A stretch of DNA of 64,000 nucleotides, taken from positions 5,186,784 to 5,250,783 of the forward strand of contig CM121341.1 of assembly GCA_051530055.1 (NCBI GenBank), given 5' to 3'. The first letter of the stretch is position 1; each line of letters opens with the position of its first letter. The notes under the pieces are model-generated. The model made no database searches. It was not told where the DNA came from and saw only the letters and a program-made list of their open reading frames with translations. The stretch is from Neoechinorhynchus agilis. Lineage: Eukaryota; Animalia; Acanthocephala. Positions 1-64,000 of the stretch are shown in pieces. The translations under genes and the position numbers were made by a program.

Positions 1-2106
1 TTTATTGGTGAGCTTCCGAGATATTCTCTTCATTCGAGAGGCACGAGAACTTTGAAATGAATCGGAGGCAAGAACTTTTAAGTGCGTTCTTCAGAGTGTA
101 TTTTAAAAGGTCTTGCAACCAAAAGTTCTGGTTCAACTTAAAGTTCTCAGGCCTCTCGATTGAAAAGCGATTTAATTTTATTGGTGAGCTTCCGAGATAT
201 TCTCTTCATTCGAGAGGCACGAGAACTTTGAAATGAATCGGAGGCAAGAACTTTTAAGTGCGTTCTTCAGAGTGTATTTTAAAAGGTCTTGCAACCAAAA
301 GTTCTGGTTCAACTTAAAGTTCTCAGGCCTCTCGATTAAAATGCGATTTAATTTTATTGGTGAGCTTCCGAGATATTCTCTTCATTCGAGCGGCACGAGA
401 ACTTTGAGGTGGAATTGTAAGACATTACGGAACAAAGATCTTTTAAGTGCGTTCTTCACATTGTATTTTAAAAGATCTTGCAACCAAAAGTCTTGGTTCA
501 ACCTAAAGTTCTCAGGCCTCTCGATTGAAAAGCGATTTAATTTTATTGGTGGATTTCCGAGATATTCTCTTCATTCGAGAGGCACGAGAACTTTGAAATG
601 AATCGGAGGCAAGAACTTTTAAGTGCGTTCTTCAGAGTGTATTTTAAAAGGTCTTGCAACCAAAAGTTCTGGTTCAACTTAAAGTTCTCAGGCCTCTCGA
701 TTGAAAAGCGATTTAATTTTATTGGTGAGCTTCCGAGATATTCTCTTCATTCGAGAGGCACGAGAACTTTGAGGTGGAATTGTAAGACATTACGGAACAA
801 AGATCTTTTAAGTGCGTTCTTCACATTGTATTTTAAAAGATCTTGCAACCAAAAGTCTTGGTTCAACCTAAAGTTCTCAGGCCTCTCGATTGAAAAGCGA
901 TTTAATTTTATTGGTGGGTTTCCGAGATATTCTCTTCATTCGAGAGGCACGAGAACTTTGAAATGAATCGGAGGCAAGAACTTTTAAGTGCGTTCTTCAG
1001 AGTGTATTTTAAAAGGTCTTGCAACCAAAAGTCTTGGTTCAACCTAAAGTTCTCAGGCCTCTCGATTGAAAAGCGATTTAATTTTATTGGTGAGCTTCCG
1101 AGATATTCTCTTCATTCGAGAGGCACGAGAACTTTGAAATGAATCGGAGGCAAGAACTTTTAAGTGCGTTCTTCAGAGTGTATTTTAAAAGATCTTGCAA
1201 CCAAAAGTCTTGGTTCAACCTAAAGTTCTCAGGCCTCTCGATTGAAAAGCGATTTAATTTTATTGGTGGGTTTCCGAGATATTCTCTTCATTCGAGAGGC
1301 ACGAGAACTTTGAAATGAATCGGAGGCAAGAATTTAAGTGCGTTCTTCAGAGTGTATTTTAAAAGGTCTTGCAACCAAAAGTCTTGGTTCAACCTAAAGT
1401 TCTCAGGCCTCTCGATTGAAAAGCGATTTAATTTTATTGGTGAGCTTCCGAGATATTCTCTTCATTCGAGAGGCACGAGAACTTTGAAATGAATCGGAGG
1501 CAAGAACTTTTAAGTGCGTTCTTCACATTGTATTTTAAAAGGTCTTGCAACCAAAAGTCTTGGTCCAACCTAAAGTTCTCAGGCATCTCGATTGAAAAGC
1601 GATTTAATTTTATTGGTGAGCTTCCGAGATATTCTCTTCATTCGAGAGGCACGAGAACTTTGAAATGAATCGGAGGCAAGAACTTTTAAGTGCGTTCTTC
1701 AGAGTGCATTTTAAAAGATCTTGCAACCAAAAGTCTTGGTTCAACCTAAAGTTCTCAGGCCTCTCGATTGAAAAGCGATTTAATTTTATTGGTGGATTTC
1801 CGAGATATTCTCTTCATTCGAGAGGCACGAGAACTTTGAAATGAATCGGAGGCAAGAACTTTTAAGTGCGTTCTTCAGAGTGTATTTTAAAAGGTCTTGC
1901 AACCAAAAGTCTTGGTCCAACCTAAAGTTCTCAGGCATCTCGATTGAAAAGCGATTTAATTTTATTGGTGAGCTTCCGAGATATTCTCTTCATTCGAGAG
2001 GCACGAGAACTTTGAGGTGGAATTGTAAGACATTACGGAACAAAGATCTTTTAAGTGCGTTCTTCACATTGTATTTTAAAAAGCCTTGGTCTCTCGATTG
2101 AAAAGT
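1..2106. repeat. Tandem satellite, about 12 units of 176 bp (type A) with three 189-bp variants (type B); runs off the left edge
   Basis: tttattggtgagcttccgag recurs every 176 bp. Units 3, 5 and 12 carry gaggtggaattgtaagacattacggaacaaagatc in place of gaaatgaatcggaggcaagaac (+13 bp), giving a local 365-bp dimer. Confidence 0.95.
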
Positions 2107-2611
2107 TATTTAGGTTTCTTAATGGATTTTTGGGATATTCTACTCTTTTTTTCTCGCACTTTTTAGCACATTCTTCTCTGGATTAATGGTTTGTAAACGC
2201 CACTTGAATACAAACTTTCGATTCGAAATTAAACACTCGAACTTTTTAAACTATAAAGTTACATTTGTATGACTGCCAATTAATGTTGAGCCATAATTTG
2301 TGCTCTCAATCGAATGATTCATGAGATATATCCTCCCAATCTGAATTGTTTTTGTTTGCACCTTAGGAATTATCTTTATAGGAGATATGTGCCCTCAATA
2401 GAATGTCCGTTGAAGTTAATTAGCGGTGATTACAAGAACTAGGAATTTTCCGGCCATATTTTCTTTTAATCTTGCCATTAATTTACAAAAATGAGATTAA
2501 ATTATTGATTTCTGCTAAAACAATAATGCCATTTAAAGGTTATATCGTTTTCCACCTTCACACATCGAGAGTTCTATGAAAATAAGCGTTTCATTTTCCC
2601 ATTTTTTAGAT

Positions 2612-4644
2612 ATGAAACGACCGCGACAGACCGACTGCAAATACGGCGTTGATTGCTATCGAACGAATCCCAATCACCTCGCTCGTTATTCACACCCCAC
2701 CCAAGTTTCAAAACGACCACAACGTCAAAATCATTTTGGTTTACACTACTCCAAAGTGGATGACCTTGGACCGGCCTGTAACACAAACGCAATGTCTTTG
2801 CAAGATATTCTGAACGATTGTCATGAGATACCGATGAAGATATGGTTTTTTAATTACATGATCGATGTTCCTTGGGTCTGCGAACAGTTGCCATCTAAAA
2901 CCGACGACGGGTACTTTTTGAGCAAGTAAATCATGAACTCAACCACATAAATTAGGAAACCGGAACTGGTATTTGTCCATGATGTTAGACATCTTGAAAA
3001 CAATGAGTATACAAACGAGTACAAATGTGAATATATTCCGGTATTGGTTGCATGGAACACAGCGGTCGTAATCTAATTCCGTTTATAGGCCCGAATGGTA
3101 GACCAATATGGAGTCCATCACTCAAAGATGATTGTCTTACGGTACGAGAGGACTGTACGGATCGTTATTTTGACAGCTAATTTCATTGAGTTCGATTGGG
3201 ATGACAAAACTCAAATGTACACTTATAAATAGGGCCAGTCTTCTTTTAACAATTGATTTAGGATCTGGAAAAGTGATTACCTTTCATTTGATGATACTAA
3301 GGAGATGGTTGACTCCAATACGAAATTCGGCGAAGATATGATTGATTGGAGCAAAAGTCGTTGTGTTTTTTTGAAGTTTAAGATGTACCAGGAATCTACA
3401 AGCTTTTCGATTTGATTTCTCGTGTGTCCTTTATTATCCACTGACTGCCCATCGTTACTTGAAGCACGTAAATTTAGAATTAAAATGTAAACAATGAATA
3501 ATTTCTATACGATTAAGGGCATTTATTCGAGAGTTTCTTCACATATGCAATAACGATTTTTTTATTAACTGTTTCATGCTAATAATTCATCTCAGCGACT
3601 TTTGTTTTATTTGAAAAGCTACCGCAAATTGGACGATTTGATAGGCTTACTTAAGCACTGCGATTTCTCATCAATTCGTGTATATCTCGTTGCGTCTGTT
3701 CCAGGAAGAGTGTATGAAAAACCAGGGTTCAATTGGAATCGATATGGGCTACGAAGAATGAAATCGGTACGCAAAAGATGAAGAAACCTAATGTCAAATT
3801 GCTTCGTTTAGTTGTTATCAGAAGTTGAATTATGCTCCAGGGATCGACTTATTGCTCAATTCTCGTCCATTGGATCATTGGGGAAGTATGAAGATGGGTG
3901 GTTATTATCTCAGTTTGCCGCATCTTTATGGGGTGGACGTTCAAATGAAATTTGCCGTGAAAAGCTTGATCTTGTACGATTTCAATTTTTTTGTGGTTGT
4001 TTAATTTTGACTGATATAGGTTTTCCCTACCGTAAACGACATAAGACGATCTTTGAGGGGATTATCAAGTGGACAGTGCGTTTGTTACACTAACGAATCT
4101 CACAAAAAGCAAATGTATTTGAACTACTATTTTAGGTAGATGAAATGTTTTGCTCTTTTTAATCAAATATTTTCGTATTAACGTTCGTCAAAGGAGCTGG
4201 CGAGCTGATCGGCAAGGTCGAACCCGTGCCACACCTCACTGCAAATCTTACCTGGTCGCTACCATTGAGGATAAAAGTACAAAATTAAAGTGGTTTCTTA
4301 TGACGAGCGCCAATTTGTCCAAATCTGCTTGGGGAACACATGAGAAGAACGAAAAGCAATTCTTTATTCGGTCATATGAATTGGGAGTACTATTTCTCCC
4401 AAGGCAATATGTAAGTTTTTAAAGTGAAATCAAACGAATCTAAGCTAAACGATCACATACATATAGAACCTCGAGTGTTTTGATCTGGATATGTTTCCGG
4501 TTCCATTCGATATACCGTGCAAAAAATATGAACCATCAGGTACTTGGGTTTTTGTGACCTATTCTCATTTAGCAGTGAGTACTTTTAGATGAAGTTTGGA
4601 GATGGGATATTGAACTCGCGGAGGAACGTGATACAACGCTTTGA
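2612..4644 (+). CDS. TDP1: Tyrosyl-DNA phosphodiesterase 1 with N-terminal PBZ (zf-CCHH) finger, multi-exon
   Basis: [21 protein letters not shown] (PBZ); first HKN motif [19 protein letters not shown]; LVASVPG; second motif [23 protein letters not shown]; IRSYELGVL; PVPFDIP..Y..D.VWRWD. Short GT-AG introns; one internal junction near 3350-3595 is uncertain. Confidence 0.93.
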
Positions 4645-5538
4645 TTTTTGCGAAGGACCAATAAAGACCTCAATTTTCACCTTCAGAATCTTTGAAAGGA
4701 GCAGAAATTCCTTGTTTAAACCAAAAACCTCACTATGGCATAATGCGGGTTTTTTTATCAAGGATCCACTGGAATTTTATTGCGGTAAGCCGCATTTTTA
4801 TCTCGAATCCTCTTAAAAAATTGTCCCATTTGATATGGCCTTTTCTTCTTAAAAACACATCCATTTTTTAGCATATTTGTCGCTCAGCCGGTCTCATTGA
4901 TGTATATTTGATCATTTGTTGGATCGTCAGCTGATTTTCTCTTTTTATTTTTTATATGAATTATTTTAGTGTTTTCGGCGGTCGAATTTTTTGAACATGA
5001 TCTGCGCTAAAAGCCATCTTCAAAGCTCACTGGTTTGTCCTGTTTCCTGGACTAAGGCTAGCTGCATCGTGAAATAAGTTTACAAAATCAATCTTATAAA
5101 TGCAATATTCCAGATATTTCGATAACTTTAATGAAATTAGATTTTAAAAATTGTTAGTTCAATTAATTTCACGAGTGTTAGAAGACCGATCTTAATTTTT
5201 AGTGCAATCAATCGACGTAAGTAGATGAAATGTCATGATGCGCAAAAATGTCCGTTATGATTTATCGTAATTTTAATTGCTTTATCAATGATTGATTCTA
5301 AACACAGAGTCATTAATGAGAAGAACCGAAGAATTTTATGATTTTCTTAATGAAAGTCAATTACTAGGTACTAACGTTGTCATAATCTGATTGCAGCAGG
5401 CGAGTCATTTAGGCCATTATCTCTATTTTCGCTAGTAAGAAATCCTTCACGGACCACAGAGTAATGTTTTAAGGTGTAGACGAAAAGAATATATCTATTC
5501 TAGAAGGTACAAGATGTAGAAAACAACTCTATTTGAAG

Positions 5539-6510
5539 TTAATTGGCAGCTGCTGTCGATTCTTGTTCTTCACAAAACTTTCTAATGATCGAGGTATGGC
5601 ACATTTCGACTAAAGTATCAAGATATTCCTCCCTGCCCGGCGCAAGCAATAATGTTAACAACCATTGCGTCTCCCTCTGGTCGGCCGAAATAATTTGGAA
5701 TATACCCCTGAGGTTCCGTGTAGCCCATTCACAATTCCTAGATCATACCTCCAAATCCATGACCGATTCGGATAAATTTTCTCAGGTCTGGGCCACTGAA
5801 AAGTTATACATTAACGACAATCTCGAAGTCTTAAGTATTTGGACCATCGAATCATTTTGGATGGATGCCAAGTTAACAAAGTCATACACTTCTGATCAAA
5901 TTGTAAGGAATGCTAGTCGAATAATTGGAGGAAATCACAATCATCTTCTTAAACGAAGAAAGAAAAAATCGAGATTTTCTTTACTTAGTTCATGTGGATG
6001 CAGTCCCCGTGGTTGCAATCTATTCGAATAAAACCTACATCAATTGTTGACACTTTTTTCCAATTGATTTTTTTAATTTTTAGAGATATTAATCGAGTAT
6101 TTGCCAGCACTGAGAACAATTATACATTTCTCAGTTGACTTATGATTTTAAAAGTTCGACTAAAAACATTTTACATGTAATAAACCTAACTTTGTAACAT
6201 TTACATAATCCTAAAGCAAATCGAATCATAAAGTTCACTGAAAGGTCACGAAATTCGTAATATGACCAATCGATCAAATATTGAAGACTGCATTGTTGAC
6301 AAGCGACCTAAATAACAAAATAAAATTAAATAGTTTATAATCGAACCAATGAGAAATTAGTGTGTTTTGAGCTGAAATACTAAAGTTTATAAAACGTAAG
6401 CGGTACTGTCCAATCTTCTCTCGGGTATCATAATTTGAAATGAGCCTAATGAAATAGTCATAAATTCCCACAAACTCAATCCACGAGTCCCACCGGATAA
6501 ACTAATTGAT
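5539..6510 (-). CDS. Unidentified multi-exon protein-coding gene candidate
   Basis: Minus-strand exon-like blocks flanked by AG/GT: FIRWDSWIEFVGIYDYFIRLISNYDTREKIG, and WPRPEKIYPNRSWIWR spliced to GIFQIISADQRETQWLLTLLLAPGREEYLDTLVEMCHTSIIRKFCEEQ..*. The full exon chain was not resolved. Confidence 0.35.
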
Positions 6511-6534
6511 AATGTTTCTTTTAAATTGTAGATC

Positions 6535-6572
6535 TGACTGAAGAAGGCCAACGAAAAGGCCGAAAATTTTCA
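6535..6572 (+). ncRNA. Minimal type I hammerhead ribozyme motif, Penelope-like (family A)
   Basis: tga-CTGAAGA-a-GGCC(aacgaaaa)GGCC-GAAA-att-t-tca: intact core, extra A after A9, 4-bp stem II, palindromic AATT stem III, 3-bp stem I. Confidence 0.6.
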
Positions 6573-7052
6573 ATATAAATCTATTTCTGAGTGAATATCG
6601 CTAATTGAAATTGAAAAAACAAACTTCCCCCGATCTCACCAAATCCATTGTAATATTGTTTATCGTTCAAATAACGATTACCCTGTTTTCATCGAGAGCA
6701 ATGCCACAAAACAAAAATAAACGTGTTAAAAAACTTGCACCTCGCGAAATGTTTTGAATAAATAAAATATGTACTGACCGGGATAATTCTCACCGAAAGT
6801 GTAATTTTATTATCCCGAAGGACTTTCTATCGATGGTTATTATTGTATTATTAAATTGATAGAATTTAAGTCTTCGTTAGTTGGTCGTACAAAATGGTTC
6901 ATTTCAAAGTGGTTTTCATAAAATAACTCATAAATTTAAATTTTTTTTCTAGATGAAACGTTGGTCTACACTCACTTCCTTTTATGACTCATGGTTTTTT
7001 TCCGTCTTAAACGTCAAAACAAGTTCTATGTTCAACTTCTGTTGAAGTAAAA

Positions 7053-7739
7053 ATGTATTACTCTCCTCAGACACTTAACACAGACAAGTTATTTCTCTCA
7101 GCATGCTGTCCATACCTAATAACTTTGATTGGAGGAGCATTATTTATAGGCGGCATGATGAGCAATAACTTCTTTGCCATTCAATCGGAACTTAACTGTC
7201 AATATATGACTGATCATATCGGACTAATTCAAGGATGTTCTACCGAACCAGCAGTCAATGCAACGCAAGATAGACGAACACAGTCGTATTGCTTCAACCA
7301 TGCAAATCTAAATTCAAGTACTAGAGCAGTTCTGGGTCTTTTTGGAACCTGGCTAGCATTATTTGCGCTTTATTCTCTCCTACAACTATCCGCAGCTTGT
7401 CTGCACCTAGCTTTTAAGCCACACGTAGCCCGAAGGTTGAGCAGTTTGGCATTAGGAGTACTTGCGTTAAGTACCATCTTCATGATCGTCTCTTTCACAA
7501 CGTACGTTATTTTGATGAAGAGAAACAAGATACAGAACCAAGGATTCTGTCAATATGGTCCAGGATTCGCCGTGGCACTCGCAGGACTCATAGTGAGTCT
7601 TCTTGGTGCTCTCGCCGTTCTTATTCTACTGTTCCTTGCAAAACGAAGCCCGGGAACCGCTGTTAACACAAAGTCTCCTAGGTACGTTTTTGGACCGTAT
7701 TATTCGAACAGACTTTCAGGCGAAAGACGACGAAAATGA
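7053..7739 (+). CDS. Claudin/PMP22-superfamily four-TM membrane protein, intronless
   Basis: Four hydrophobic segments; HIGLIQGC plus a second Cys in the first loop; YGPGFAVALAG before TM4; basic C-terminal tail. Confidence 0.7.
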   Translation: MYYSPQTLNTDKLFLSACCPYLITLIGGALFIGGMMSNNFFAIQSELNCQYMTDHIGLIQGCSTEPAVNATQDRRTQSYCFNHANLNSSTRAVLGLFGTWLALFALYSLLQLSAACLHLAFKPHVARRLSSLALGVLALSTIFMIVSFTTYVILMKRNKIQNQGFCQYGPGFAVALAGLIVSLLGALAVLILLFLAKRSPGTAVNTKSPRYVFGPYYSNRLSGERRRK

Positions 7740-7994
7740 CTAACAGAAATGGATTAAATTGGTCAATAAAGCTTAAAGGGAACACAACCTCCACACCATT
7801 GGAGTGCTTTTTTTCGGAGGTCAAGTATTCAATTTAGGTCTAGGACTATTGCGAATTAAAGTGCCTCAGAATTACATATTTAATCAGGATTTACTCGTTA
7901 ATGAATTCAGTTTTCGTCTAAATCATTTAAAAAAATCCAAATTTAACAAATTTTCTTAGTTTTGCCACGCTTTCCCCGATATCTCACTTCTCAA

Positions 7995-8425
7995 ATAATC
8001 TCGACATTTCCCCCGTGGTTTCTCATCTAAAACACGAACATTAGCGTTATCCTGTGGACTTAAAAAAACTGTTTCTGGACTCATCGTCCATTAGAACCTC
8101 AGTTAAGCTGATCAGCCTATTTCGATGGCTTCCATTATCAAACGATTTCGTAAATATGGTTGTACGCTATCAAAATCAAATTGATGTCCACAGTTCACCG
8201 AATGATTTGATGAAGCTTAGGAATTCTTTTAGATTAATTTACAATCGCTGAAGAAGATCCGAGATAGTGGATCGAAATATCCAATAAATTCTTAATTTCA
8301 TTTATTTTCTCCTATCGACAAATAACAATGAATTATCTTTTCAACAAAAGCTTAGGAATGCTGAGTCCCTGTTTGGTATCTCCCACATATTTGGCTGGGC
8401 AGTCTTTTGCAGTTGCTGATATTTG
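7995..8425. mobile_element. Penelope-like element relic: 3' end with hammerhead (+) and inverted GIY-YIG fragment (-)
   Basis: Minus 8350-8423 reads, with one frameshift, YQ.NCKDCPAKYVGDTKQGLSI, like the PLE GIY-YIG motif C..C...Y.G.T...L..R. A hammerhead lies at 8243-8285, right after a short plus ORF ending LRNSFRLIYNR*. Confidence 0.55.
8243..8285 (+). ncRNA. Minimal type I hammerhead ribozyme motif (family B)
   Basis: aatcg-CTGAAGA-a-GATCC(gagatagt)GGATC-GAAA-tat-C-caat: perfect 5-bp stem II, palindromic ATAT stem III, AUC cleavage triplet, stem I with one mismatch. Confidence 0.7.
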
Positions 8426-8954
8426 AAAAAAAAGCTCACAACTCGCTTTCTAAAGATTTTTCAGTTTTAATGAACCATTTTTAATTTGGTGCTCGAATTG
8501 ATTAGCTGAAATAGCGCGATTTCTCAATCCGATGTCTCTAATCATTTTAAAGTTTAAAGGAGAAACAATTGCGTACTACGTCTTACCCAAAAAATGCTTA
8601 AATATTTGAAGTTTTGCGTTGATTCTCATTCGCCGGCTTAATTTTTATGCAATTATAAAATGGGCGAATAAGATCGACGGAAATCTTTGGCCAATGTCAT
8701 TAAATACAACAAAGTATCGAAAGAAAATTCTTCGGTAAAATCGCATGAAAGGGTCTTTTATCGCTATTTCGTTTGATTGTTAAGCCGATGATTTTTCCAT
8801 TCGGATATTCATTGGTGGAAACTTTTTATTTGCGAACCAGTTCGCCATCTTTTTCGAATTTTTAATGCTAAAACAACTATTTTCAAAATACTTTTTTTCA
8901 GTAAAGTTGCTAATTTAAATACGTTTATTTTTAGCAATATTACCCGCGTTATAG

Positions 8955-11752
8955 ATGAATGTTCCTCGGCTTTTGTTTCGGCACTTCAAACGTCGGTACA
9001 ACTCTTGCCCAATATTCCAAGTAGCCATTATCGGAGGCGGTCATGCCGGATGCGAGGCAGCATTGGCATCAGTCAGACTCGGAGTCAAAACTATTATTGT
9101 ATCTTCGAAATTCGATTCAATAGGTAAGTCAATTCGGTTCTAATAAATGGTGCTGTTAAATCTTGGTTTGGAATGGTCCACGTAGCGTTCGATTCTTGGA
9201 TTGAGTTTTTATAGATTCTAAAGCACACTTTATACAATTAAAAATAACTGTATTTAAAAACCGTTTTTCTTCGGTACTGTAAAAATTAATCTTATTTTCA
9301 ATGATTATTAAAACGTAGAATACCTTCCGGGACTGCGAATGCCTAATAAATACGTTCCCATAATTTGTTTGGAAAAAATGAGCTTAATATCACAAAAACA
9401 TAACTTTAAACTGCAATGCTTAGGTGAAATGTCATGCAATCCATCATTCGGTGGAGTTGGAAAAGGTCATCTGATGCTTGAGGTGGATGCTTTGGATGGA
9501 GCTTGTGCTCGACTGAGTGGTAAATCCGTCCTCGCAGTTTCATTTTGCTGATTTTACTCGTTGAAGACCAATCGGGCATCCATTACAAGGTTTTGAATTC
9601 CTCAAAGGGACCTGCGGTCTGGGGATTGAGAGCACAGATTGATCGCTCAATCTATAAGTTACTCATGCAGAGAGAAATCACGCAGGCTTGTAATGATCAA
9701 TTGACTTTTATGGAAGGAAAAGTGGATAATATACGAATTTCTTGTGCAGAGAAACCTCTCCATAAACTCTATTTGGACGACGGACGCGTATTTAAGTGCA
9801 AATGCGTGGTTCTTTGCACCGGAACTTTCCTCGGCGGTGAGATTTATATTGGAAAGCAGTTGGTGAAGAAGACTGGAAGATTGGGAAACGATGAAACTGA
9901 TTCTGGGCTGAGTAAAATATTCAAAGGTGACTCCAGGTTTAAAGTTGGTAGACTGAAGACAGGTTTGGGATTCGATCTGTGAGTTGCCATTTAGTCATAA
10001 CAATAGGGACCCCTATGCGACTAATGAAGTGTTCAATTGATTTCAGCGAGGCAGAGGAGCACTTGCCAGATCAAGTGTCCTTCCCGTTTTCATTTCTGAG
10101 TTCATCGGTATGGATAAAGGTAAAGAATTTCCGAAAATCAGTATCAGCTGTGCTGACTTTATTTTAGCCTGAAGATCAGCTGAGTTGTTATCGATTGGAA
10201 ACGACAAATGAGACGGCCGAAATTGTCCTTAGATCTATGGAATCGAGCAGGAATGTTCAAAATGATTTGACTGGACCCAGGTACGTTCCGCAATAAGTTC
10301 AAATAAGACTGACGTTGTAGGTATTGTCCATCTTTGGAGACCAAAATTGTTCGATTTAAAAAGAATCGACATCCCGTCTGGTTAGAACCCGAAGGTACCT
10401 TTGTGCTTTAATCGCCGTAAATAAGATGACCTCTTCCGTTTTAAGGATTAGATTCCGAATTGATATATCCGCAAGGTTTATCCTGTTCGCTACCTCTGGG
10501 ATCACAAGAAGAAATTCTGCGAACGATCCCGGCTCTTCGAAAGGCAAAAATCACACAGCCAGCGTATAGAGTAGAATATGAATTCGTTGATCCGCGATGT
10601 CTCCATCGCACACTTGAAACAAAGTACATCGAAGGCCTTTTCCTTGCCGGACAAATAAACGGAACTACTGGATATGAAGAAGCGGCCGTGCAGGTTTTAT
10701 TTCGTTTTTGAATATTAATCTGGATCAATAACGATTAGTAGGGCATAATTGCCGGGATAAATGCTGCATTGAAAGTTTTAGGACGTGAGGCGTTTTTGAT
10801 GGACCGGGAAATGGGTTATGAAATGATTAATGTCGATTTTCAGGGAACTGATCTTCACGCGACAGTCATCATTTTAATATGCAGGAGTAATGATTGATGA
10901 TATTGTACGATCTGGCACTATCGAGCCATACCGAATGTTCTCATCCCGGTCTGAGTATCGAATAACTCAACGACCGGATAATGCAGATATGCGTCTCACA
11001 GAAATCGGTAAGCTTTTTATGGAAGTGGAAATACATAATTTTTACCACAGGTCACCGAATCGGAGTCGTTAAAAACAACCGATACAATCAATATTGTCGA
11101 ATGAAAAATGAATTTGAAAGTATTCGTGATGTTTTCCAAAAGGATGTCACAATTGACAATGCTGCAAAATTAGCCGAGTTAGGAATCCAATTATCAGCCA
11201 GCAGTGTTCGGTAGGCACTTATTAATGATTTTATCTTTTCAACGATGTCCATTAATCAGAGCACTTCGACTCTTACGCTTCAATATCGCATAGTGGTCGT
11301 CATAAAAGATTTTTGATCTTATGTCATTTGACAATCACTACAAATAACGCCTGACGATCTATTAAGTCTGATCTCAGATTCATCAATTAAGGCACTTGTT
11401 CCCACTTTAAAAGAAGATATTCGCTTATGGACACGTCTGCGATCCGAAGGTCAGTTTTGGTGAAGTTTCAGTAAAAGAAATAGAGCTTATTTAAAATATA
11501 GCCATATACGAATCGGAGCTGAAGAGACAACAGGATGAAATAGCAATTATTAAAAAGCAGCGGTCCCAAGAATTTCCACTGGATTTTGATTTTAACACGC
11601 TATCAATATCTAACGAATCGTTAGAGATTTTAAATATGCATCGACCTCGTTCACTTGGTGAAGCGATTGATCTTCCAGGAATGGATGCTTCTACAATTAT
11701 TCAAATTTTTTATGCTTCACGTCGTGAGCTGAAGAAAGGTCGAATTCAATAG
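8955..11752 (+). CDS. MTO1: Mitochondrial tRNA modification enzyme MTO1/GidA (MnmG family), multi-exon
   Basis: [12 protein letters not shown]; [17 protein letters not shown]; [14 protein letters not shown]; GRLKTGTP; [11 protein letters not shown]; WLEPEG; [16 protein letters not shown]; [13 protein letters not shown]; C-terminal RPRSLGEA. Exons join in frame via GT-AG introns. Confidence 0.96.
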
Positions 11753-11896
11753 ATAAATTGTTTACGAGGTTTATTATGACAGTTATATGCAATTTCTGTG
11801 CTCCTTTTAAAAAGAAAATTGGAGGTTGATAGAAATTAGGTCGCATTTAAACGTGAGAAGATTTTTCATGCAATAATTTTTATCAAATGCTATCTT

Positions 11897-13625
11897 TTAA
11901 ATCCAAGAATCCGCTTTTGTGCCATTAGTACCAAACAATTCGAGAGTCATTTCGTTTAACACAAAAGATCCATAAGAGTTAGAATTTGTGACATTGACAC
12001 TCCAGCATCCCTGTGGATCCTCGAACCAATGCAATACGGAAGTGAATGTCCAATTTCCAAAACCGAATATAGTGTCCTTGTCAAGGGGACGAAAATGCAG
12101 CATGTAAACTGGGCGTCCGTAAGGAGACGTTAGCTTAATTTTAAGCTTTCCTCTGAAACCAGGATCATCTTCTACTGGTTGTATATCAACTCTCAATCGA
12201 ACATGTTCCAAACTCGTTATTGTCTCAGGAATGGTGAACTTGCGAGCATCCGTACAGACTTCAAATGTTGTTTCCGTCTGCGGATTTATTAATAATGATC
12301 GTGAAACGTTGAAAGGGATTTGACAGGTATGCAGTTCTGGAAAAGTTTTATTCTTCATAGCTTTTGCTCCATCAACAAACCGTTTTGCATCTAATAATCC
12401 AAATCCAAACAAATCACTTACCCACCTTCCAGCTCCGTTTCTCCACCAAAAGTCATTAGAGATAAATTCTGAATGCATTTGTTCAGTACGTCTTGAAGAA
12501 AGGACTATCAAATTCTGAATTTGTCTGTAGCTTAGGTCAGGATTAGCTTCTAGCCCGAGAGCGATGATAGCTGCAACCATGGGTGCTGCCGCTGAAGTTC
12601 CAGAAAAATCATCGATGCAAGAACCAAATGTACCAGCGGTCACAATACCGGATGAATAGTCGTCCCCGGTAAAGGCACTTGTCATGATTGAAGGACATTG
12701 CTCGCTGTAATACGTTTTCCTATGACTTCTTTGGATTCCTGCAACTGCGATGGTGTATAGAGAATTTATAAGTCCGTCGCAAGAACAATGATCGAGATGA
12801 ACACCGCCGTTTCCTGATGCTATAACAAACGGAATTCCCTTTCCATTTCGTCCCAAAAGCGTAGCATCGCTTAGGAATGACTCTTCGGTATCGGTTAAAG
12901 GTCTCAATGTCTTGCCATCATTTATTGGCCCGATGGACATACTGAAAACATCGATGGATGTATTTATGACAGAGTCGTACGTCCAATTCTTGAAAACAAG
13001 TAAAATTCAATATCAAAATTCATAAGAGCTCTAATAGTTCACTTCTCTTGGTTTATAGTATTCAGTAGCAATATTTAGCCTGCTCAAATTAAGATCAGAA
13101 TAGAGTTGCCGTATGGTTCGTACGACTCTGCGTTACAAACGAAGCGAGCGAATTAAATTTCCGGTCTTCACCAAACAGTGTATAATCGCTAGATCTGAAG
13201 TCAACGAGTTTGGAATTGAACGCGATTCCTACTGAACAAAAACTGTTGTTTGGCTTCGCCGCTATTATACCAGCGCAAGCCGTTCCATGCGACAGCCTTG
13301 TATTCTGATCATCTGTGATGTCGTTTCCGGGAATGAATTGTTTTATAAGACTTTCTTTTAGTTCAGGATGATTTGTTTCAATACCTTCATCGATTACGGA
13401 AACGACGACGCCTCTACCAGTGTAACCGTCTGCCCATACGCGATATATGTTCAATCCTGAGCTGTGAAGGTAGAACGATTCATGGAACGATGGATCGTTA
13501 AACGCGGGAAAATCGGGTTCGCTTTGGTCATCTTTTATGGAGCTGGTCCCATTTGGGTAATATGAAAGTTCCTTCGACGATTGAGGAACTACAATGAGGA
13601 CAATCAATAAGCCGAGAGTAAGCAT
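11897..13625 (-). CDS. Furin/kexin-like proprotein convertase, copy 1 (signal peptide, S8 catalytic domain, P domain); one intron 12989-13136
   Basis: VSVIDEGIE (Asp), SHGTACAG (His), ASGNGG (oxyanion Asn), FSGTSAAAP (Ser); P domain LEHVRLRV..RGKL..LTSP. A phase-0 GTAACG..TTCAAG intron joins NSLASF to NWTYDSVINTSIDVFSMSIGP in frame. Confidence 0.9.
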
Positions 13626-14167
13626 CGGTCGTAGAGAAAAGGTAAGTTGTAACGTTTTGTATTTTGAAAACGTCGCAATGTCATTTTAATCCTTGGTTGG
13701 GTCATTCGTTAACTCAAAGTAGAGGGTAAGACGTTCTCTAGAAAATGCAAACGAAATTCGTGAGCTACAGAAAGAAGACAAAACGCTAAAGATCGAGGGC
13801 AACTATTTTTTCGAAGCGGGTAACAAATGGGTTATTCCAGACTGTCCACTTCTTTCCTAAACGTTCCAAGCTCACATCAATGCAGATTACTGCAACTGCG
13901 TTAATTCCATCAAATACATTCGTATGAATGCTAAAACATTAGGTGATTTGGATGTTTTCGACCTCGAAACTGAAAACACTAATCATGAGGTGTTGCAATA
14001 TCAACTACGAAGTTGGTGGATTATCGATTTACTTCTCAATTGCGTGTTATCTTTTCGATTGTCCTTATTTAAGCAAGTTAAGCGGTTGAAAACAAATGAT
14101 TATTTTATACCAATATTTTGGGGTTCGACTCCTTTTTCAGAGTCCTGAGGAAGATAATAAATACAAT

Positions 14168-17100
14168 TCTTAAATCTACAAACATTATGGGACAAATATT
14201 GCGAAGACATGAGTATCAACGTACTCGCAATAGCCTCCCGTTTTTCAACGTAGCCCTTATCCTTTCAGAAGACAGCAGACAACGGGCATGCCTCGAATTG
14301 GCAAGGGACGCCAGAATGGATCTTGTGTTTTTACAAGAATTGCGCATAAGAGGCCAGTAAGACACAGACGTAAATCAGGAGGATTTTGGAGGAGGCTGGT
14401 CATTATCTTACATATCTGCGGACAGTCGAGGAAATGGAGGTGTAGGCGTTTGTTTATCACCCCGCCTCCGAAACTCAGCACTATGCAGTATTATAACTGA
14501 CCGAATCCTTCGTGTCAGCGTAAGGTTTCGGTCGAGAAATCTCTATGCTTTTGGCGTATATTCACCGACCTCCTCGTCGAATGAAGAGGCGGTTGAAGGA
14601 TTTTATGGAAATCTAGCCGAAGCATTAGATGATGTGCCGAACAGAGACACCCTCCTAATAGCCGGTGACTTCAACGCGATTTTACCGCATTCCGAAAGAT
14701 CGCTATATGTGTTGAAAGGCGAGAATCGGAACGGCCGGTACTTGGGTGAGGCGCTGGAACGGCATGATATCGTGTCTGCTAACACTTTATTCCGGAAGCG
14801 TCTGTGGCGTTTGGCGTCGTTTATGGGTCAAAAGAATCCGTCCAAACATGCCATGGGAAAAAATCCCAAGAGACGCTTAGCTCAGTTTGATCATATATTG
14901 TTGAGACGTAGGGAAAAATGTCGGGCCAAAAAACGCTGACACATTCACAGTTGATGGGCTGCCAACCGACCACAAGTTGGTGATGTGTCAGTTGACCATG
15001 AGTGACTCGTTGTTCCGTACGCCTCAACATCCTCCACGTCCGTTCTATGGTGCCCTCGCTAATGAGGAGAAGAGAAAAGAGTTCGATATCGAACTAGAGA
15101 ATCAACTGAGCTCGATGCCAGCTGCTGAAACGGATATTGATTTTTATTACAAGTCAATCTGCGACGCAGTGACCACAGCGGCCCAGAAAACTCTCCCAAA
15201 AATAAGGCGTATAAAAGCTGCAAAGGTTATATGGCAGGAGGACTGTGAATTTATGGCAATGGCTGAGCAGATGAAAACTCTAAGAAAAAGAGGAAAACGA
15301 TCTGAGGCTCGCATTGCAAGTCTTGAACTTGCCAACCTCTATAATGAAAAGCAAAAGGCTTCGATAGAGGATGCAGTTCGCGGGATCGCATATAAGGAAG
15401 GTTTTGTTCGTACCTCCTTAGCATGGAGAGCGATAAACACTCTCACAGGACGATCCCAAAGACAGCCAACTTTGATTGAAGGTCCCTCCCAGGAAATCAG
15501 AAAAAAGAGAATCGCAAATTATTTTGCGGAAATTCTCAATTCGCCATTATCGTCTTTGGAAGCGATTCCTGCACTTCCAAAAGGCACAATCGTCCCAAGC
15601 ACTGAGGCATACTTCACTGGACCGATTTCCGTGAAGGAAGCGATCGCTGCGGCGAAAATGATGCGTGCCGGACGTGCATCAGGCCCAGATTGGATAATGG
15701 CAGAGGTACTGATGTTTGAATCTATTGCCAGAAAAATCATACCGATAACGAATGGCATAATGAATGGTGGCTCAGTACCTTAAATCTGGCAAACGGCGCA
15801 TTTAACAATGATCCCCAAGAAATGCTGCTCGACAAAGGTGGAGGACTACAGAGGTACATCCTTGATGTCCAACACGGCAAAACTTTTCAGCAGCATTTTG
15901 AGACGCCGAATTCAGCCAATCCTCGAACCGTTTCTAAGAATTGAACAGAACGGCTTCAGGAAAGATCGAGGCACCACAGAACACATATTGGCTTTGAGGA
16001 GGATCCTCGATGAGGCACGAATTCATCAAACGGATGTGACGCTGGTATTTGTTGATTTCCGTCGAGCTTTCGATACGGTAAATCGAACGAAGATTGGCGG
16101 TATCTGAAAGGAGTATGGAGTGCCGCCGATCATTGTCACATCCGTTATGGCATTATATAAAAACACAAAGTCCGCCGTAAAGACAGTTGACGGCTTGACA
16201 GAATACTTTTCCACCACTTCAGATGTTCTGCAGGGCGACACATTGGCTCCTTTGCTCTTTATCTTGGTGCTTGATTGGGTAATGAGATGGGCACTACCGA
16301 ATGATGAAGATGGATTTCTTCTGTTGAGGAAAAGAGGTCGCAGGTATCCTGAGATACGCGCCTCCTACATGGCATATGCCGACGACATCGTATTGATGTC
16401 CTCAACTGTCAAAGAAGCTCAACGCATACTAAATAGACTGTGCGAGAGGCGAGTATGATTAGTCTGACCATAAACTTGAAAAAGCCGGAATTCTTGACGA
16501 TTCCGCAAGTCGCGCATACAGTCTCTGGCGAAGGGCCGAATTGCGTTGAGCAATTAAAACAGATAGAGCGGTATGTCTATCTGGGAGCTGCCGTTTCTGA
16601 GGTGAGTGTGGATGTCAGCCGACGGAAAGCTATAGCTTGGAGAGCAATGGGGCAGCTTAAACCACTGTTTGACAGTGAGTCTTTGCCAGATGAACTCCGT
16701 TCGAAGCTGTTCAGGACTCTAATTGAGAGCATTCTCTACTACAATGCAGAGACCTGGACATTGTCACCAACGGCGACGAGGCAGTTGGACCAAAATCATT
16801 CATCTCTCTTACGTGCGGCGTTCAAGGTCAGATAAAGTGACCAACAAAACACTGTATAAGAGAGCCGGAGTCCAACCGCCCAGTGAATATTTGCGCCGCA
16901 GACGACTGCAGTTCACGGGCAATATAATTCGGTCCGAGGCATCTTGCCCACAGGTCGTGCAACACTTCCTTTTCTGGAAGCCAGCGAAATTGTATCGCAA
17001 AGGCAAAGGGAACTGTCGTACATACGATGACCTGATTTTAAGAGACGCGAATTGCTCACATAACAGGACTGCTGTCGTATATTTTAGATCCCTTGCGGAG

Positions 17101-17180
17101 TCTAATTCTATTTGACGGGCTTATACCTACGGTGCAACGGAGGAAAGTACCGTTGCATACAATACAAATACAATACGAAG
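14168..17180 (+). mobile_element. Near full-length, decayed RTE/RTEX-like non-LTR retrotransposon (APE endonuclease + RT)
   Basis: APE motifs VFLQELR, GGVG, YSPT, IAGDFNA, NTLF, FDHIL; RT motifs YRGTSL, EQNGFR, FVDFRRAFDTV, LQGDTLAPLLF, YADDIVL, YVYLG. Stops at 14358, 15781 and 16105 plus frameshifts; 3' stem-loop and AATAC-type tail. The 5' boundary is approximate. Confidence 0.9.
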
Positions 17181-17214
17181 AGATGATCATCCATATTGGC
17201 CACTGATCAATCAA

Positions 17215-17430
17215 TTACCTCCTTGACGAGTTTCCAACGAGAGTGTCGTCCCGAGTGCCTTCAGAACATCCGGTCACAATGCAGACATGTAAGTGTCGGT
17301 GGATGTTTCGGTATTTGCTTCTTCAGCTTCCTTTCTCTAATTCTTGTTAACTTTTTCTCCTCGAAGATCTTGACAATCGAGAGAGTATTGTCCCTGTATT
17401 CTATTTGATGGTCGGCTATCGGCGCACGGC
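17215..17430 (-). mobile_element. 3' fragment of a second RTE-like LINE (C-terminal zinc finger)
   Basis: IADHQIEYRDNTLSIVKIFEEKKLTRIRERKLKKQIPKHPPTLTCLHCDRMF resembles the RTE C-terminus A.DR..WR....FE..R....R..RK....C..C.R.F. Confidence 0.55.
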
Positions 17431-17439
17431 TTTGAGTTT

Positions 17440-18200
17440 CCGGTGATGAACGTGCAGAGTGAAAGAACAATCGCCTCTGCGCCACAAGGTGCACAGCAGC
17501 CTAACCGAGCAGGGCGAAGCAGCATCCCTACTTTTTCCGCGATCCTTTTATTTAAAATTTTTGCTCTTAAGCGGAGCAGTTGTTCCAACTGCAATGGGAC
17601 GGATCCCACCTTCCTTTTTTTGCAATTTCACACAGCGATGCGCCGAAAAATAGCTCAATTGCTTTCGGAATCAACTCTCCCGCTGCGAATTGGTTGACTA
17701 GGCGTGTCAATGCATCCTCAAGGGATTGGGCAGCCTCACCAACTGAAAAGGGAAGTCACATCCTATAGGTGTTGGGACCGCAGCCCGCCAATCCCGTGAG
17801 CTGATCTGTTAGCAAAAGAGGAGATTGCCATCTTTACTTCTGATTTCGATACTAAAAGGTAAGGGATCGTATCGAAAGAGGAGGATTTAACGAAAGACTG
17901 CCGACCGCTGTCACTCAGATGTTTGGAACGAAGAGTTCGTAAAGTTTCTTCGTTATCTTTGGCGAGAGTGTCAATTGATGATAAAAGACGAACAGCTCCT
18001 CTGACATCCTAGTCTGCGAGCTTCGAAGAAAAGCGTTCAGCAAGCGACCGATTTCAGTTTCGGCGGTGGTCAGGCTCCTGGACACGCTCCTTACGTAGCT
18101 CGCATGCCGTTGAGAAGCATTCAGTAAAATTTTCGTCAAAAAAATTATTCGCAACGCAAATTGACGCATCCACAACAACTCTGAGTTAATCTCGATGCAG
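17440..18200 (-). mobile_element. CRE-like (RLE-type) non-LTR retrotransposon relic, N-terminal RT region
   Basis: Minus strand reads SSFANRSAHGIGGLRSQHL*, FFGASLCEIAKKEGGIRPIAVGTT(frameshift)LRLRAK and RPARLGCCAPCGAEAIV, matching CRE-type SF..GSA.G.DGLRPQHL, KKDGGIRPIAVG and QLGVG..GAEA motifs. Confidence 0.75.
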
Positions 18201-18231
18201 TCTGTCAATAGCGAGGTGAATCTCTTTGCGG

Positions 18232-18880
18232 CCGTCGTCGTCGGTGTCGTCGTCGGCGTGGTCGTCATTATCGTCGACGGTGTCGTCATCGGGGTCGTCG
18301 TCGGTGCAAGCACCGGTGTCGTCGGCGGTGGTGACATCGAAGTGGTCATCGGTGTCGTTGTCGGTGTGGTCGTCGGTGGAGGCATCGATGTGGTCATCGG
18401 TGTCGTTGTCGGTGGATACATCGGTGTCGTCGGTGGTGGAGGTGGCATCGGTGTGGTCGTCGGTTGAGGCATCGATGTGGTCATAGGTGTCGTTGTAGGT
18501 GTCGTCGTCGGTGGAAGCACCGGTGTCGTCGGCGGTGGAGGCATCGATGTGGTCATCGGTATCGTCGTCGGTGGAGGCATCGGTGTGCTCGTCGTCGTCG
18601 GTATCGTCGTCGGTGGAAGCATCGGTGTATTCGTCGGTGTCGTCGTCGGTGGAGGCATCGGTGTCTGTGTCGGTTAAGGCATCGGTATCGTCGTCGGTGG
18701 AAGCATCGGTGTATTCGTCGGTGGCAAAGGCATCGGTGTCGTCGTCGGTGAAGGCATCGGTGTCTGTGTCCGTTAAGGCATCGGTATCGTCGTCGGTGGA
18801 AGCGTCGGTGTCGTCGTCGGTGTGGTCTTCGTTATCGTCGACGGTGTGGTCGTCGGTGGAGGCATCGGTGTCTTCGTCTA
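18232..18880. repeat. GC-rich minisatellite, ~24-nt degenerate unit (ggcatcggtgtcgtcgtcggtgga)
   Basis: Recurrent gtc/ggt/gcatcg blocks produce long low-complexity ORFs in several frames on both strands. Confidence 0.9.
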
Positions 18881-18926
18881 GCAATTATTAGAAAGCAGCG
18901 GTCGCACTAATGAATGCTTATAGATG

Positions 18927-21000
18927 CCTCGTTCACTTGGTGAAGCGATTGATCTTCCAGGAATGGATGCTTCTACAATTATTCAAATTTTTTATGCTTC
19001 ACGTCGTGAGCTGAAGAAAGGTCGAATTCAATAGATAAATTGTTTACGAGGTTTATTATGACAGTTATATGCAATTTCTGTGCTCCTTTTAAAAAGAAAA
19101 TTGGAGGTTGATAGAAATTAGGTCGCATTTAAACGTGAGAAGATTTTTCATGCAATAATTTTTATCAAATGCTATCTTTTAAATCCAAGAATCCGCTTTT
19201 GTGCCATTAGTACCAAACAATTCGAGAGTCATTTCGTTTAACACAAAAGATCCATAAGAGTTAGAATTTGTGACATTGACACTCCAGCATCCCTGTGGAT
19301 CCTCGAACCAATGCAATACGGAAGTGAATGTCCAATTTCCAAAACCGAATATAGTGTCCTTGTCAAGGGGACGAAAATGCAGCATGTAAACTGGGCGTCC
19401 GTAAGGAGACGTTAGCTTAATTTTAAGCTTTCCTCTGAAACCAGGATCATCTTCTACTGGTTGTATATCAACTCTCAATCGAACATGTTCCAAACTCGTT
19501 ATTGTCTCAGGAATGGTGAACTTGCGAGCATCCGTACAGACTTCAAATGTTGTTTCCGTCTGCGGATTTATTAATAATGATCGTGAAACGTTGAAAGGGA
19601 TTTGACAGGTATGCAGTTCTGGAAAAGTTTTATTCTTCATAGCTTTTGCTCCATCAACAAACCGTTTTGCATCTAATAATCCAAATCCAAACAAATCACT
19701 TACCCACCTTCCAGCTCCGTTTCTCCACCAAAAGTCATTAGAGATAAATTCTGAATGCATTTGTTCAGTACGTCTTGAAGAAAGGACTATCAAATTCTGA
19801 ATTTGTCTGTAGCTTAGGTCAGGATTAGCTTCTAGCCCGAGAGCGATGATAGCTGCAACCATGGGTGCTGCTAACGTTCCAGAACAATAATCGACGCAAG
19901 AACCAAGTGTACCAGCAGTCACAATACCGGCCGTATTGCCGCCAGCGGTAAATGCACTTGTCATGATTGAAGGGCATTGCTCGGAAAAATACGGTTTCTT
20001 ATGGCTTCTTTTGATTCCTGCAACTGCGATGGTGTATAGAGAATTTATAAGTCCGTCGCAAGAACAATGATCGAGATGAACACCGCCGTTTCCTGATGCT
20101 ATAACAAACGGAATTCCCTTTCCATTTCGTCCCAAAAGCGTAGCATCGCTTAGGAATGACTCTTCGGTATCGGTTAAAGGTCTCAATGTCTTGCCATCAT
20201 TTATTGGCCCGATGGACATACTGAAAACATCGATGGATTTATTTATGACAGAGTCGTACGTCCAATTCTTGAAAACAAGTAAAATTCAATATCAAAATTC
20301 ATAAGAGCTCTAATAGTTCGCCTCTCTTGGTGCCGTATGGTTCGTACGACTCTGCGTTACATATGATGCGAGCGAATTGAACATCCATTCTTTGCAAAAG
20401 ATGGAGAAATCGTTAAGTCTGAAGTCAACGAGTTTGGAATTGAACGCGATTCCTACTGAACAAAAACTGTTGTTTGGCTTCGCCGCTATTATACCAGCGC
20501 AAGCCGTTCCATGCGACAGCCTTGTATTCTGATCATCTGTGATGTCGTTTCCGGGAATGAATTGTTTTATAAGACTTTCTTTTAGTTCAGGATGATTTGT
20601 TTCAATACCTTCATCGATTACGGAAACGACGACGCCTCTACCAGTGTAACCGTCTGCCCATACGCGATATATGTTCAATCCTGAGCTGTGAAGGTAGAAC
20701 GATTCATGGAGCGATCGATCGTTGAACACCGGAAAGTCGGGTTCGCTTTGGTCATCTTTTATGGAGCTGGTCACATTTGGGTAAAATGAAAGTTCCTTCG
20801 AAGATTGAGGAACTACAATGAGGACAATCAATGGACCGAGAATAATCATCGGTCGTAGAGAAAAGATAAGTTGTAACTTTTTAAAAACGTCGCAATGTCA
20901 TTTAAATCCTTGGTTGAGTCAACCATCTATTCAAAGGTGAGAGTAAGAATAATGTTTAACGTGCGCAAACGAAATTCATCAACTACAAAAAGAAAACCAT
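18927..21000. repeat. Segmental duplicate of ~11646-13790 (MTO1 3' end, intergenic DNA, convertase gene)
   Basis: cctcgttcacttggtgaagcg onward matches 11646 onward. It looks identical through the P domain, with patchy divergence upstream of the catalytic Ser region. Confidence 0.92.
19179..20849 (-). CDS. Furin/kexin-like convertase copy 2, open frame but catalytic Ser lost (putative pseudoenzyme); one intron 20268-20360
   Basis: Same architecture as copy 1. tct gga acg tta gca gca ccc gives SGTLAAP, versus tct gga act tca gcg gca gca ccc (SGTSAAAP) in copy 1. Confidence 0.85.
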
Positions 21001-21322
21001 GTTTTCGACAAACTATATAAATTTACCTAAGAGATTTTCCTCTGTATTCTTTGTTCCTGGCTCATTTTCTGACTTTCTCAAATCAAGGTAATTAAAACTA
21101 TGTTCTATTAGATTTTGTTATTCCGGGATTAAAAGCTTCCCGTACAAAAACCCCTTAAGCACTAATTTCAATAAAACAACACAATAGGGACTTTTTTTGG
21201 AGTGCTTTAACAATTGGGTATGTTATGCCAACCGGGTTGCCATATCGTCACCATCACTACAATTATATCGACGGATAAAAGTAGAAGTGTATGCATTTCT
21301 TAAGTGCAGTTAATTTATATCG

Positions 21323-23120
21323 ATGACAGCATCCACAATCTTGGCCATAATCGGGATTACCGGAGTTTTCTATGGAATTGGACTCCATTTCTTTTCTATT
21401 TACTTCTTTATCAGCGAAAAGAAACAACTCCTATTCGTCCTTAAAGTATGGCTAGGGACTGTTTTAAGCGTCGCTCAGTTCGGAACTCCAACGATTACTT
21501 GCCTTGGATGTCTCACCGGTGTGGAAATTCGAAATGTTATGACATGTAAAATTATTCAAATCATCGAATATTCAGTCATCAACTATGTCATTGTCCTCGG
21601 ATTAATAATCACAAGTAGAAGAACATTAGCTGTAACGCAAATGATCGTTTTTTTATTCGCCCGCTTTTTTTTCGTGTGGCCAATCAGAAACCTAGAAATT
21701 TTCGTGTAATCAATAAATGATTTTGAAAATTTTATGTTTTTTTTAATCGAAAATATTTTATTTCAATCAATCTTCATTTCTCGACAATTAACACACTCAC
21801 CACCTCCCGCCAAATTCCAGCCTTTGGCCTTCCTCGACCGTCGCCATCACGCTGGCAGCATTGCCCGGTTGTACTGCTAGCGAGATATTTTGTCGAAGGA
21901 ATACGCCTACTCTTTAATTTTTCTGCCGCCAAATAAAAAGCCACTATTATACATTCCAATATTAACTATGCAATCACCACCGTCCGCAAAATCTTAGCTT
22001 CTCACGAGCATTGCCTCGTTGTACTGCGAGATATTTTGTCGAAGGAATACACCTGCTCGTGTGTAGCCGGTCGTTTCTCTGAATTTCTTCGAGAGATCCT
22101 GGAGCAGAGTGCCGAGCTGCCGAGCGCTCCATACGTCTCTACTCCGAAGGGGACAAAATAGCGAGCCCTCGATAAGTGAATATATTTCCGTATTTTCCTC
22201 CCTTCCGCTGCACTGGCGGCACCACCGGCGATTTCGAGGGAGTAGGGGATGTTGCTGGCTGCGAGGGTTGCGTCCCAGAGAAGGCATCTGCCCTCCCGCC
22301 ACGGGAAGACCGAAATTCCAATCGGGCCTACGGCCGTCTAGTCTACAGAGGTGGGCGGGTTCCAGGATGTTCGGGAAGTTCGCCGTTCTCAACGCCCGAG
22401 AAATTGCGTTATTGATTTCAGAATGGCGTGAGAACCTTCCTGCTGACCTAACGATCATTTGCTATAATGTATCCAAGAATCGCATCTCACCCAAAGATGG
22501 ATCCTACTATAGTATCCATTCTCTTGTTAGTCACAGTTCCTCTTATATACACGGAACACAAAGCTGGATCATCTTACAGAGCAACTCCATTCCTCTGCGA
22601 ACACACACTTTCCTCAAAGCCAATCACAGTCCGAGAAATGTACGGTCGTTATATGTCTCTAACCCTTTTCCCCTTAGTTTGCTACCTTGTAAGCCTTGGA
22701 TTTTGCATTGTTTCAATGACTAGATCCGCATTTGCCAACCAACTTTATATCTCAGACAAACGGATCCATTCGACAATATTTCATCGGGTGCTCATAATGA
22801 CATCGCACATTGCTCTGAATAACTTTTTCTTCTTATTTAAAACTTTTGAGAACAGCCTTCTACGTTTCCGGAATGGTTACGATTTATCACGAAACACGTC
22901 CAATTGGCCAAATCGCCTTACTTACTGTGGAGTGCCAAATCTTCTGTTAGCTGCTTGCTGTAATTTCAGCTATCCATTACCCATTGTCTGTTTCGTACTT
23001 GCGTCCGGATCTCAACGACGAGGTTGGAGTCGTGCCGCTATAACAAACATAAACCGAGCGTATCATTCAATGGTTCAAAGAATCGTAATGCATCATCATG
23101 AGTGCACCAAACAGAAATGA
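21323..23120 (+). pseudogene. Divergent rhodopsin-like 7TM receptor interrupted by an ~830-bp insertion
   Basis: ORF 21323-21709 gives TM1-3 (TCKIIQ..ITSRRTLAV) and ORF 22467-23120 gives TM4-7. Deleting 21636-22467 restores gct gta atg tat cca (LAVMYP, cf. class A LAVCHP) and a 321-aa frame. Confidence 0.7.
21636..22467 (-). mobile_element. Insertion containing CRE-like RLE endonuclease / 3' end fragments (two diverged copies of the C-terminal segment)
   Basis: SAGRFSRHSEINNAISRAL..LEPAHLCRLDGRRPD; TGYTRAGVFLRQNIS; a second copy FLRQNISLAVQPGNAASVMATV; T-rich left end. Confidence 0.75.
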
Positions 23121-23266
23121 TGGTCAAAAAAAAGATTAAAACTCTTAAAAGCAAGTATATTAATTTAAACTTTGAGTTTGAAATGTTGAGAACAAGTCGG
23201 TTTTTAGTGCTTTTACAAAGGTGAGAAAAGTAATGCATAAAACGTTTATTGCGTTGAAATACGCCC

Positions 23267-24508
23267 TTAATCTCTTGGGCGATTGTCCGTACCATGAAAT
23301 TGACAATACGGATCACTACTTCCTCGTATTAAACTGGAGATAGATGCCATTTCGAGATCAGTTGGCTTTTGGTCCCTGTCACGGACATCTTTATCCCTGC
23401 TTCCTACTTCACTGCTACCATCATCAACCTTAGCTTGTTCGACATTGTGAAGCAAAGATGCGAGCAGACGCAAAGTGAGTGGATCGTCACTTAGGTACTC
23501 ATGAAAAGTGCCATTTTGGAGGCTTTGAGGCAAGCACGACTTTAGTGCGATCGATGCTCGTTGATTTTCCGATAGTCTAAAATAACAACGGATTACGTGT
23601 CTTAAAAGTCTACTTTCAGGATGCTTCCCAAGGTTAAGAACGATACGTCCGAGAATCATTGCAGTTTGAGAAAATCGCTCAAACGTGTGACAAATGAAAC
23701 AGAGACCGTAATCGTCGGCAATGATCTTTTGAAGAACGAAAGCTGCCAGTATTTTTGAAATATCAGGAGCGATTTCCATAACCTTGAGACAAGCTTCGAT
23801 CACATTGTGACGAACCAAGAACCGAATTATAATCGTATTCTCACTTTTCGCGAGTGTTCCAAGAACGCCCAGTGTAACAATTCTCAAATATTCCAAAGAC
23901 CGCAATCGGGCAGGAATTTGAACCAAGCTAAGGAGGAAATTGATAATGTTGCTTTCCATCAATTGGTCCCTTATGTCAGACTGCATTGCAAATGACTGGA
24001 TAATGTTAATTAGATTGCATGCGTAGTTAGCAGTGGCTTCGCTCATGTGAGTCTTCGATGCGTCTATCATTGAATTTATCCTAACAAGCTCGAAAGTGAT
24101 CATCGAAGGTATTCCTGATACCCTCCATATTATCAATGCAAGACCGTCAATTGTTTCACAGAGTTTACTCAACTCTTTAACGGCGAATTCTCGACTAGAG
24201 ACATCGAGACTATCCACGATAAGATCCGAAATTCGTATTTTTTCTTGCTGAGACAAATACTCGTATTGCGTCCGCTTAGTGCGGAGAATATTAGGTTGCT
24301 CACTTAATGTTATTAGATTTGAAACGCTATGAAGAACGTTAAGCTTCGGCTTGAACTCAGTCGTGGTTGGAAGAGTTTGTTCGTCCCCAATTGTCATCCA
24401 CGGGTTGTTGGTTATCTGATTTGACTGAGATACATCCGATCCCAGTGATGGAAAACTGCCACTCGGTTCACTAAATGGTCCGCTATGAAACCCAAAGTTT
24501 GGATGCAT
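23267..24508 (-). CDS. CNOT9: CCR4-NOT subunit 9 (RCD1), intronless, with a low-complexity N-terminal extension
   Basis: SSREFAVKELSK, EYLRIVTLGVLGTL, ACLKVME..SKILAAFVLQKIIADDYGLCFICHTFERF, RLLRHVIRCYFRLSENQRA..LKSCLP. Confidence 0.95.
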   Translation of the reverse strand: MHPNFGFHSGPFSEPSGSFPSLGSDVSQSNQITNNPWMTIGDEQTLPTTTEFKPKLNVLHSVSNLITLSEQPNILRTKRTQYEYLSQQEKIRISDLIVDSLDVSSREFAVKELSKLCETIDGLALIIWRVSGIPSMITFELVRINSMIDASKTHMSEATANYACNLINIIQSFAMQSDIRDQLMESNIINFLLSLVQIPARLRSLEYLRIVTLGVLGTLAKSENTIIIRFLVRHNVIEACLKVMEIAPDISKILAAFVLQKIIADDYGLCFICHTFERFSQTAMILGRIVLNLGKHPESRLLRHVIRCYFRLSENQRASIALKSCLPQSLQNGTFHEYLSDDPLTLRLLASLLHNVEQAKVDDGSSEVGSRDKDVRDRDQKPTDLEMASISSLIRGSSDPYCQFHGTDNRPRD

Positions 24509-24604
24509 CGCTTGATCTTAAAAGAGGCGAATTAGAAACAAAATATTCATTCGTTGACAATTGCATTAAATTATTCATTATAGTTTCAATTAGCGATGTT
24601 TAAT

Positions 24605-24715
24605 AAAATTTTCGACCTTTTCGTTGGCCTTCTTTAGTCAATTGGTTGTAAGTTAACTCGAATATTTAAAAACTTACAAGCAATTGACTGAAGAAGGCCA
24701 ACGAAAAGGCCGATT
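24605..24715. repeat. Inverted repeat of two degenerate family-A hammerhead/PLE relics, 16-bp spacer
   Basis: 24605-24654 is the reverse complement of 24671-24715 with a few mismatches. Left copy has CTAAAGA (core mutated); right copy has CTGAAGA but lost GAAA. About 85 bp are shared with 6533-6615. Confidence 0.8.
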
Positions 24716-25119
24716 TTTTTAATATAAATCTATTTTCTGAATTAAACACCGCTAATCGAAATTGCATTAACTGATCATTAATGCTCCATTGACTTTCTTT
24801 GCTAATCGATGCGATTAATACCGAATGTATTTATGAATTTCAGAACAATGATCAGACTTAATTTTTAAGGACAGTAAGGAAATATCGGAAATGAGCCAAT
24901 CCAAAACGGTGTTATAGCTACCAAAAACAAGTATCCTTTCCCCATTGAAAACAAAAGAATAATGCAATTAGGAAATGTAATTTAATTATAATGGATAAAT
25001 ATGGACTTTGTAGCCGTGATTGCTTACTGAGACTTCAAATATATAGATGATTTCCCATTTAGAGACCAATAAAAATCTCATGAGAAATACGAGAAGCATG
25101 AGAAACGTCGGAATTTATC

Positions 25120-25645
25120 AAAAGATTGAGAGGATTTAGGCAATAATGCAAAAAAACCCTAAATTAGTGAAAATATTCTACATTTCAAGGCTATGAAAAA
25201 TCACAAGTTCTTGATTTTATTAAAAGATTGAGAAGATTTAAGCAATAATGCAAAAAAACCCTAAATTAGAGAAAATATTCTACATTTCAAGGCTATGAAA
25301 AATCACAAGTTCTTGATTTTATTAAAAGATTGAGAGGATTGAAGCAATAATGCCAAAAGTTCTTAATTTTATTAAAAGATTGAGAGGATTTAAGCAATAA
25401 TGCCAAAAAAACCCTAAATTAGAGAAAATATTCTACATTTCAAGGCTATGAAAAATCACAAGTTCTTAAATTGATTAAAAGATTGAGAGGATTTAAGCAA
25501 TAATGCAAAAAAACCCTAAATTAGAGAAAATATTCTACATTTCAAGGCTATGAAAAATCACAAGTTCTTAATTTTATTGAAAGATTGAGAGGATTTAAGC
25601 AATAATGCCAAAAAACCCTAAATTAGAGAAAATATTCTACATTTG
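25120..25645. repeat. ~102-bp AT-rich tandem repeat, ~5 copies
   Basis: aaaagattgagaggatttaagcaataatgc..ccctaaattagagaaaatattctacatttcaaggctatgaaaaatcacaagttctt recurs at about 25120, 25222, 25374, 25477 and 25579. Confidence 0.9.
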
Positions 25646-26699
25646 TGAGTATTTAAAGGGGTAGAGCAGTTTAGTTAGTTTCTGTGAGAGAAAACCCGTT
25701 TGTCATACCGAAAAATAACAGATTTGAATGATTAAAAGTAACAACTCTGCATTGTTCAAGTACTCGGAGCAAAGAATGCAAATTCGACGCAACGATTCGC
25801 TACACGGCAAAGTTGGTTGTATACGCGATGAACGGTGACGCCCGACTAATCCTTTTTTTAGAATAGAAACAGGAGAGAACTTCCTGCCACAAAAAAACGG
25901 CTCAACGCGTTAGTCGTTCTAATTTTAATGGTGCCAAATCGAGGCACTCGAGAAGATTTGCATGGAATTCACGGAGGAATTGAAGAACCAGTTTATGGAT
26001 GAAGCGCATGCCAAAATCTCATAGAAATTTCCGTGGCGCTTTTAAAGGTTTGAAAAAGTCAAATCCATTATCGACGATGACTCTTGGTTGTGTGCCCAAG
26101 AACTAAGCTGCGTTTCATTTAAAACACGTTAAAAGATGAAATTAGTTGAATGTTAGATTCTTGTCATCAGGAAATACCTTAGGAACCAAAGAACACCGTG
26201 AGTTTTGACTCATTGAAAAAAAACGCAATAGCCGAACCCGCTTAATAGTGCTTTAAATTACACACTTTTACGAGTTGATTCTTTTTAGCGCCCAAATTCA
26301 TCAGGCTCATTTGGATTCTCTCTTTTTTTGTCTATGCCATGACAATCGCTATTACATAAGAATTTTTATTTAATTTCTTACATTCTTTTCAAAAATGTTT
26401 TTTAGCTGGGATCGTGCCTCGGACCCCTTTATTTTTGAAAAAAAAAACGAAAACTCATTGGAAATGCTTTCTTTGTTTTTGTCTGAAAAACCCGTCATCG
26501 CTTTCGTTTCAAGAACATTGTCATTCACCTCGGCGTTCTCTCATTAGTACGATTTAGTGATCAAAAAGTAAAAAATAGCCGTTTTTTGGTAAAGAATTAT
26601 ACAATCGCATAGATTTAAATAGCGATCCGTCGTCCCAAACGACACCCAACGCTCAATTACATTCATACAAAAACGTTCAAAGCTCCACGGGTACGCTAT

Positions 26700-27470
26700 T
26701 GAACATTAAATTCGAAAAAATTGGATAAATGGCGGATTACAAACAAAATCGTAAATACAAAAACGCGCTAAAGACACGAAAGTATCTTAGTTCTTTTAAT
26801 GTGATTGAAAGTAAAATCTGTAAATGAGAAAGTCATTTCATCTTTCAAGTGCCTAATTTGTCCGCTATTGAATATTAAATTCGAAAAATGCAAAAAGTTG
26901 CAATCCATATTAAAAATCGTAAATACAAAAACGCGCTAAATACGCGGAAGTATCTTAGTTCTTTTAATGTGATTGAAAGTAAAATCTGTAATGAGAAAGT
27001 CATTTCATCTTTCAAGTGCCTAATTTGTCCGCTATTGAATATTAAATTCGAAAAATGCAAAAAGTTGCAATCCATATTAAAAATCGTAAATACAAAAACG
27101 CGCTAAATACGCGGAAGTATCTTAGTTCTCCTCATTGAAATTAAAAGTAAAACCTGTAATGAGAAGGTCATTCTTTTTTAAAGTGTAACTCGTCCGTTAT
27201 GGAATAATCATCTCGAAAAAATGAAAAGTGGCGGATTAAAAACCTAAAATCGTAAATACAAAAACGCGCTAAAGACACGAAAGTATCTTAGTTGTCCTCA
27301 TTGAAATTAAAATTAACACGCGTAAATGCAAGGTAGATTCGTTTTTTAAAGTGTACAGCTCGTCCGTTATAGAATAATCATCTCGAAAAATATGAAAAGT
27401 GGCGATGATATAAAAACCTAAAATCGTAAATTCAAAAACGCGCTAAAGACACGAAAGTTTCCTTGTTTTT
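26700..27470. repeat. ~167-173-bp diverged tandem repeat, ~5 copies, directly upstream of the LEM gene
   Basis: aaaatcgtaaa(t)acaaaaacgcgctaaa recurs at about 26746, 26912, 27079, 27247 and 27420. Confidence 0.85.
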
Positions 27471-27483
27471 CCCAATGTGACCA

Positions 27484-28023
27484 ATGGTCAAGTTTTTAAT
27501 TGAACAAATGGAACGTGAATTGATGATACAAACGATTAGAGGTTATGGTCTTTTAGTTGATGGCAATGAGGCTGACGACGAATTGAAAGCTCTTCTTGAC
27601 AGTTACATTCTTGCGTTAAAAGGCGATTTCGCGGATTTACAAGACAATAATGTTTTACAATTGCTCCGTGCTTTAGGAGAGCGGCCAGGGCCTGTTCTCG
27701 CTTCAACGAGATCAATCTACGAGCGAAAGCTTCGTAGAAAGCTCGGCGTTCCTGTTGAAACTGCTGAAACGGTTACAGATTCTCCTGATGATTCATCGTT
27801 CATGTCATTGGACAATACGTATTCTCCCTATAGAAGACGGACAATTGGCCCTAGGCAACCATTGCGACGCTCAATGGAGCTCAGGAGTGGTTTAGAGACG
27901 GAACACGTTGGAATGTCTCTCAAACAACAAATCTGCCTCTCCCTAGCCGTTGCTATTGGACTATTGTTCCTTTTTATTTATCTCGAGGAGAAACCTTCGA
28001 GGATCGATTTTAGTCAAAAGTGA
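27484..28023 (+). CDS. LEM-domain inner nuclear membrane protein (emerin/LAP2-beta-like), intronless
   Basis: DLQDNNVLQLLRALGERPGPVLASTRSIYERKLRRKL is a LEM motif; Ser-rich linker; C-terminal TM ICLSLAVAIGLLFLFIYL. Confidence 0.85.
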   Translation: MVKFLIEQMERELMIQTIRGYGLLVDGNEADDELKALLDSYILALKGDFADLQDNNVLQLLRALGERPGPVLASTRSIYERKLRRKLGVPVETAETVTDSPDDSSFMSLDNTYSPYRRRTIGPRQPLRRSMELRSGLETEHVGMSLKQQICLSLAVAIGLLFLFIYLEEKPSRIDFSQK

Positions 28024-28219
28024 ACGGGAAATCAAGTGCGCGAGTGGTCGACAATAAAGTGAGCTTTGCTTAAACAAAATGAGTATCAAAAGTGCATTTA
28101 TATGCTTCCTTTTTGATTTGAGCGTCTATTGCAAGCGTCGGAATTCGTTTGATCAAAAGTTATTTACATTGATCACAAGATCGTTTTCAAATATAGTGGC
28201 ATTCACCACTATTAAACTG

Positions 28220-28400
28220 AAGGGGAAGCAGCAACTGCCACTGAGGAATGCAAAAAGACAAAATACCGGGCATTATTTTGTTCCATTTGGCGTCGAGACA
28301 CTCAGGTCGTTTGATACCGCGGCGCAGGACCTGGTCAATTGATTGTCTAAGAGATTAAGACGAATTACTCCCTTACAACAGGGAACCGTTACATCGGGAC
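28220..28400 (+). mobile_element. Short CRE-like RLE-domain relic
   Basis: GEAATATEECKKTKY(frameshift)HYFVPFGVETLRSFDTAAQDLVN*LSKRL, cf. AA..AE..K..KY..F.P..VETLG.W. Confidence 0.6.
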
Positions 28401-28632
28401 GGCAGCTGAGTTATTCAGAGCGGTGATGTGAATGATTTAACTTGAATTCCCTGAAATCAAAATAATCGCACGCAATGTGTAAGATTGTGAAACATCAATG
28501 GGCACAAGTTCGAACCAATGAGAGCGAAAAATTAGAAGTTTCACATTGACTAAGAAAACGGACTAATTGGAAACGATCATTTGCCCAATGCAAAGAACTT
28601 GTGATAAAACGACTTCCGACACTGAAGCATTT

Positions 28633-29103
28633 TCAAAAATGTTCTAGCTTAATTTTTTCCGATTTATGTTTCGGCTTCTCTAAAATATTTAGAGGATACG
28701 TCGTTAAAATGAACTGGATAAAAGCGGACTTCACTGGCCGGTTGTGGACCACCGGACATAGATTTGAAGAAAATAGTGGTATAGTTGGTGGATATTTCGA
28801 TGCGCTGATTTTAATGATTTTATCCAATTGTAATGACTCTTGCAAATTTAGTGATCTTTCACTGTTATGACTTTTGACTAAATATGACAATGCGATTTCC
28901 GACGTTAATAATATGCGTCCGGATTCAGTGCGTTGTGAACGTATTGGCCAAAACGTTGTCCGCAGATCATCGCGTAGACCACGTTTCTTCGAGTTCAAAT
29001 CGAATCTTGCCTGTAATTGGTGGATTTCGGTAGGTACGAGTCCAGTTCCCGTAAGGATTCGCCTAAGTGTGAGCGCATTTCTGTTTACCATACGGACATC
29101 CAT
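28633..29103 (-). CDS. 156-aa ORF of unknown function
   Basis: ATG-started open frame of ordinary composition; no recognised motif. Confidence 0.3.
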   Translation of the reverse strand: MDVRMVNRNALTLRRILTGTGLVPTEIHQLQARFDLNSKKRGLRDDLRTTFWPIRSQRTESGRILLTSEIALSYLVKSHNSERSLNLQESLQLDKIIKISASKYPPTIPLFSSNLCPVVHNRPVKSAFIQFILTTYPLNILEKPKHKSEKIKLEHF

Positions 29104-29149
29104 TCTCTATCGTCTTAACAGCTTTTTGGAACGTTACTAGTGAACTTTT

Positions 29150-29560
29150 CACTCAATCGACAGTTGAAAATGTTATGCAGGAAGCAAGTTAAAAACCTAA
29201 ATTTAAATCGAACATTGTTCCTCCCCATGAGGTATCCAAACCTCGTTCCCGGGGGTAGGTTCCGGGAAGTTTATTATTGGGACTCCTATTGGAATGCAAA
29301 AGGAGCATTGCGGTGTGGAATGACCGAGACCGTGAGGAACATTATTTTAAATCTGATGGACAGTGTTATCAATTATGCATTTGTTCCAAATGGCGGTCGA
29401 GTTTATTAGAGAACTCTATCGCTGCTCCCAGTACTTACATCAATGGTCGATGATTACTACGAAAGGACAAAAGATAAAGAATTTGTTCGAAGCGCTATCG
29501 GAACGATGGAAAAGGAGTTCGATTTTTTGGATCGGGACTGGATTGTGAGAATAACTCATA
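29150..29560 (+). pseudogene. TREH: Acid trehalase (GH37) fragment, variant A
   Basis: VPGGRFREVYYWDSYW, NYAFVPNGGRVY then a frameshift, MVDDYYERTKDKEF..MEKEFDF; both termini missing. Confidence 0.8.
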
Positions 29561-29929
29561 AGATTTGTTCTTATTTAACTGTTTGGGAAAACAATACTGA
29601 ATATGAACCGATGGAAAATGCAAACTATACCCAAGTTCTTCAAATTCGTTTCAAGCAGATTAACGTATATCACAGCCATTCCAAGGGGAGATTAAGCTTT
29701 CTGGCAAACGTAAACTACTGAAACTAAACTACATCAGTCGTAAAAAGTCTTGAAAAATGGGTTCCTTGGTAAGGGACAAAAGTACAAACCCTACAGTAAA
29801 TTCTTTTCTATAAATTTCGAACAAGGAATTCTGAGAATGAGTTACCTTTGTAAGTTAATAGATTCCACCCTCCATCTATTCTCAATACCGGTTCCTTACC
29901 CAGAAGTCGTACTATTTCGCCATTGGTCC

Positions 29930-30240
29930 GATGCCGGTTCTTCAAATCCTTTGTTAAATGTCTTTTCATAGAAGTCGATGGCCATTAATGTAAATACGGG
30001 CGGTTGCGATCGAGTTGTGTGGTACCCCTCGACCGCCATTAATTCGCAAATCCAGGGTTGATTACACTGTCCATTCGATTTAAAATAATTTTTTTACGGT
30101 ACGCTATTCTTGCACCGCACATTTGACGATCCAATACGAGTCCCGATTAATAAACCTCCCGAATCCTACCTCCTGGAAAAGGTTCAGATATTTCATTGGG
30201 AGAAACGATATCCGATCTAAATTTATATTCTCAGCTTACG
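29930..30240 (-). pseudogene. TREH: Trehalase fragment, variant B (copy 1)
   Basis: Reverse complement of 45750-46075: LFPGGRIREV..RDSYW, GFVINGGRGYHTTRSQPPVF. Confidence 0.75.
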
Positions 30241-30559
30241 CCCTGCACAATTGATTATTGACATCATAACAGCCGAAATTATATCGCCGTGATCATTAAA
30301 AGCCTCCTGTACTTCGTAGGAATATTGGTGGCATTGATATCAGCAATCAAAAACATAAGGACGATGAATTGAATGCCTGATGATCGCGTCTAATGTTTGA
30401 CCTTTAACAAACGTGGTCATCATGATTGAACATGGCAACACGTTCACGCAACGCTGTGGTGATCATTGAAGAAGACCAACGCATTGGTCAAAAATTCCGA
30501 TTAATTCCTAAATGAATATCTACACAAAAAGAGAAGTCCGGGGCGACTCGAAAATTTGA

Positions 30560-31270
30560 GTTGGGATGAGTGATTGGTAATGATAGAAATGAGTTTAGAG
30601 TTGAGATCTTGAATGGATCGAAGTAAAGGTAGAGAGATAATTATTTACTTGCTTCGGGAAAAAGAGAGTATTTCACGTGGAAGGGCTGGGAGATTGACCT
30701 TTGTGGTTATTCGGGCGCCGGTGGAGTTATACGTAATCAAAGAAACTGGGAAGTCGCTGATTCTTCGTGTTTTGGGATGGGGGAGATATTCGTGGGTGTT
30801 CGCTAAAAGTGACGGGTTACATTGGAAAAGATGAGATCTGAGTTAAGTTTGTAGGAACGGTGGAAAGATTTTGTAATGAGTTTTTATGTGGATAGATACG
30901 AACAGAAAGTTGTGAGGAGTCTGTGTCTCCTGTTAAGAACGAGGGAAGCTACGAGTGGTGAAATAAAAGTAACTTTGAGGATACGAGGTCTCGGGTTAAA
31001 TTGATTTTTGGAGGGAATACGCATAACAGTTGATGGGAAGGAATAGTAAAGTGAATGTCGGGGGAAAGGAGTTGACCGATACGAAGGAATTTGTTGCGGT
31101 TGTGTGTATCAGTGGCGACAGGATCTGTAAAGGAGGCTCCTGGCTTTTCAGAAATAAATGTGGTGCGATTTATATCCTAGAGAGAGGAGTGCATGACACG
31201 ATGGGTCGAATTCCGGGCACCGAGGGATGATGGGTGGGGTGGAGAAGGCGTATCATCACAGAAATGAATC
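30560..31270 (-). mobile_element. Degenerate Penelope-like RT relic (copy 1)
   Basis: Mirror of 43490-44200; see that entry. Confidence 0.45.
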
Positions 31271-32686
31271 GGAGGGTCGAATGATTTTGATGGTGTTCGT
31301 GTCAACCTTATATCCTTATAATTAGTTGTTCTCCCTTTTCCTTTTTTTCATTCGTTCCAATGTTTTTCGTCGACCTTTTGTTCAACCGTAGCTTTCTTAG
31401 TAGTTACTTCAGCTAAATCGCTTTCGCTTTCCGGGTGAAGACCTAAACAATAATTCTAATCACATTCCCCGAAACCTCACATATCGATCCCAGTTCGTAA
31501 ACCTTCAACCTCTCCAACATTGGTATTTCGTCTATGAAAGTAGTTTGAAATACTACTTTAAAAGTTTTTTGGTTGTGTGTTAAATTGGCCACATCGAAGT
31601 TTGGGTTTACTCTATTTTTAGATTGGAAGAGTGAAGTGCCTGGGTTTTGAGCCGATCTCAACGCTTCTCAAAGTGCAATTCAATCTCTCGCTCAAAGAAT
31701 CAACAAAAAAAGAAGAGCGAGTCATGAACTTTGTTGAAATCCATCAGGTTGCTGAAATATGTGAATGTCCAAAGGTTCTCCAAAAAAGTCAGAAATAATC
31801 TTTAAATAAGTCATTGACAATTAGGAGAGCCGGATTTTTTTGTTAGGATTTCAACTTGTACTCAAATAGTCGTTATGTTGCTTTCACACCGTAAACCTTA
31901 AGAGAGCGTTAAAACTCTTTATTCTGTGGTCTAAAACTCTTGATGGATTTACGACAAGGCTTTAGCAAATGCTTTTGTTTAAAAGCTTAAAATCGTAATC
32001 CAAGTTCATAAAATCACAAAACGAAGCGTTTAATGTCGATCTAACACAATCGAGACGAAAAACCATTAAAAAAATGTAAAATATATTAATTGATTATTAA
32101 GCAAAACTGCGTATAAAGACGATAATTCTTAAGACCAAAAAAAATTGCGCCTCCAACTTCGCCTTATTTTGTAATAAATCAAATCCATTTCGGTCAATCA
32201 TCAAAAGCGAAAAATGCAATAGAAAATTTCGAATAATTTGCAAACGACATAAAAACAAAGTATTTTAACTGGCGGTGTTTAGTGAAGTAAAAAATTTAAC
32301 AAAAATGATTCAGTCGAGCGAAGACGACTATATCTTGCCGAGCAAAAGAAAGTCTCGAGAAAAAAAATCAAGACAATGCCCGGTACGGAAAAATACACAG
32401 AAAGTGAAGCAAATCCAAAAGTAACTCCGTCAGAAAGTCTTGCAAAGGATACAAAAGTTTCGGGTGGTCTACAGGCCAAAAAACGTTCATATCAAAGGCA
32501 TAACTCGAAGAATCTGAGTGTACGGAACTTCCGACGGTTACCCAAGACACAAAGAGACCAAAGATTACAACGAAGACGAAGCAAAGCCGAAAGCGAGTCT
32601 CAAAACCTAGACTGGAGCCAAATCCGCCAGAAACAATTGAAAATTCAGGCGACTTCGATCAAACGGCATTTCCCAGGGAGCTAAAA

Positions 32687-33232
32687 ATGGGTTCCAAACG
32701 TCCAAGAAAATCGGCAGAAGTAAAAGAGGACTTAAGCCATGACGGCAAACGACAAAAGATGACGACGACCACGAAGCCAAGCCCTAAGCAAATCCCAGAA
32801 CCCCATTCAGAATCAAATGCTCCAGAGGTTATAATCATAGCGGAGGAATCCATGGAGTCGAAGGCAAATAAACTTGAAAGTTTTCAAATAAATGCTGAGC
32901 TGCCGAAGTCCCAGCCTCAAATACTAATAATTAATGTAAAAGAAACAAACATTTCGACGGATTTGGATAGAACGACATTTAAAAGCGACCTTAAAATCGG
33001 TTCTAAACGTGCCAGAGAATCGACAGAATTAAAACAAGATTCAATCCACGACGGCAAACGACTTAAGGTTGCATCGAAGCTGACGAAGCCGAGCTGGAAG
33101 CGAATTCCAACACCTCATCCGAAATTAAATGCGCCAGAGGTTATAATCCAATCTGACGATTCGGGAGAGTCGAAGGCAAATCAAGGCGAAAGTTCCAAAA
33201 AAAATCCGCAACAACCGAAGCCTCAATCCTAA
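32687..33232 (+). CDS. C-terminal-only form of the amplified orphan protein (two SIM-like repeats)
   Basis: 181-aa ORF from MGSKRPRK. Homology to the full gene starts ~32312 but is frameshifted upstream; the 5' half is replaced by the P block. Confidence 0.45.
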   Translation: MGSKRPRKSAEVKEDLSHDGKRQKMTTTTKPSPKQIPEPHSESNAPEVIIIAEESMESKANKLESFQINAELPKSQPQILIINVKETNISTDLDRTTFKSDLKIGSKRARESTELKQDSIHDGKRLKVASKLTKPSWKRIPTPHPKLNAPEVIIQSDDSGESKANQGESSKKNPQQPKPQS

Positions 33233-34114
33233 ATCAAAAGGACAAAATAAATGAAACAAACGGCATTTTTCGGCGACCAAATTTTTTTTTAAAACGGCCA
33301 TGAAGCCAACGGCAGATAAAGATTCTAAGCAGTTAAAGTCCCCTTCTGAGTTTGCAGCAAAACGCAGTAGCAGTTGAAACACCAAAGTGTTCAATTGGCA
33401 AATATTGTTCAGGAGTCTGGCATCAAATCGATCAATCAAATTCAAGAAGCATCAGGAAAGAAGGGTCCTTTGGTTAACAAAGAAGAGCAAATTTGGAACT
33501 ACGAATAAACCTTTATTACTTAGTGAAAGTATTTTTTAAATGATTATTTAGTTAATAAATCTTATTAGTTATTTAGTAAATGTTAAAAAGAGAGATGTTC
33601 AAGTTGGGAGGGGCATCAAAACCGGGAATAATCTTCTTGAAATGACGCCAGAAAAAAAGTTTTGGGCCATTATAACACGAAATTTCCAAATCATTGGTCG
33701 ACGATTCTCCCTGCAGAATGAATACTTTCTTCAGATTGGCGAAAAAGGACAATTACATAAATTTCAAAAATAAATCTTTTTTTAAAGTACACGACAATTT
33801 CGGGTTCATAAAATATTTCGAAAATTTAATAAATAGCAATCATTAAAGGGTCACGTGATCACGTTTTGTGACTAATTATCAATAACCAATATTTTTCCGA
33901 CAGCAAAAGCACAAACACAAAGAAAACGTACTTCTAATTAAATACAAGAAAATAAATATTGATTGCGGATAATATTTGTGCAACAAACTGATTTCAAGCT
34001 TTCCCGTTCCCCTCTCGTTAAAGCGCTTCACCTTAATCGTATCGATAACAACGAGCAACTTAGCATCAAAACATCTCCAAGAATTTCCACCGGTAAGTTA
34101 AAAATCCGATCGGT

Positions 34115-34798
34115 TTAAGCACTTTCCACATCTTCACGAAGGCTCCCTTCAATTCCCGGCGGTAAGGGTAGAAATGAATCGAACATTTCAGAACAAAGAT
34201 CCACCATAATTTGTCTTGTACTTTCAGGGGCTTCGGCGATGAACTTCGCTGGAATTCCTCCGAAAATACAATAGGGAGGGACGCAAGTATCAGCAGTTAG
34301 AAGGCTGTTTGGTAGAAGAATGCTACAATCCTTAAGGATCGAGCGCTTCTCACAAACGGAATTGTGGCCTAGAATTAAGAAAATGATGTGTTTTCTAGAG
34401 AAATCAACATGTAAACTTGCCGATCCGTACACAGGAACCAACTTGATTGCATTTAAGAACGCAATCATCTTCCACGATCGTATAGTCGCCAATCGATAGT
34501 TTTGAGAACGAATAAGAGGACGATGCGCGAGTAAAGAAGGGTTGGAGAATGCAGCTTCGTCCGAAATGACAGTATTTTCCAACTCGAATTGGAGCGAGAT
34601 CGCCTCTGAACACACAATTTTGTTGAATTATTACTCGACCGGTTAGAATGATATTTTGACTTCCTGCCATTAAAGATTTCTTTTCTTGAATACTCACACG
34701 TCCGTCGAAGGTTGTGTGAGTATTCACGTACAAACCTTATTTCCTGTGCTGGTTTCGAAGTATTCGGCGGGTCGAAAATATTGCTCACAGACTTCCAT
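34115..34798 (-). CDS. DCTN5: Dynactin subunit 5 (p25), copy 1; two introns; junction-1 TAA issue
   Basis: EYFETSTGNK..AGSQNIILTGRVII..VFRGDLAPIRVGKYC..IGDYTIVEDDCV..ILKDC..VPPYCIFGGIPAKF. Confidence 0.85.
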
Positions 34799-34845
34799 CT
34801 AGAACATATTTTTTAGAGGTGCCAATTCCTTTTAACATTTTAGAT

Positions 34846-36255
34846 ATGCAAAATCAAGATTTTAACTACAAAACCTCAAAGAACCACTCTGAAACATCGT
34901 CCACGTCTCAAGCTGCATCTGAACACAAGGAGATTCTAAAAGCAGACAAGTCAACCGAAATCGAACACGAAGCATTCGAAACTTACGCCAAAGGAACAGA
35001 AGTACAATTTTATTTCAAGGAAGAGTCCAGAGATGAATGGTGGTCCGATGGAAAAGGTCATTCTGGACGGCGTCGAATACCAAGCAACCATTACACCTCC
35101 AAATGCTCGTGAAATGCACTTTGAATCTCGGGTAGCAGCTCACAACCGCCCACGAAAGCCCCCACCAGAACCTGAAGGAGGACTTCGTCTTCGAAGTGGT
35201 AGAAAAATGTTGAGTGCCATCGAGGTATTCAGGCAAGAGGAAGCAAAATCGAATTGTCCAAAGTCAACGAGATCGAAGGGTAGTACCAACGTTACGTCCA
35301 ATCGAAAACGAGTAAAAGGAGAACCCGAAGACGACTATGTCTTGCCGACCAAAAGAAAGATTCTCGAGAAAAAATCAAGACAATGCCCCGTACGGAAAAA
35401 TACAGAAAGTGAAGCAAATCCAAAAGTAACTCCGTCAGAAAGTCTTGCAAAGGATACAAAAGTTTCGGGTGGTCTACAGGCCAAAAAACGTTCAATATCA
35501 AAGGCACAACTCGAAGAATCTGAGTGTTCGGAACTTCCGATGGTTACCCAAGACATAAAGAGACCAAAGATTACAACGAAGACGAAGCCAAGCCGAAAGC
35601 GAGTCTCAAAACCTAAAATGGAACCAAATCCGCCAGAACACGAAAATTCAGGCACTGATCAAACGGCATTTCCCAGGGACAAAAAATGGGTTCCAAACGT
35701 CCAAAAAAATCGGCAGAAGTAAAAGAGGACTTAAGCCATGATGGCAAACGACAAAAGACACGACGACCACGAAGCCAAGCCCTAAGCAAATCTTAGAACC
35801 TCATTCAAAATCAAATGCGCCAGAGGTTATAATAATAGCGGAGGAATCCATGGAGTCGAAGGCAAATAAAGATGAAAGTTCTCAAATAAATCCAGAGCTG
35901 CCGAAGTCCAAGTCTCAAATACAAATGATTAATGTAAAGGAAACAAACATTTCGACGGATTTGGATAGAACGACATTAAAAAGCGACCTTAAAATCGGTT
36001 CTAAACGTGCCAGAGAATCTGACAGAATTAAAACAAGACTCAATCCACGACGGCAAACGACTTAAGGTTGGATCGAAGCTGACGAAGCCGAGCCGGAAGC
36101 GAATTCCAACACCTCATCCGAAACGCTTAAATGCGCCAGAGGTTAACCTATCTGACGATTCGGGGGAGTCGAAGGCAAATCAAGGCGAAAGTTCCCAAAT
36201 AAATCCGCAACAACCGAAGCTCCTCAATCCTAAATCAAAAGGACAAAATAAATGA
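34846..36255 (+). pseudogene. Amplified orphan gene, copy 1, several frameshifts
   Basis: Colinear with 37868-39262 but has small indels near 35040, 35640, 35690, 35760, 36020 and 36120. These may be consensus errors. Confidence 0.6.
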
Positions 36256-37136
36256 AACAGACGGCATTTTCCGGCGACCTAAATTTTTTTTTAAAACGTT
36301 TTTTTTATTAAAACGGCGATGAAACCAACGGCAGATAAAGATTCTAAGCAGTTAAAGTCCCCTTCTGAGTTTGCAGCAAAACGCAATAGCGGTTGAGATA
36401 AACACCAAAGTGTTCAATAGGCAAATTTTGTTCAGGAGTTTGGCATCAAATCGATCAATATAATTCAAGGAGCACTAGGAGAGAAGGGTCCTTTGGTTAA
36501 CAAAGAAGAGCAAATTTGGAACTACGAATAAACCTTTATTATTTAGTGAAAGTATTTTTTAAATGATTATTTGGTTAATAAATCCTATCAGAAATTCAGT
36601 AAATGAAAAAAGGAGAGATGTTCAAGTTGGGAGGGGATCAAAACCGGGAATAATCTTCTCGAAATGACGCCAGAAAAAAAGTTTTGGGCCATTATAACAC
36701 GAAATTTCCAAATCATTTGTCGACGATTCTCCCTGCAGAATGAATACTTTCTTCAGATTGGCGAAAAAGGACAATTACATAAATTTCGAAAATAAATCTT
36801 TTTTTAAAGTACACGACAATTTCGAGTTCATAAAATATTTCAAAAATTTAATAAATAGCAATCATTAAAGGGTCACGTGATCACGTTTTGTGACTAATTA
36901 TCAATAACCAATATTTTTCCGACAACAAAAGCACAAACACAAAGAAAACGTATTTCTAATTAAATACAAGAAAATAAATATTGATTGCTGATAATATTTG
37001 TGCAACAAACTGATTTCAAGCTTTCCCGTTCCCCTCTCGTTAAAGCGCTTCACCTTAATCGTATCGATAACAACGAGCAACTTAGCATCAAAACATCTCC
37101 AAGAATTTCCACCGGTAAGTTAAAAATCCGATCGGT

Positions 37137-37820
37137 TTAAGCATTTTCCACATCTTCACGAAGGCTCCCTTCAATTCCCGGCGGTAAGGGTAGAAATGAA
37201 TCGAACATTTCAGAACAAAGATCCACCATAATTTGTCTTGTACTTTCAGGGGCTTCGGCGATGAACTTCGCTGGAATTCCTCCGAAAATACAAATAGGAG
37301 GGACGCAAGTATCAGCAGTTAGAAGGCTGTTTGGTAGAAGAATGCTACAATCCTTAAGGATCGAGCGCTTCTCACAAACGGAATTGTGGCCTAGAATTAA
37401 GAAAATGATGTGTTTTCTAGAGAAATCAACATGTAAACTTGCCGATCCGTACACAGGAACCAACTTGATTGCATTTAAGAACGCAATCATCTTCCACGAT
37501 CGTATAGTCGCCAATCGATAGTTTTGAGAACGAATAAGAGGACGATGCGCGAGTAAAGAAGGGTTGGAGAATGCAACTTCGTCCGAAATGACAGTATTTT
37601 CCAACTCGAATAGGAGCGAGATCGCCTCTGAACACACAATTTTGTTGAATTATTACTCGACCAGTTAGAATGATATTTTGACTTCCTGCCATTAAAGATT
37701 TCTTTTCTTGAATACTCACACGTCCGTCGAAGGTTGTGTGAGTATTCACGTACAAACCTTGTTTCCTGTGCTGGTTTCGAAGTATTCGGCGGGTCGAAAA
37801 TATTGCTCACAGATTTCCAT
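37137..37820 (-). CDS. DCTN5: Dynactin subunit 5 (p25), copy 2
   Basis: Near-identical to copy 1, 3022 bp downstream. Confidence 0.85.
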
Positions 37821-37867
37821 CTAGAACATATTTTTTAGAGGTGCCAATTCCTTTTAACATTTTAGAT

Positions 37868-39262
37868 ATGCAAAATCAAGATTTTAACGACAAAACCTCA
37901 AAGAACCACTCTGAAACATCGTCCACGTCTCAAGCTGCATCTGAACACAAAGAGATTCTAAAAGAAGACAAGTCAACCGAAATCGAACGCGAAGCATTCG
38001 AAACTTACGCCAAAGGAACAGAAGTACAATTTTATTTCAAGGAAGAGTCCAGAGATGAATGCGGGGTCCGGACGGGAAAGGTCATTCTGGACGGCGTCGA
38101 ATACCAAGCAACCATTACACATCCAAATGCTCGTGAAATGCACTTTGAATCTCGGGTAGCAGCTCACAACCGCCCACGAAAGCCCCCACCAGAACCTGAA
38201 GGAGGACTTCGTCTTCGAAGTGGTAGAAAAATGTTGAGTGCCATCGAGGTATTCAGGCAAGAGGAAGCAAAATCGAATTGTCCAAAGTCAACGAGATCGA
38301 AGGGTAGTACCAACGTTACGTCCAATCGAAAACGAGTAAAAGGAGAACCCGAAGACGACTATGTCTTGCCGACCAAGAGAAAGATTCTCGAGAAAAAATC
38401 AAGACAATGCCCCATACGGAAAAATACAGAAAGTGAAGCAAATCCAAAAGTAACTCCGTCAGAAAGTCTTGCAAAGGATACAAAAGTTTCGGGTGGTCTA
38501 CAGGCCAAAAAACGTTCAATATCAAAGGCACAACTCGAAGAATCTGAGTGTTCGGAACTTCCGATGGTTACCCAAGACATAAAGAGACCAAAGATTACAA
38601 CGAAGACGAAGCCAAGCCGAAAGCGAGTCTCAAAACCTAAAATGGAACCAAATCCGCCAGAAACAATTGAAAATTCAGGGGACTTCGATCAAACGGCATT
38701 TCCCAGGGAGCTAAAAATGGGTTCCAAACGTCCAAAAAAATCGGCAGAAGTAAAAGAGGACTTAAGCCATGATGGCAAACGACAAAAGATGACGACGACC
38801 ACGAAGCCAAGCCCTAAGCAAATGCCAGAGCCAAATTCAGAATCAAATGCCCCAGAGGTTATAATAATAGCGGAGGAATCCATGGAGTCGAAGGCAAATA
38901 AAGATGAAAGTTATCAAATAAATCCTGAACTGCCGAAGTCCCAGTCTCAAATACAAATGATTAATGTAAAAGAAACAAACATTTCGACGGATTTGGATAG
39001 AACGACATTAAAAAGCGACCTTAAAATCGGTTCTAAACGTGCCAGAGAATCGACAGAATTAAAACAAGACTCAATCCACGACGGCAAACGACTTAAGGTT
39101 GGATCGAAGCTGACGAAGCCGAGCCGGAAGCGAATTCCAACACCTCATCCAAAATTAAATGCGCCCGAGGTTATAATCCTATCTGACGATTCGGGAGAGT
39201 CGAAGGCAAATCAAGGCGAAAGTTTCCAAATAAATCCGCAACAACCGAAGCCTCAATCCTAA
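37868..39262 (+). CDS. Amplified orphan protein, intact 464-aa copy: disordered K/E/S-rich, GLRLRSGR motif, NLS-like and SIM-like repeats
   Basis: Single open frame from ATG after ttttag-at; internal duplication of ~103-aa period GSKR..HDGKR..PEVII. Confidence 0.8.
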   Translation: MQNQDFNDKTSKNHSETSSTSQAASEHKEILKEDKSTEIEREAFETYAKGTEVQFYFKEESRDECGVRTGKVILDGVEYQATITHPNAREMHFESRVAAHNRPRKPPPEPEGGLRLRSGRKMLSAIEVFRQEEAKSNCPKSTRSKGSTNVTSNRKRVKGEPEDDYVLPTKRKILEKKSRQCPIRKNTESEANPKVTPSESLAKDTKVSGGLQAKKRSISKAQLEESECSELPMVTQDIKRPKITTKTKPSRKRVSKPKMEPNPPETIENSGDFDQTAFPRELKMGSKRPKKSAEVKEDLSHDGKRQKMTTTTKPSPKQMPEPNSESNAPEVIIIAEESMESKANKDESYQINPELPKSQSQIQMINVKETNISTDLDRTTLKSDLKIGSKRARESTELKQDSIHDGKRLKVGSKLTKPSRKRIPTPHPKLNAPEVIILSDDSGESKANQGESFQINPQQPKPQS

Positions 39263-39583
39263 ATCAAAAGGACAAAAATAAGTGAAAAAAAAGGCATTTT
39301 CCGGCGACCTAAAAAATGATTAAAACGGCGATGAAGCCAACGGCAGATAAAGATTCAAAGCAGTTAAAGTCGTCCCTCTGAGTCTGCAGCAAAACGCAGT
39401 AGCGGTTGAAATAAACACCAAAGTGTTCAATTGGCAAATATTGTTCAGGAGTTTGGTATCAAAGCGATCAATCAAATTCAAGGAGCACTAGGAGAGAAGG
39501 GTCCTTTGGTTAACAAAGAAGAGCAAATTTGGAACTACGAATAAACCTTTATTATTTAGTGAAAGTATTTTTTAAATGATTAT

Positions 39584-40177
39584 TTAGGGAGTTACTTTTG
39601 GATTTGCTTCACTTTCTGTATTTTTCCGTGCGGGGCATTGTCTTGATTTTTTCTCGAGAATCTTTCTTTTGGTCGGCAAGACATAGTCGTCTTCGGGTTC
39701 TCCTTTTACTCGTTTGCGATTGGACGTAACGTTGGCACTACCCTTCGATCTCGTTGACTTTGGACAATTCAATTTTGCTTCCTCTTGCCTGAATACCTCG
39801 ATGGCACTCAACATTTTTCTACCACTTCGAAGACGAAGTCCTCCTTCAGGTTCTGGTGGGGGCTTTCGTGGGCGGTTGTGAGCTGCTACCCGAGATTCAA
39901 AGTGCATTTCACGAGCATTTGGATGTGTAATGGTTGCTTGGTATTCGACGCCGTCCAGAATGACCTTTCCCGTCCGGACCCCGCATTCATCTCTGGACTC
40001 TTCCTTGAAATAAAATTGTACTTCTGTTCCTTTGGCGTAAGTTTCGAGTTCTTCGTGTTCGATTTCGGTTGACTTGTCTTCTTTTAGAATCTCTTTGTGT
40101 TCAGATGCAGCTTGAGACGTGGACGATGTTTCAGAGTCGTTCTTTGAGGTTTTGTCGTTAAAATCTTGATTTTGCAT
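39584..40177 (-). CDS. N-terminal-only (197-aa) form of the orphan protein at the inversion junction
   Basis: Matches the first 197 aa. A TAA is created by the junction aaagtaactccc-taa at 39584-39586. Confidence 0.5.
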   Translation of the reverse strand: MQNQDFNDKTSKNDSETSSTSQAASEHKEILKEDKSTEIEHEELETYAKGTEVQFYFKEESRDECGVRTGKVILDGVEYQATITHPNAREMHFESRVAAHNRPRKPPPEPEGGLRLRSGRKMLSAIEVFRQEEAKLNCPKSTRSKGSANVTSNRKRVKGEPEDDYVLPTKRKILEKKSRQCPARKNTESEANPKVTP

Positions 40178-40224
40178 ATCTAAAATGTTAAAAGGAATTG
40201 GCACCTCTAAAAAATATGTTCTAG

Positions 40225-40908
40225 ATGGAAGTCTGTGAGCAATATTTTCGACCCGCCGAATACTTCGAAACCAGCACAGGAAACAAGGTTTGTACGTGAA
40301 TACTCACACAACCTTCGACGGACGTGTGAGTATTCAAGAAAAGAAATCTTTAATGGCAGGAAGTCAAAATATCATTCTAACTGGTCGAGTAATAATTCAA
40401 CAAAATTGTGTGTTCAGAGGCGATCTCGCTCCAATTCGAGTTGGAAAATACTGTCATTTCGGACGAAGCTGCATTCTCCAACCCTTCTTTACTCGCGCAT
40501 CGTCCTCTTATTCGTTCTCAAAACTATCGATTGGCGACTATACGATCGTGGAAGATGATTGCGTTCTTAAATGCAATCAAGTTGGTTCCTGTGTACGGAT
40601 CGGCAAGTTTACATGTTGATTTCTCTAGAAAACACATCATTTTCTTAATTCTAGGCCACAATTCCGTTTGTGAGAAGCGCTCGATCCTTAAGGATTGTAG
40701 CATTCTTCTACCAAACAGCCTTCTAACTGCTGATACTTGCGTCCCTCCCTATTGTATTTTCGGAGGAATTCCAGCGAAGTTCATCGCCGAAGCCCCTGAA
40801 AGTACAAGACAAATTATGGTGGATCTTTGTTCTGAAATGTTCGATTCATTTCTACCCTTACCGCCGGGAATTGAAGGGAGCCTTCGTGAAGATGTGGAAA
40901 ATGCTTAA
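40225..40908 (+). CDS. DCTN5: Dynactin subunit 5 (p25), copy 3 (inverted); introns ~40292-40338 and 40603-40654 (GC-AG)
   Basis: Removing GCAAGT..TTCTAG joins VRIG to HNSVCEKRSILKDC, which aligns without gaps to the p25 VHIGKNCVIGRRCVLKDC segment. Confidence 0.85.
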
Positions 40909-41777
40909 ACCGATCGGATTTTTAACTTACCGGTGGAAATTCTTGGAGATGTTTTGATGCTAAGTTGCTCGTTGTTATCGATACGATTAAGGTGAAGCGC
41001 TTTAACGAGAGGGGAACGGGAAAGCTTGAAATCAGTTTGTTGCACAAATATTATCCGCAATCAATATTTATTTTCTTGTATTTAATTAGAAATACGTTTT
41101 CTTTGTGTTTGTGCTTTTGTTGTCGGAAAAATATTGGTTATTGATAATTAGTCACAAAACGTGATCACGTGACCCTTTAATGATTGCTATTTATTAAATT
41201 TTCGAAATATTTTATGAACCCGAAATTGTCGTGTACTTTAAAAAAAGATTTATTTTTGAAATTTATGTAATTGTCCTTTTTCGCCAATCTGAAGAAAGTA
41301 TTCATTCTGCAGGGAGAATCGTCGACAAATGATTTGGAAATTTCGTGTTATAATGGCCCAAAACTTTTTATCTGGCGTCATTTCAAGAAGATTATTCCCG
41401 GTTTTGATGCCCCTCCCAACTTGAACATCTCTCCTTTTTTTCATTTACTAAATTTCTGATAGGATTTATTAAAATAATCATTTAAAAAAATACTTTCACT
41501 AAATAATAAAGGTTTATTCGTAGTTCCAAATTTGCTCTCCTTTGTTAACCAAAGGACCCTTCTTTCCTGATGCTTCTTGAATTTGATTGATCGATTTGAT
41601 GCCAAACTCCTAAACAATATTTGCTAATTGAACACTTTGGTGTTTATTTCAACTGCTACTGCGTTTTGCTGCAGAATCAGAAGGGGACTTTAACTGCTTA
41701 GAATCTTTATCTGCCGTTGGCTTCATCGCCGTTTTAATCATTTTTTTTAAGTCGCCGAAAAATGCCGTTTGTTTCAT

Positions 41778-42434
41778 TTATTTTTTTCCTTTCGGTAGTT
41801 CCGGATTTATTTGGGAACTTTCGCCTTGATTTGCCTTCGACTCCCCCGAATCGTCAGATAGGATTATAACCTCGGGCGCATTTAATTTCGGATGAGGTGT
41901 TGGAATTCGCTTCCGGCTCGGCTTCGTCAGCTTCGATGCAACCTTAAGTCGTTTGCCGTCGTGGATTGAGTCTTGTTTTAATTCCGTCGATTCTCTGGCA
42001 CGTTTAGAACCGATTTTAAGGTCGCTTTTAAATGTCGTTCTATCCAAATCCGTCGAAATGTTTGTTTCCTTTACATTAATTATTAGTATTTGAGGCTGGG
42101 ACTTCGGCAGCTCAGCATTTATTTGAAAACTTTCATCTTTATTTGCCTTCGACTCCATGGATTCCTCCGCTATGATTATAACCTCTGGCGCATTTGATTT
42201 TGAATGAGGTTCTAAGATTTGCTTAGGGCTTGGCTTCGTGGTCGTCGTCATCTTTTGTCGTTTGCCATCATGGCTTAAGTCTTCTTTTACTTCTGCCGAT
42301 TTTCTTGGACGTTTGGAACCCATTTTTAACTCCCTGGGAAATGCCGTTTGATCGAAGTCGCCTGAATTTTCAATTGTTTCTGGCTGATTTGGCTCCAGTT
42401 TAGGTTTTGAGACTAGCCTGCGGCTTGACTTCAT
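41778..42434 (-). CDS. C-terminal-only form of the orphan protein (ELPKGKK end), inverted
   Basis: Open frame containing both PEVII repeats; first in-frame ATG segment is MGSKRPRK. Confidence 0.45.
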   Translation of the reverse strand: MKSSRRLVSKPKLEPNQPETIENSGDFDQTAFPRELKMGSKRPRKSAEVKEDLSHDGKRQKMTTTTKPSPKQILEPHSKSNAPEVIIIAEESMESKANKDESFQINAELPKSQPQILIINVKETNISTDLDRTTFKSDLKIGSKRARESTELKQDSIHDGKRLKVASKLTKPSRKRIPTPHPKLNAPEVIILSDDSGESKANQGESSQINPELPKGKK

Positions 42435-43489
42435 CTTCGTTGTAACCTTTTGTCTTTTTGTGTCTTGGGTAACCGTCGGAAGTTCCGTACACTCAGATTC
42501 TTCGAGTTGTGCCTTTGACCTTGAACGTTTTTTTTTGCGCGTCGATCATCCGAAACCTTTGTGTCCTTTGCAAGACTTTCTGACGAAGTTGCTTTTAGTT
42601 TTGTTTCACTTTCTTTATTTTTTGGTGCGGTGCATTGTCTTGATTTTTTTCTCGAGACTTTCTTTTGCTCGGCATGACATAGTCGTCTTCGCTCGACTGA
42701 ATCATTTATGTTAAATTTTTTACTTTGCTAAACACCGCCAGTTAAAATACTTTGTTTTTGTGTCGTTTGCAAATTATTCGAAATTTTCAATTGCATTTTT
42801 CGCTCTTGATGATTGACCGAAATGGATTTGATTTATTACAAAATAAGGCGAAGTTGGAGGCATAAAAATTTTGGTCTTAAGAATTATCGTCTTTATACGC
42901 AGTTTTGCTTAATAATCAATTAAAATATTTTACATTTTTTTAATGGTTTTTCGTCTCGATTGTGTTAGATCGACATTAAACGCTTCGTTTTGTGATTTTA
43001 TGAACTCGGATTACGATTTTAAGCTTTTAAACAAAAGTATTTGCTAATGCCTTGTCGTAAATCCATCAAGAGTTTTAGACCACAGAATAAAGAGTTTTAA
43101 CGCTCTCTTAAGGTTTACGGTGTTAAAGCAACATAACGACTATTTTAGTACAAGTGGAAATCCTAACAAAAATCCGGCTCTCCTAATTGTCAATGACTTA
43201 TTTAAAGATTATTTCTGACTTTTTTGGAGAACCTTTGGACATTCACATATTTCAGCAGCCTGATGGATTTCAACAAAGTTCATGACTCGCTCTTCTTTTT
43301 TTGTTTATTCTTTGAGCGAGAGATTGAAGAATTGCACTTTGAGAAGCATTGAGATCGGCTCAAAACCCAGGCACTTCACTCCTCCAATCTAAAAATAGAA
43401 TAAACCCAAGAATATGGAAGGATCCGAGCAAAAGTAAAAACAAGAGCAGAAGGTGGAACTCCATCAAAATCATTCGACCCTCCGATTCA

Positions 43490-44200
43490 TTTCTGTGATG
43501 ATACGCCTTCTCCACCCCACCCATCATCCCTCGGTGCCCGGAATTCGACCCATCGTGTCATGCACTCCTCTCTCTAGGATATAAATCGCACCACATTTAT
43601 TTCTGAAAAGCCAGGAGCCTCCTTTACAGATCCTGTCGCCACTGATACACACAACCGCAACAAATTCCTTCGTATCGGTCAACTCCTTTCCCCCGACATT
43701 CACTTTACTATTCCTTCCCATCAACTGTTATGCGTATTCCCTCCAAAAATCAATTTAACCCGAGACCTCGTATCCTCAAAGTTACTTTTATTTCACCACT
43801 CGTAGCTTCCCTCGTTCTTAACAGGAGACACAGACTCCTCACAACTTTCTGTTCGTATCTATCCACATAAAAACTCATTACAAAATCTTTCCACCGTTCC
43901 TACAAACTTAACTCAGATCTCATCTTTTCCAATGTAACCCGTCACTTTTAGCGAACACCCACGAATATCTCCCCCATCCCAAAACACGAAGAATCAGCGA
44001 CTTCCCAGTTTCTTTGATTACGTATAACTCCACCGGTGGCCGAATAACCACAAAGGTCAATCTCCCAGCCCTTCCACGTGAAATACTCTCTTTTTACCGA
44101 AGCAAGTAAATAATTATCTCTCTACCTTTACTTCGATCCATTCAAGATCTCAACTCTAAACTCATTTCTATCATTACCAATCACTCATCCCAACTCAAAT
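43490..44200 (+). mobile_element. Degenerate Penelope-like RT relic (copy 2)
   Basis: Stop-ridden translation HHPSVPGIRPIVSC..LQILSPLI..NSF, later KGQSPSP and FLSLPITHPNSNF, echo the PLE RT motifs HK..P.RPIVS, MGSP.SP and FL..LN..HP.I.F. Confidence 0.45.
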
Positions 44201-44464
44201 TTTCGAGTCGCCCCGGACTTCTCTTTTTGTGTAGATATTCATTTAGGAATTAATCGGAATTTTCGACCTATGCGTTGGCCTTCTTCAATGATCACCACAG
44301 CGTTGCGTGAACGTGTTGCCATGTTCAATCATGATGGCCTCCATTGTGATTCGGTCACGTTTGTTAAAGGTCAAACATTAGACGCGATCATCAGGCATTC
44401 AATTCATCGTCCTTATGTTTTTGATTGCTGATATCAATGCCACCAATATTCCTACGAAGTACAG

Positions 44465-45579
44465 TCTTGAAGGCTGAGTCAAAGTCCTTGGCTCGGATGA
44501 TGAAGCATCCTTACGGCCTTGAACTTGTGCCCAGGCGATGTATTTTTTGAACGCGTCACATTTCTTTCAATGTGACCAATGGCCGTCGCCATCACAGTTT
44601 GAACAATGTTTTCGAGTCCTACTGCATTTAGAACTATGATGATCCAGCCAGCAGAAGGCGCATTTTGTCAACTTTGTAGGACAACGTTGCTCCCAGTGAC
44701 CCCAACACTTACAACTGTTGCATCGCGGGAAGTGATAATCAGCAAAATTGTAAACATTATCAGCAGTAAATTTGACTACCATAGAATTGAAATAGCACCT
44801 CTCCAAAGTCAACGTGTCCCTGCTCTCGACATTGCCTATCACAATCGCTTTCAGGATCATATTCACTGATCTGGCCGATTTTAGAAAAAAATAGGATCTC
44901 GACGCCCAACTTGCCCTCGAATTCCCGTTTATCGACTTCATCAATGTCTGGGGATAATCCAAAGACCATAAAGGTTGACTGGTAGCTGGAGTCGGTAATT
45001 AAAACACCGGAGAGACCGTATATTTTTCTCGTGAATTCTATAAATCCTTCGACGAAACGTCTGCCAATTAACAAAACTCTCAACCTCCAACCGAAATTGG
45101 TTGTCGAGCAAATTCTATGCACGTCGTCCTTGAACGTTTTGAACCATGGAACCAAGAATCTTCGATGCACCTCCTTCCTCGGGAGTAGCGGATTGGATTG
45201 TATGGCCACAGTAAGTGGCCATCTCTTGGTTGGGACTTCCAAAAGAGAAGAATCGTCCTGGGGTGTACGGGAGTTGGGTTTGGGTGCTACGTCTCCGAGA
45301 ATAGTACTCCGGACCTCCCGTGGCACAAGAATTCTAAGAGAATTGGGTGGTCGTTTGCCACTCTCCGCCAACGACTGAACATTGGTGTGCATTGTTTTAA
45401 TATTGACGTTATTGATATTTTTTTAGTGCATATTGATTTTTTTTAATGCATATCGATGTTTTTTAATACGGTCGAAGTTGCCATGTTGCAAAGTAGTTTT
45501 AAAATTCACATTAACAAGTTTGAACCAATGATTCAAACCTTGAAATTCGTCCACTTTTTGTGTGCTGGTGAAGCGGCAG
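44465..45579 (-). mobile_element. Non-LTR retrotransposon ORF1 (gag-like, triple zinc knuckle) fragment flanked by an 86-bp direct repeat
   Basis: RCNSCKCWGHWEQRC-..-CAFCWLDHHSSKC-..-CSNCDGDGH; frameshifted; no ORF2. Confidence 0.75.
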
Positions 45580-45749
45580 TAGACGCGATCATCAGGCATT
45601 CAATTCATCGTCCTTATGTTTTTGATTGCTGATATCAATGCCACCAATATTCCTACGAAGTACAGGAGGCTTTTAATGATCACGGCGATATAATTTCGGC
45701 TGTTATGATGTCAATAATCAATTGTGCAGGGCGTAAGTTGAGAATATAA

Positions 45750-46075
45750 ATTTAGATCGGATATCGTTTCTCCCAATGAAATATCTGAACCTTTTTCCAG
45801 GAGGTAGGATTCGGGAGGTTTATAATCGGGACTCGTATTGGATCGTCAAATGTGCGGTGCAGAATAGCCGATACCGTAAAAAAAATTATTTTAAATCGAA
45901 TGGACAGTGTAATCAACCCTGGATTTGTGATTAATGGCGGTCGAGGGTACCACACAACTCGATCGCAACCGCCCGTATTTACATTAATGGCCATCGACTT
46001 CTATGAAAAGACATTTAACAAAGGATTTGAAGAACCGGCATCGGACCAATGGCGAAATAGTACGACTTCTGGGTA
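45750..46075 (+). pseudogene. TREH: Trehalase fragment, variant B (copy 2)
   Basis: MKYLNLFPGGRIREVYNRDSYW; NPGFVINGGRGYHTTRSQPPVFTLMAIDFYEKT. Confidence 0.75.
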
Positions 46076-47462
46076 AGGAACCGGTATTGAGAATAGATGG
46101 AGGGTGGAATCTATTAACTTACAAAGGTAACTCATTCTCAGAATTCCTTGTTCGAAATTTATAGAAAAGAATTTACTGTTCGGTTTGTACTTTTGTCCCT
46201 TACCAAGGAACCCATTTTTCAAGACTTTTTACGACTGATGTAGTTTAGTTTCAGTAGTTTACGTTTGCCTGAAAGCTTAATCTCCCCTTAACATGGCTGT
46301 GATATACGTTAATCTGCTTGAAACGAATTTGAAGAACTTGGGTATTAGAAGTCTCAATTGGTTCGGATCTCACGATGTTTTTGGGTTTACCTATTTTAGA
46401 TTGAAGAGTGAAGTGCCTGGTTTTGAGCCGATCTCAATGCTTCTCAAAGTGCAATTCTTCAATCTCTCGCTCAAAGAATAAACAAAAAAAGAAGAGCGAG
46501 TCATGAACTTTGTTGAAATCAATCAGTTGCTGAAATATGAATGTCCAAAGGTTCTCCAAAAAAGTCAGAAATAATCTTTAAACAAGTCATTGACAATAGG
46601 AGAGCCGGATTTTTGTTAGGATTTCCACTTGTACTCCTGGAAAAAATAGTCGTTAAGTGTTGCTTTAACACCGTAAACCTTAAGAGAGCGTTAAAACTTT
46701 ATTCTGTGGTCTAAAACTCTTGATGGATTTACGACAAGGCATTAGCAAATGCTTTTGTTTAAAAGCTTAAAATCGTAATCCGAGTTCATAAAATAATAAA
46801 ACGAAGCGTTTAATGTCGATCTAACACAATCGAGACGAAAAACCATTAAAAAAATGTAAAATATATTAATTGATTATTAAGCAAAACTGCGTATAAAGAC
46901 GATAATTCTTAAGACCAAAATATTGCGCCGCCAACTTCGCCTTATTTTGTAATAAATCGAATCCATTTCGGTCAATCATCAAGAGCGAAAAATGCAATTG
47001 AAAATTTCGAATAATTTGCAAACGACATAAAAACAAAGTATTTTAACTGGCGGTGTTTAGTGAAGTAAAAAATTTAACATAAATGCTTCAGTCGAGCGAA
47101 GACGACTATGTCATGCCGAGCAAAAGAAAGTCTCGAGAAAAAAATCAAAACAATGCACCGCACCAAAAAATAAAGAAAGTGAAACAAAACTAAAAGCAAC
47201 TTCGTCAGAAAGTCTTGCAAAGGATACAAAAGTTTCGGGTGGTCGACAGGCCAAAAAACGTTCAATATCAAAGGCACAACTCGAAGAATCTGAGTGTACG
47301 GAACTTCCGACGGTTACCCAAGACACAAAGAGACCAAAGATTACAACGAAGACGAAGCAAAGCCGCAAGCTAGTCTCAAAACCTAGACTGGAGCCAAATC
47401 CGCCAGAAACAATTGAAAATTCAGGGGACTTCGATCAAACGGCATTTCCCAGGGAGCTAAAA

Positions 47463-48008
47463 ATGGGTTCCAAACGTCCAAGAAAATCGGCAGAAGTAAA
47501 AGAGGACTTAAGCCATGACGGCAAACGACAAAAGATGACGACGACCACGAAGCCAAGCCCTAAGCAAATCCCAGAACCCCATTCAGAATCAAATGCTCCA
47601 GAGGTTATAATCATAGCGGAGGAATCCATGGAGTCGAAGGCAAATAAACTTGAAAGTTTTCAAATAAATGCTGAGCTGCCGAAGTCCCAGCCTCAAATAC
47701 TAATAATTAATGTAAAAGAAACAAACATTTCGACGGATTTGGATAGAACGACATTTAAAAGCGACCTTAAAATCGGTTCTAAACGTGCCAGAGAATCGAC
47801 AGAATTAAAACAAGATTCAATCCACGACGGCAAACGACTTAAGGTTGCATCGAAGCTGACGAAGCCGAGCTGGAAGCGAATTCCAACACCTCATCCGAAA
47901 TTAAATGCGCCAGAGGTTATAATCCAATCTGACGATTCGGGAGAGTCGAAGGCAAATCAAGGCGAAAGTTCCAAAAAAAATCCGCAACAACCGAAGCCTC
48001 AATCCTAA
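47463..48008 (+). CDS. C-terminal-only form of the orphan protein
   Basis: Same 181-aa translation as 32687-33232. Confidence 0.45.
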   Translation: MGSKRPRKSAEVKEDLSHDGKRQKMTTTTKPSPKQIPEPHSESNAPEVIIIAEESMESKANKLESFQINAELPKSQPQILIINVKETNISTDLDRTTFKSDLKIGSKRARESTELKQDSIHDGKRLKVASKLTKPSWKRIPTPHPKLNAPEVIIQSDDSGESKANQGESSKKNPQQPKPQS

Positions 48009-48888
48009 ATCAAAAGGACAAAATAAATGAAACAAACGGCATTTTTCGGCGACCAAATTTTTTTTTAAAACGGCCATGAAGCCAACGGCAGATAAAGATT
48101 CTAAGCAGTTAAAGTCCCCTTCTGAGTTTGCAGCAAAACGCAGTAGCAGTTGAAACACCAAAGTGTTCAATTGGCAAATATTGTTCAGGAGTCTGGCATC
48201 AAATCGATCAATCAAATTCAAGAAGCATCAGGAAAGAAGGGTCCTTTGGTTAACAAAGAAGAGCAAATTTGGAACTACGAATAAACCTTTATTACTTAGT
48301 GAAAGTATTTTTTAAATGATTATTTAGTTAATAAATCTTATTAGTTATTTAGTAAATGTTAAAAAGAGAGATGTTCAAGTTGGGAGGGGATCAAAACCGG
48401 GATAATCTTCTCGAAATGACGCCAGAAAAAAAGTTTTGGGCCATTATAACACGAAATTTCCAAATCATTTGTCGACGATTCCCCTGCAGAATGAATACTT
48501 TCTTCAGATTGGCGAAAAAGGACAATTACATAAATTTCGAAAATAAATCTTTTTTTAAAGTACACGACAATTTCGAGTTCATAAAATATTTCAAAAATTT
48601 AATAAATAGCAATCATTAAAGGGACACGTGATCACGTTTTGTGACTAATTATCAATAACTAATATTTTTCCGACAGCAAAAGCACAAACACAAAGAAAAA
48701 CGTACTTCTAATTAAATACAAGAAAATAAATATTGATTGTGGATAATATTTGTGCAACAAACTGATTTCAAGCTTTCCCGTTCCCCTCTCGTTAAAGCGC
48801 TTCACCTTAATCGTATCGATAACAACGAGCAACTTAGCATCAAAACATCTCCAAGAATTTCCACCGGTAAGTTAAAAATCCGATCGGT

Positions 48889-49572
48889 TTAAGCACTTTC
48901 CACATCTTCACGAAGGCTCCCTTCAATTCCCGGCGGTAAGGGTAGAAATGAATCGAACATTTCAGAACAAAGATCCACCATAATTTGTCTTGTACTTTCA
49001 GGGGCTTCGGCGATGAACTTCGCTGGAATTCCTCCGAAAATACAATAGGGAGGGACGCAAGTATCAGCAGTTAGAAGGCTGTTTGGTAGAAGAATGCTAC
49101 AATCCTTAAGGATCGAGCGCTTCTCACAAACGGAATTGTGGCCTAGAATTAAGAAAATGATGTGTTTTCTAGAGAAATCAACATGTAAACTTGCCGATCC
49201 GTACACAGGAACCAACTTGATTGCATTTAAGAACGCAATCATCTTCCACGATCGTATAGTCGCCAATCGATAGTTTTGAGAACGAATAAGAGGACGATGC
49301 GCGAGTAAAGAAGGGTTGGAGAATGCAACTTCGTCCGAAATGACAGTATTTTCCAACTCGAATTGGAGCGAGATCGCCTCTGAACACACAATTTTGTTGA
49401 ATTATTACTCGACCAGTTAGAATGATATTTTGACTTCCTGCCATTAAAGATTTCTTTTCTTGAATACTCACACGTCCGTCGAAGGTTGTGTGAGTATTCA
49501 CGTACAAACCTTGTTTCCTGTGCTGGTTTCGAAGTATTCGGCGGGTCGAAAATATTGCTCACAGACTTCCAT
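48889..49572 (-). CDS. DCTN5: Dynactin subunit 5 (p25), copy 4
   Basis: Near-identical to the other copies. Confidence 0.85.
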
Positions 49573-49619
49573 CTAGAACATATTTTTTAGAGGTGCCAAT
49601 TCCTTTTAACATTTTAGAT

Positions 49620-50870
49620 ATGCAAAATCAAGATTTTAACGACAAAACCTCAAAGAACCACTCTGAAACATCGTCCACGTCTCAAGCTGCATCTGAACAC
49701 AAAGAGATTCTAAAAGAAGACAAGTCAACCGAAATCGAACACGAAGAACTCGAAACTTACGCCAAAGGAACAGAAGTACAATTTTATTTCAAGGAAGAGT
49801 CCAGAGATGAATGCGGGGTCCGGACGGGAAAGGTCATTCTGGACGGCGTCGAATACCAAGCAACCATTACACATCCAAATGCTCGTGAAATGCACTTTGA
49901 ATCTCGGGTAGCAGCTCACAACCGCCCACGAAAGCCCCCACCAGAACCTGAAGGAGGACTTCGTCTTCGAAGTGGTAGAAAAATGTTGAGTGCCATCGAG
50001 TTATTCAGGCAAGAGGAAGCAAAATTGAATTGTCCAAAGTCAACGAGATCGAAGGGTAGTGCCAACGTTACGTCCAATCGCAAACGAGTAAAAGGAGAAC
50101 CCGAAGACGACTATGTCTTGCCGACCAAAAGAAAGATTCTCGAGAAAAAATCAAGACAATGCCCCGCACGGAAAAATACAGAAAGTGAAGCAAATCCAAA
50201 AGTAACTCCGTCAGAAAGTCTTGCAAAGGATACAAAAATTTCGGGTGGTCGACAGGCCAAAAAACGTTCAATATCAAAGGCACAACTCGAAGAATCTGAG
50301 AGTTCGGAACTTCCGATGGTTACCCAAGACACAAAGAGACCAAAGATTACAACGAAGACGAAGCCAAGCCGAAAGCGAGTCTCAAAACCTAAACTGGAAC
50401 CAAATCCGACAGAAACAATTGAAAATTCAGGCGACTTCGATCAAACGGCATTTCCCAGGGAGCTAAAAATGGGTTCCAAACGTCCAAGAAAATCGGCAGA
50501 AGTAAAAGAGGACTTAAGCCATGATGGCAAACGACAAAAGATGACGACGACCACGAAGCCAAGCCCTAAGCAAATCCCAGAACCCCATTCAGAATCAAAT
50601 GCCCCAGAGGTTATAATAATAGCGGAGGAATCCATGGAGTCGAAGGCAAATAAAGATGAAAGTTTTCAAATAAATGCTGAGCTGCCGAAGTCCCAGTCTC
50701 AAATACAAATGATTAATGTAAAAGAAACAAACATTTCGACGGATTTGGATAGAACGACATTAAAAAGCGACCTTAAAATCGGTTCTAAACGTGCCAGAGA
50801 ATCGACGGAATTAAAACAAGACTCAATCCACGACGGCAAACGACTTAAGGTTGCATCGAAGCTGACGTAG
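49620..50870 (+). CDS. Amplified orphan gene, copy 4; premature TAG removes the second SIM-like motif
   Basis: ctgacg-TAG-ccg at 50868, where other copies read ctgacg-AAG-ccg; the frame continues to 51013. Confidence 0.65.
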   Translation: MQNQDFNDKTSKNHSETSSTSQAASEHKEILKEDKSTEIEHEELETYAKGTEVQFYFKEESRDECGVRTGKVILDGVEYQATITHPNAREMHFESRVAAHNRPRKPPPEPEGGLRLRSGRKMLSAIELFRQEEAKLNCPKSTRSKGSANVTSNRKRVKGEPEDDYVLPTKRKILEKKSRQCPARKNTESEANPKVTPSESLAKDTKISGGRQAKKRSISKAQLEESESSELPMVTQDTKRPKITTKTKPSRKRVSKPKLEPNPTETIENSGDFDQTAFPRELKMGSKRPRKSAEVKEDLSHDGKRQKMTTTTKPSPKQIPEPHSESNAPEVIIIAEESMESKANKDESFQINAELPKSQSQIQMINVKETNISTDLDRTTLKSDLKIGSKRARESTELKQDSIHDGKRLKVASKLT

Positions 50871-51389
50871 CCGAGCCGGAAGCGAATTCCAACACCTCAT
50901 CCAAAATTAAATGCGCCCGAGGTTATAATCCTATCTGACGATTCGGGAGAGTCGAAGGCAAATCAAGGCGAAAGTTCCCAAATAAATCCGCAACAACCGA
51001 AGCCTCAATCCTAAATCAAAAGGACAAAAATAAGTGAAAAAAAAGGCATTTTCCGGCGACCTAAAAAATGATTAAAACGGCGATGAAGCCAACGGCAGAT
51101 AAAGATTCAAAGCAGTTAAAGTCGTCCCTCTGAGTCTGCAGCAAAACGCAGTAGCGGTTGAAATAAACATCAAAGTGTTCAATAGGCAAATATTGTTCAG
51201 GAGTCTGGCATCAAATCGATCAATTAAATTCAAGGAGCACCAGGAGAGAAGGGTCCGTTGGTTAACAAAGAAGAGCAAATTTGGAACTACGAATAAACCT
51301 TTACTATTTAGTGAAAGTATTTTTTAAATGATTATTTAGTTACTAGATCTTAATAAACATTTAGTAAATGATAAAAAGGGTAGAAATAC

Positions 51390-52659
51390 GGAGTTCGACC
51401 ATGTGAAGCACCTTGTTTCGAAAAATCCTTCAGCTTCTCTTCCAAAAGGTCCTCTCGACTTGACTGAGGAGGCTTATCCCTGGATGGCTCCACATTGGTC
51501 GCAGCGTGTGACTAGACGTTGAGGAAACGCGAAGTTCAGTAGACGGTCTTGAAGGCTGAGTCAAAGTCCTTGGCTCGGATGATGAAGCATCCTTACGGCC
51601 TTGAACTTGTGCCCAGGCGATGTATTTTTCGAACGCGTCACATTTCTTTCAATGTGACCAATGGCCGTCGCCATCTCAGTTTGAACAATGTTTTCGAGTC
51701 CTACTGCATTTAGAACTATGATGATCCAGCCAGCAGAAGGCGCATTTTGTCAACTTTGTAGGACAACGTTGCTCCCAGTGACCCCAACACTTACAACTGT
51801 TGCATCGCGAGAAGTGATAATCAGCAAAATTGTAAACATTATCAGCAGTAAATTTGACTACCATAGAATTGAAATAGCACCTCTCCAAAGTCAACGTGTC
51901 CCTGCTCTCGACATTGCCTATCACAATCGCTTTCGGGATCATATTCGCTAATCTGGCCGATTTTAGAAAAAAATAGGATCTTGACGCCCAACTTCCCCTC
52001 GAATTCCCGTTTATCGACTTCATCAATGTCTGGGAATAATCCAAAGACCATAAAGGTTGACTGGTAGCTGGAGTCGGTAATTTAAACACCGGAGAGACCG
52101 TATTTTTTTCTCGTGAATTCTATAAATCCTTCGACGAAACGTCTGCCAATTAACAAAACTCTCAACCTCCAACCGAAATTGGTTGTCGAGCAAATTCTAT
52201 GCACGTCGTCCTTGAACGTTTTGAACCATGGAACCAAGAATCTTCGATGCACCTCCTTCCTCGGGAGTAGCGGATTGGATTGTATGGCCACAGTAAGTGG
52301 CCATCTCTTGGTTGGGACTTCCAAAAGAGAAGAATCGTCCTGGGGTGTACGGGAGTTGGTTTGGGTGCTACGTCTCCGAGAATAGTACTCCGGACCTCCC
52401 GTGGCACAAGAATTCTAAGAGAATTGGGTGGTCGTTTGCCACTCTCCGCCAATGACTGAACATTGGTGTGCATTGTTTTAATATTGACGTTATTGATATT
52501 TTTTTAGTGCATATTGATTTTTTTTAATGTATATCGATTTTTTTTAATACGGTCGCAGTTGCCATGTTGCAAAGTAGTTTTAAAATTACATTAACAAGTT
52601 TGAACCAATGATTCAAACCTTGAAATTCGTCCACTTTTTGTGTGCTGGTGAAGCGGCAG
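51390..52659 (-). mobile_element. Longer copy of the gag-like ORF1 fragment
   Basis: Same zinc-knuckle translation as 44465-45579 and same right junction, with ~155 bp extra on the left. Confidence 0.75.
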
Positions 52660-52829
52660 TAGACGCGATCATCAGGCATTCAATTCATCGTCCTTATGTT
52701 TTTGATTGCTGATATCAATGCCACCAATATTCCTACGAAGTACAGGAGGCTTTTAATGATCACGGCGATATAATTTCGGCTGTTATGATGTCAATAATCA
52801 ATTGTGCAGGGCGTAAGTTGAGAATATAA

Positions 52830-53155
52830 ATTTAGATCGGATATCGTTTCTCCCAATGAAATATCTGAACCTTTTTCCAGGAGGTAGGATTCGGGAGGTT
52901 TATAATCGGGACTCGTATTGGATCGTCAAATGTGCGGTGCAGAATAGCCGATACCGTAAAAAAATTATTTTAAATCGAATGGACAGTGTAATCGACCCTG
53001 GATTTGTGATTAATGGCGGTCGAGGGTACCACACAACTCGATCGCAACCGCCCGTATTTACATTAATGGCCATCGACTTCTATGAAAAGACATTTAACAA
53101 AGGATTTGAAGAACCGGTATCGGAACAATGGCGAAAGAGTACGACTTCTGGGTAA
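52830..53155 (+). pseudogene. TREH: Trehalase fragment, variant B (copy 3)
   Basis: MKYLNLFPGGRIREVYNRDSYW..NGGRGYHTTRSQPP. Confidence 0.75.
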
Positions 53156-54572
53156 GGAACCGGTATTGAGAATAGATGGAGGGTGGAATCTATTAACTTA
53201 CAAAGGTAACTCATTCTCAGAATTCCTTGTTCGAAATTTATAGAAAAGAATTTACTGTTCGGTTTGTACTTTTGTCCCTTACCAAGGAACCCATTTTTCA
53301 AGACTTTTTACGACTGATGTAGTTTAGTTTCAGTAGTTTACGTTTGCCTGAAAGCTCAATCTCCCCTTGGAATGGCTGTGATATACGTTAATCTGCTTGA
53401 AACGAATTTGAAGAACTTGGGTATTAGAAGTCTCAATTGGTTCGGATCCTTCGATGTTTTTGGGTTTACTCTATTTTTAGATTGGAAGAGTGAAGTGCCT
53501 GGGTTTTGAGCCGATCTCAATGCTTCTCAAAGTGCAATTCTTCAATCTCTCGCTCAAAGAATAAACAAAAAAAGAAGAGCGAGTCATGAACTTTGTTGAA
53601 ATCCATCAGGCTGCTGAAATATGTGAATGTCCAAAGGTTCTCCAAAAAAGTCAGAAATAATCTTTAAATAAGTCATTGACAATTAGGAGAGCCGGATTTT
53701 TGTTAGGATTTCCACTTGTACTCAAATAGTCGTTATGTTGCTTTAACACCGTAAACCTTAAGAGAGCGTTAAAACTCTTTATTCTGTGGTCTAAAACTCT
53801 TGATGGATTTACGACAAGGCATTAGCAAATGCTTTTGTTTAAAAGCTTAAAATCGTAATCCGAGTTCATAAAATAATAAAACGAAGCGTTTAATGTCGAT
53901 CTAACACAATCGAGACGAAAAACCATTAAAAAAATGTAAAATATATTAATTGATTATTAAGCAAAACTGCGTATAAAGACGATAATTCTTAAGACCAAAA
54001 TATTGCGCCGCCAACTTCGCCTTATTTTGTAATAAATCAAATCCATTTCGGTCAATCATCAAGAGCGAAAAATGCAATTGAAAATTTCGAATAATTTGCA
54101 AACGACATAAAAACAAAGTATTTTAACTGGCGGTGTTTAATAAAGTAAAAAATTTAACAAAAATGATTCAGTCGAGCGAAGACGACTATATCTTGCCGAG
54201 CAAAAGAAAGTCTCGAGAAAAAAATCAAGACAATGCACCGCACCAAAAAATAAAGAAAGTGAAACAAAACTAAAAGTAACTTCGTCAGAAAGTCTTGCAA
54301 AGGATACAAAGGTTTCGGATGATCGACGCGCAAAAAAAACGTTCAAGGTCAAAGGCACAACTCGAAGAAACTGAGTCTACGGAACTTCCGACGGTTAAAC
54401 AGCCGAGAGAAATAAAGGAAGGAACAACCGAAGACAAAAAAGACAAAAGGTTACAACGAAGACGAAGCAACGCCGCAAGCTAGTCTCAAAACCTAAACTG
54501 GAACAAAATCCGCCAGAAAAAATTGAAAATTCAGGCGACTTCGATCAAACGGCATTTCCCAGGGAGCTAAAA

Positions 54573-55115
54573 ATGGGCTCTAAACGTCCAAGAAAATCGG
54601 CAGAAGTAAAAGAGGACTTAAGCCATGATGGCAAACGACAAAAGATGACGACGACGAAGCCAAGCGCTAAGCAAATCTTAGAACCTCATTCAAAATCAAA
54701 TGCCCCAGAGGTTATAATAATAGCGGAGGAATCCATGGAGTCGAAGGCAAATAAAGATGAAAGTTTTCAAATAAATGCTGAGCTGCCGAAGTCCCAGCCT
54801 CAAATACTAATAATTAATGTAAAAGAAACAAACATTTCGACGGATTTGGATAGAACGACATTTAAAAGCGACCTTAAAATCGGTTCTAAACGTGCCAGAG
54901 AATCGACAGAATTAAAACAAGACTCAATCCACGACGGCAAACGACTAAAGGTTGCATCGAAGCTGACGAAGCCGAGCCGGAAGCGAATTCCAACACCTCA
55001 TCCGAAATTAAATGCGCCCGAGGTTATAATCCTATCTGACGATTCGGGGGAGTCGAAGGCAAATCAAGGCGAAAGTTCCCAAATAAATCCGGAACTACCG
55101 AAAGGAAAAAAATAA
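54573..55115 (+). CDS. C-terminal-only form of the orphan protein (ELPKGKK end)
   Basis: 180-aa ORF from MGSKRPRK. Confidence 0.45.
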   Translation: MGSKRPRKSAEVKEDLSHDGKRQKMTTTKPSAKQILEPHSKSNAPEVIIIAEESMESKANKDESFQINAELPKSQPQILIINVKETNISTDLDRTTFKSDLKIGSKRARESTELKQDSIHDGKRLKVASKLTKPSRKRIPTPHPKLNAPEVIILSDDSGESKANQGESSQINPELPKGKK

Positions 55116-55985
55116 ATGAAACAAACGGCATTTTTCGGCGACTTAAAAAAAATGATTAAAACGGCGATGAAACCAACGGCAGATAAAGATTCGAAGCAGT
55201 AAAAGTCCTTTTCTGAGTCTGCAGCAAAACGCAGTAGTGGTTGAGATAAACACTAAAGTGTTCAATAGGCAAATATTGTTCAGGAGTTTGGCATCAAAGC
55301 GATTAATACAATTCAAGGAGCACTAGGAGAGAAGGGTCCTTTGGTTAACAAAGAAGAGCAAATTTGGAACTACGAATAAACCTTTATTACTTAGTGAAAG
55401 TATTTTTTAAATGATTATTTAGTTAATAAATCTTATTAGTTATTTAGTAAATGTTAAAAAGAGAGATGTTCAAGTTGGGAGGGGCATCAAAACCGGGAAT
55501 AATCTTCTTGAAATGACGCCAGATAAAAAGTTTTGGGCCATTATAACACGAAATTTCCAAATCATTTGTCGACGATTCTCCCTGCAGAATGAATACTTTC
55601 TTCAGATTGGCGAAAAAGGACAATTACATAAATTTCAAAAATAAATCTTTTTTTAAAGTACACGACAATTTCGGGTTCATAAAATATTTCGAAAATTTAA
55701 TAAATAGCAATCATTAAAGGGTCACGTGATCACGTTTTGTGACTAATTATCAATAACCAATATTTTTCCGACAACAAAAGCACAAACACAAAGAAAACGT
55801 ACTTCTAATTAAATACAAGAAAATAAATATTGATTGCGGATAATATTTGTGCAACAAACTGATTTCAAGCTTTCCCGTTCCCCTCTCGTTAAAGCGCTTC
55901 ACCTTAATCGTATCGATAACAACGAGCAACTTAGCATCAAAACATCTCCAAGAATTTCCACCGGTAAGTTAAAAATCCGATCGGT

Positions 55986-56669
55986 TTAAGCATTTTCCAC
56001 ATCTTCACGAAGGCTCCCTTCAATTCCCGGCGGTAAGGGTAGAAATGAATCGAACATTTCAGAACAAAGATCCGCCATAATTTGTCTTGTACTTTCAGGG
56101 GCTTCGGCGATGAACTTCGCTGGAATTCCTCCGAAAATACAATAGGGAGGGACGCAAGTATCAGCAGTTAGAAGGCTGTTTGGTAGAAGAATGCTACAAT
56201 CCTTAAGGATCGAGCGCTTCTCACAAACGGAATTGTGGCCTAGAATTAAGAAAATGATGTGTTTTCTAGAGAAATCAACATGTAAACTTGCCGATCCGTA
56301 CACAGGAACCAACTTGATTGCATTTAAGAACGCAATCATCTTCCACGATCGTATAGTCGCCAATCGATAGTTTTGAGAACGAATAAGAGGACGATGCGCG
56401 AGTAAAGAAGGGTTGGAGAATGCAGCTTCGTCCGAAATGACAGTATTTTCCAACTCGAATTGGAGCGAGATCGCCTCTGAACACACAATTTTGTTGAATT
56501 ATTACTCGACCAGTTAGAATGATATTTTGACTTCCTGCCATTAAAGATTTCTTTTCTTGAATACTCACACGTCCGTCGAAGGTTGTGTGAGTATTCACGT
56601 ACAAACCTTGTTTCCTGTGCTGGTTTCGAAGTATTCGGCGGGTCGAAAATATTGCTCACAGACTTCCAT
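55986..56669 (-). CDS. DCTN5: Dynactin subunit 5 (p25), copy 5
   Basis: Near-identical to the other copies. Confidence 0.85.
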
Positions 56670-56716
56670 CTAGAACATATTTTTTAGAGGTGCCAATTGC
56701 TTTTAACATTTTAGAT

Positions 56717-58130
56717 ATGCAAAATCAAGATTTTAACGATAAAACCTCAAAGAACGACTCTGAAACATCGTCCACGTCTCAAGCTGCATCTGAACACAAA
56801 GAGATTCTAAAAGAAGACAGGTCAACCGAAATCGAACACGAAGAACTCGAAACTTACGCCAAAGGAACAGAAGTACAATTTTATTTCAAGGAAGAGTCCA
56901 GAGATGAATGCGGGGTCCGGACGGGAAAGGTCATTCTGGACGGCGTCGAATACCAAGCAACCATTACACATCCAAATGCTCGTGAAATGCACTTTGAATC
57001 TCGGGTAGCAGCTCACAACCGCCCACGAAAGCCCCCACCAGAACCTGAAGGAGGACTTCGTCTTCGAAGTGGTAGAAAAATGTTGAGTGCCATCGAGGTA
57101 TTCAGGCAAGAGGAAGCAAAATCGAATTGTCCAAAGTCAACGAGATCGAAGGGTAGTACCAACGTTACGTCCAATCGAAAACGAGTAAAAGGAGAACCCG
57201 AAGACGACTATGTCTTGCCGACCAAAAGAAAGATTCTCGAGAAAAAATCAAGACAATGCCCCGTACGGAAAAATACAGAAAGTGAAGCAAATCCAAAAGT
57301 AACTCCGTCAGAAAGTCTTGCAAAGGATACAAAAGTTTCGGGTGGTCGACAGGCCAAAAAACGTTCAATATCAAAGGCACAACTCGAAGAATCTGAGTGT
57401 TCGGAACTTCCGATGGTTACCCAAGACATAAAGAGACCAAAGATTACAACGAAGACGAAGCCAAGCCGAAAGCGAGTCTCAAAACCTAAAATGGAACCAA
57501 ATCCGCCAGAAACAATTGAAAATTCAGGCGACTTCGATCAAACAGCATTTCCCAGGGAGCTAAAAATGGGTTCCAAACGTCCAAGAAAATCGGCAGAAGT
57601 AAAAGAGGACTTAAGCCATGATGGCAAACGACAAAAGATGACGACGACCACGAAGCCAAGCCCTAAGCAAATCTTAGAACCTCATTCAAAATCAAATGCG
57701 CCAGAGGTTATAATCATAGCTGAGGAATCCATGGAGTCGAAGGCAAATAAAGATGAAAGTTATCAAATAAATCCTGAACTGCCGAAGTCCCAGTCTCAAA
57801 TACAAATGATTAATGTAAAAGAAACAAACATTTCGACGGATTTGGATAGAACGACATTTAAAAGCGACCTTAAAATCGGTTCTAAACGTGCCAGAGAATC
57901 GACAGAAGTCAAAGAAGACTCAAATCCACGACGGCAAACGACTTAAGGTTGCATCGAAGCCGACGAAGCCGAGCCGGAAGCGAATTCCAACACCTCATCC
58001 GAAATTAAATGCGCCCGAGGTTATAATCCTATCTGACGATTCGGGAGAGTCGAAGGCAAATCAAGGCGAAAGTTCGCAAATAAATCCGCAACAATCAAGC
58101 CTCAATCCTAAATCAAAAGGACAAAAATAA
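56717..58130 (+). CDS. Amplified orphan gene, copy 5; frameshift near 57920
   Basis: Open to 57946; the remainder continues in another frame (57888-58130). Confidence 0.6.
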
Positions 58131-58872
58131 GTGAAAAAAAAAGCATTTTCCGGCGACCTAAAAAATGATTAAAACGGCGATGAAGCCAACGGCAGATAAA
58201 GATTCAAAGCAGTTAAAGTCGTCCCTCTGAGTCTGCAGCAAAACGCAGTAGCGGTTGAAATAAACATCAAAGTGTTCAATTAGCAAATATTGTTCAGGAG
58301 TCTGGCATCAAATCGATCAATCAAATTCAAGGAGCACCAGGATAGACGGGTCCTTTGGTTAACAAAGAAGAGCAAATTTGGAACTACGAATAAACTTTTA
58401 TTATTTTGTGAAAGTATTTTTTAAATGATTATTTAGAATAAATCTTATAAGTTATTTAGTAAATGTTAAAAAGAGATGTTCAAGTTGGGAGGGGCATTAA
58501 AAGTTGAAAATACATTTCAATAAATGGAGAAGAGTTGGAAACTAAATTCGATGGTTGATAAAGAAGTGGTCACATTTAAGACAGAGTACAGCTAATTGAT
58601 TTCAAGCACTCTAAAAAAAGGATGTTCCTGGACTGTGAAGGTTCGCCTATGATTGGTCATTTTGTAATATATTTTTATCATCGAGAGAAAATCGTAACCT
58701 CTGGAATATATTGATCCCGAGTACAAGGGCTAAACATTATAAAATAGTAGAAACTTTTTTCTGGTGACCGATGAGACGTCCTCTTTCGAAATATCTCAAG
58801 TAAAAATGGGCGAATGTGCAAAAAGCGAATCCGTACATCCACTCACCCATATGGATAATTTAATTTTCCACT

Positions 58873-59292
58873 TCATACGAGAAGACGTTCAATGGCTCGT
58901 TTTACATCGCCTATTTTGTTTTCCAACTGTCCACCATCACCACTGTCAGCATTATTGATGGAACAAGCCATCACCGGCCTTGTGACTCCACAAGCACGGC
59001 CCAAAGCTTGTTTAGAAGATACAAACACGTACGGAACATTTTTATCCTCACAAAGAAGTGGCAAATGCATCAGAATCTCAATCGGCGACGCGTCTGCAGC
59101 GAGTACGATGATGGCCGACCGTCCACGGTTCAACATCTTCGTTGCTTCATTCGCTCCTCGTCGAAGTTGACGATAATTTAACGATTCTTGTACCAACTCC
59201 AGAATCGTCTTTGTCAAACGACCATCCGCTAGCGGATACGCTTTTGGATTAACATCGCGCTCAACTGCTATTGACCCAGAAACGTCTTCCAT
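58873..59292 (-). CDS. SNU13: SNU13 / NHP2L1 (15.5K, L7Ae family), intronless
   Basis: [68 protein letters not shown]. Confidence 0.97.
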
Positions 59293-60268
59293 TCGTGATT
59301 AATCTCTCGACGGCGAGCGATCTTCTCTTATATACGAAAAAGTACAACGGAAGAATCGCTCTTTGGTCCTTCATAATGATGTTTTAAGTGACGTAGCTTT
59401 AGTTGTTTTTTTGATCGGTCACAGAATCAGGGCAATGGATTATAAAGATGTTTCGTCGTTCCTATTGGAAATATTTGTTTCTCACGCCTCATAATTATGT
59501 TTTGTTTTCAAAAGTGGGATAAATAAATCTTTGTTTCCGAAATTTTTTTACCATCTTACGGAGGATAAAGTGCGAATAAAACACTTAAGGAATTCCCGCG
59601 GAAAAAACTAATTGCATTATTGTCTTTGATGCGGAAAGATACATTCTTTTTCTTAGTTTCACCACCAATCGGATTTAAATTCACTGATTTATTTGCGATA
59701 TTTTAGGTTACGTCGTAAAACTTACAAACAATGACAAACCTTGAGGAAATGTCGTAATTATTCGATGTGAAATACCGGGGAAATAAATCAGTGAATTTTT
59801 GAATCCGAGGGGTGGGAGAACAAAGAAAATTTTCTTTACCATTAAAACAGCCCTCCCCCGATTGCCCATTTTCGAAAACAATACTCGAATATTATCAGTA
59901 GTTGCCAAATTGCCTAACAAAAACACATCTTTTTCTTGCTTAGCGTCTCCAAAGAACGTTTCACGAGTTTTAGTAATTTTGTTCGCAAAAAATATTCTTA
60001 ACTTTTCAGGTTTATTTTAATCTTATCACTATTTTTTAAAGGCATCCAATGAGTAGGAAGCAATTTAATCTATGTTTTGCAATTTTGGTAATTCTTAAAA
60101 AAATGGAGCATTTAACGGGTTTGTCGCTCTTTTTTAAAATTCATTTGCGAGCATCGACGTCCAGCACTCGAGAAATTCTTTAATTTAAGCCACGAGAAAG
60201 GCATAGGGAAAAAACCGAAAACTCAATCTCTCCCATCATTCATAGGTCTTAAATAATTATTATTAAAA

Positions 60269-60385
60269 CTAGACGATTAGTTGTCCTGGGCGGAACACGA
60301 GTCTTAGCCGCGGTTCTTTCATTTGGATGAATGCTTGAGTTTCCAAAACGAGCAACAGAAGTGTAGAAACAGCTACGAATCGCAT
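60269..60385 (-). CDS. Small ORF (38 aa) with a signal-peptide-like N-terminus
   Basis: MRFVAVSTLLLLVLETQA-FIQMKEPRLRLVFRPGQLIV*; below the ORF-track cutoff. Confidence 0.3.
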   Translation of the reverse strand: MRFVAVSTLLLLVLETQAFIQMKEPRLRLVFRPGQLIV

Positions 60386-60872
60386 AGCGTCAGTTGGAGA
60401 TGTCGTTCACTTATGAACTCTTAAGGTTGTATTTGTAGTTATTAACCATGAACCAGCTGTCCATGTCTTTCTATGATTTATTTAAATGAACTTCAGGGGC
60501 AATAATCCACAACATTTGAATTTTGCCGACGGTGATTGGCTGCTAAAGCATCTTTTGTTTCATCGCTAAGAATACGCGTTAAATTCTTTGTGGTTATGTC
60601 AAAAATTTGAGAACGAATTATTCGATTTGATAATTTTGGATATTTTGTGTTGATTTGAACGTAGTTTATTCCCACCCGAAGGGAAATACGAAAAAACCGG
60701 AATATCTGTGTGTTTATGAGGACCCAAAGGTACATGGGTCTCATATTTTAAACACAAAAATTAATATAATGTGTTATTATTTATAACCTCCCCCCCCGTT
60801 TCAGAGAGAAAATAGCTTTTAGCGTTTTATTTTTTCAGCACATACAACAATTAAACCATTTTTCAATGTTTC

Positions 60873-62888
60873 TCATCGCCTTTTGATTACAATCTTTCCC
60901 TCCTCATCGTTGTCGCTCAAAAGCGAAATCCAATCGTCTTCGTCGGTAGCGTTTTCAATATTCGCCGTTTCTTGCTCCGTAGAGTCCGTTATTGGTGACG
61001 AATCCTTTTTAATATTTTCCCCATCTTCAAGTTCGAGAGTTGCGGGGCTTTCTCGAATCGTCGAGGTTTCCTTTATTGGCGACGAATCCTCATTGATATT
61101 TTCCCCATCTTCAAGTCCGAGAGTTGCGGGGGTTTCTCGATTCGTCGAAGTTTTTGTTTCCTTTATTGGTGAAGAATCCTTGTTAATATTTTCCCCATCT
61201 TCAAGTTCGAGAGTTGCGGGGCTTTCTGGATTCGTTGAAGTTTCCTTTATGGGTGACGAATCCTTTTTAATATTTTCCCCATCTTCAAGTCCGAGAATTG
61301 CGGGGCTTTCTGGATTCGTTGAAGTTTCCTTTATGGGTGACGAATCCTTTTTAATATTTTCCCCATCTTCAAGTCCGAGAATTGCTGGGCTTTCTGGATT
61401 CGTTGAAGTTTCCTTTATGGGTGACGAATCCTTTTTAATATTTTCCCCATCTTCAAGTCCGAGAGTTGCAGGGCTTTCTCGATTCATTGAAGTTTCTTTT
61501 GTTGGTGACGAATCCTTTTTAATATTTTCCCCATCTTCAAGTCCGAGAGTTGCGGGGCTTTCTCGAATCGTCGAGGTTTCCTTTATTGGCGACGAATCCT
61601 CATTGATATTTTCCCCATCTTCAAGTTCGAGAGTTGCGGGGCTTTCGGGATTCGTTGAAGTTTCCTTTATTGGTGACGAATCTTTTTTAATATTTTCCCC
61701 ATCTTCAAGTCCGAAAGTTGCGAGGCTTTCTGGATTCGTAGAAGTTTTTGTTTCCTTTATTGGTGAGGAAACCTCATTGATATTTTGCTCATATTCGGGT
61801 CGAAGCGATGCGGGGATTTCTCGATTCGTCAAAGTTTCCGTTTCCGTTGTTATTGACGACTCCACGTTGATATTTTTCCGATTATCAAGTGGAACATTGT
61901 CCGCAGTCATTAGGCGATGGCAACAACGGCATACTTTAAACGGAGTGCGATTGACTTGTGGCTTTGGTGGTGCCTTCCCCTTCCTAATTATTGGACGGTC
62001 ACATGATTTACATCGAAGTGATTTTAGTTTGCATTGATCACTTGGGTTAAGCTCGCGTTGTTTATTGTCGACACTGCGAGAATTATTTTTCAAATTCATG
62101 TTAATTTCGTCCTTTCTTTTTGTGATCGGCCGATTGCAGCATTTGCACCTTTTTTGATTAATGGTTTTATTGCTGCTCTGATTGGAACGTTCTGTATTCA
62201 GATTCTGAATTTCATTTTGAGCGGCCGACTGTGTTTGAAGATCGGAGGGAGAATTAACCTGCAACGATTGAAGTCGTTCCGTAACATAATTCAGATTTAT
62301 ATCCAGAATATTTTCCGGGTTTCGCGGCACCGTAGCTTCGAGGATGTCTCTTGTATCAGGTCGATGGTCGACATTGCGGATTTCACTATTGAATACCGCA
62401 TTTTGTTCCGCGTTGGCGTCAAGGCGACGACTGTTTATGAATCTGAGCGGAGGAAAAATTATTCGCTCGGTCGTATTAAGTTGATTATTGAGGCTCCTCC
62501 TATTTTCATGTCCATAATTTGGATTATTTGAATGATGAAAATCTTGGAAGGAAGCTCTGGATCTCGTAAATGGACTCCTTGGCTCAAAGCTGGGACGGAA
62601 GCGAGATAAATGCACAGTTTCGGCTCCTGCCATTGAAACCGAATTATTCGCTCGATTTTGTCCTCGAAATACACTATTCCGTTCAGGACTTCTTAGCGAA
62701 TTGTAATTGCGTGTTGCCCCATCCGTAGTAAATTGTTGATTTCTTCGCACCGAATTACCGGTTGGAGGATAATCATCTCTCCGCGCTACTGTTCGCCGAG
62801 TCCATGGACCGTCTCGATTTTGTACTCGTGGAGTGTAATATTCATTACGATCCCCGTTGTAGCGAACGTTTCGTCTTCTGTCTGTCAT
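60873..62888 (-). CDS. 671-aa largely disordered orphan protein: Arg/Asn-rich N-terminus, three CxxCxR motifs, nine 28-30-aa repeats, acidic SIM-like C-terminus
   Basis: Long open frame; ATG (MTDRRR) preceded by ttctttag-aa. Repeat indels are all multiples of 3. Confidence 0.8.
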   Translation of the reverse strand: MTDRRRNVRYNGDRNEYYTPRVQNRDGPWTRRTVARRDDYPPTGNSVRRNQQFTTDGATRNYNSLRSPERNSVFRGQNRANNSVSMAGAETVHLSRFRPSFEPRSPFTRSRASFQDFHHSNNPNYGHENRRSLNNQLNTTERIIFPPLRFINSRRLDANAEQNAVFNSEIRNVDHRPDTRDILEATVPRNPENILDINLNYVTERLQSLQVNSPSDLQTQSAAQNEIQNLNTERSNQSSNKTINQKRCKCCNRPITKRKDEINMNLKNNSRSVDNKQRELNPSDQCKLKSLRCKSCDRPIIRKGKAPPKPQVNRTPFKVCRCCHRLMTADNVPLDNRKNINVESSITTETETLTNREIPASLRPEYEQNINEVSSPIKETKTSTNPESLATFGLEDGENIKKDSSPIKETSTNPESPATLELEDGENINEDSSPIKETSTIRESPATLGLEDGENIKKDSSPTKETSMNRESPATLGLEDGENIKKDSSPIKETSTNPESPAILGLEDGENIKKDSSPIKETSTNPESPAILGLEDGENIKKDSSPIKETSTNPESPATLELEDGENINKDSSPIKETKTSTNRETPATLGLEDGENINEDSSPIKETSTIRESPATLELEDGENIKKDSSPITDSTEQETANIENATDEDDWISLLSDNDEEGKIVIKRR
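61000..61785 (-). repeat. 84/90-bp coding tandem repeat (SSPIKETSTNPESPATLGLEDGENIKKD)
   Basis: Nine full units plus a partial tenth (SSPITD). Confidence 0.95.
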
Positions 62889-63694
62889 TTCTAAAGAACG
62901 AAAAAAAGTTAAAATTAAGAAATTCTTAATGCTGGCTAATTTTTTCAGAATTGCTCGAACCCTAATTAGTGCAGATACGCACCACCAATTAATCAAATTA
63001 TTCTTAATTAAGGCCAAGTAAATAAATATCCTTGCTTTTTCTACTAAGAAGCCATCATTTTTAATTGATTTTACGCGTTAACGCCCATGTTTTTGTTGCT
63101 ACTTCCGGAAACAATTTTCCGGTTGCGTGAGAAAATAAAGCGAAGTAGATTAATCCTGGTCTCAAGAATTAAAAGTTTAAGGAGACGTAGCAACAATTTG
63201 CTATAACTATTTTAAACATGAAAACGATAAAGACGCTCCTGATAAAAATACAAAAGTTACTAGAGATTTTTGGGCATTTTAATAGTTCCCTTCAAAATTA
63301 AGCATTTTCGGAGGACGATCACTTTGGTGATGCCCCTAAACTGATATCAGCACATAGTTTACTTATAACATTGAAGGAAAACTCATAGTTTTGTCCTTGT
63401 TCAATCAATTCATTTCTGCTAAAAATTGAAGGTTTTATACTTACTTTTTAAAGTAGTTTCAAGATGGACTGAAGTAGCTTTTAAATTTAGAAGTTTGTAT
63501 TAAAGTCGAAGTAGACAGATTCAAAGTTGCTCGTCTTTAGGTTTCGATCGTCTGATGTAGAATACTAATCGTTTGCCTGGAGAATCAATAAGTTATCTGT
63601 CAAGCGTTGAAATCGATGTTAGCTACTTGTTGCCTTTACAATAAGCTAGAAACCGAATCTACGCTTTGGTGCATTTACAGCGTTACTATTGAAT

Positions 63695-63770
63695 GCAGCC
63701 AATCAGCATGGAAGCCTTAATTAAATTTATGATTCTAACCAATGAGCGAGCATGCGCTTCAACTATAAAG
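63695..63770 (+). promoter_or_regulatory. Candidate Pol II promoter: two CCAAT boxes and a TATA-like element
   Basis: gcagCCAATcagc (~63699), ctaaCCAATgagc (~63739), acTATAAAg (~63764); no downstream gene recognised within the window. Confidence 0.3.
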
Positions 63771-64000
63771 ACCTTACTTTTATGTTGCCGACCTGAATCC
63801 GACGAGGTTCGAAACGTCTTTAATAAATACTCATTTACCGGGTGTGGACCCAAACAATAATTCTAACAAAAGGAAATCTTTAAATGATAAGGACAGCGCA
63901 TGATCAAAGCCATTTTTAAGTATTTTAATTAAACAGTGAAATTTTTAAGCATGCGACGAAGTCTAAAAAGTAACAAGTGATTTAAATCTAAAAGCATCAA

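Follow-up and report, generated by a model that had tools for sequence, protein, structure and literature searches.

Concerted tandem arrays, such as those of the histone, amylase and U2 snRNA genes, are built of head-to-tail units with a period of kilobases, show the mosaic identity of gene conversion, differ in copy number between individuals and give one nearly identical protein from all copies, and the array from Neoechinorhynchus agilis described in the present paper resembles them in each of these respects. It differs from them in that it amplifies a dynactin subunit, includes an inverted arm and carries along a second gene, which is decaying. With the human Y-chromosomal palindromes P1–P8, mouse Slx/Sly and Drosophila Stellate/Dox it shares high-identity inverted arms, arm-to-arm conversion and co-amplification of neighbouring sequence. 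However, those sex-chromosome or drive arrays run to tens or hundreds of copies, or have arms of between 10 kb and megabases, and are testis-restricted and fast-evolving, whereas N. agilis has five to six copies of a conservative, housekeeping-type protein, with a copy on another chromosome. The amplified gene is DCTN5, which encodes dynactin p25 and is present as one copy in most animals; we found no paper in the literature searched pairing ‘dynactin subunit 5’ with ‘tandem duplication’. Compared with solved p25 chains (5ADX, 5AFU, 6F1T and others), the N. agilis protein is alike in being covered over its full length by PF21711 and in the hexapeptide pattern of a left-handed β-helix, but has a 12-residue C-terminal extension and ~40% identity. 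The N. agilis gene also has an intron of the hairpin, non-GT-AG kind, and its array copies have a GC-AG intron (intron 2) as well. Hairpin-ended non-canonical introns have been described in the tunicate Fritillaria borealis, and DCTN5 intron 1 is like these in lacking GT-AG ends, in consisting almost wholly of one hairpin with a 12-bp stem and in requiring exact removal; here, by comparison, removal was actually observed in RNA contigs, with boundaries CG..AA or AC..AA.

Self-comparison of the window, i.e. the whole 64000-nucleotide stretch of chromosome CM121341.1 that was analysed, delimited an amplified block of ~29 kb consisting of tandem and inverted copies (Table 1). The basic repeated unit is a 3-kb pair in which DCTN5 lies head-to-head with a lineage-restricted partner ORF. 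The 16.7-kb inverted repeat and the 3.0-kb and 7.08-kb tandems reported in a preliminary description of this DNA were all reproduced. In the inverted repeat, 29627–30395, 30307–31298 and 31601–35433 pair with 46345–45577, 44464–43456 and 43409–39588, with the outer ends 16.7 kb apart, and the tandems pair 32319–36572 with 35326–39585 (95% identity) and 44461–51378 with 51543–58473 (96% identity). The term palindrome used previously fits the arms, which are 96–98% identical, but the structure is imperfect in the strict sense, as the arms are interrupted by gaps and enclose an asymmetric 4.15-kb spacer (35434–39587) of further repeat units. The inversion junction itself is blunt and asymmetric, and microhomology is absent. 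Similarly, the statement that all copies are nearly identical holds for the DCTN5 part (98.3–99.5%) and the full partner ORFs (97–98%), but not for the C-terminal fragments (89–95%), and although five DCTN5 genes and four truncated fragments were present as claimed, the five supposed partners comprise four full-length ORFs and one N-terminal piece. A gene-conversion tract of 1513 nt is 100% identical between the inverted copies 39588–41100 and 48697–50209, in surroundings of ~95% identity. The retrotransposon piece (segment a) has a second copy at 51543–52650, and a 93%-identical piece adjoins a further DCTN5 unit on CM121343.1; the trehalase pseudogene piece (segment b) recurs at 45577–46345 and, inverted, at 29627–30395. 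The same window also carries a 7.28-kb duplication of a convertase gene, and a search of the whole window against Rfam matched no family.

Table 1 Features of the amplified block (positions are those of the window)
Feature	Position	Strand	Description
Whole amplified block	29627..58502	.	Segment order b' x c d e f e f / f'(cut) e' d' c' x' a b c d e f a b c d e f
Segment key	segments of 29627..58502		e, DCTN5 unit; f, full partner ORF unit; d, C-terminal ORF fragment
Segment key	segments of 29627..58502		a, LINE ORF1 piece; b, trehalase pseudogene piece; c and x, spacers
DCTN5 copy D1	34115..34798	-	3 exons, intact 194-aa p25
DCTN5 copy D2	37137..37820	-	Intact; of the array copies, the furthest diverged (V3I, Y143I)
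DCTN5 copy D3	40225..40908	+	Intact; within inverted arm
DCTN5 copy D4	48889..49572	-	Intact; protein identical with that of D1
DCTN5 copy D5	55986..56669	-	Intact (V166A); exon/intron model from RNA contigs
D5 exons	56669-56600, 56552-56292, 56239-55986	-	From RNA contigs
D5 intron 1	56599-56553	-	47 nt, non-GT-AG, hairpin
D5 intron 2	56291-56240	-	GC-AG
Leader intron, DCTN5 strand, inside partner ORF	56807..56857	-	51 nt, GTAAGT...TTTTAG; non-coding leader
Partner ORF O1	34819..36233	+	Several frameshifts, first at nt 221
Partner ORF O2	37841..39262	+	Longest intact copy; 473 codons from GTG; first ATG 37868
Partner ORF O4	49593..51014	+	Premature stop (425 codons)
Partner ORF O5	56690..58111	+	1-nt insertion at nt 1232 (418 codons)
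Partner ORF N-terminal piece	39588..40204	-	nt 1-617; severed at inversion junction 39587/39588
C-terminal ORF fragment C1	32319..33232	+	nt 510-1422
C-terminal ORF fragment C2	41778..42691	-	Fragment of partner ORF
C-terminal ORF fragment C3	47097..48008	+	Fragment of partner ORF
C-terminal ORF fragment C4	54177..55115	+	Fragment of partner ORF
Non-LTR retrotransposon ORF1-like piece (segment a)	44461..45577	-	Three CCHC knuckles
Trehalase pseudogene piece (segment b)	52657..53424	+	Pfam PF01204 positions 121-207

The earlier identification of the amplified gene as a bona fide dynactin p25 was confirmed by two matches to the PF21711 profile (E 3.5e-23 over profile positions 23–113 and E 2.1e-15 over 107–179, both above the 40-bit cut-off) and by alignment with mammalian DCTN5 (182-aa chain), which was ungapped over 26–111 and 113–179 (E 5e-22 and 5.5e-14), once the RNA-supported splice sites were used. 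All six copies, i.e. the five in the array and the sixth on CM121343.1, encode an intact p25, and the array proteins differ from one another at 0–3 positions. The CM121343.1 unit differs from the array by 1–3% in DCTN5 and the 5' part of the ORF and by ~10% in the 3' part of the ORF. Searches for other DCTN5 genes in N. agilis returned nothing beyond this cluster (contigs of 19.4 and 7.8 Mb), with the proviso that a divergent p25 without any 5-residue word in common with the query would escape. As the separate, divergent ancestral DCTN5 envisaged in the preliminary description was not found in these searches, the six copies are probably the working p25 genes of the worm and not a neofunctionalized offshoot.

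Transcription was assessed from Logan RNA contigs, which derive from whole worms with no sex label and carry no strand or quantitative information. In DCTN5 contigs from two runs both introns were exactly absent, showing that the gene is transcribed and spliced, and since these contigs carry C, the array-type letter, at gene position 377 and no CM121343.1-type letters, it is the array copies that are expressed. Two canonical models of intron 1 were rejected, i.e. a 47-nt GT-AG model (GTACGT..CAAG), which gives a TAA, and a 56-nt GT-AG model, which shortens the protein; neither agrees with the junction present in the RNA contigs. The 51-nt leader intron was absent from every RNA contig and is kept in all six units. 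It is non-coding, as an in-frame TAG lies directly 5' of the DCTN5 ATG, which also rules out an N-terminal extension of p25 through an upstream minus-strand exon. As the contigs that cover the 5' part of the partner ORF lack this opposite-strand intron, they are antisense to the partner ORF, and such antisense was the only RNA seen there.

The amplification was also examined in DNA reads of Illumina WGS run X8, possibly from a different sample from that of the assembly. Depth was ~68 reads over the DCTN5 segment (55450–57239) and ~17 over the flank (58493–59566 plus 59925–60103), i.e. 3.9×, relative to a single-copy baseline that is not fully secure since bins 60104–60640 had ~2× flank depth; the C-terminal part of the partner ORF reached 5.3–7×. 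Copy-private letters were present in 16–21% of the X8 reads and other paralogous variants at 0.30–0.49, fractions that need more than one diploid locus. Of 14 variant frequencies tested, six fell within 0.05 of the prediction of the assembly, and the remainder deviated, as they should if the reads come from another worm whose array has been reshuffled. The depth is lower than the six assembled copies, reflecting either fewer copies in the sequenced worm or one surplus unit in the assembly. This shortfall, together with the near absence from X8 of the letters private to the fifth unit (56820 and 57123–57178), might be taken to mean that haplotypes or mis-joined long reads of a single-copy locus had been laid out as false tandem and inverted copies, and if X8 were the source sample of the assembly it would give no independent support. 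Such an artefact is nevertheless scarcely credible and is largely refuted: the depth is ~4× and not 1×, the variant fractions need more than two copies, 19 X8 reads cross the tandem junction 58461→55450, a 2893-nt RNA contig crosses it as well and the GenBank annotation has distinct DCTN5 proteins from the contig of the array. These data clearly show that the array is a genuine amplification, neither a collapsed nor an invented repeat; a read depth equal to that of a single copy, named in the preliminary description as the sign of an artefact, was not seen.

The partner ORF behaves differently. In its longest intact copy, an N-terminal family domain is accompanied by a basic R-L-R-S-G-R-K motif and by two K-rich modules, each of which ends in PEVII(I/L). 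An exhaustive phmmer search of 1.84 billion representative proteins, among which other acanthocephalan proteomes may be missing, gave four matches and no relatives beyond N. agilis: two are N. agilis by name, P0003 is annotated as a protein of this species and P0006, which is 88% identical over the C-terminal modules, would by this similarity fit an array copy. A word-based protein search gave the same picture. By these searches the ORF is restricted to the species, in line with its earlier description as an orphan, but within the species it has two single-copy paralogues, and the motif R-x-L-R-S/N-G-K/R is kept in three family members. We presume a resemblance of this motif to the LANA binder of the nucleosome acidic patch, and the chromatin binding proposed earlier derives from short motifs of this kind. 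The searches lent it no support: the 30-aa basic motif matched nothing among PDB sequences even at E 10, Pfam returned nothing informative for the partner ORF (or for the LINE ORF1-like ORFs and several CM121343.1 ORFs) and an ESM Atlas feature search with the partner domain gave no usable match. AlphaFold with the single sequence gave an unusable model (pLDDT 51), and with a five-row family alignment predicted three strands and a helix (pLDDT 70); Foldseek of this model against the PDB returned only matches with E ≥0.1 and TM ≤0.25, including weak dsRBD- and PUR-like rows, and we claim no fold.

The two neighbours also differ in how they evolve. Among the DCTN5 copies the distinct variants comprise nine synonymous and five non-synonymous changes and no indels (ω ~0.16, binomial p = 0.001), and although the test is modest, with only 14 variants, it shows that the copies are under purifying selection. 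Over the same history the partner ORF accumulated ~20 indels, its variable sites are spread over codon positions as 46:57:50 (ω 0.7–1.0), and about half of the full-length copies counted are disrupted (3/6), with frameshifts disrupting O1 and O5, and premature ends at a stop in both O4 and the CM121343.1 copy. The array copies of the partner evolve neutrally, as would a decaying passenger, and co-selection of the partner with DCTN5 is not supported; the RNA over its 5' part is, moreover, antisense. These results bear on whether the whole array is a neutral copy-number variant, i.e. a set of accidental duplications of recent date, in a region rich in repeats and prone to duplicate, that bring no benefit and whose copies look intact only through youth and homogenization. 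The low divergence among array units (0.5–1.7%), the unequal apparent copy number in the assembly and the WGS sample, the convertase gene duplication in the same window and the transposable-element fragments embedded in the unit all fit this account, and redundant DCTN5 copies could be preserved for a time by gene conversion from a single copy under selection. We nevertheless regard it as unlikely, though it deserves to be taken seriously: the synonymous excess and lack of indels in DCTN5 stand against the indels and unbiased substitutions of the adjacent ORF, and the older DCTN5 on CM121343.1 is also intact although the neighbouring 3' ORF sequence has diverged. The possibility raised earlier of neutral, unexpressed copies is, for DCTN5, made less likely by this selection and by the spliced RNA.

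The functional reading given in the preliminary description, that this is a germline or sex-linked ampliconic conflict module in which amplified p25 and a nuclear SIM-bearing protein bias chromosome movement or segregation, could find support in the inverted repeat, its arm identity and the gene-conversion tracts, and in the separate sexes of N. agilis. Sex determination in related acanthocephalans is of the XX/X0 type (PMC12239011), and the male-biased genes of N. agilis are enriched for microtubule terms (PMC12690905). Flank depth in X8, about half of the ≤33× expected if all reads were worm DNA, would be compatible with hemizygosity, but host DNA in the run explains it equally well. We do not favour a sex-chromosome or drive reading, and consider this module very improbable. 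There are only five to six copies, one of them on a second chromosome, and the partner is neutral, about half broken and represented in RNA by antisense only. The rapid or adaptive evolution of sex-linked and drive families was found in neither gene, as p25 evolves conservatively and the higher ω of the partner, taken with its disruptions, reflects decay. Moreover, p25 is a cargo-adaptor subunit at the pointed end of dynactin and no part of the kinetochore motor, and as these are apparently the only p25 genes they would be expected to serve a housekeeping role. Neither dynactin nor sex chromosomes nor introns are mentioned in the N. agilis genome paper, and its supplement has no dynactin entry. 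A more specific version, in which an X-linked or germline module of copy-variable p25, with sense–antisense transcription of a gene for a SUMO-interacting nuclear protein, affects chromosome or nuclear positioning in the course of the unusual gametogenesis of an X0 acanthocephalan, seems to us even less probable; if true, it would be the first ampliconic system of drive or suppression to be built on dynactin.

We therefore prefer, with a probability of roughly 0.6, a young, structurally complex and copy-number-variable amplification of the worm's own DCTN5, homogenized by gene conversion, that raises p25 dosage and carries the partner ORF along. The 3-kb unit would have been multiplied by tandem duplication through unequal exchange, giving the 3.0-kb and 7.08-kb periods, after which one non-homologous fold-back or template-switch event may have produced the inverted arm with its blunt junction, while the LINE and trehalase pseudogene pieces were probably swept into the 7-kb higher-order unit. 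Retroposition is ruled out as the copying mechanism, as all copies retain introns and flanks. Gene conversion or unequal crossing-over would hold the copies alike, and the array presumably differs between individuals. A dosage benefit is suggested by the p25 copies being intact, selected, transcribed and correctly spliced, so that the array may serve as a multi-copy source of one protein.

The most immediately useful by-product of the present study is the hairpin non-GT-AG intron, as its exact removal is visible in public RNA data. The locus also shows, in a compact natural setting, how tandem and inverted duplication combine with gene conversion when one gene is under selection and its neighbour decays. 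To our knowledge, the subunits of dynactin, as members of a single complex, are balanced in dosage and hardly ever become amplified, so six intact, selected copies of p25 alone pose a clear question: does the extra p25 act outside the complex or, alternatively, are many gene copies required for the worm to produce sufficient p25, for example because of the hairpin non-GT-AG and weak GC-AG introns?

Self-alignment of the window resolved an amplified block of 28.9 kb (29627-58502) into a few segment types, the core of which is a 3.0-kb unit where a three-exon DCTN5 gene, encoding the dynactin subunit p25, lies head-to-head with a long lysine/serine/glutamate-rich ORF. The starts of DCTN5 and of this partner ORF are approximately 45 nt apart when the first ATG of the ORF is taken. 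A 7.08-kb higher-order unit additionally contains a C-terminal fragment of the partner ORF, a spacer, a trehalase pseudogene piece and a non-LTR retrotransposon ORF1-like part; no complete trehalase gene is visible within the window. With e denoting the DCTN5 unit, f the full partner ORF unit, d the C-terminal fragment, a the LINE ORF1 piece, b the trehalase piece, c and x spacers, and a prime an inverted segment, the array reads b' x c d e f e f / f'(cut) e' d' c' x' a b c d e f a b c d e f. This order shows that the 16.7-kb inverted repeat and the 3.02-kb and 7.08-kb tandems of the preliminary description are all there, both tandems as claimed; the palindrome is present but imperfect, with arms 96-98% identical around an asymmetric 4.15-kb middle made of further repeat units. 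Its inversion junction (39587/39588) is blunt and without microhomology. The copy counts given there were likewise borne out: DCTN5 occurs five times, and the ORF four times in full, once as an N-terminal piece and four times as a C-terminal fragment.

Elsewhere in the window, a second segmental duplication (11645-13625 versus 18927-20849, 7.28 kb apart, with up to 100% identity over 300 nt) involves a furin-like convertase gene, the two copies being separated by a non-LTR reverse transcriptase (14977-17115) and a Thr/Pro-rich repeat ORF. Tandem satellites at 77-2160 and 60898-61876, with periods of 176 and 84 nt, flank the gene-rich part.

Coordinates of introns, pseudogene pieces and the sixth DCTN5 unit (window positions unless a locus is named)
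Feature	Position	Strand	Evidence or remark
DCTN5 intron 1, 47 nt	56553-56599	-	RNA contigs
DCTN5 intron 1, 47 nt	40295-40341	+	same element
DCTN5 intron 1, 47 nt	34685-34731; 37707-37753; 49459-49505; L001:9943-9989		same element
DCTN5 intron 2, 52 nt, GC-AG (GCAAGT start)	56240-56291 and equivalents	-	RNA contigs
DCTN5 intron 2, 52 nt	L001:10251-10302		GTAAGT start
Sixth unit, ACOME3_010149	CM121343.1 (7.8 Mb), at 6.90 Mb		locus L001
Trehalase pseudogene piece, better preserved	29119-29560	+	directly left of array
Trehalase pseudogene piece, more decayed	29627-30395	-	copied with 7-kb unit
Trehalase pseudogene pieces, more decayed	45577-46345; 52657-53424		copied with 7-kb unit

The reads of an Illumina WGS run (X8) were aligned to one unit with its right flank (55450-60800), so that reads from all copies stack there. 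Against a flank depth of ~17 (58493-59566 and 59925-60103), a single-copy baseline that is not perfectly secure since bins at 60104-60640 stand at twice this depth, the DCTN5 segment had a depth of ~68, which is 3.9x flank, and the ORF C-terminal segment 93-124, or 5.3-7x flank. In addition, 19 reads joined the tandem junction 58461 to 55450, and the private letters of the unit with DCTN5 at 55986-56669 made up 16-21% of reads, other paralogous variants lying at 0.30-0.49. Even given the insecure baseline and the possibility that X8 is the assembly's own sample, depth, junction reads and variant fractions together rule out a single-copy assembly artefact. Variant fractions fell within 0.05 of the assembled-copy prediction at 6 of 14 positions and deviated at the remainder, and depth was below that expected from six assembled copies; probably, then, the array of the X8 worm differs somewhat, by polymorphism in copy number and sequence, or else one unit of the assembly is surplus. 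Within the same target, 59567-59924 and 60641-60800 are high-copy elements (WGS depth ~27x and ~17x flank), and >1500 reads joining opposite strands at 59659/59806 suggest a fold-back (MITE-like) repeat family.

The DCTN5 gene model was defined by contigs from two runs, X2 and X3, which represent RNA because three short stretches are absent from them, the intergenic 58493-58850 is uncovered and SNU13 is heavily covered. Intron 1 ends in CG..AA or AC..AA, outside the GT-AG rule, and folds over nearly its whole length into a hairpin, whose 12-bp stem is lengthened by pairing of neighbouring exon bases (-26.2 kcal/mol, z = -5.1). It is exactly absent from the RNA contigs of both runs, which restores the p25 frame, and the exact removal of this unconventional hairpin intron is thus backed by direct RNA evidence. 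A GT-AG alternative yields TAA, and the junction seen in the RNA is another one, which keeps the frame open. Intron 2 is spliced from a GC donor in all five array copies, and the RNA-supported junctions give an intact 194-aa protein in every one of them; the public annotation begins p25 at Met28 (P0005, 167 aa). Both coding parts match Pfam PF21711 and align gap-free with mammalian p25 chains of dynactin structures, over residues 26-111 and 113-179. The N-terminus of the protein, GNKVCKKSLMAGSQNIILTGR, pairs residue by residue with a 21-residue stretch of human p25, and from the sixth of these residues on the structure-chain alignment gives the same pairing.

A further 51 nt (56807-56857) are absent from every RNA contig over the 5' part of the partner ORF, and by depth arithmetic no contig retains them. 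On the DCTN5 strand (-) they form a textbook GTAAGT...TTTTAG intron, kept in all six units; on the ORF strand they are conserved coding sequence. As this DCTN5-strand intron is spliced out of all contigs, the detectable RNA there is antisense to the partner ORF, which suggests an overlapping transcript, either a long DCTN5 leader isoform or read-through from a neighbouring unit. One RNA contig of 2893 nt goes round a whole unit.

The sixth unit, on CM121343.1, has the f-e-d arrangement of the array with LINE-segment pieces on both sides, an intact p25 and a hairpin intron identical to the array's. Its intron 2 starts with consensus GTAAGT, so the array copies have the GC donor in common as a derived trait, and RNA contigs carrying array-type letters indicate that these copies are expressed. 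Divergence from the array is mosaic (1-3% across DCTN5 and the 5' part of the ORF, ~10% across the 3' part of the ORF), and self-alignment revealed a 1513-nt tract 100% identical between inverted array units in surroundings of ~95%. Together these sequence comparisons point to concerted evolution, in which gene conversion would have been added to duplication.

In one protein search the sole matches of the partner ORF were ACOME3_001113 and ACOME3_001114, two hypothetical proteins of N. agilis; 1.84 billion representatives, searched exhaustively, yielded two single-copy, intronless N. agilis paralogues, ACOME3_003783 (54% identical) and ACOME3_006287 (42%) over ~100 residues, which lie among ordinary genes away from any DCTN5. 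The partner is no chance ORF. Both paralogues have its N-terminal domain and its R-x-L-R-S/N-G-K/R motif. The paralogues (L002:8001-8789 and L003:8001-8765) share a second motif, SPIERLTC.TSSKI.EMFA, which the array copies lack, and in the array ORF the C-terminus is replaced by two K-rich modules ending PEVIII/PEVIIL. AlphaFold, supplied with the small family alignment, predicted three strands and a helix (pLDDT 70), and Foldseek with this model returned nothing significant. A role in chromatin, suggested by motifs, would be a guess.

The two genes differ in their constraint. In the six p25 genes 9 distinct variants are synonymous and 5 non-synonymous, and indels are absent (omega ~0.16; synonymous excess, binomial p = 0.001), whereas the partner ORF has variable sites at 46:57:50 by codon position, an omega of 0.7-1.0 and ~20 indels among its copies. 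The ORF starting at 34819 is shattered and the copy on CM121343.1 has an internal stop; that at 56690 is frame-shifted at nt 1232 and that at 49593 has a late stop, each thus still exceeding 400 codons, and only that at 37841 stays open over the full 473 codons.

The acanthocephalan N. agilis has separate sexes, and its published draft genome measures 46.2 Mb, 94% of it in three large scaffolds (PMC12690905). In related acanthocephalans sex determination is of the XX/X0 type (PMC12239011). The pairing of DCTN5 with the ORF had been tentatively read as a chromosome-movement or segregation-distortion module, which we consider very improbable: distortion would predict fast evolution, which p25 does not show, the partner ORF is not selected along with p25, the copies are few and one of them lies on another chromosome. 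The best-supported reading is that an otherwise single-copy dynactin subunit was recently amplified, in tandem and inverted copies, into an array that is polymorphic, an event of an ordinary kind (a tandem gene family) affecting an unusual gene, in which all p25 copies appear to be maintained as functional genes and the neighbouring ORF appears to be degenerating. Raised p25 dosage may itself be useful to the worm, or it may offset poor splicing of the gene.

Follow-up and report, generated by a model that had tools for sequence, protein, structure and literature searches.

A transcribed, amplified gene family of Neoechinorhynchus agilis with a LANA-like L-R-S-G motif and SIM-like repeats as a candidate chromatin tether

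A real, transcribed, lineage-specific gene was found in a 64,000-nt stretch of DNA from the acanthocephalan Neoechinorhynchus agilis (hereinafter referred to as the window; named database matches agreed with this source genome). The gene belongs to a family comprising three diverged lineages in the N. agilis genome, and the core shared by the whole family, L-R-[SN]-G-[KR], coincides at the level of sequence with the L-R-S-G of the KSHV LANA peptide. A role as a chromatin tether is plausible for this candidate. The whole model, in which the protein would act in the nucleus as a tether to the nucleosome acidic patch and would also bind SUMO-modified partners, both its localisation and its binding being predicted, was given a probability of roughly 0.35; it represents the most specific mechanism compatible with all observations. 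The copy on which the analysis was centred (copy B) and the parts of it that carry the conserved core are as follows.

37868 to 39262, + strand: coding exon of copy B, 464 codons plus stop, the sole intact full-length copy in the window
38000 to 38197, + strand: N-terminal module (aa 45-110), common to the paralogs P0005 and P0006
38000 to 38248, + strand: invariant block (codons 45-127), without variable nucleotide sites in copies B, C, D, and E or in the listed RNA variants
38201 to 38230, + strand: GGLRLRSGRK (aa 112-121), candidate LANA-like arginine anchor, with the family core L116 R117 S118 G119 R120

The conserved module and its LANA-like motif

When 1.84 billion representatives were searched exhaustively with phmmer, in libraries from which other acanthocephalan genomes are possibly absent, four matches were obtained, all from N. 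agilis: two members of the amplified array described below and two distant paralogs, P0005 and P0006. A word-index protein search also retrieved N. agilis proteins alone, both when the single protein was the query and when a family profile was used. P0005 (262 aa) is encoded on the same chromosome, far from the array, and P0006 (254 aa) on a different chromosome. Both are single-exon genes with ordinary neighbours, match residues 18-127 of copy B at 54 and 42% identity, respectively, and are devoid of SIM-like repeats. The protein had been called an orphan in an earlier reading made from the sequence alone (the sequence-only reading), which holds outside the species; within it, nine local copies or fragments and the two paralogs were found.

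The beta-rich stretch noticed ahead of the motif extends over aa 53-83, with VQFYF at aa 53 and RTGKVILDGVEYQATI at aa 68-83. Strands were modelled by AF2 at aa 56-62, 68-74, and 77-83, followed by a helix at aa 88-100; the model of aa 40-135 (96 aa), for which the alignment input consisted of just three diverged lineages, had a mean pLDDT of 75, with 80-84 in the domain. A 200-aa model was poor (pLDDT 53). The motif sits after a Pro-rich linker, and aa 115-121 were modelled as a small hairpin with a two-residue bridge around S118-G119 (pLDDT about 70, ranging from about 68 to 73), with a helix afterwards. The sequence-only reading had called for an HMM search of this N-terminal segment: P0005 and P0006 were found to share it, but no Pfam family was assigned to copy B, P0005, or P0006 at E-values up to 1-5. 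Further, a feature search of the ESM Atlas with the N-terminal 140 aa and with P0005 gave no usable match, and a family-profile search of the PDB retrieved only a low-complexity stretch of the RNA polymerase I subunit rpa14. In an exhaustive structural comparison with both AF2 models, nothing exceeded a Z score of 3.2 and the best matches were to unrelated chains; a chromo- or Tudor-like fold was dropped, the top Z being 3.2 and the chromoshadow domain reaching only Z 2.4, amid noise.

From the helix onward the three lineages could be aligned without indels, reading GGLRLRSGRKML, DGRFLRSGKRML, and NQRCLRNGKHL. The core is LRSGK in P0005 and LRNGK in P0006, at identical spacing from the domain, so that L116, R117, and G119 are invariant across the three lineages, position 118 is S or N, and position 120 is R or K. 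On both sides of the motif, in the preceding linker and in the following sequence, the lineages diverge. Conservation in relatives was one of the points on which the proposal had been made to depend, and the core L-R-[SN]-G-[KR] is kept in both paralogs.

Compared with KSHV LANA GMRLRSGRS, GGLRLRSGRK is identical at seven of nine positions, and the hydrophobic-x-L-R-S-G core is represented in copy B by L114-R-L116-R117-S118-G119. The LANA peptide has the sequence MAPPGMRLRSGRSTGAPLTRGSY, and its 8LRS10-to-AAA mutant loses binding to the acidic patch (PMC3945288). IL-33 is described as bearing a striking similarity to LANA in this region, and its R48A and 47AAA49 mutants lose binding (PMC6092330). 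As for the match to LANA that had been claimed, the seven identities and the LRS triad stood, but the G-[ML]-R half turned out to be confined to the array copies: in the paralogs R-[FC] is found at this point, the positions of LANA M6 and R7 being occupied by R and by F or C. A sequence search of the PDB with a 27-aa motif peptide gave no match, and LANA itself was also missed by it. Other short motifs were considered and dropped, namely a D-box (RKMLSAIE), a basophilic kinase site (RLRS), and PP1 docking, none of which is kept in the paralogs.

Variation among copies was very uneven along the gene, with whole-gene dN/dS between copies of 0.4-1.0. Among copies B, C, D, and E and the listed RNA variants, codons 45-127, whose boundaries were picked after viewing the data, held 0 of 50 variable sites versus 8.8 expected (binomial P 6e-5); changes in this block occur only in the frameshifted copy A, and the extent of the block coincides exactly with what the paralogs have in common with copy B. 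That not even synonymous changes are seen there could reflect recent gene conversion instead of selection. Summed pairwise pN/pS, in which pairs are not independent and counts are small, was 1.03 for aa 1-44, 1.10 for aa 162-271, 0.17 for aa 272-345 (repeat 1, including the K/R clusters and the first SIM-like core, SIM1), and 0.63 for aa 346-464. The motif region and SIM1 were the least variable parts among the copies.

LR[SN]G[KR] turned up in 0.3% of shuffles of the copy B protein. With typical residue frequencies, the five-residue core LRSG[KR] is expected about 10 times per proteome, and the 8-mer G[ML]RLRSGR at about 5e-10 per residue or about 0.002 times per proteome, which across a scan of this size amounts to about one occurrence or more. 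Because about one chance match is expected at the scale of the scan, the LANA match alone is weak evidence, and its weight comes from conservation and context. A coincidental likeness was judged about equally likely as the tether model. LR[SN]G would in that case extend the N-terminal domain structurally or serve for docking to another partner, and the protein, which would be nuclear, disordered, lineage-specific, and fast-evolving, would have a different role, such as germline chromatin organisation or packaging, in an amplified, conflict-prone array. The shortness of the core and the multiple testing over the scan, which make a chance match likely, are in keeping with this explanation, as are the fixed spacing to the domain with the hairpin modelled beside it at modest AF2 confidence, the paralogs without the G-[ML]-R half, the amplification in tandem and inverted form, with its rapid turnover and its regions of pN/pS near 1, and the K-, S-, E-, and P-rich composition. 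However, the residues conserved are exactly the L-R-S-G core of LANA and IL-33, which is needed for LANA binding, and LR[SN]G forms the final conserved island, beyond which the alignment breaks down into unrelated sequence, both of which argue against a coincidence.

The repeat tail and its SIM-like cores

The following parts lie downstream of the motif, the repeats making up the C-terminal half of the protein.

38351 to 38680, + strand: basic Ser/Thr-rich linker (aa 162-271), including repeat 0; fast-evolving, pN/pS 1.10 in eight copies
38681 to 38950, + strand: repeat 1, with K/R clusters KRPK and KRQK, a psi-K-x-D site (VKED), and SIM-like core 1 at 38852-38881
38984 to 39259, + strand: repeat 2, with KRAR, KRLK, LKQD, and SIM-like core 2 at 39164-39193

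A two-fold repeat had been recognised in the C-terminal half with a period of about 103 aa; the repeat is real, and the period is 104 aa (312 nt). Repeats 1 and 2 are 54% identical in protein and about 72% identical in DNA, and a third, degenerate repeat (repeat 0) lies upstream at aa ~203-272, its core decayed to PETIENSGD. The strings quoted in the sequence-only reading were all located where it had placed them, except that the first basic cluster in copy B is GSKRPKK, GSKRPRK being the form in the sister copies. DGKRQK is found at aa 302 and its counterpart DGKRLK at aa 405. The copy B protein, including its tail, is rich in K, S, E, P, and T. K[KR]x[KR] occurs seven times in it versus 2.0 in shuffles, and psi-K-x-[DE] six times versus 2.0. 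The protein is largely disordered, and it is probably nuclear.

The two SIM-like cores are PEVIIIAEES (aa 329-338) and PEVIILSDDS (aa 433-442). Both contain the hydrophobic pattern of a SIM (VIII from aa 331 in the first, VIIL from aa 435 in the second), and the flanks AEES and SDDS are acidic or Ser. In addition, VIILSDDS of the second core (SIM2) resembles the validated SIM of hDaxx, IIVLSDSD (PMC3174244). The tandem SIM-like motifs proposed earlier are present in both pattern and flanks, but the bare pattern is not more frequent in the copy B protein than in its shuffles (2 versus 1.1-1.2 expected), and the paralogs have no SIM. The protein sequence of SIM1 is invariant in all eight copies containing it, despite internal synonymous changes, and of the three other full-length copies two carry a stop or frameshift ahead of SIM2. 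The constrained parts of the protein comprise an old module, the domain with LR[SN]G[KR], and a newer repeat module, the NLS-like clusters with the SIM-like core. Another orphan in the window (60876-63017, - strand), with a terminal SIM-like motif, was unrelated to copy B.

The residues of the SIM-like cores also fit P-x-V-x-[IL], a pattern for binding HP1. P-x-V-x-L is the consensus bound by the HP1 chromoshadow domain, and the PEVII[IL] cores might serve that function instead of or besides SUMO binding, which would link the protein to heterochromatin. P-x-V-x-[LIMV] occurs twice in copy B versus 0.21 expected in shuffles, and neither the Pro nor the Val differs between the two repeats or among the copies. 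Against this, four aliphatic residues in a row followed by acidic or Ser residues make up the classic SIM layout, like that of the Daxx SIM, and an acidic tail is usually unneeded for HP1 motifs; binding to HP1 is regarded as improbable.

Transcription and the amplified array

The remaining elements of the copy B gene are located as follows.

37085 to 37114, + strand: 3' end of a non-coding 5' exon, with the donor CCG|GTAAGT at 37114|37115
37115 to 37865, + strand: first intron, 751 nt, ending in TTTTAG 2 nt before the ATG
39319 to 39324, + strand: ATTAAA, probable polyadenylation signal; RNA contigs stop downstream of it, at 39341-39371

The reading frame is open from 37841 to 39262 on the + strand, and translation likely starts at the first ATG (37868) rather than at the GTG at 37841. 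One RNA contig (run X2) links 37113/4 to 37865/6. Since this junction has GT..AG ends and lies 2 nt before the ATG, the gene has a non-coding 5' exon, in which no ATG-initiated frame enters the splice junction. The complete coding region of DCTN5 (Pfam PF21711, E 3.5e-23) lies antisense within the first intron, the ATGs of the two genes being 46 nt apart.

A draft genome of N. agilis and whole-body mRNA-seq from 66 individuals have been published (PMC12690905). The locus was present in four public runs, the contigs of which represent RNA because they contain spliced DCTN5 joints. In these four runs 37815-39290 was covered without an indel, and RNA contigs of 1785 and 2043 nt span the whole ORF with zero indels. 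When the 22-27 listed substitutions were applied (the check took in the listed variants, five others lying outside the listing), neither the 464-codon frame nor the motif nor either SIM-like core was disrupted, and no stop was created.

Self-comparison of the window revealed an array of about 29 kb (29.6-58.5 kb) with units 94-98% identical, including a higher-order repeat of about 7 kb and an inversion. Nine copies or fragments of the gene lie in the array, of which only copy B is intact in the assembly; the other eight are as follows.

34846 to 36233, + strand: copy A, full length, with several frameshifts including a 2-nt deletion within the domain
49620 to 51014, + strand: copy C, with an AAG-to-TAG change giving 416 aa; SIM2 lost
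56717 to 58111, + strand: copy D, with a 1-nt insertion giving a 418-aa ORF; SIM2 out of frame
39588 to 40177, - strand: copy E (P0007), inverted; N-terminal 197 aa only, with domain and motif and no SIM
32319 to 33232, + strand: partial copy p1, 181-aa ORF that begins at the MGSKRP Met and ends at the normal stop
41791 to 42691, - strand: partial copy p2, inverted; C-terminal ORF of 218 aa
47097 to 48008, + strand: partial copy p3, C-terminal ORF that begins at the MGSKRP Met and ends at the normal stop
54177 to 55102, + strand: partial copy p4 (P0004), C-terminal ORF that begins at the MGSKRP Met and ends at the normal stop

Copy E was cut by the array inversion. The partial copies p1-p4 begin at nt 483 of the gene, without the N-terminus, and all four retain the C-terminal ORF (180-181 aa in p1, p3, and p4; 218 aa in p2), with indels in the parts upstream of it. 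The array arose by segmental amplification and is both young and unstable; the majority of its copies are either broken or divided into N-only and C-only pieces. The array repeat unit also carries an ORF with a CCHC zinc knuckle (gag-like).

That the array is merely decaying DNA, transcribed as a by-product of the DCTN5 promoter, with a long ORF surviving since the duplication is young, would agree with eight of nine copies being truncated or frameshifted, with the whole-gene dN/dS, with the closeness of the two ATGs, and with the inability of the contigs to assign a strand; but it has little probability given the GT..AG-spliced 5' exon that the gene has of its own on the + strand, the full ORF retained in transcripts of several individuals despite their substitutions, constraint that is region-specific, old paralogs sharing the conserved domain, and the C-terminal ORF kept in all partial copies while their upstream parts contain indels.

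Proposed role and comparison with known systems

The ancestral module of the family consists of a domain of about 55 aa (three strands and a helix) and, at fixed spacing after it, L-R-[SN]-G-[KR]; to this module the array copies have added a long disordered tail of 104-aa repeats. These repeats contain NLS-like K/R clusters and psi-K-x-D sites together with a V-I-I-[IL] core that precedes acidic or Ser residues. According to the tether model, the protein would act as a nuclear, chromatin-associated adaptor. The arginine of its L-R-S-G motif would insert into the H2A-H2B acidic patch in the manner of LANA and IL-33, and its tail would bind SUMO-modified partners via the SIM-like cores.

A more far-reaching reading, which we consider unlikely, is that the acidic-patch anchor used by KSHV LANA and IL-33 evolved independently in a lineage-restricted animal family. 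One branch of this family would then have joined a multivalent SUMO/SIM tail to the anchor, its amplification giving rise to an unstable array with anchor-only and tail-only versions. If true, this would fit a chromatin gene engaged in genetic conflict or in rapid germline evolution. Should the motif bind the acidic patch, the LANA-type L-R-S-G anchor would have arisen independently a third time, and for the first time outside vertebrates and their viruses, and the case would show the speed at which short chromatin-docking motifs arise in young genes. The array provides natural full, anchor-only, and tail-only variants for separating tethering from SUMO reading. If the motif does not bind, what is left is still a clear transcribed lineage-specific family that is being amplified and is decaying in a parasite genome, a matter of local interest.

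The protein family is new, and the mechanism proposed for it is assembled from known kinds of short motif. With KSHV LANA (aa 5-13), the copy B protein shares seven of nine residues, including the LRS triad and the G-R following it, and a small hairpin modelled by AF2; the LANA peptide adopts a hairpin when bound. The two proteins are not homologous, however: the motif of copy B is internal, after a folded domain, whereas that of LANA is at a free N-terminus, and the copy B protein is a cellular protein of an invertebrate, in which LANA M6 is replaced by Leu (by Arg in the paralogs). IL-33 is likewise a cellular protein with the core, which we take to be spelled L-R-S-G, in a nuclear disordered region, but it is a vertebrate cytokine, unrelated outside the motif and without SIM-like repeats. 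The four-residue aliphatic core followed by Ser or acidic residues, present in at least two copies in a disordered region, is reminiscent of SIM-bearing proteins such as hDaxx and of multi-SIM proteins of the RNF4 type; in contrast to these, the copy B protein has no RING or catalytic domain, and its candidate SIMs are 104 aa apart instead of clustered. The human SSX family consists of amplified, fast-evolving chromatin proteins, the SSXRD of which engages the acidic patch. Although there is no sequence relationship, the N. agilis family resembles it in being a multi-copy array with broken copies that encodes basic, predicted nuclear proteins with a candidate acidic-patch motif.

An unusual removed segment in DCTN5 intron 1

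DCTN5 is a minus-strand neighbour whose coding region lies inside the first intron of the orphan gene, and its transcripts were examined in RNA contigs assembled from four public runs.

37704-37751, minus strand: 47-nt piece removed from DCTN5 intron 1 (RNA contigs, four runs)
34687-34726 and 40297-40336: examples of the same intron-1 element in other DCTN5 copies

The 47 nt were absent from the RNA contigs of all four runs, and their loss restored the DCTN5 reading frame (GNKVCKKSLMAGSQNI...). On the gene strand, the piece ended in CG..AA or AC..AA. The GT..AG pair at 37757..37707 was not used in the RNA contigs, and its use would introduce an in-frame TAA into DCTN5. Because nearly the whole piece forms a perfect hairpin with a 13-bp stem, it looks like a non-canonical, hairpin-type intron; a skip by reverse transcriptase is the less likely explanation.

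The 5' leader and second intron of DCTN5

37820-37823, minus strand: junction of the DCTN5 5' leader in transcripts
37391-37442, minus strand: second DCTN5 intron, 52 nt, GC-AG class (RNA joints, three runs)

DCTN5 transcripts carried a 5' leader ending in ...TGAAAAAACTTGCAAAC, joined at the AG immediately 5' of the ATG. This leader was not found in the 64-kb window with up to two mismatches allowed; it is either added by trans-splicing or encoded by a 5' exon far from the gene. GC-AG splicing of the second intron, with the boundaries CGG/GCAAGT ... TCTAG/, was supported by RNA joints in three runs.

Segmental amplification and other repeats

29600-58500: complex segmental amplification
44567-44962, minus strand: ORF with CCHC zinc knuckles, within the amplified unit
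about 29627-31298 and 52657-53424: repeats of the CCHC-ORF segment
1-2088: tandem array, period of about 176 nt, copies 90-97% identical
11645-13779 versus 18927-20997: direct duplication, 2.1 kb, 92.6% identity
60985-61890, minus strand: internal tandem repeat, 84-nt period, in a 714-aa orphan ORF

The amplification units were 94-98% identical and included five DCTN5 copies amplified together with the orphan gene, a higher-order repeat of about 7 kb (44461-51378 versus 51543-58473), and an inversion centred near 39588. Outside the amplification, the protein of the 714-aa ORF was unrelated to the LANA-like-motif protein encoded at 37868-39262. Within the amplified unit, the zinc knuckles of the ORF at 44567-44962 were of the C-x2-C-x4-H-x4-C type, as is typical for retrotransposon gag or ORF1.
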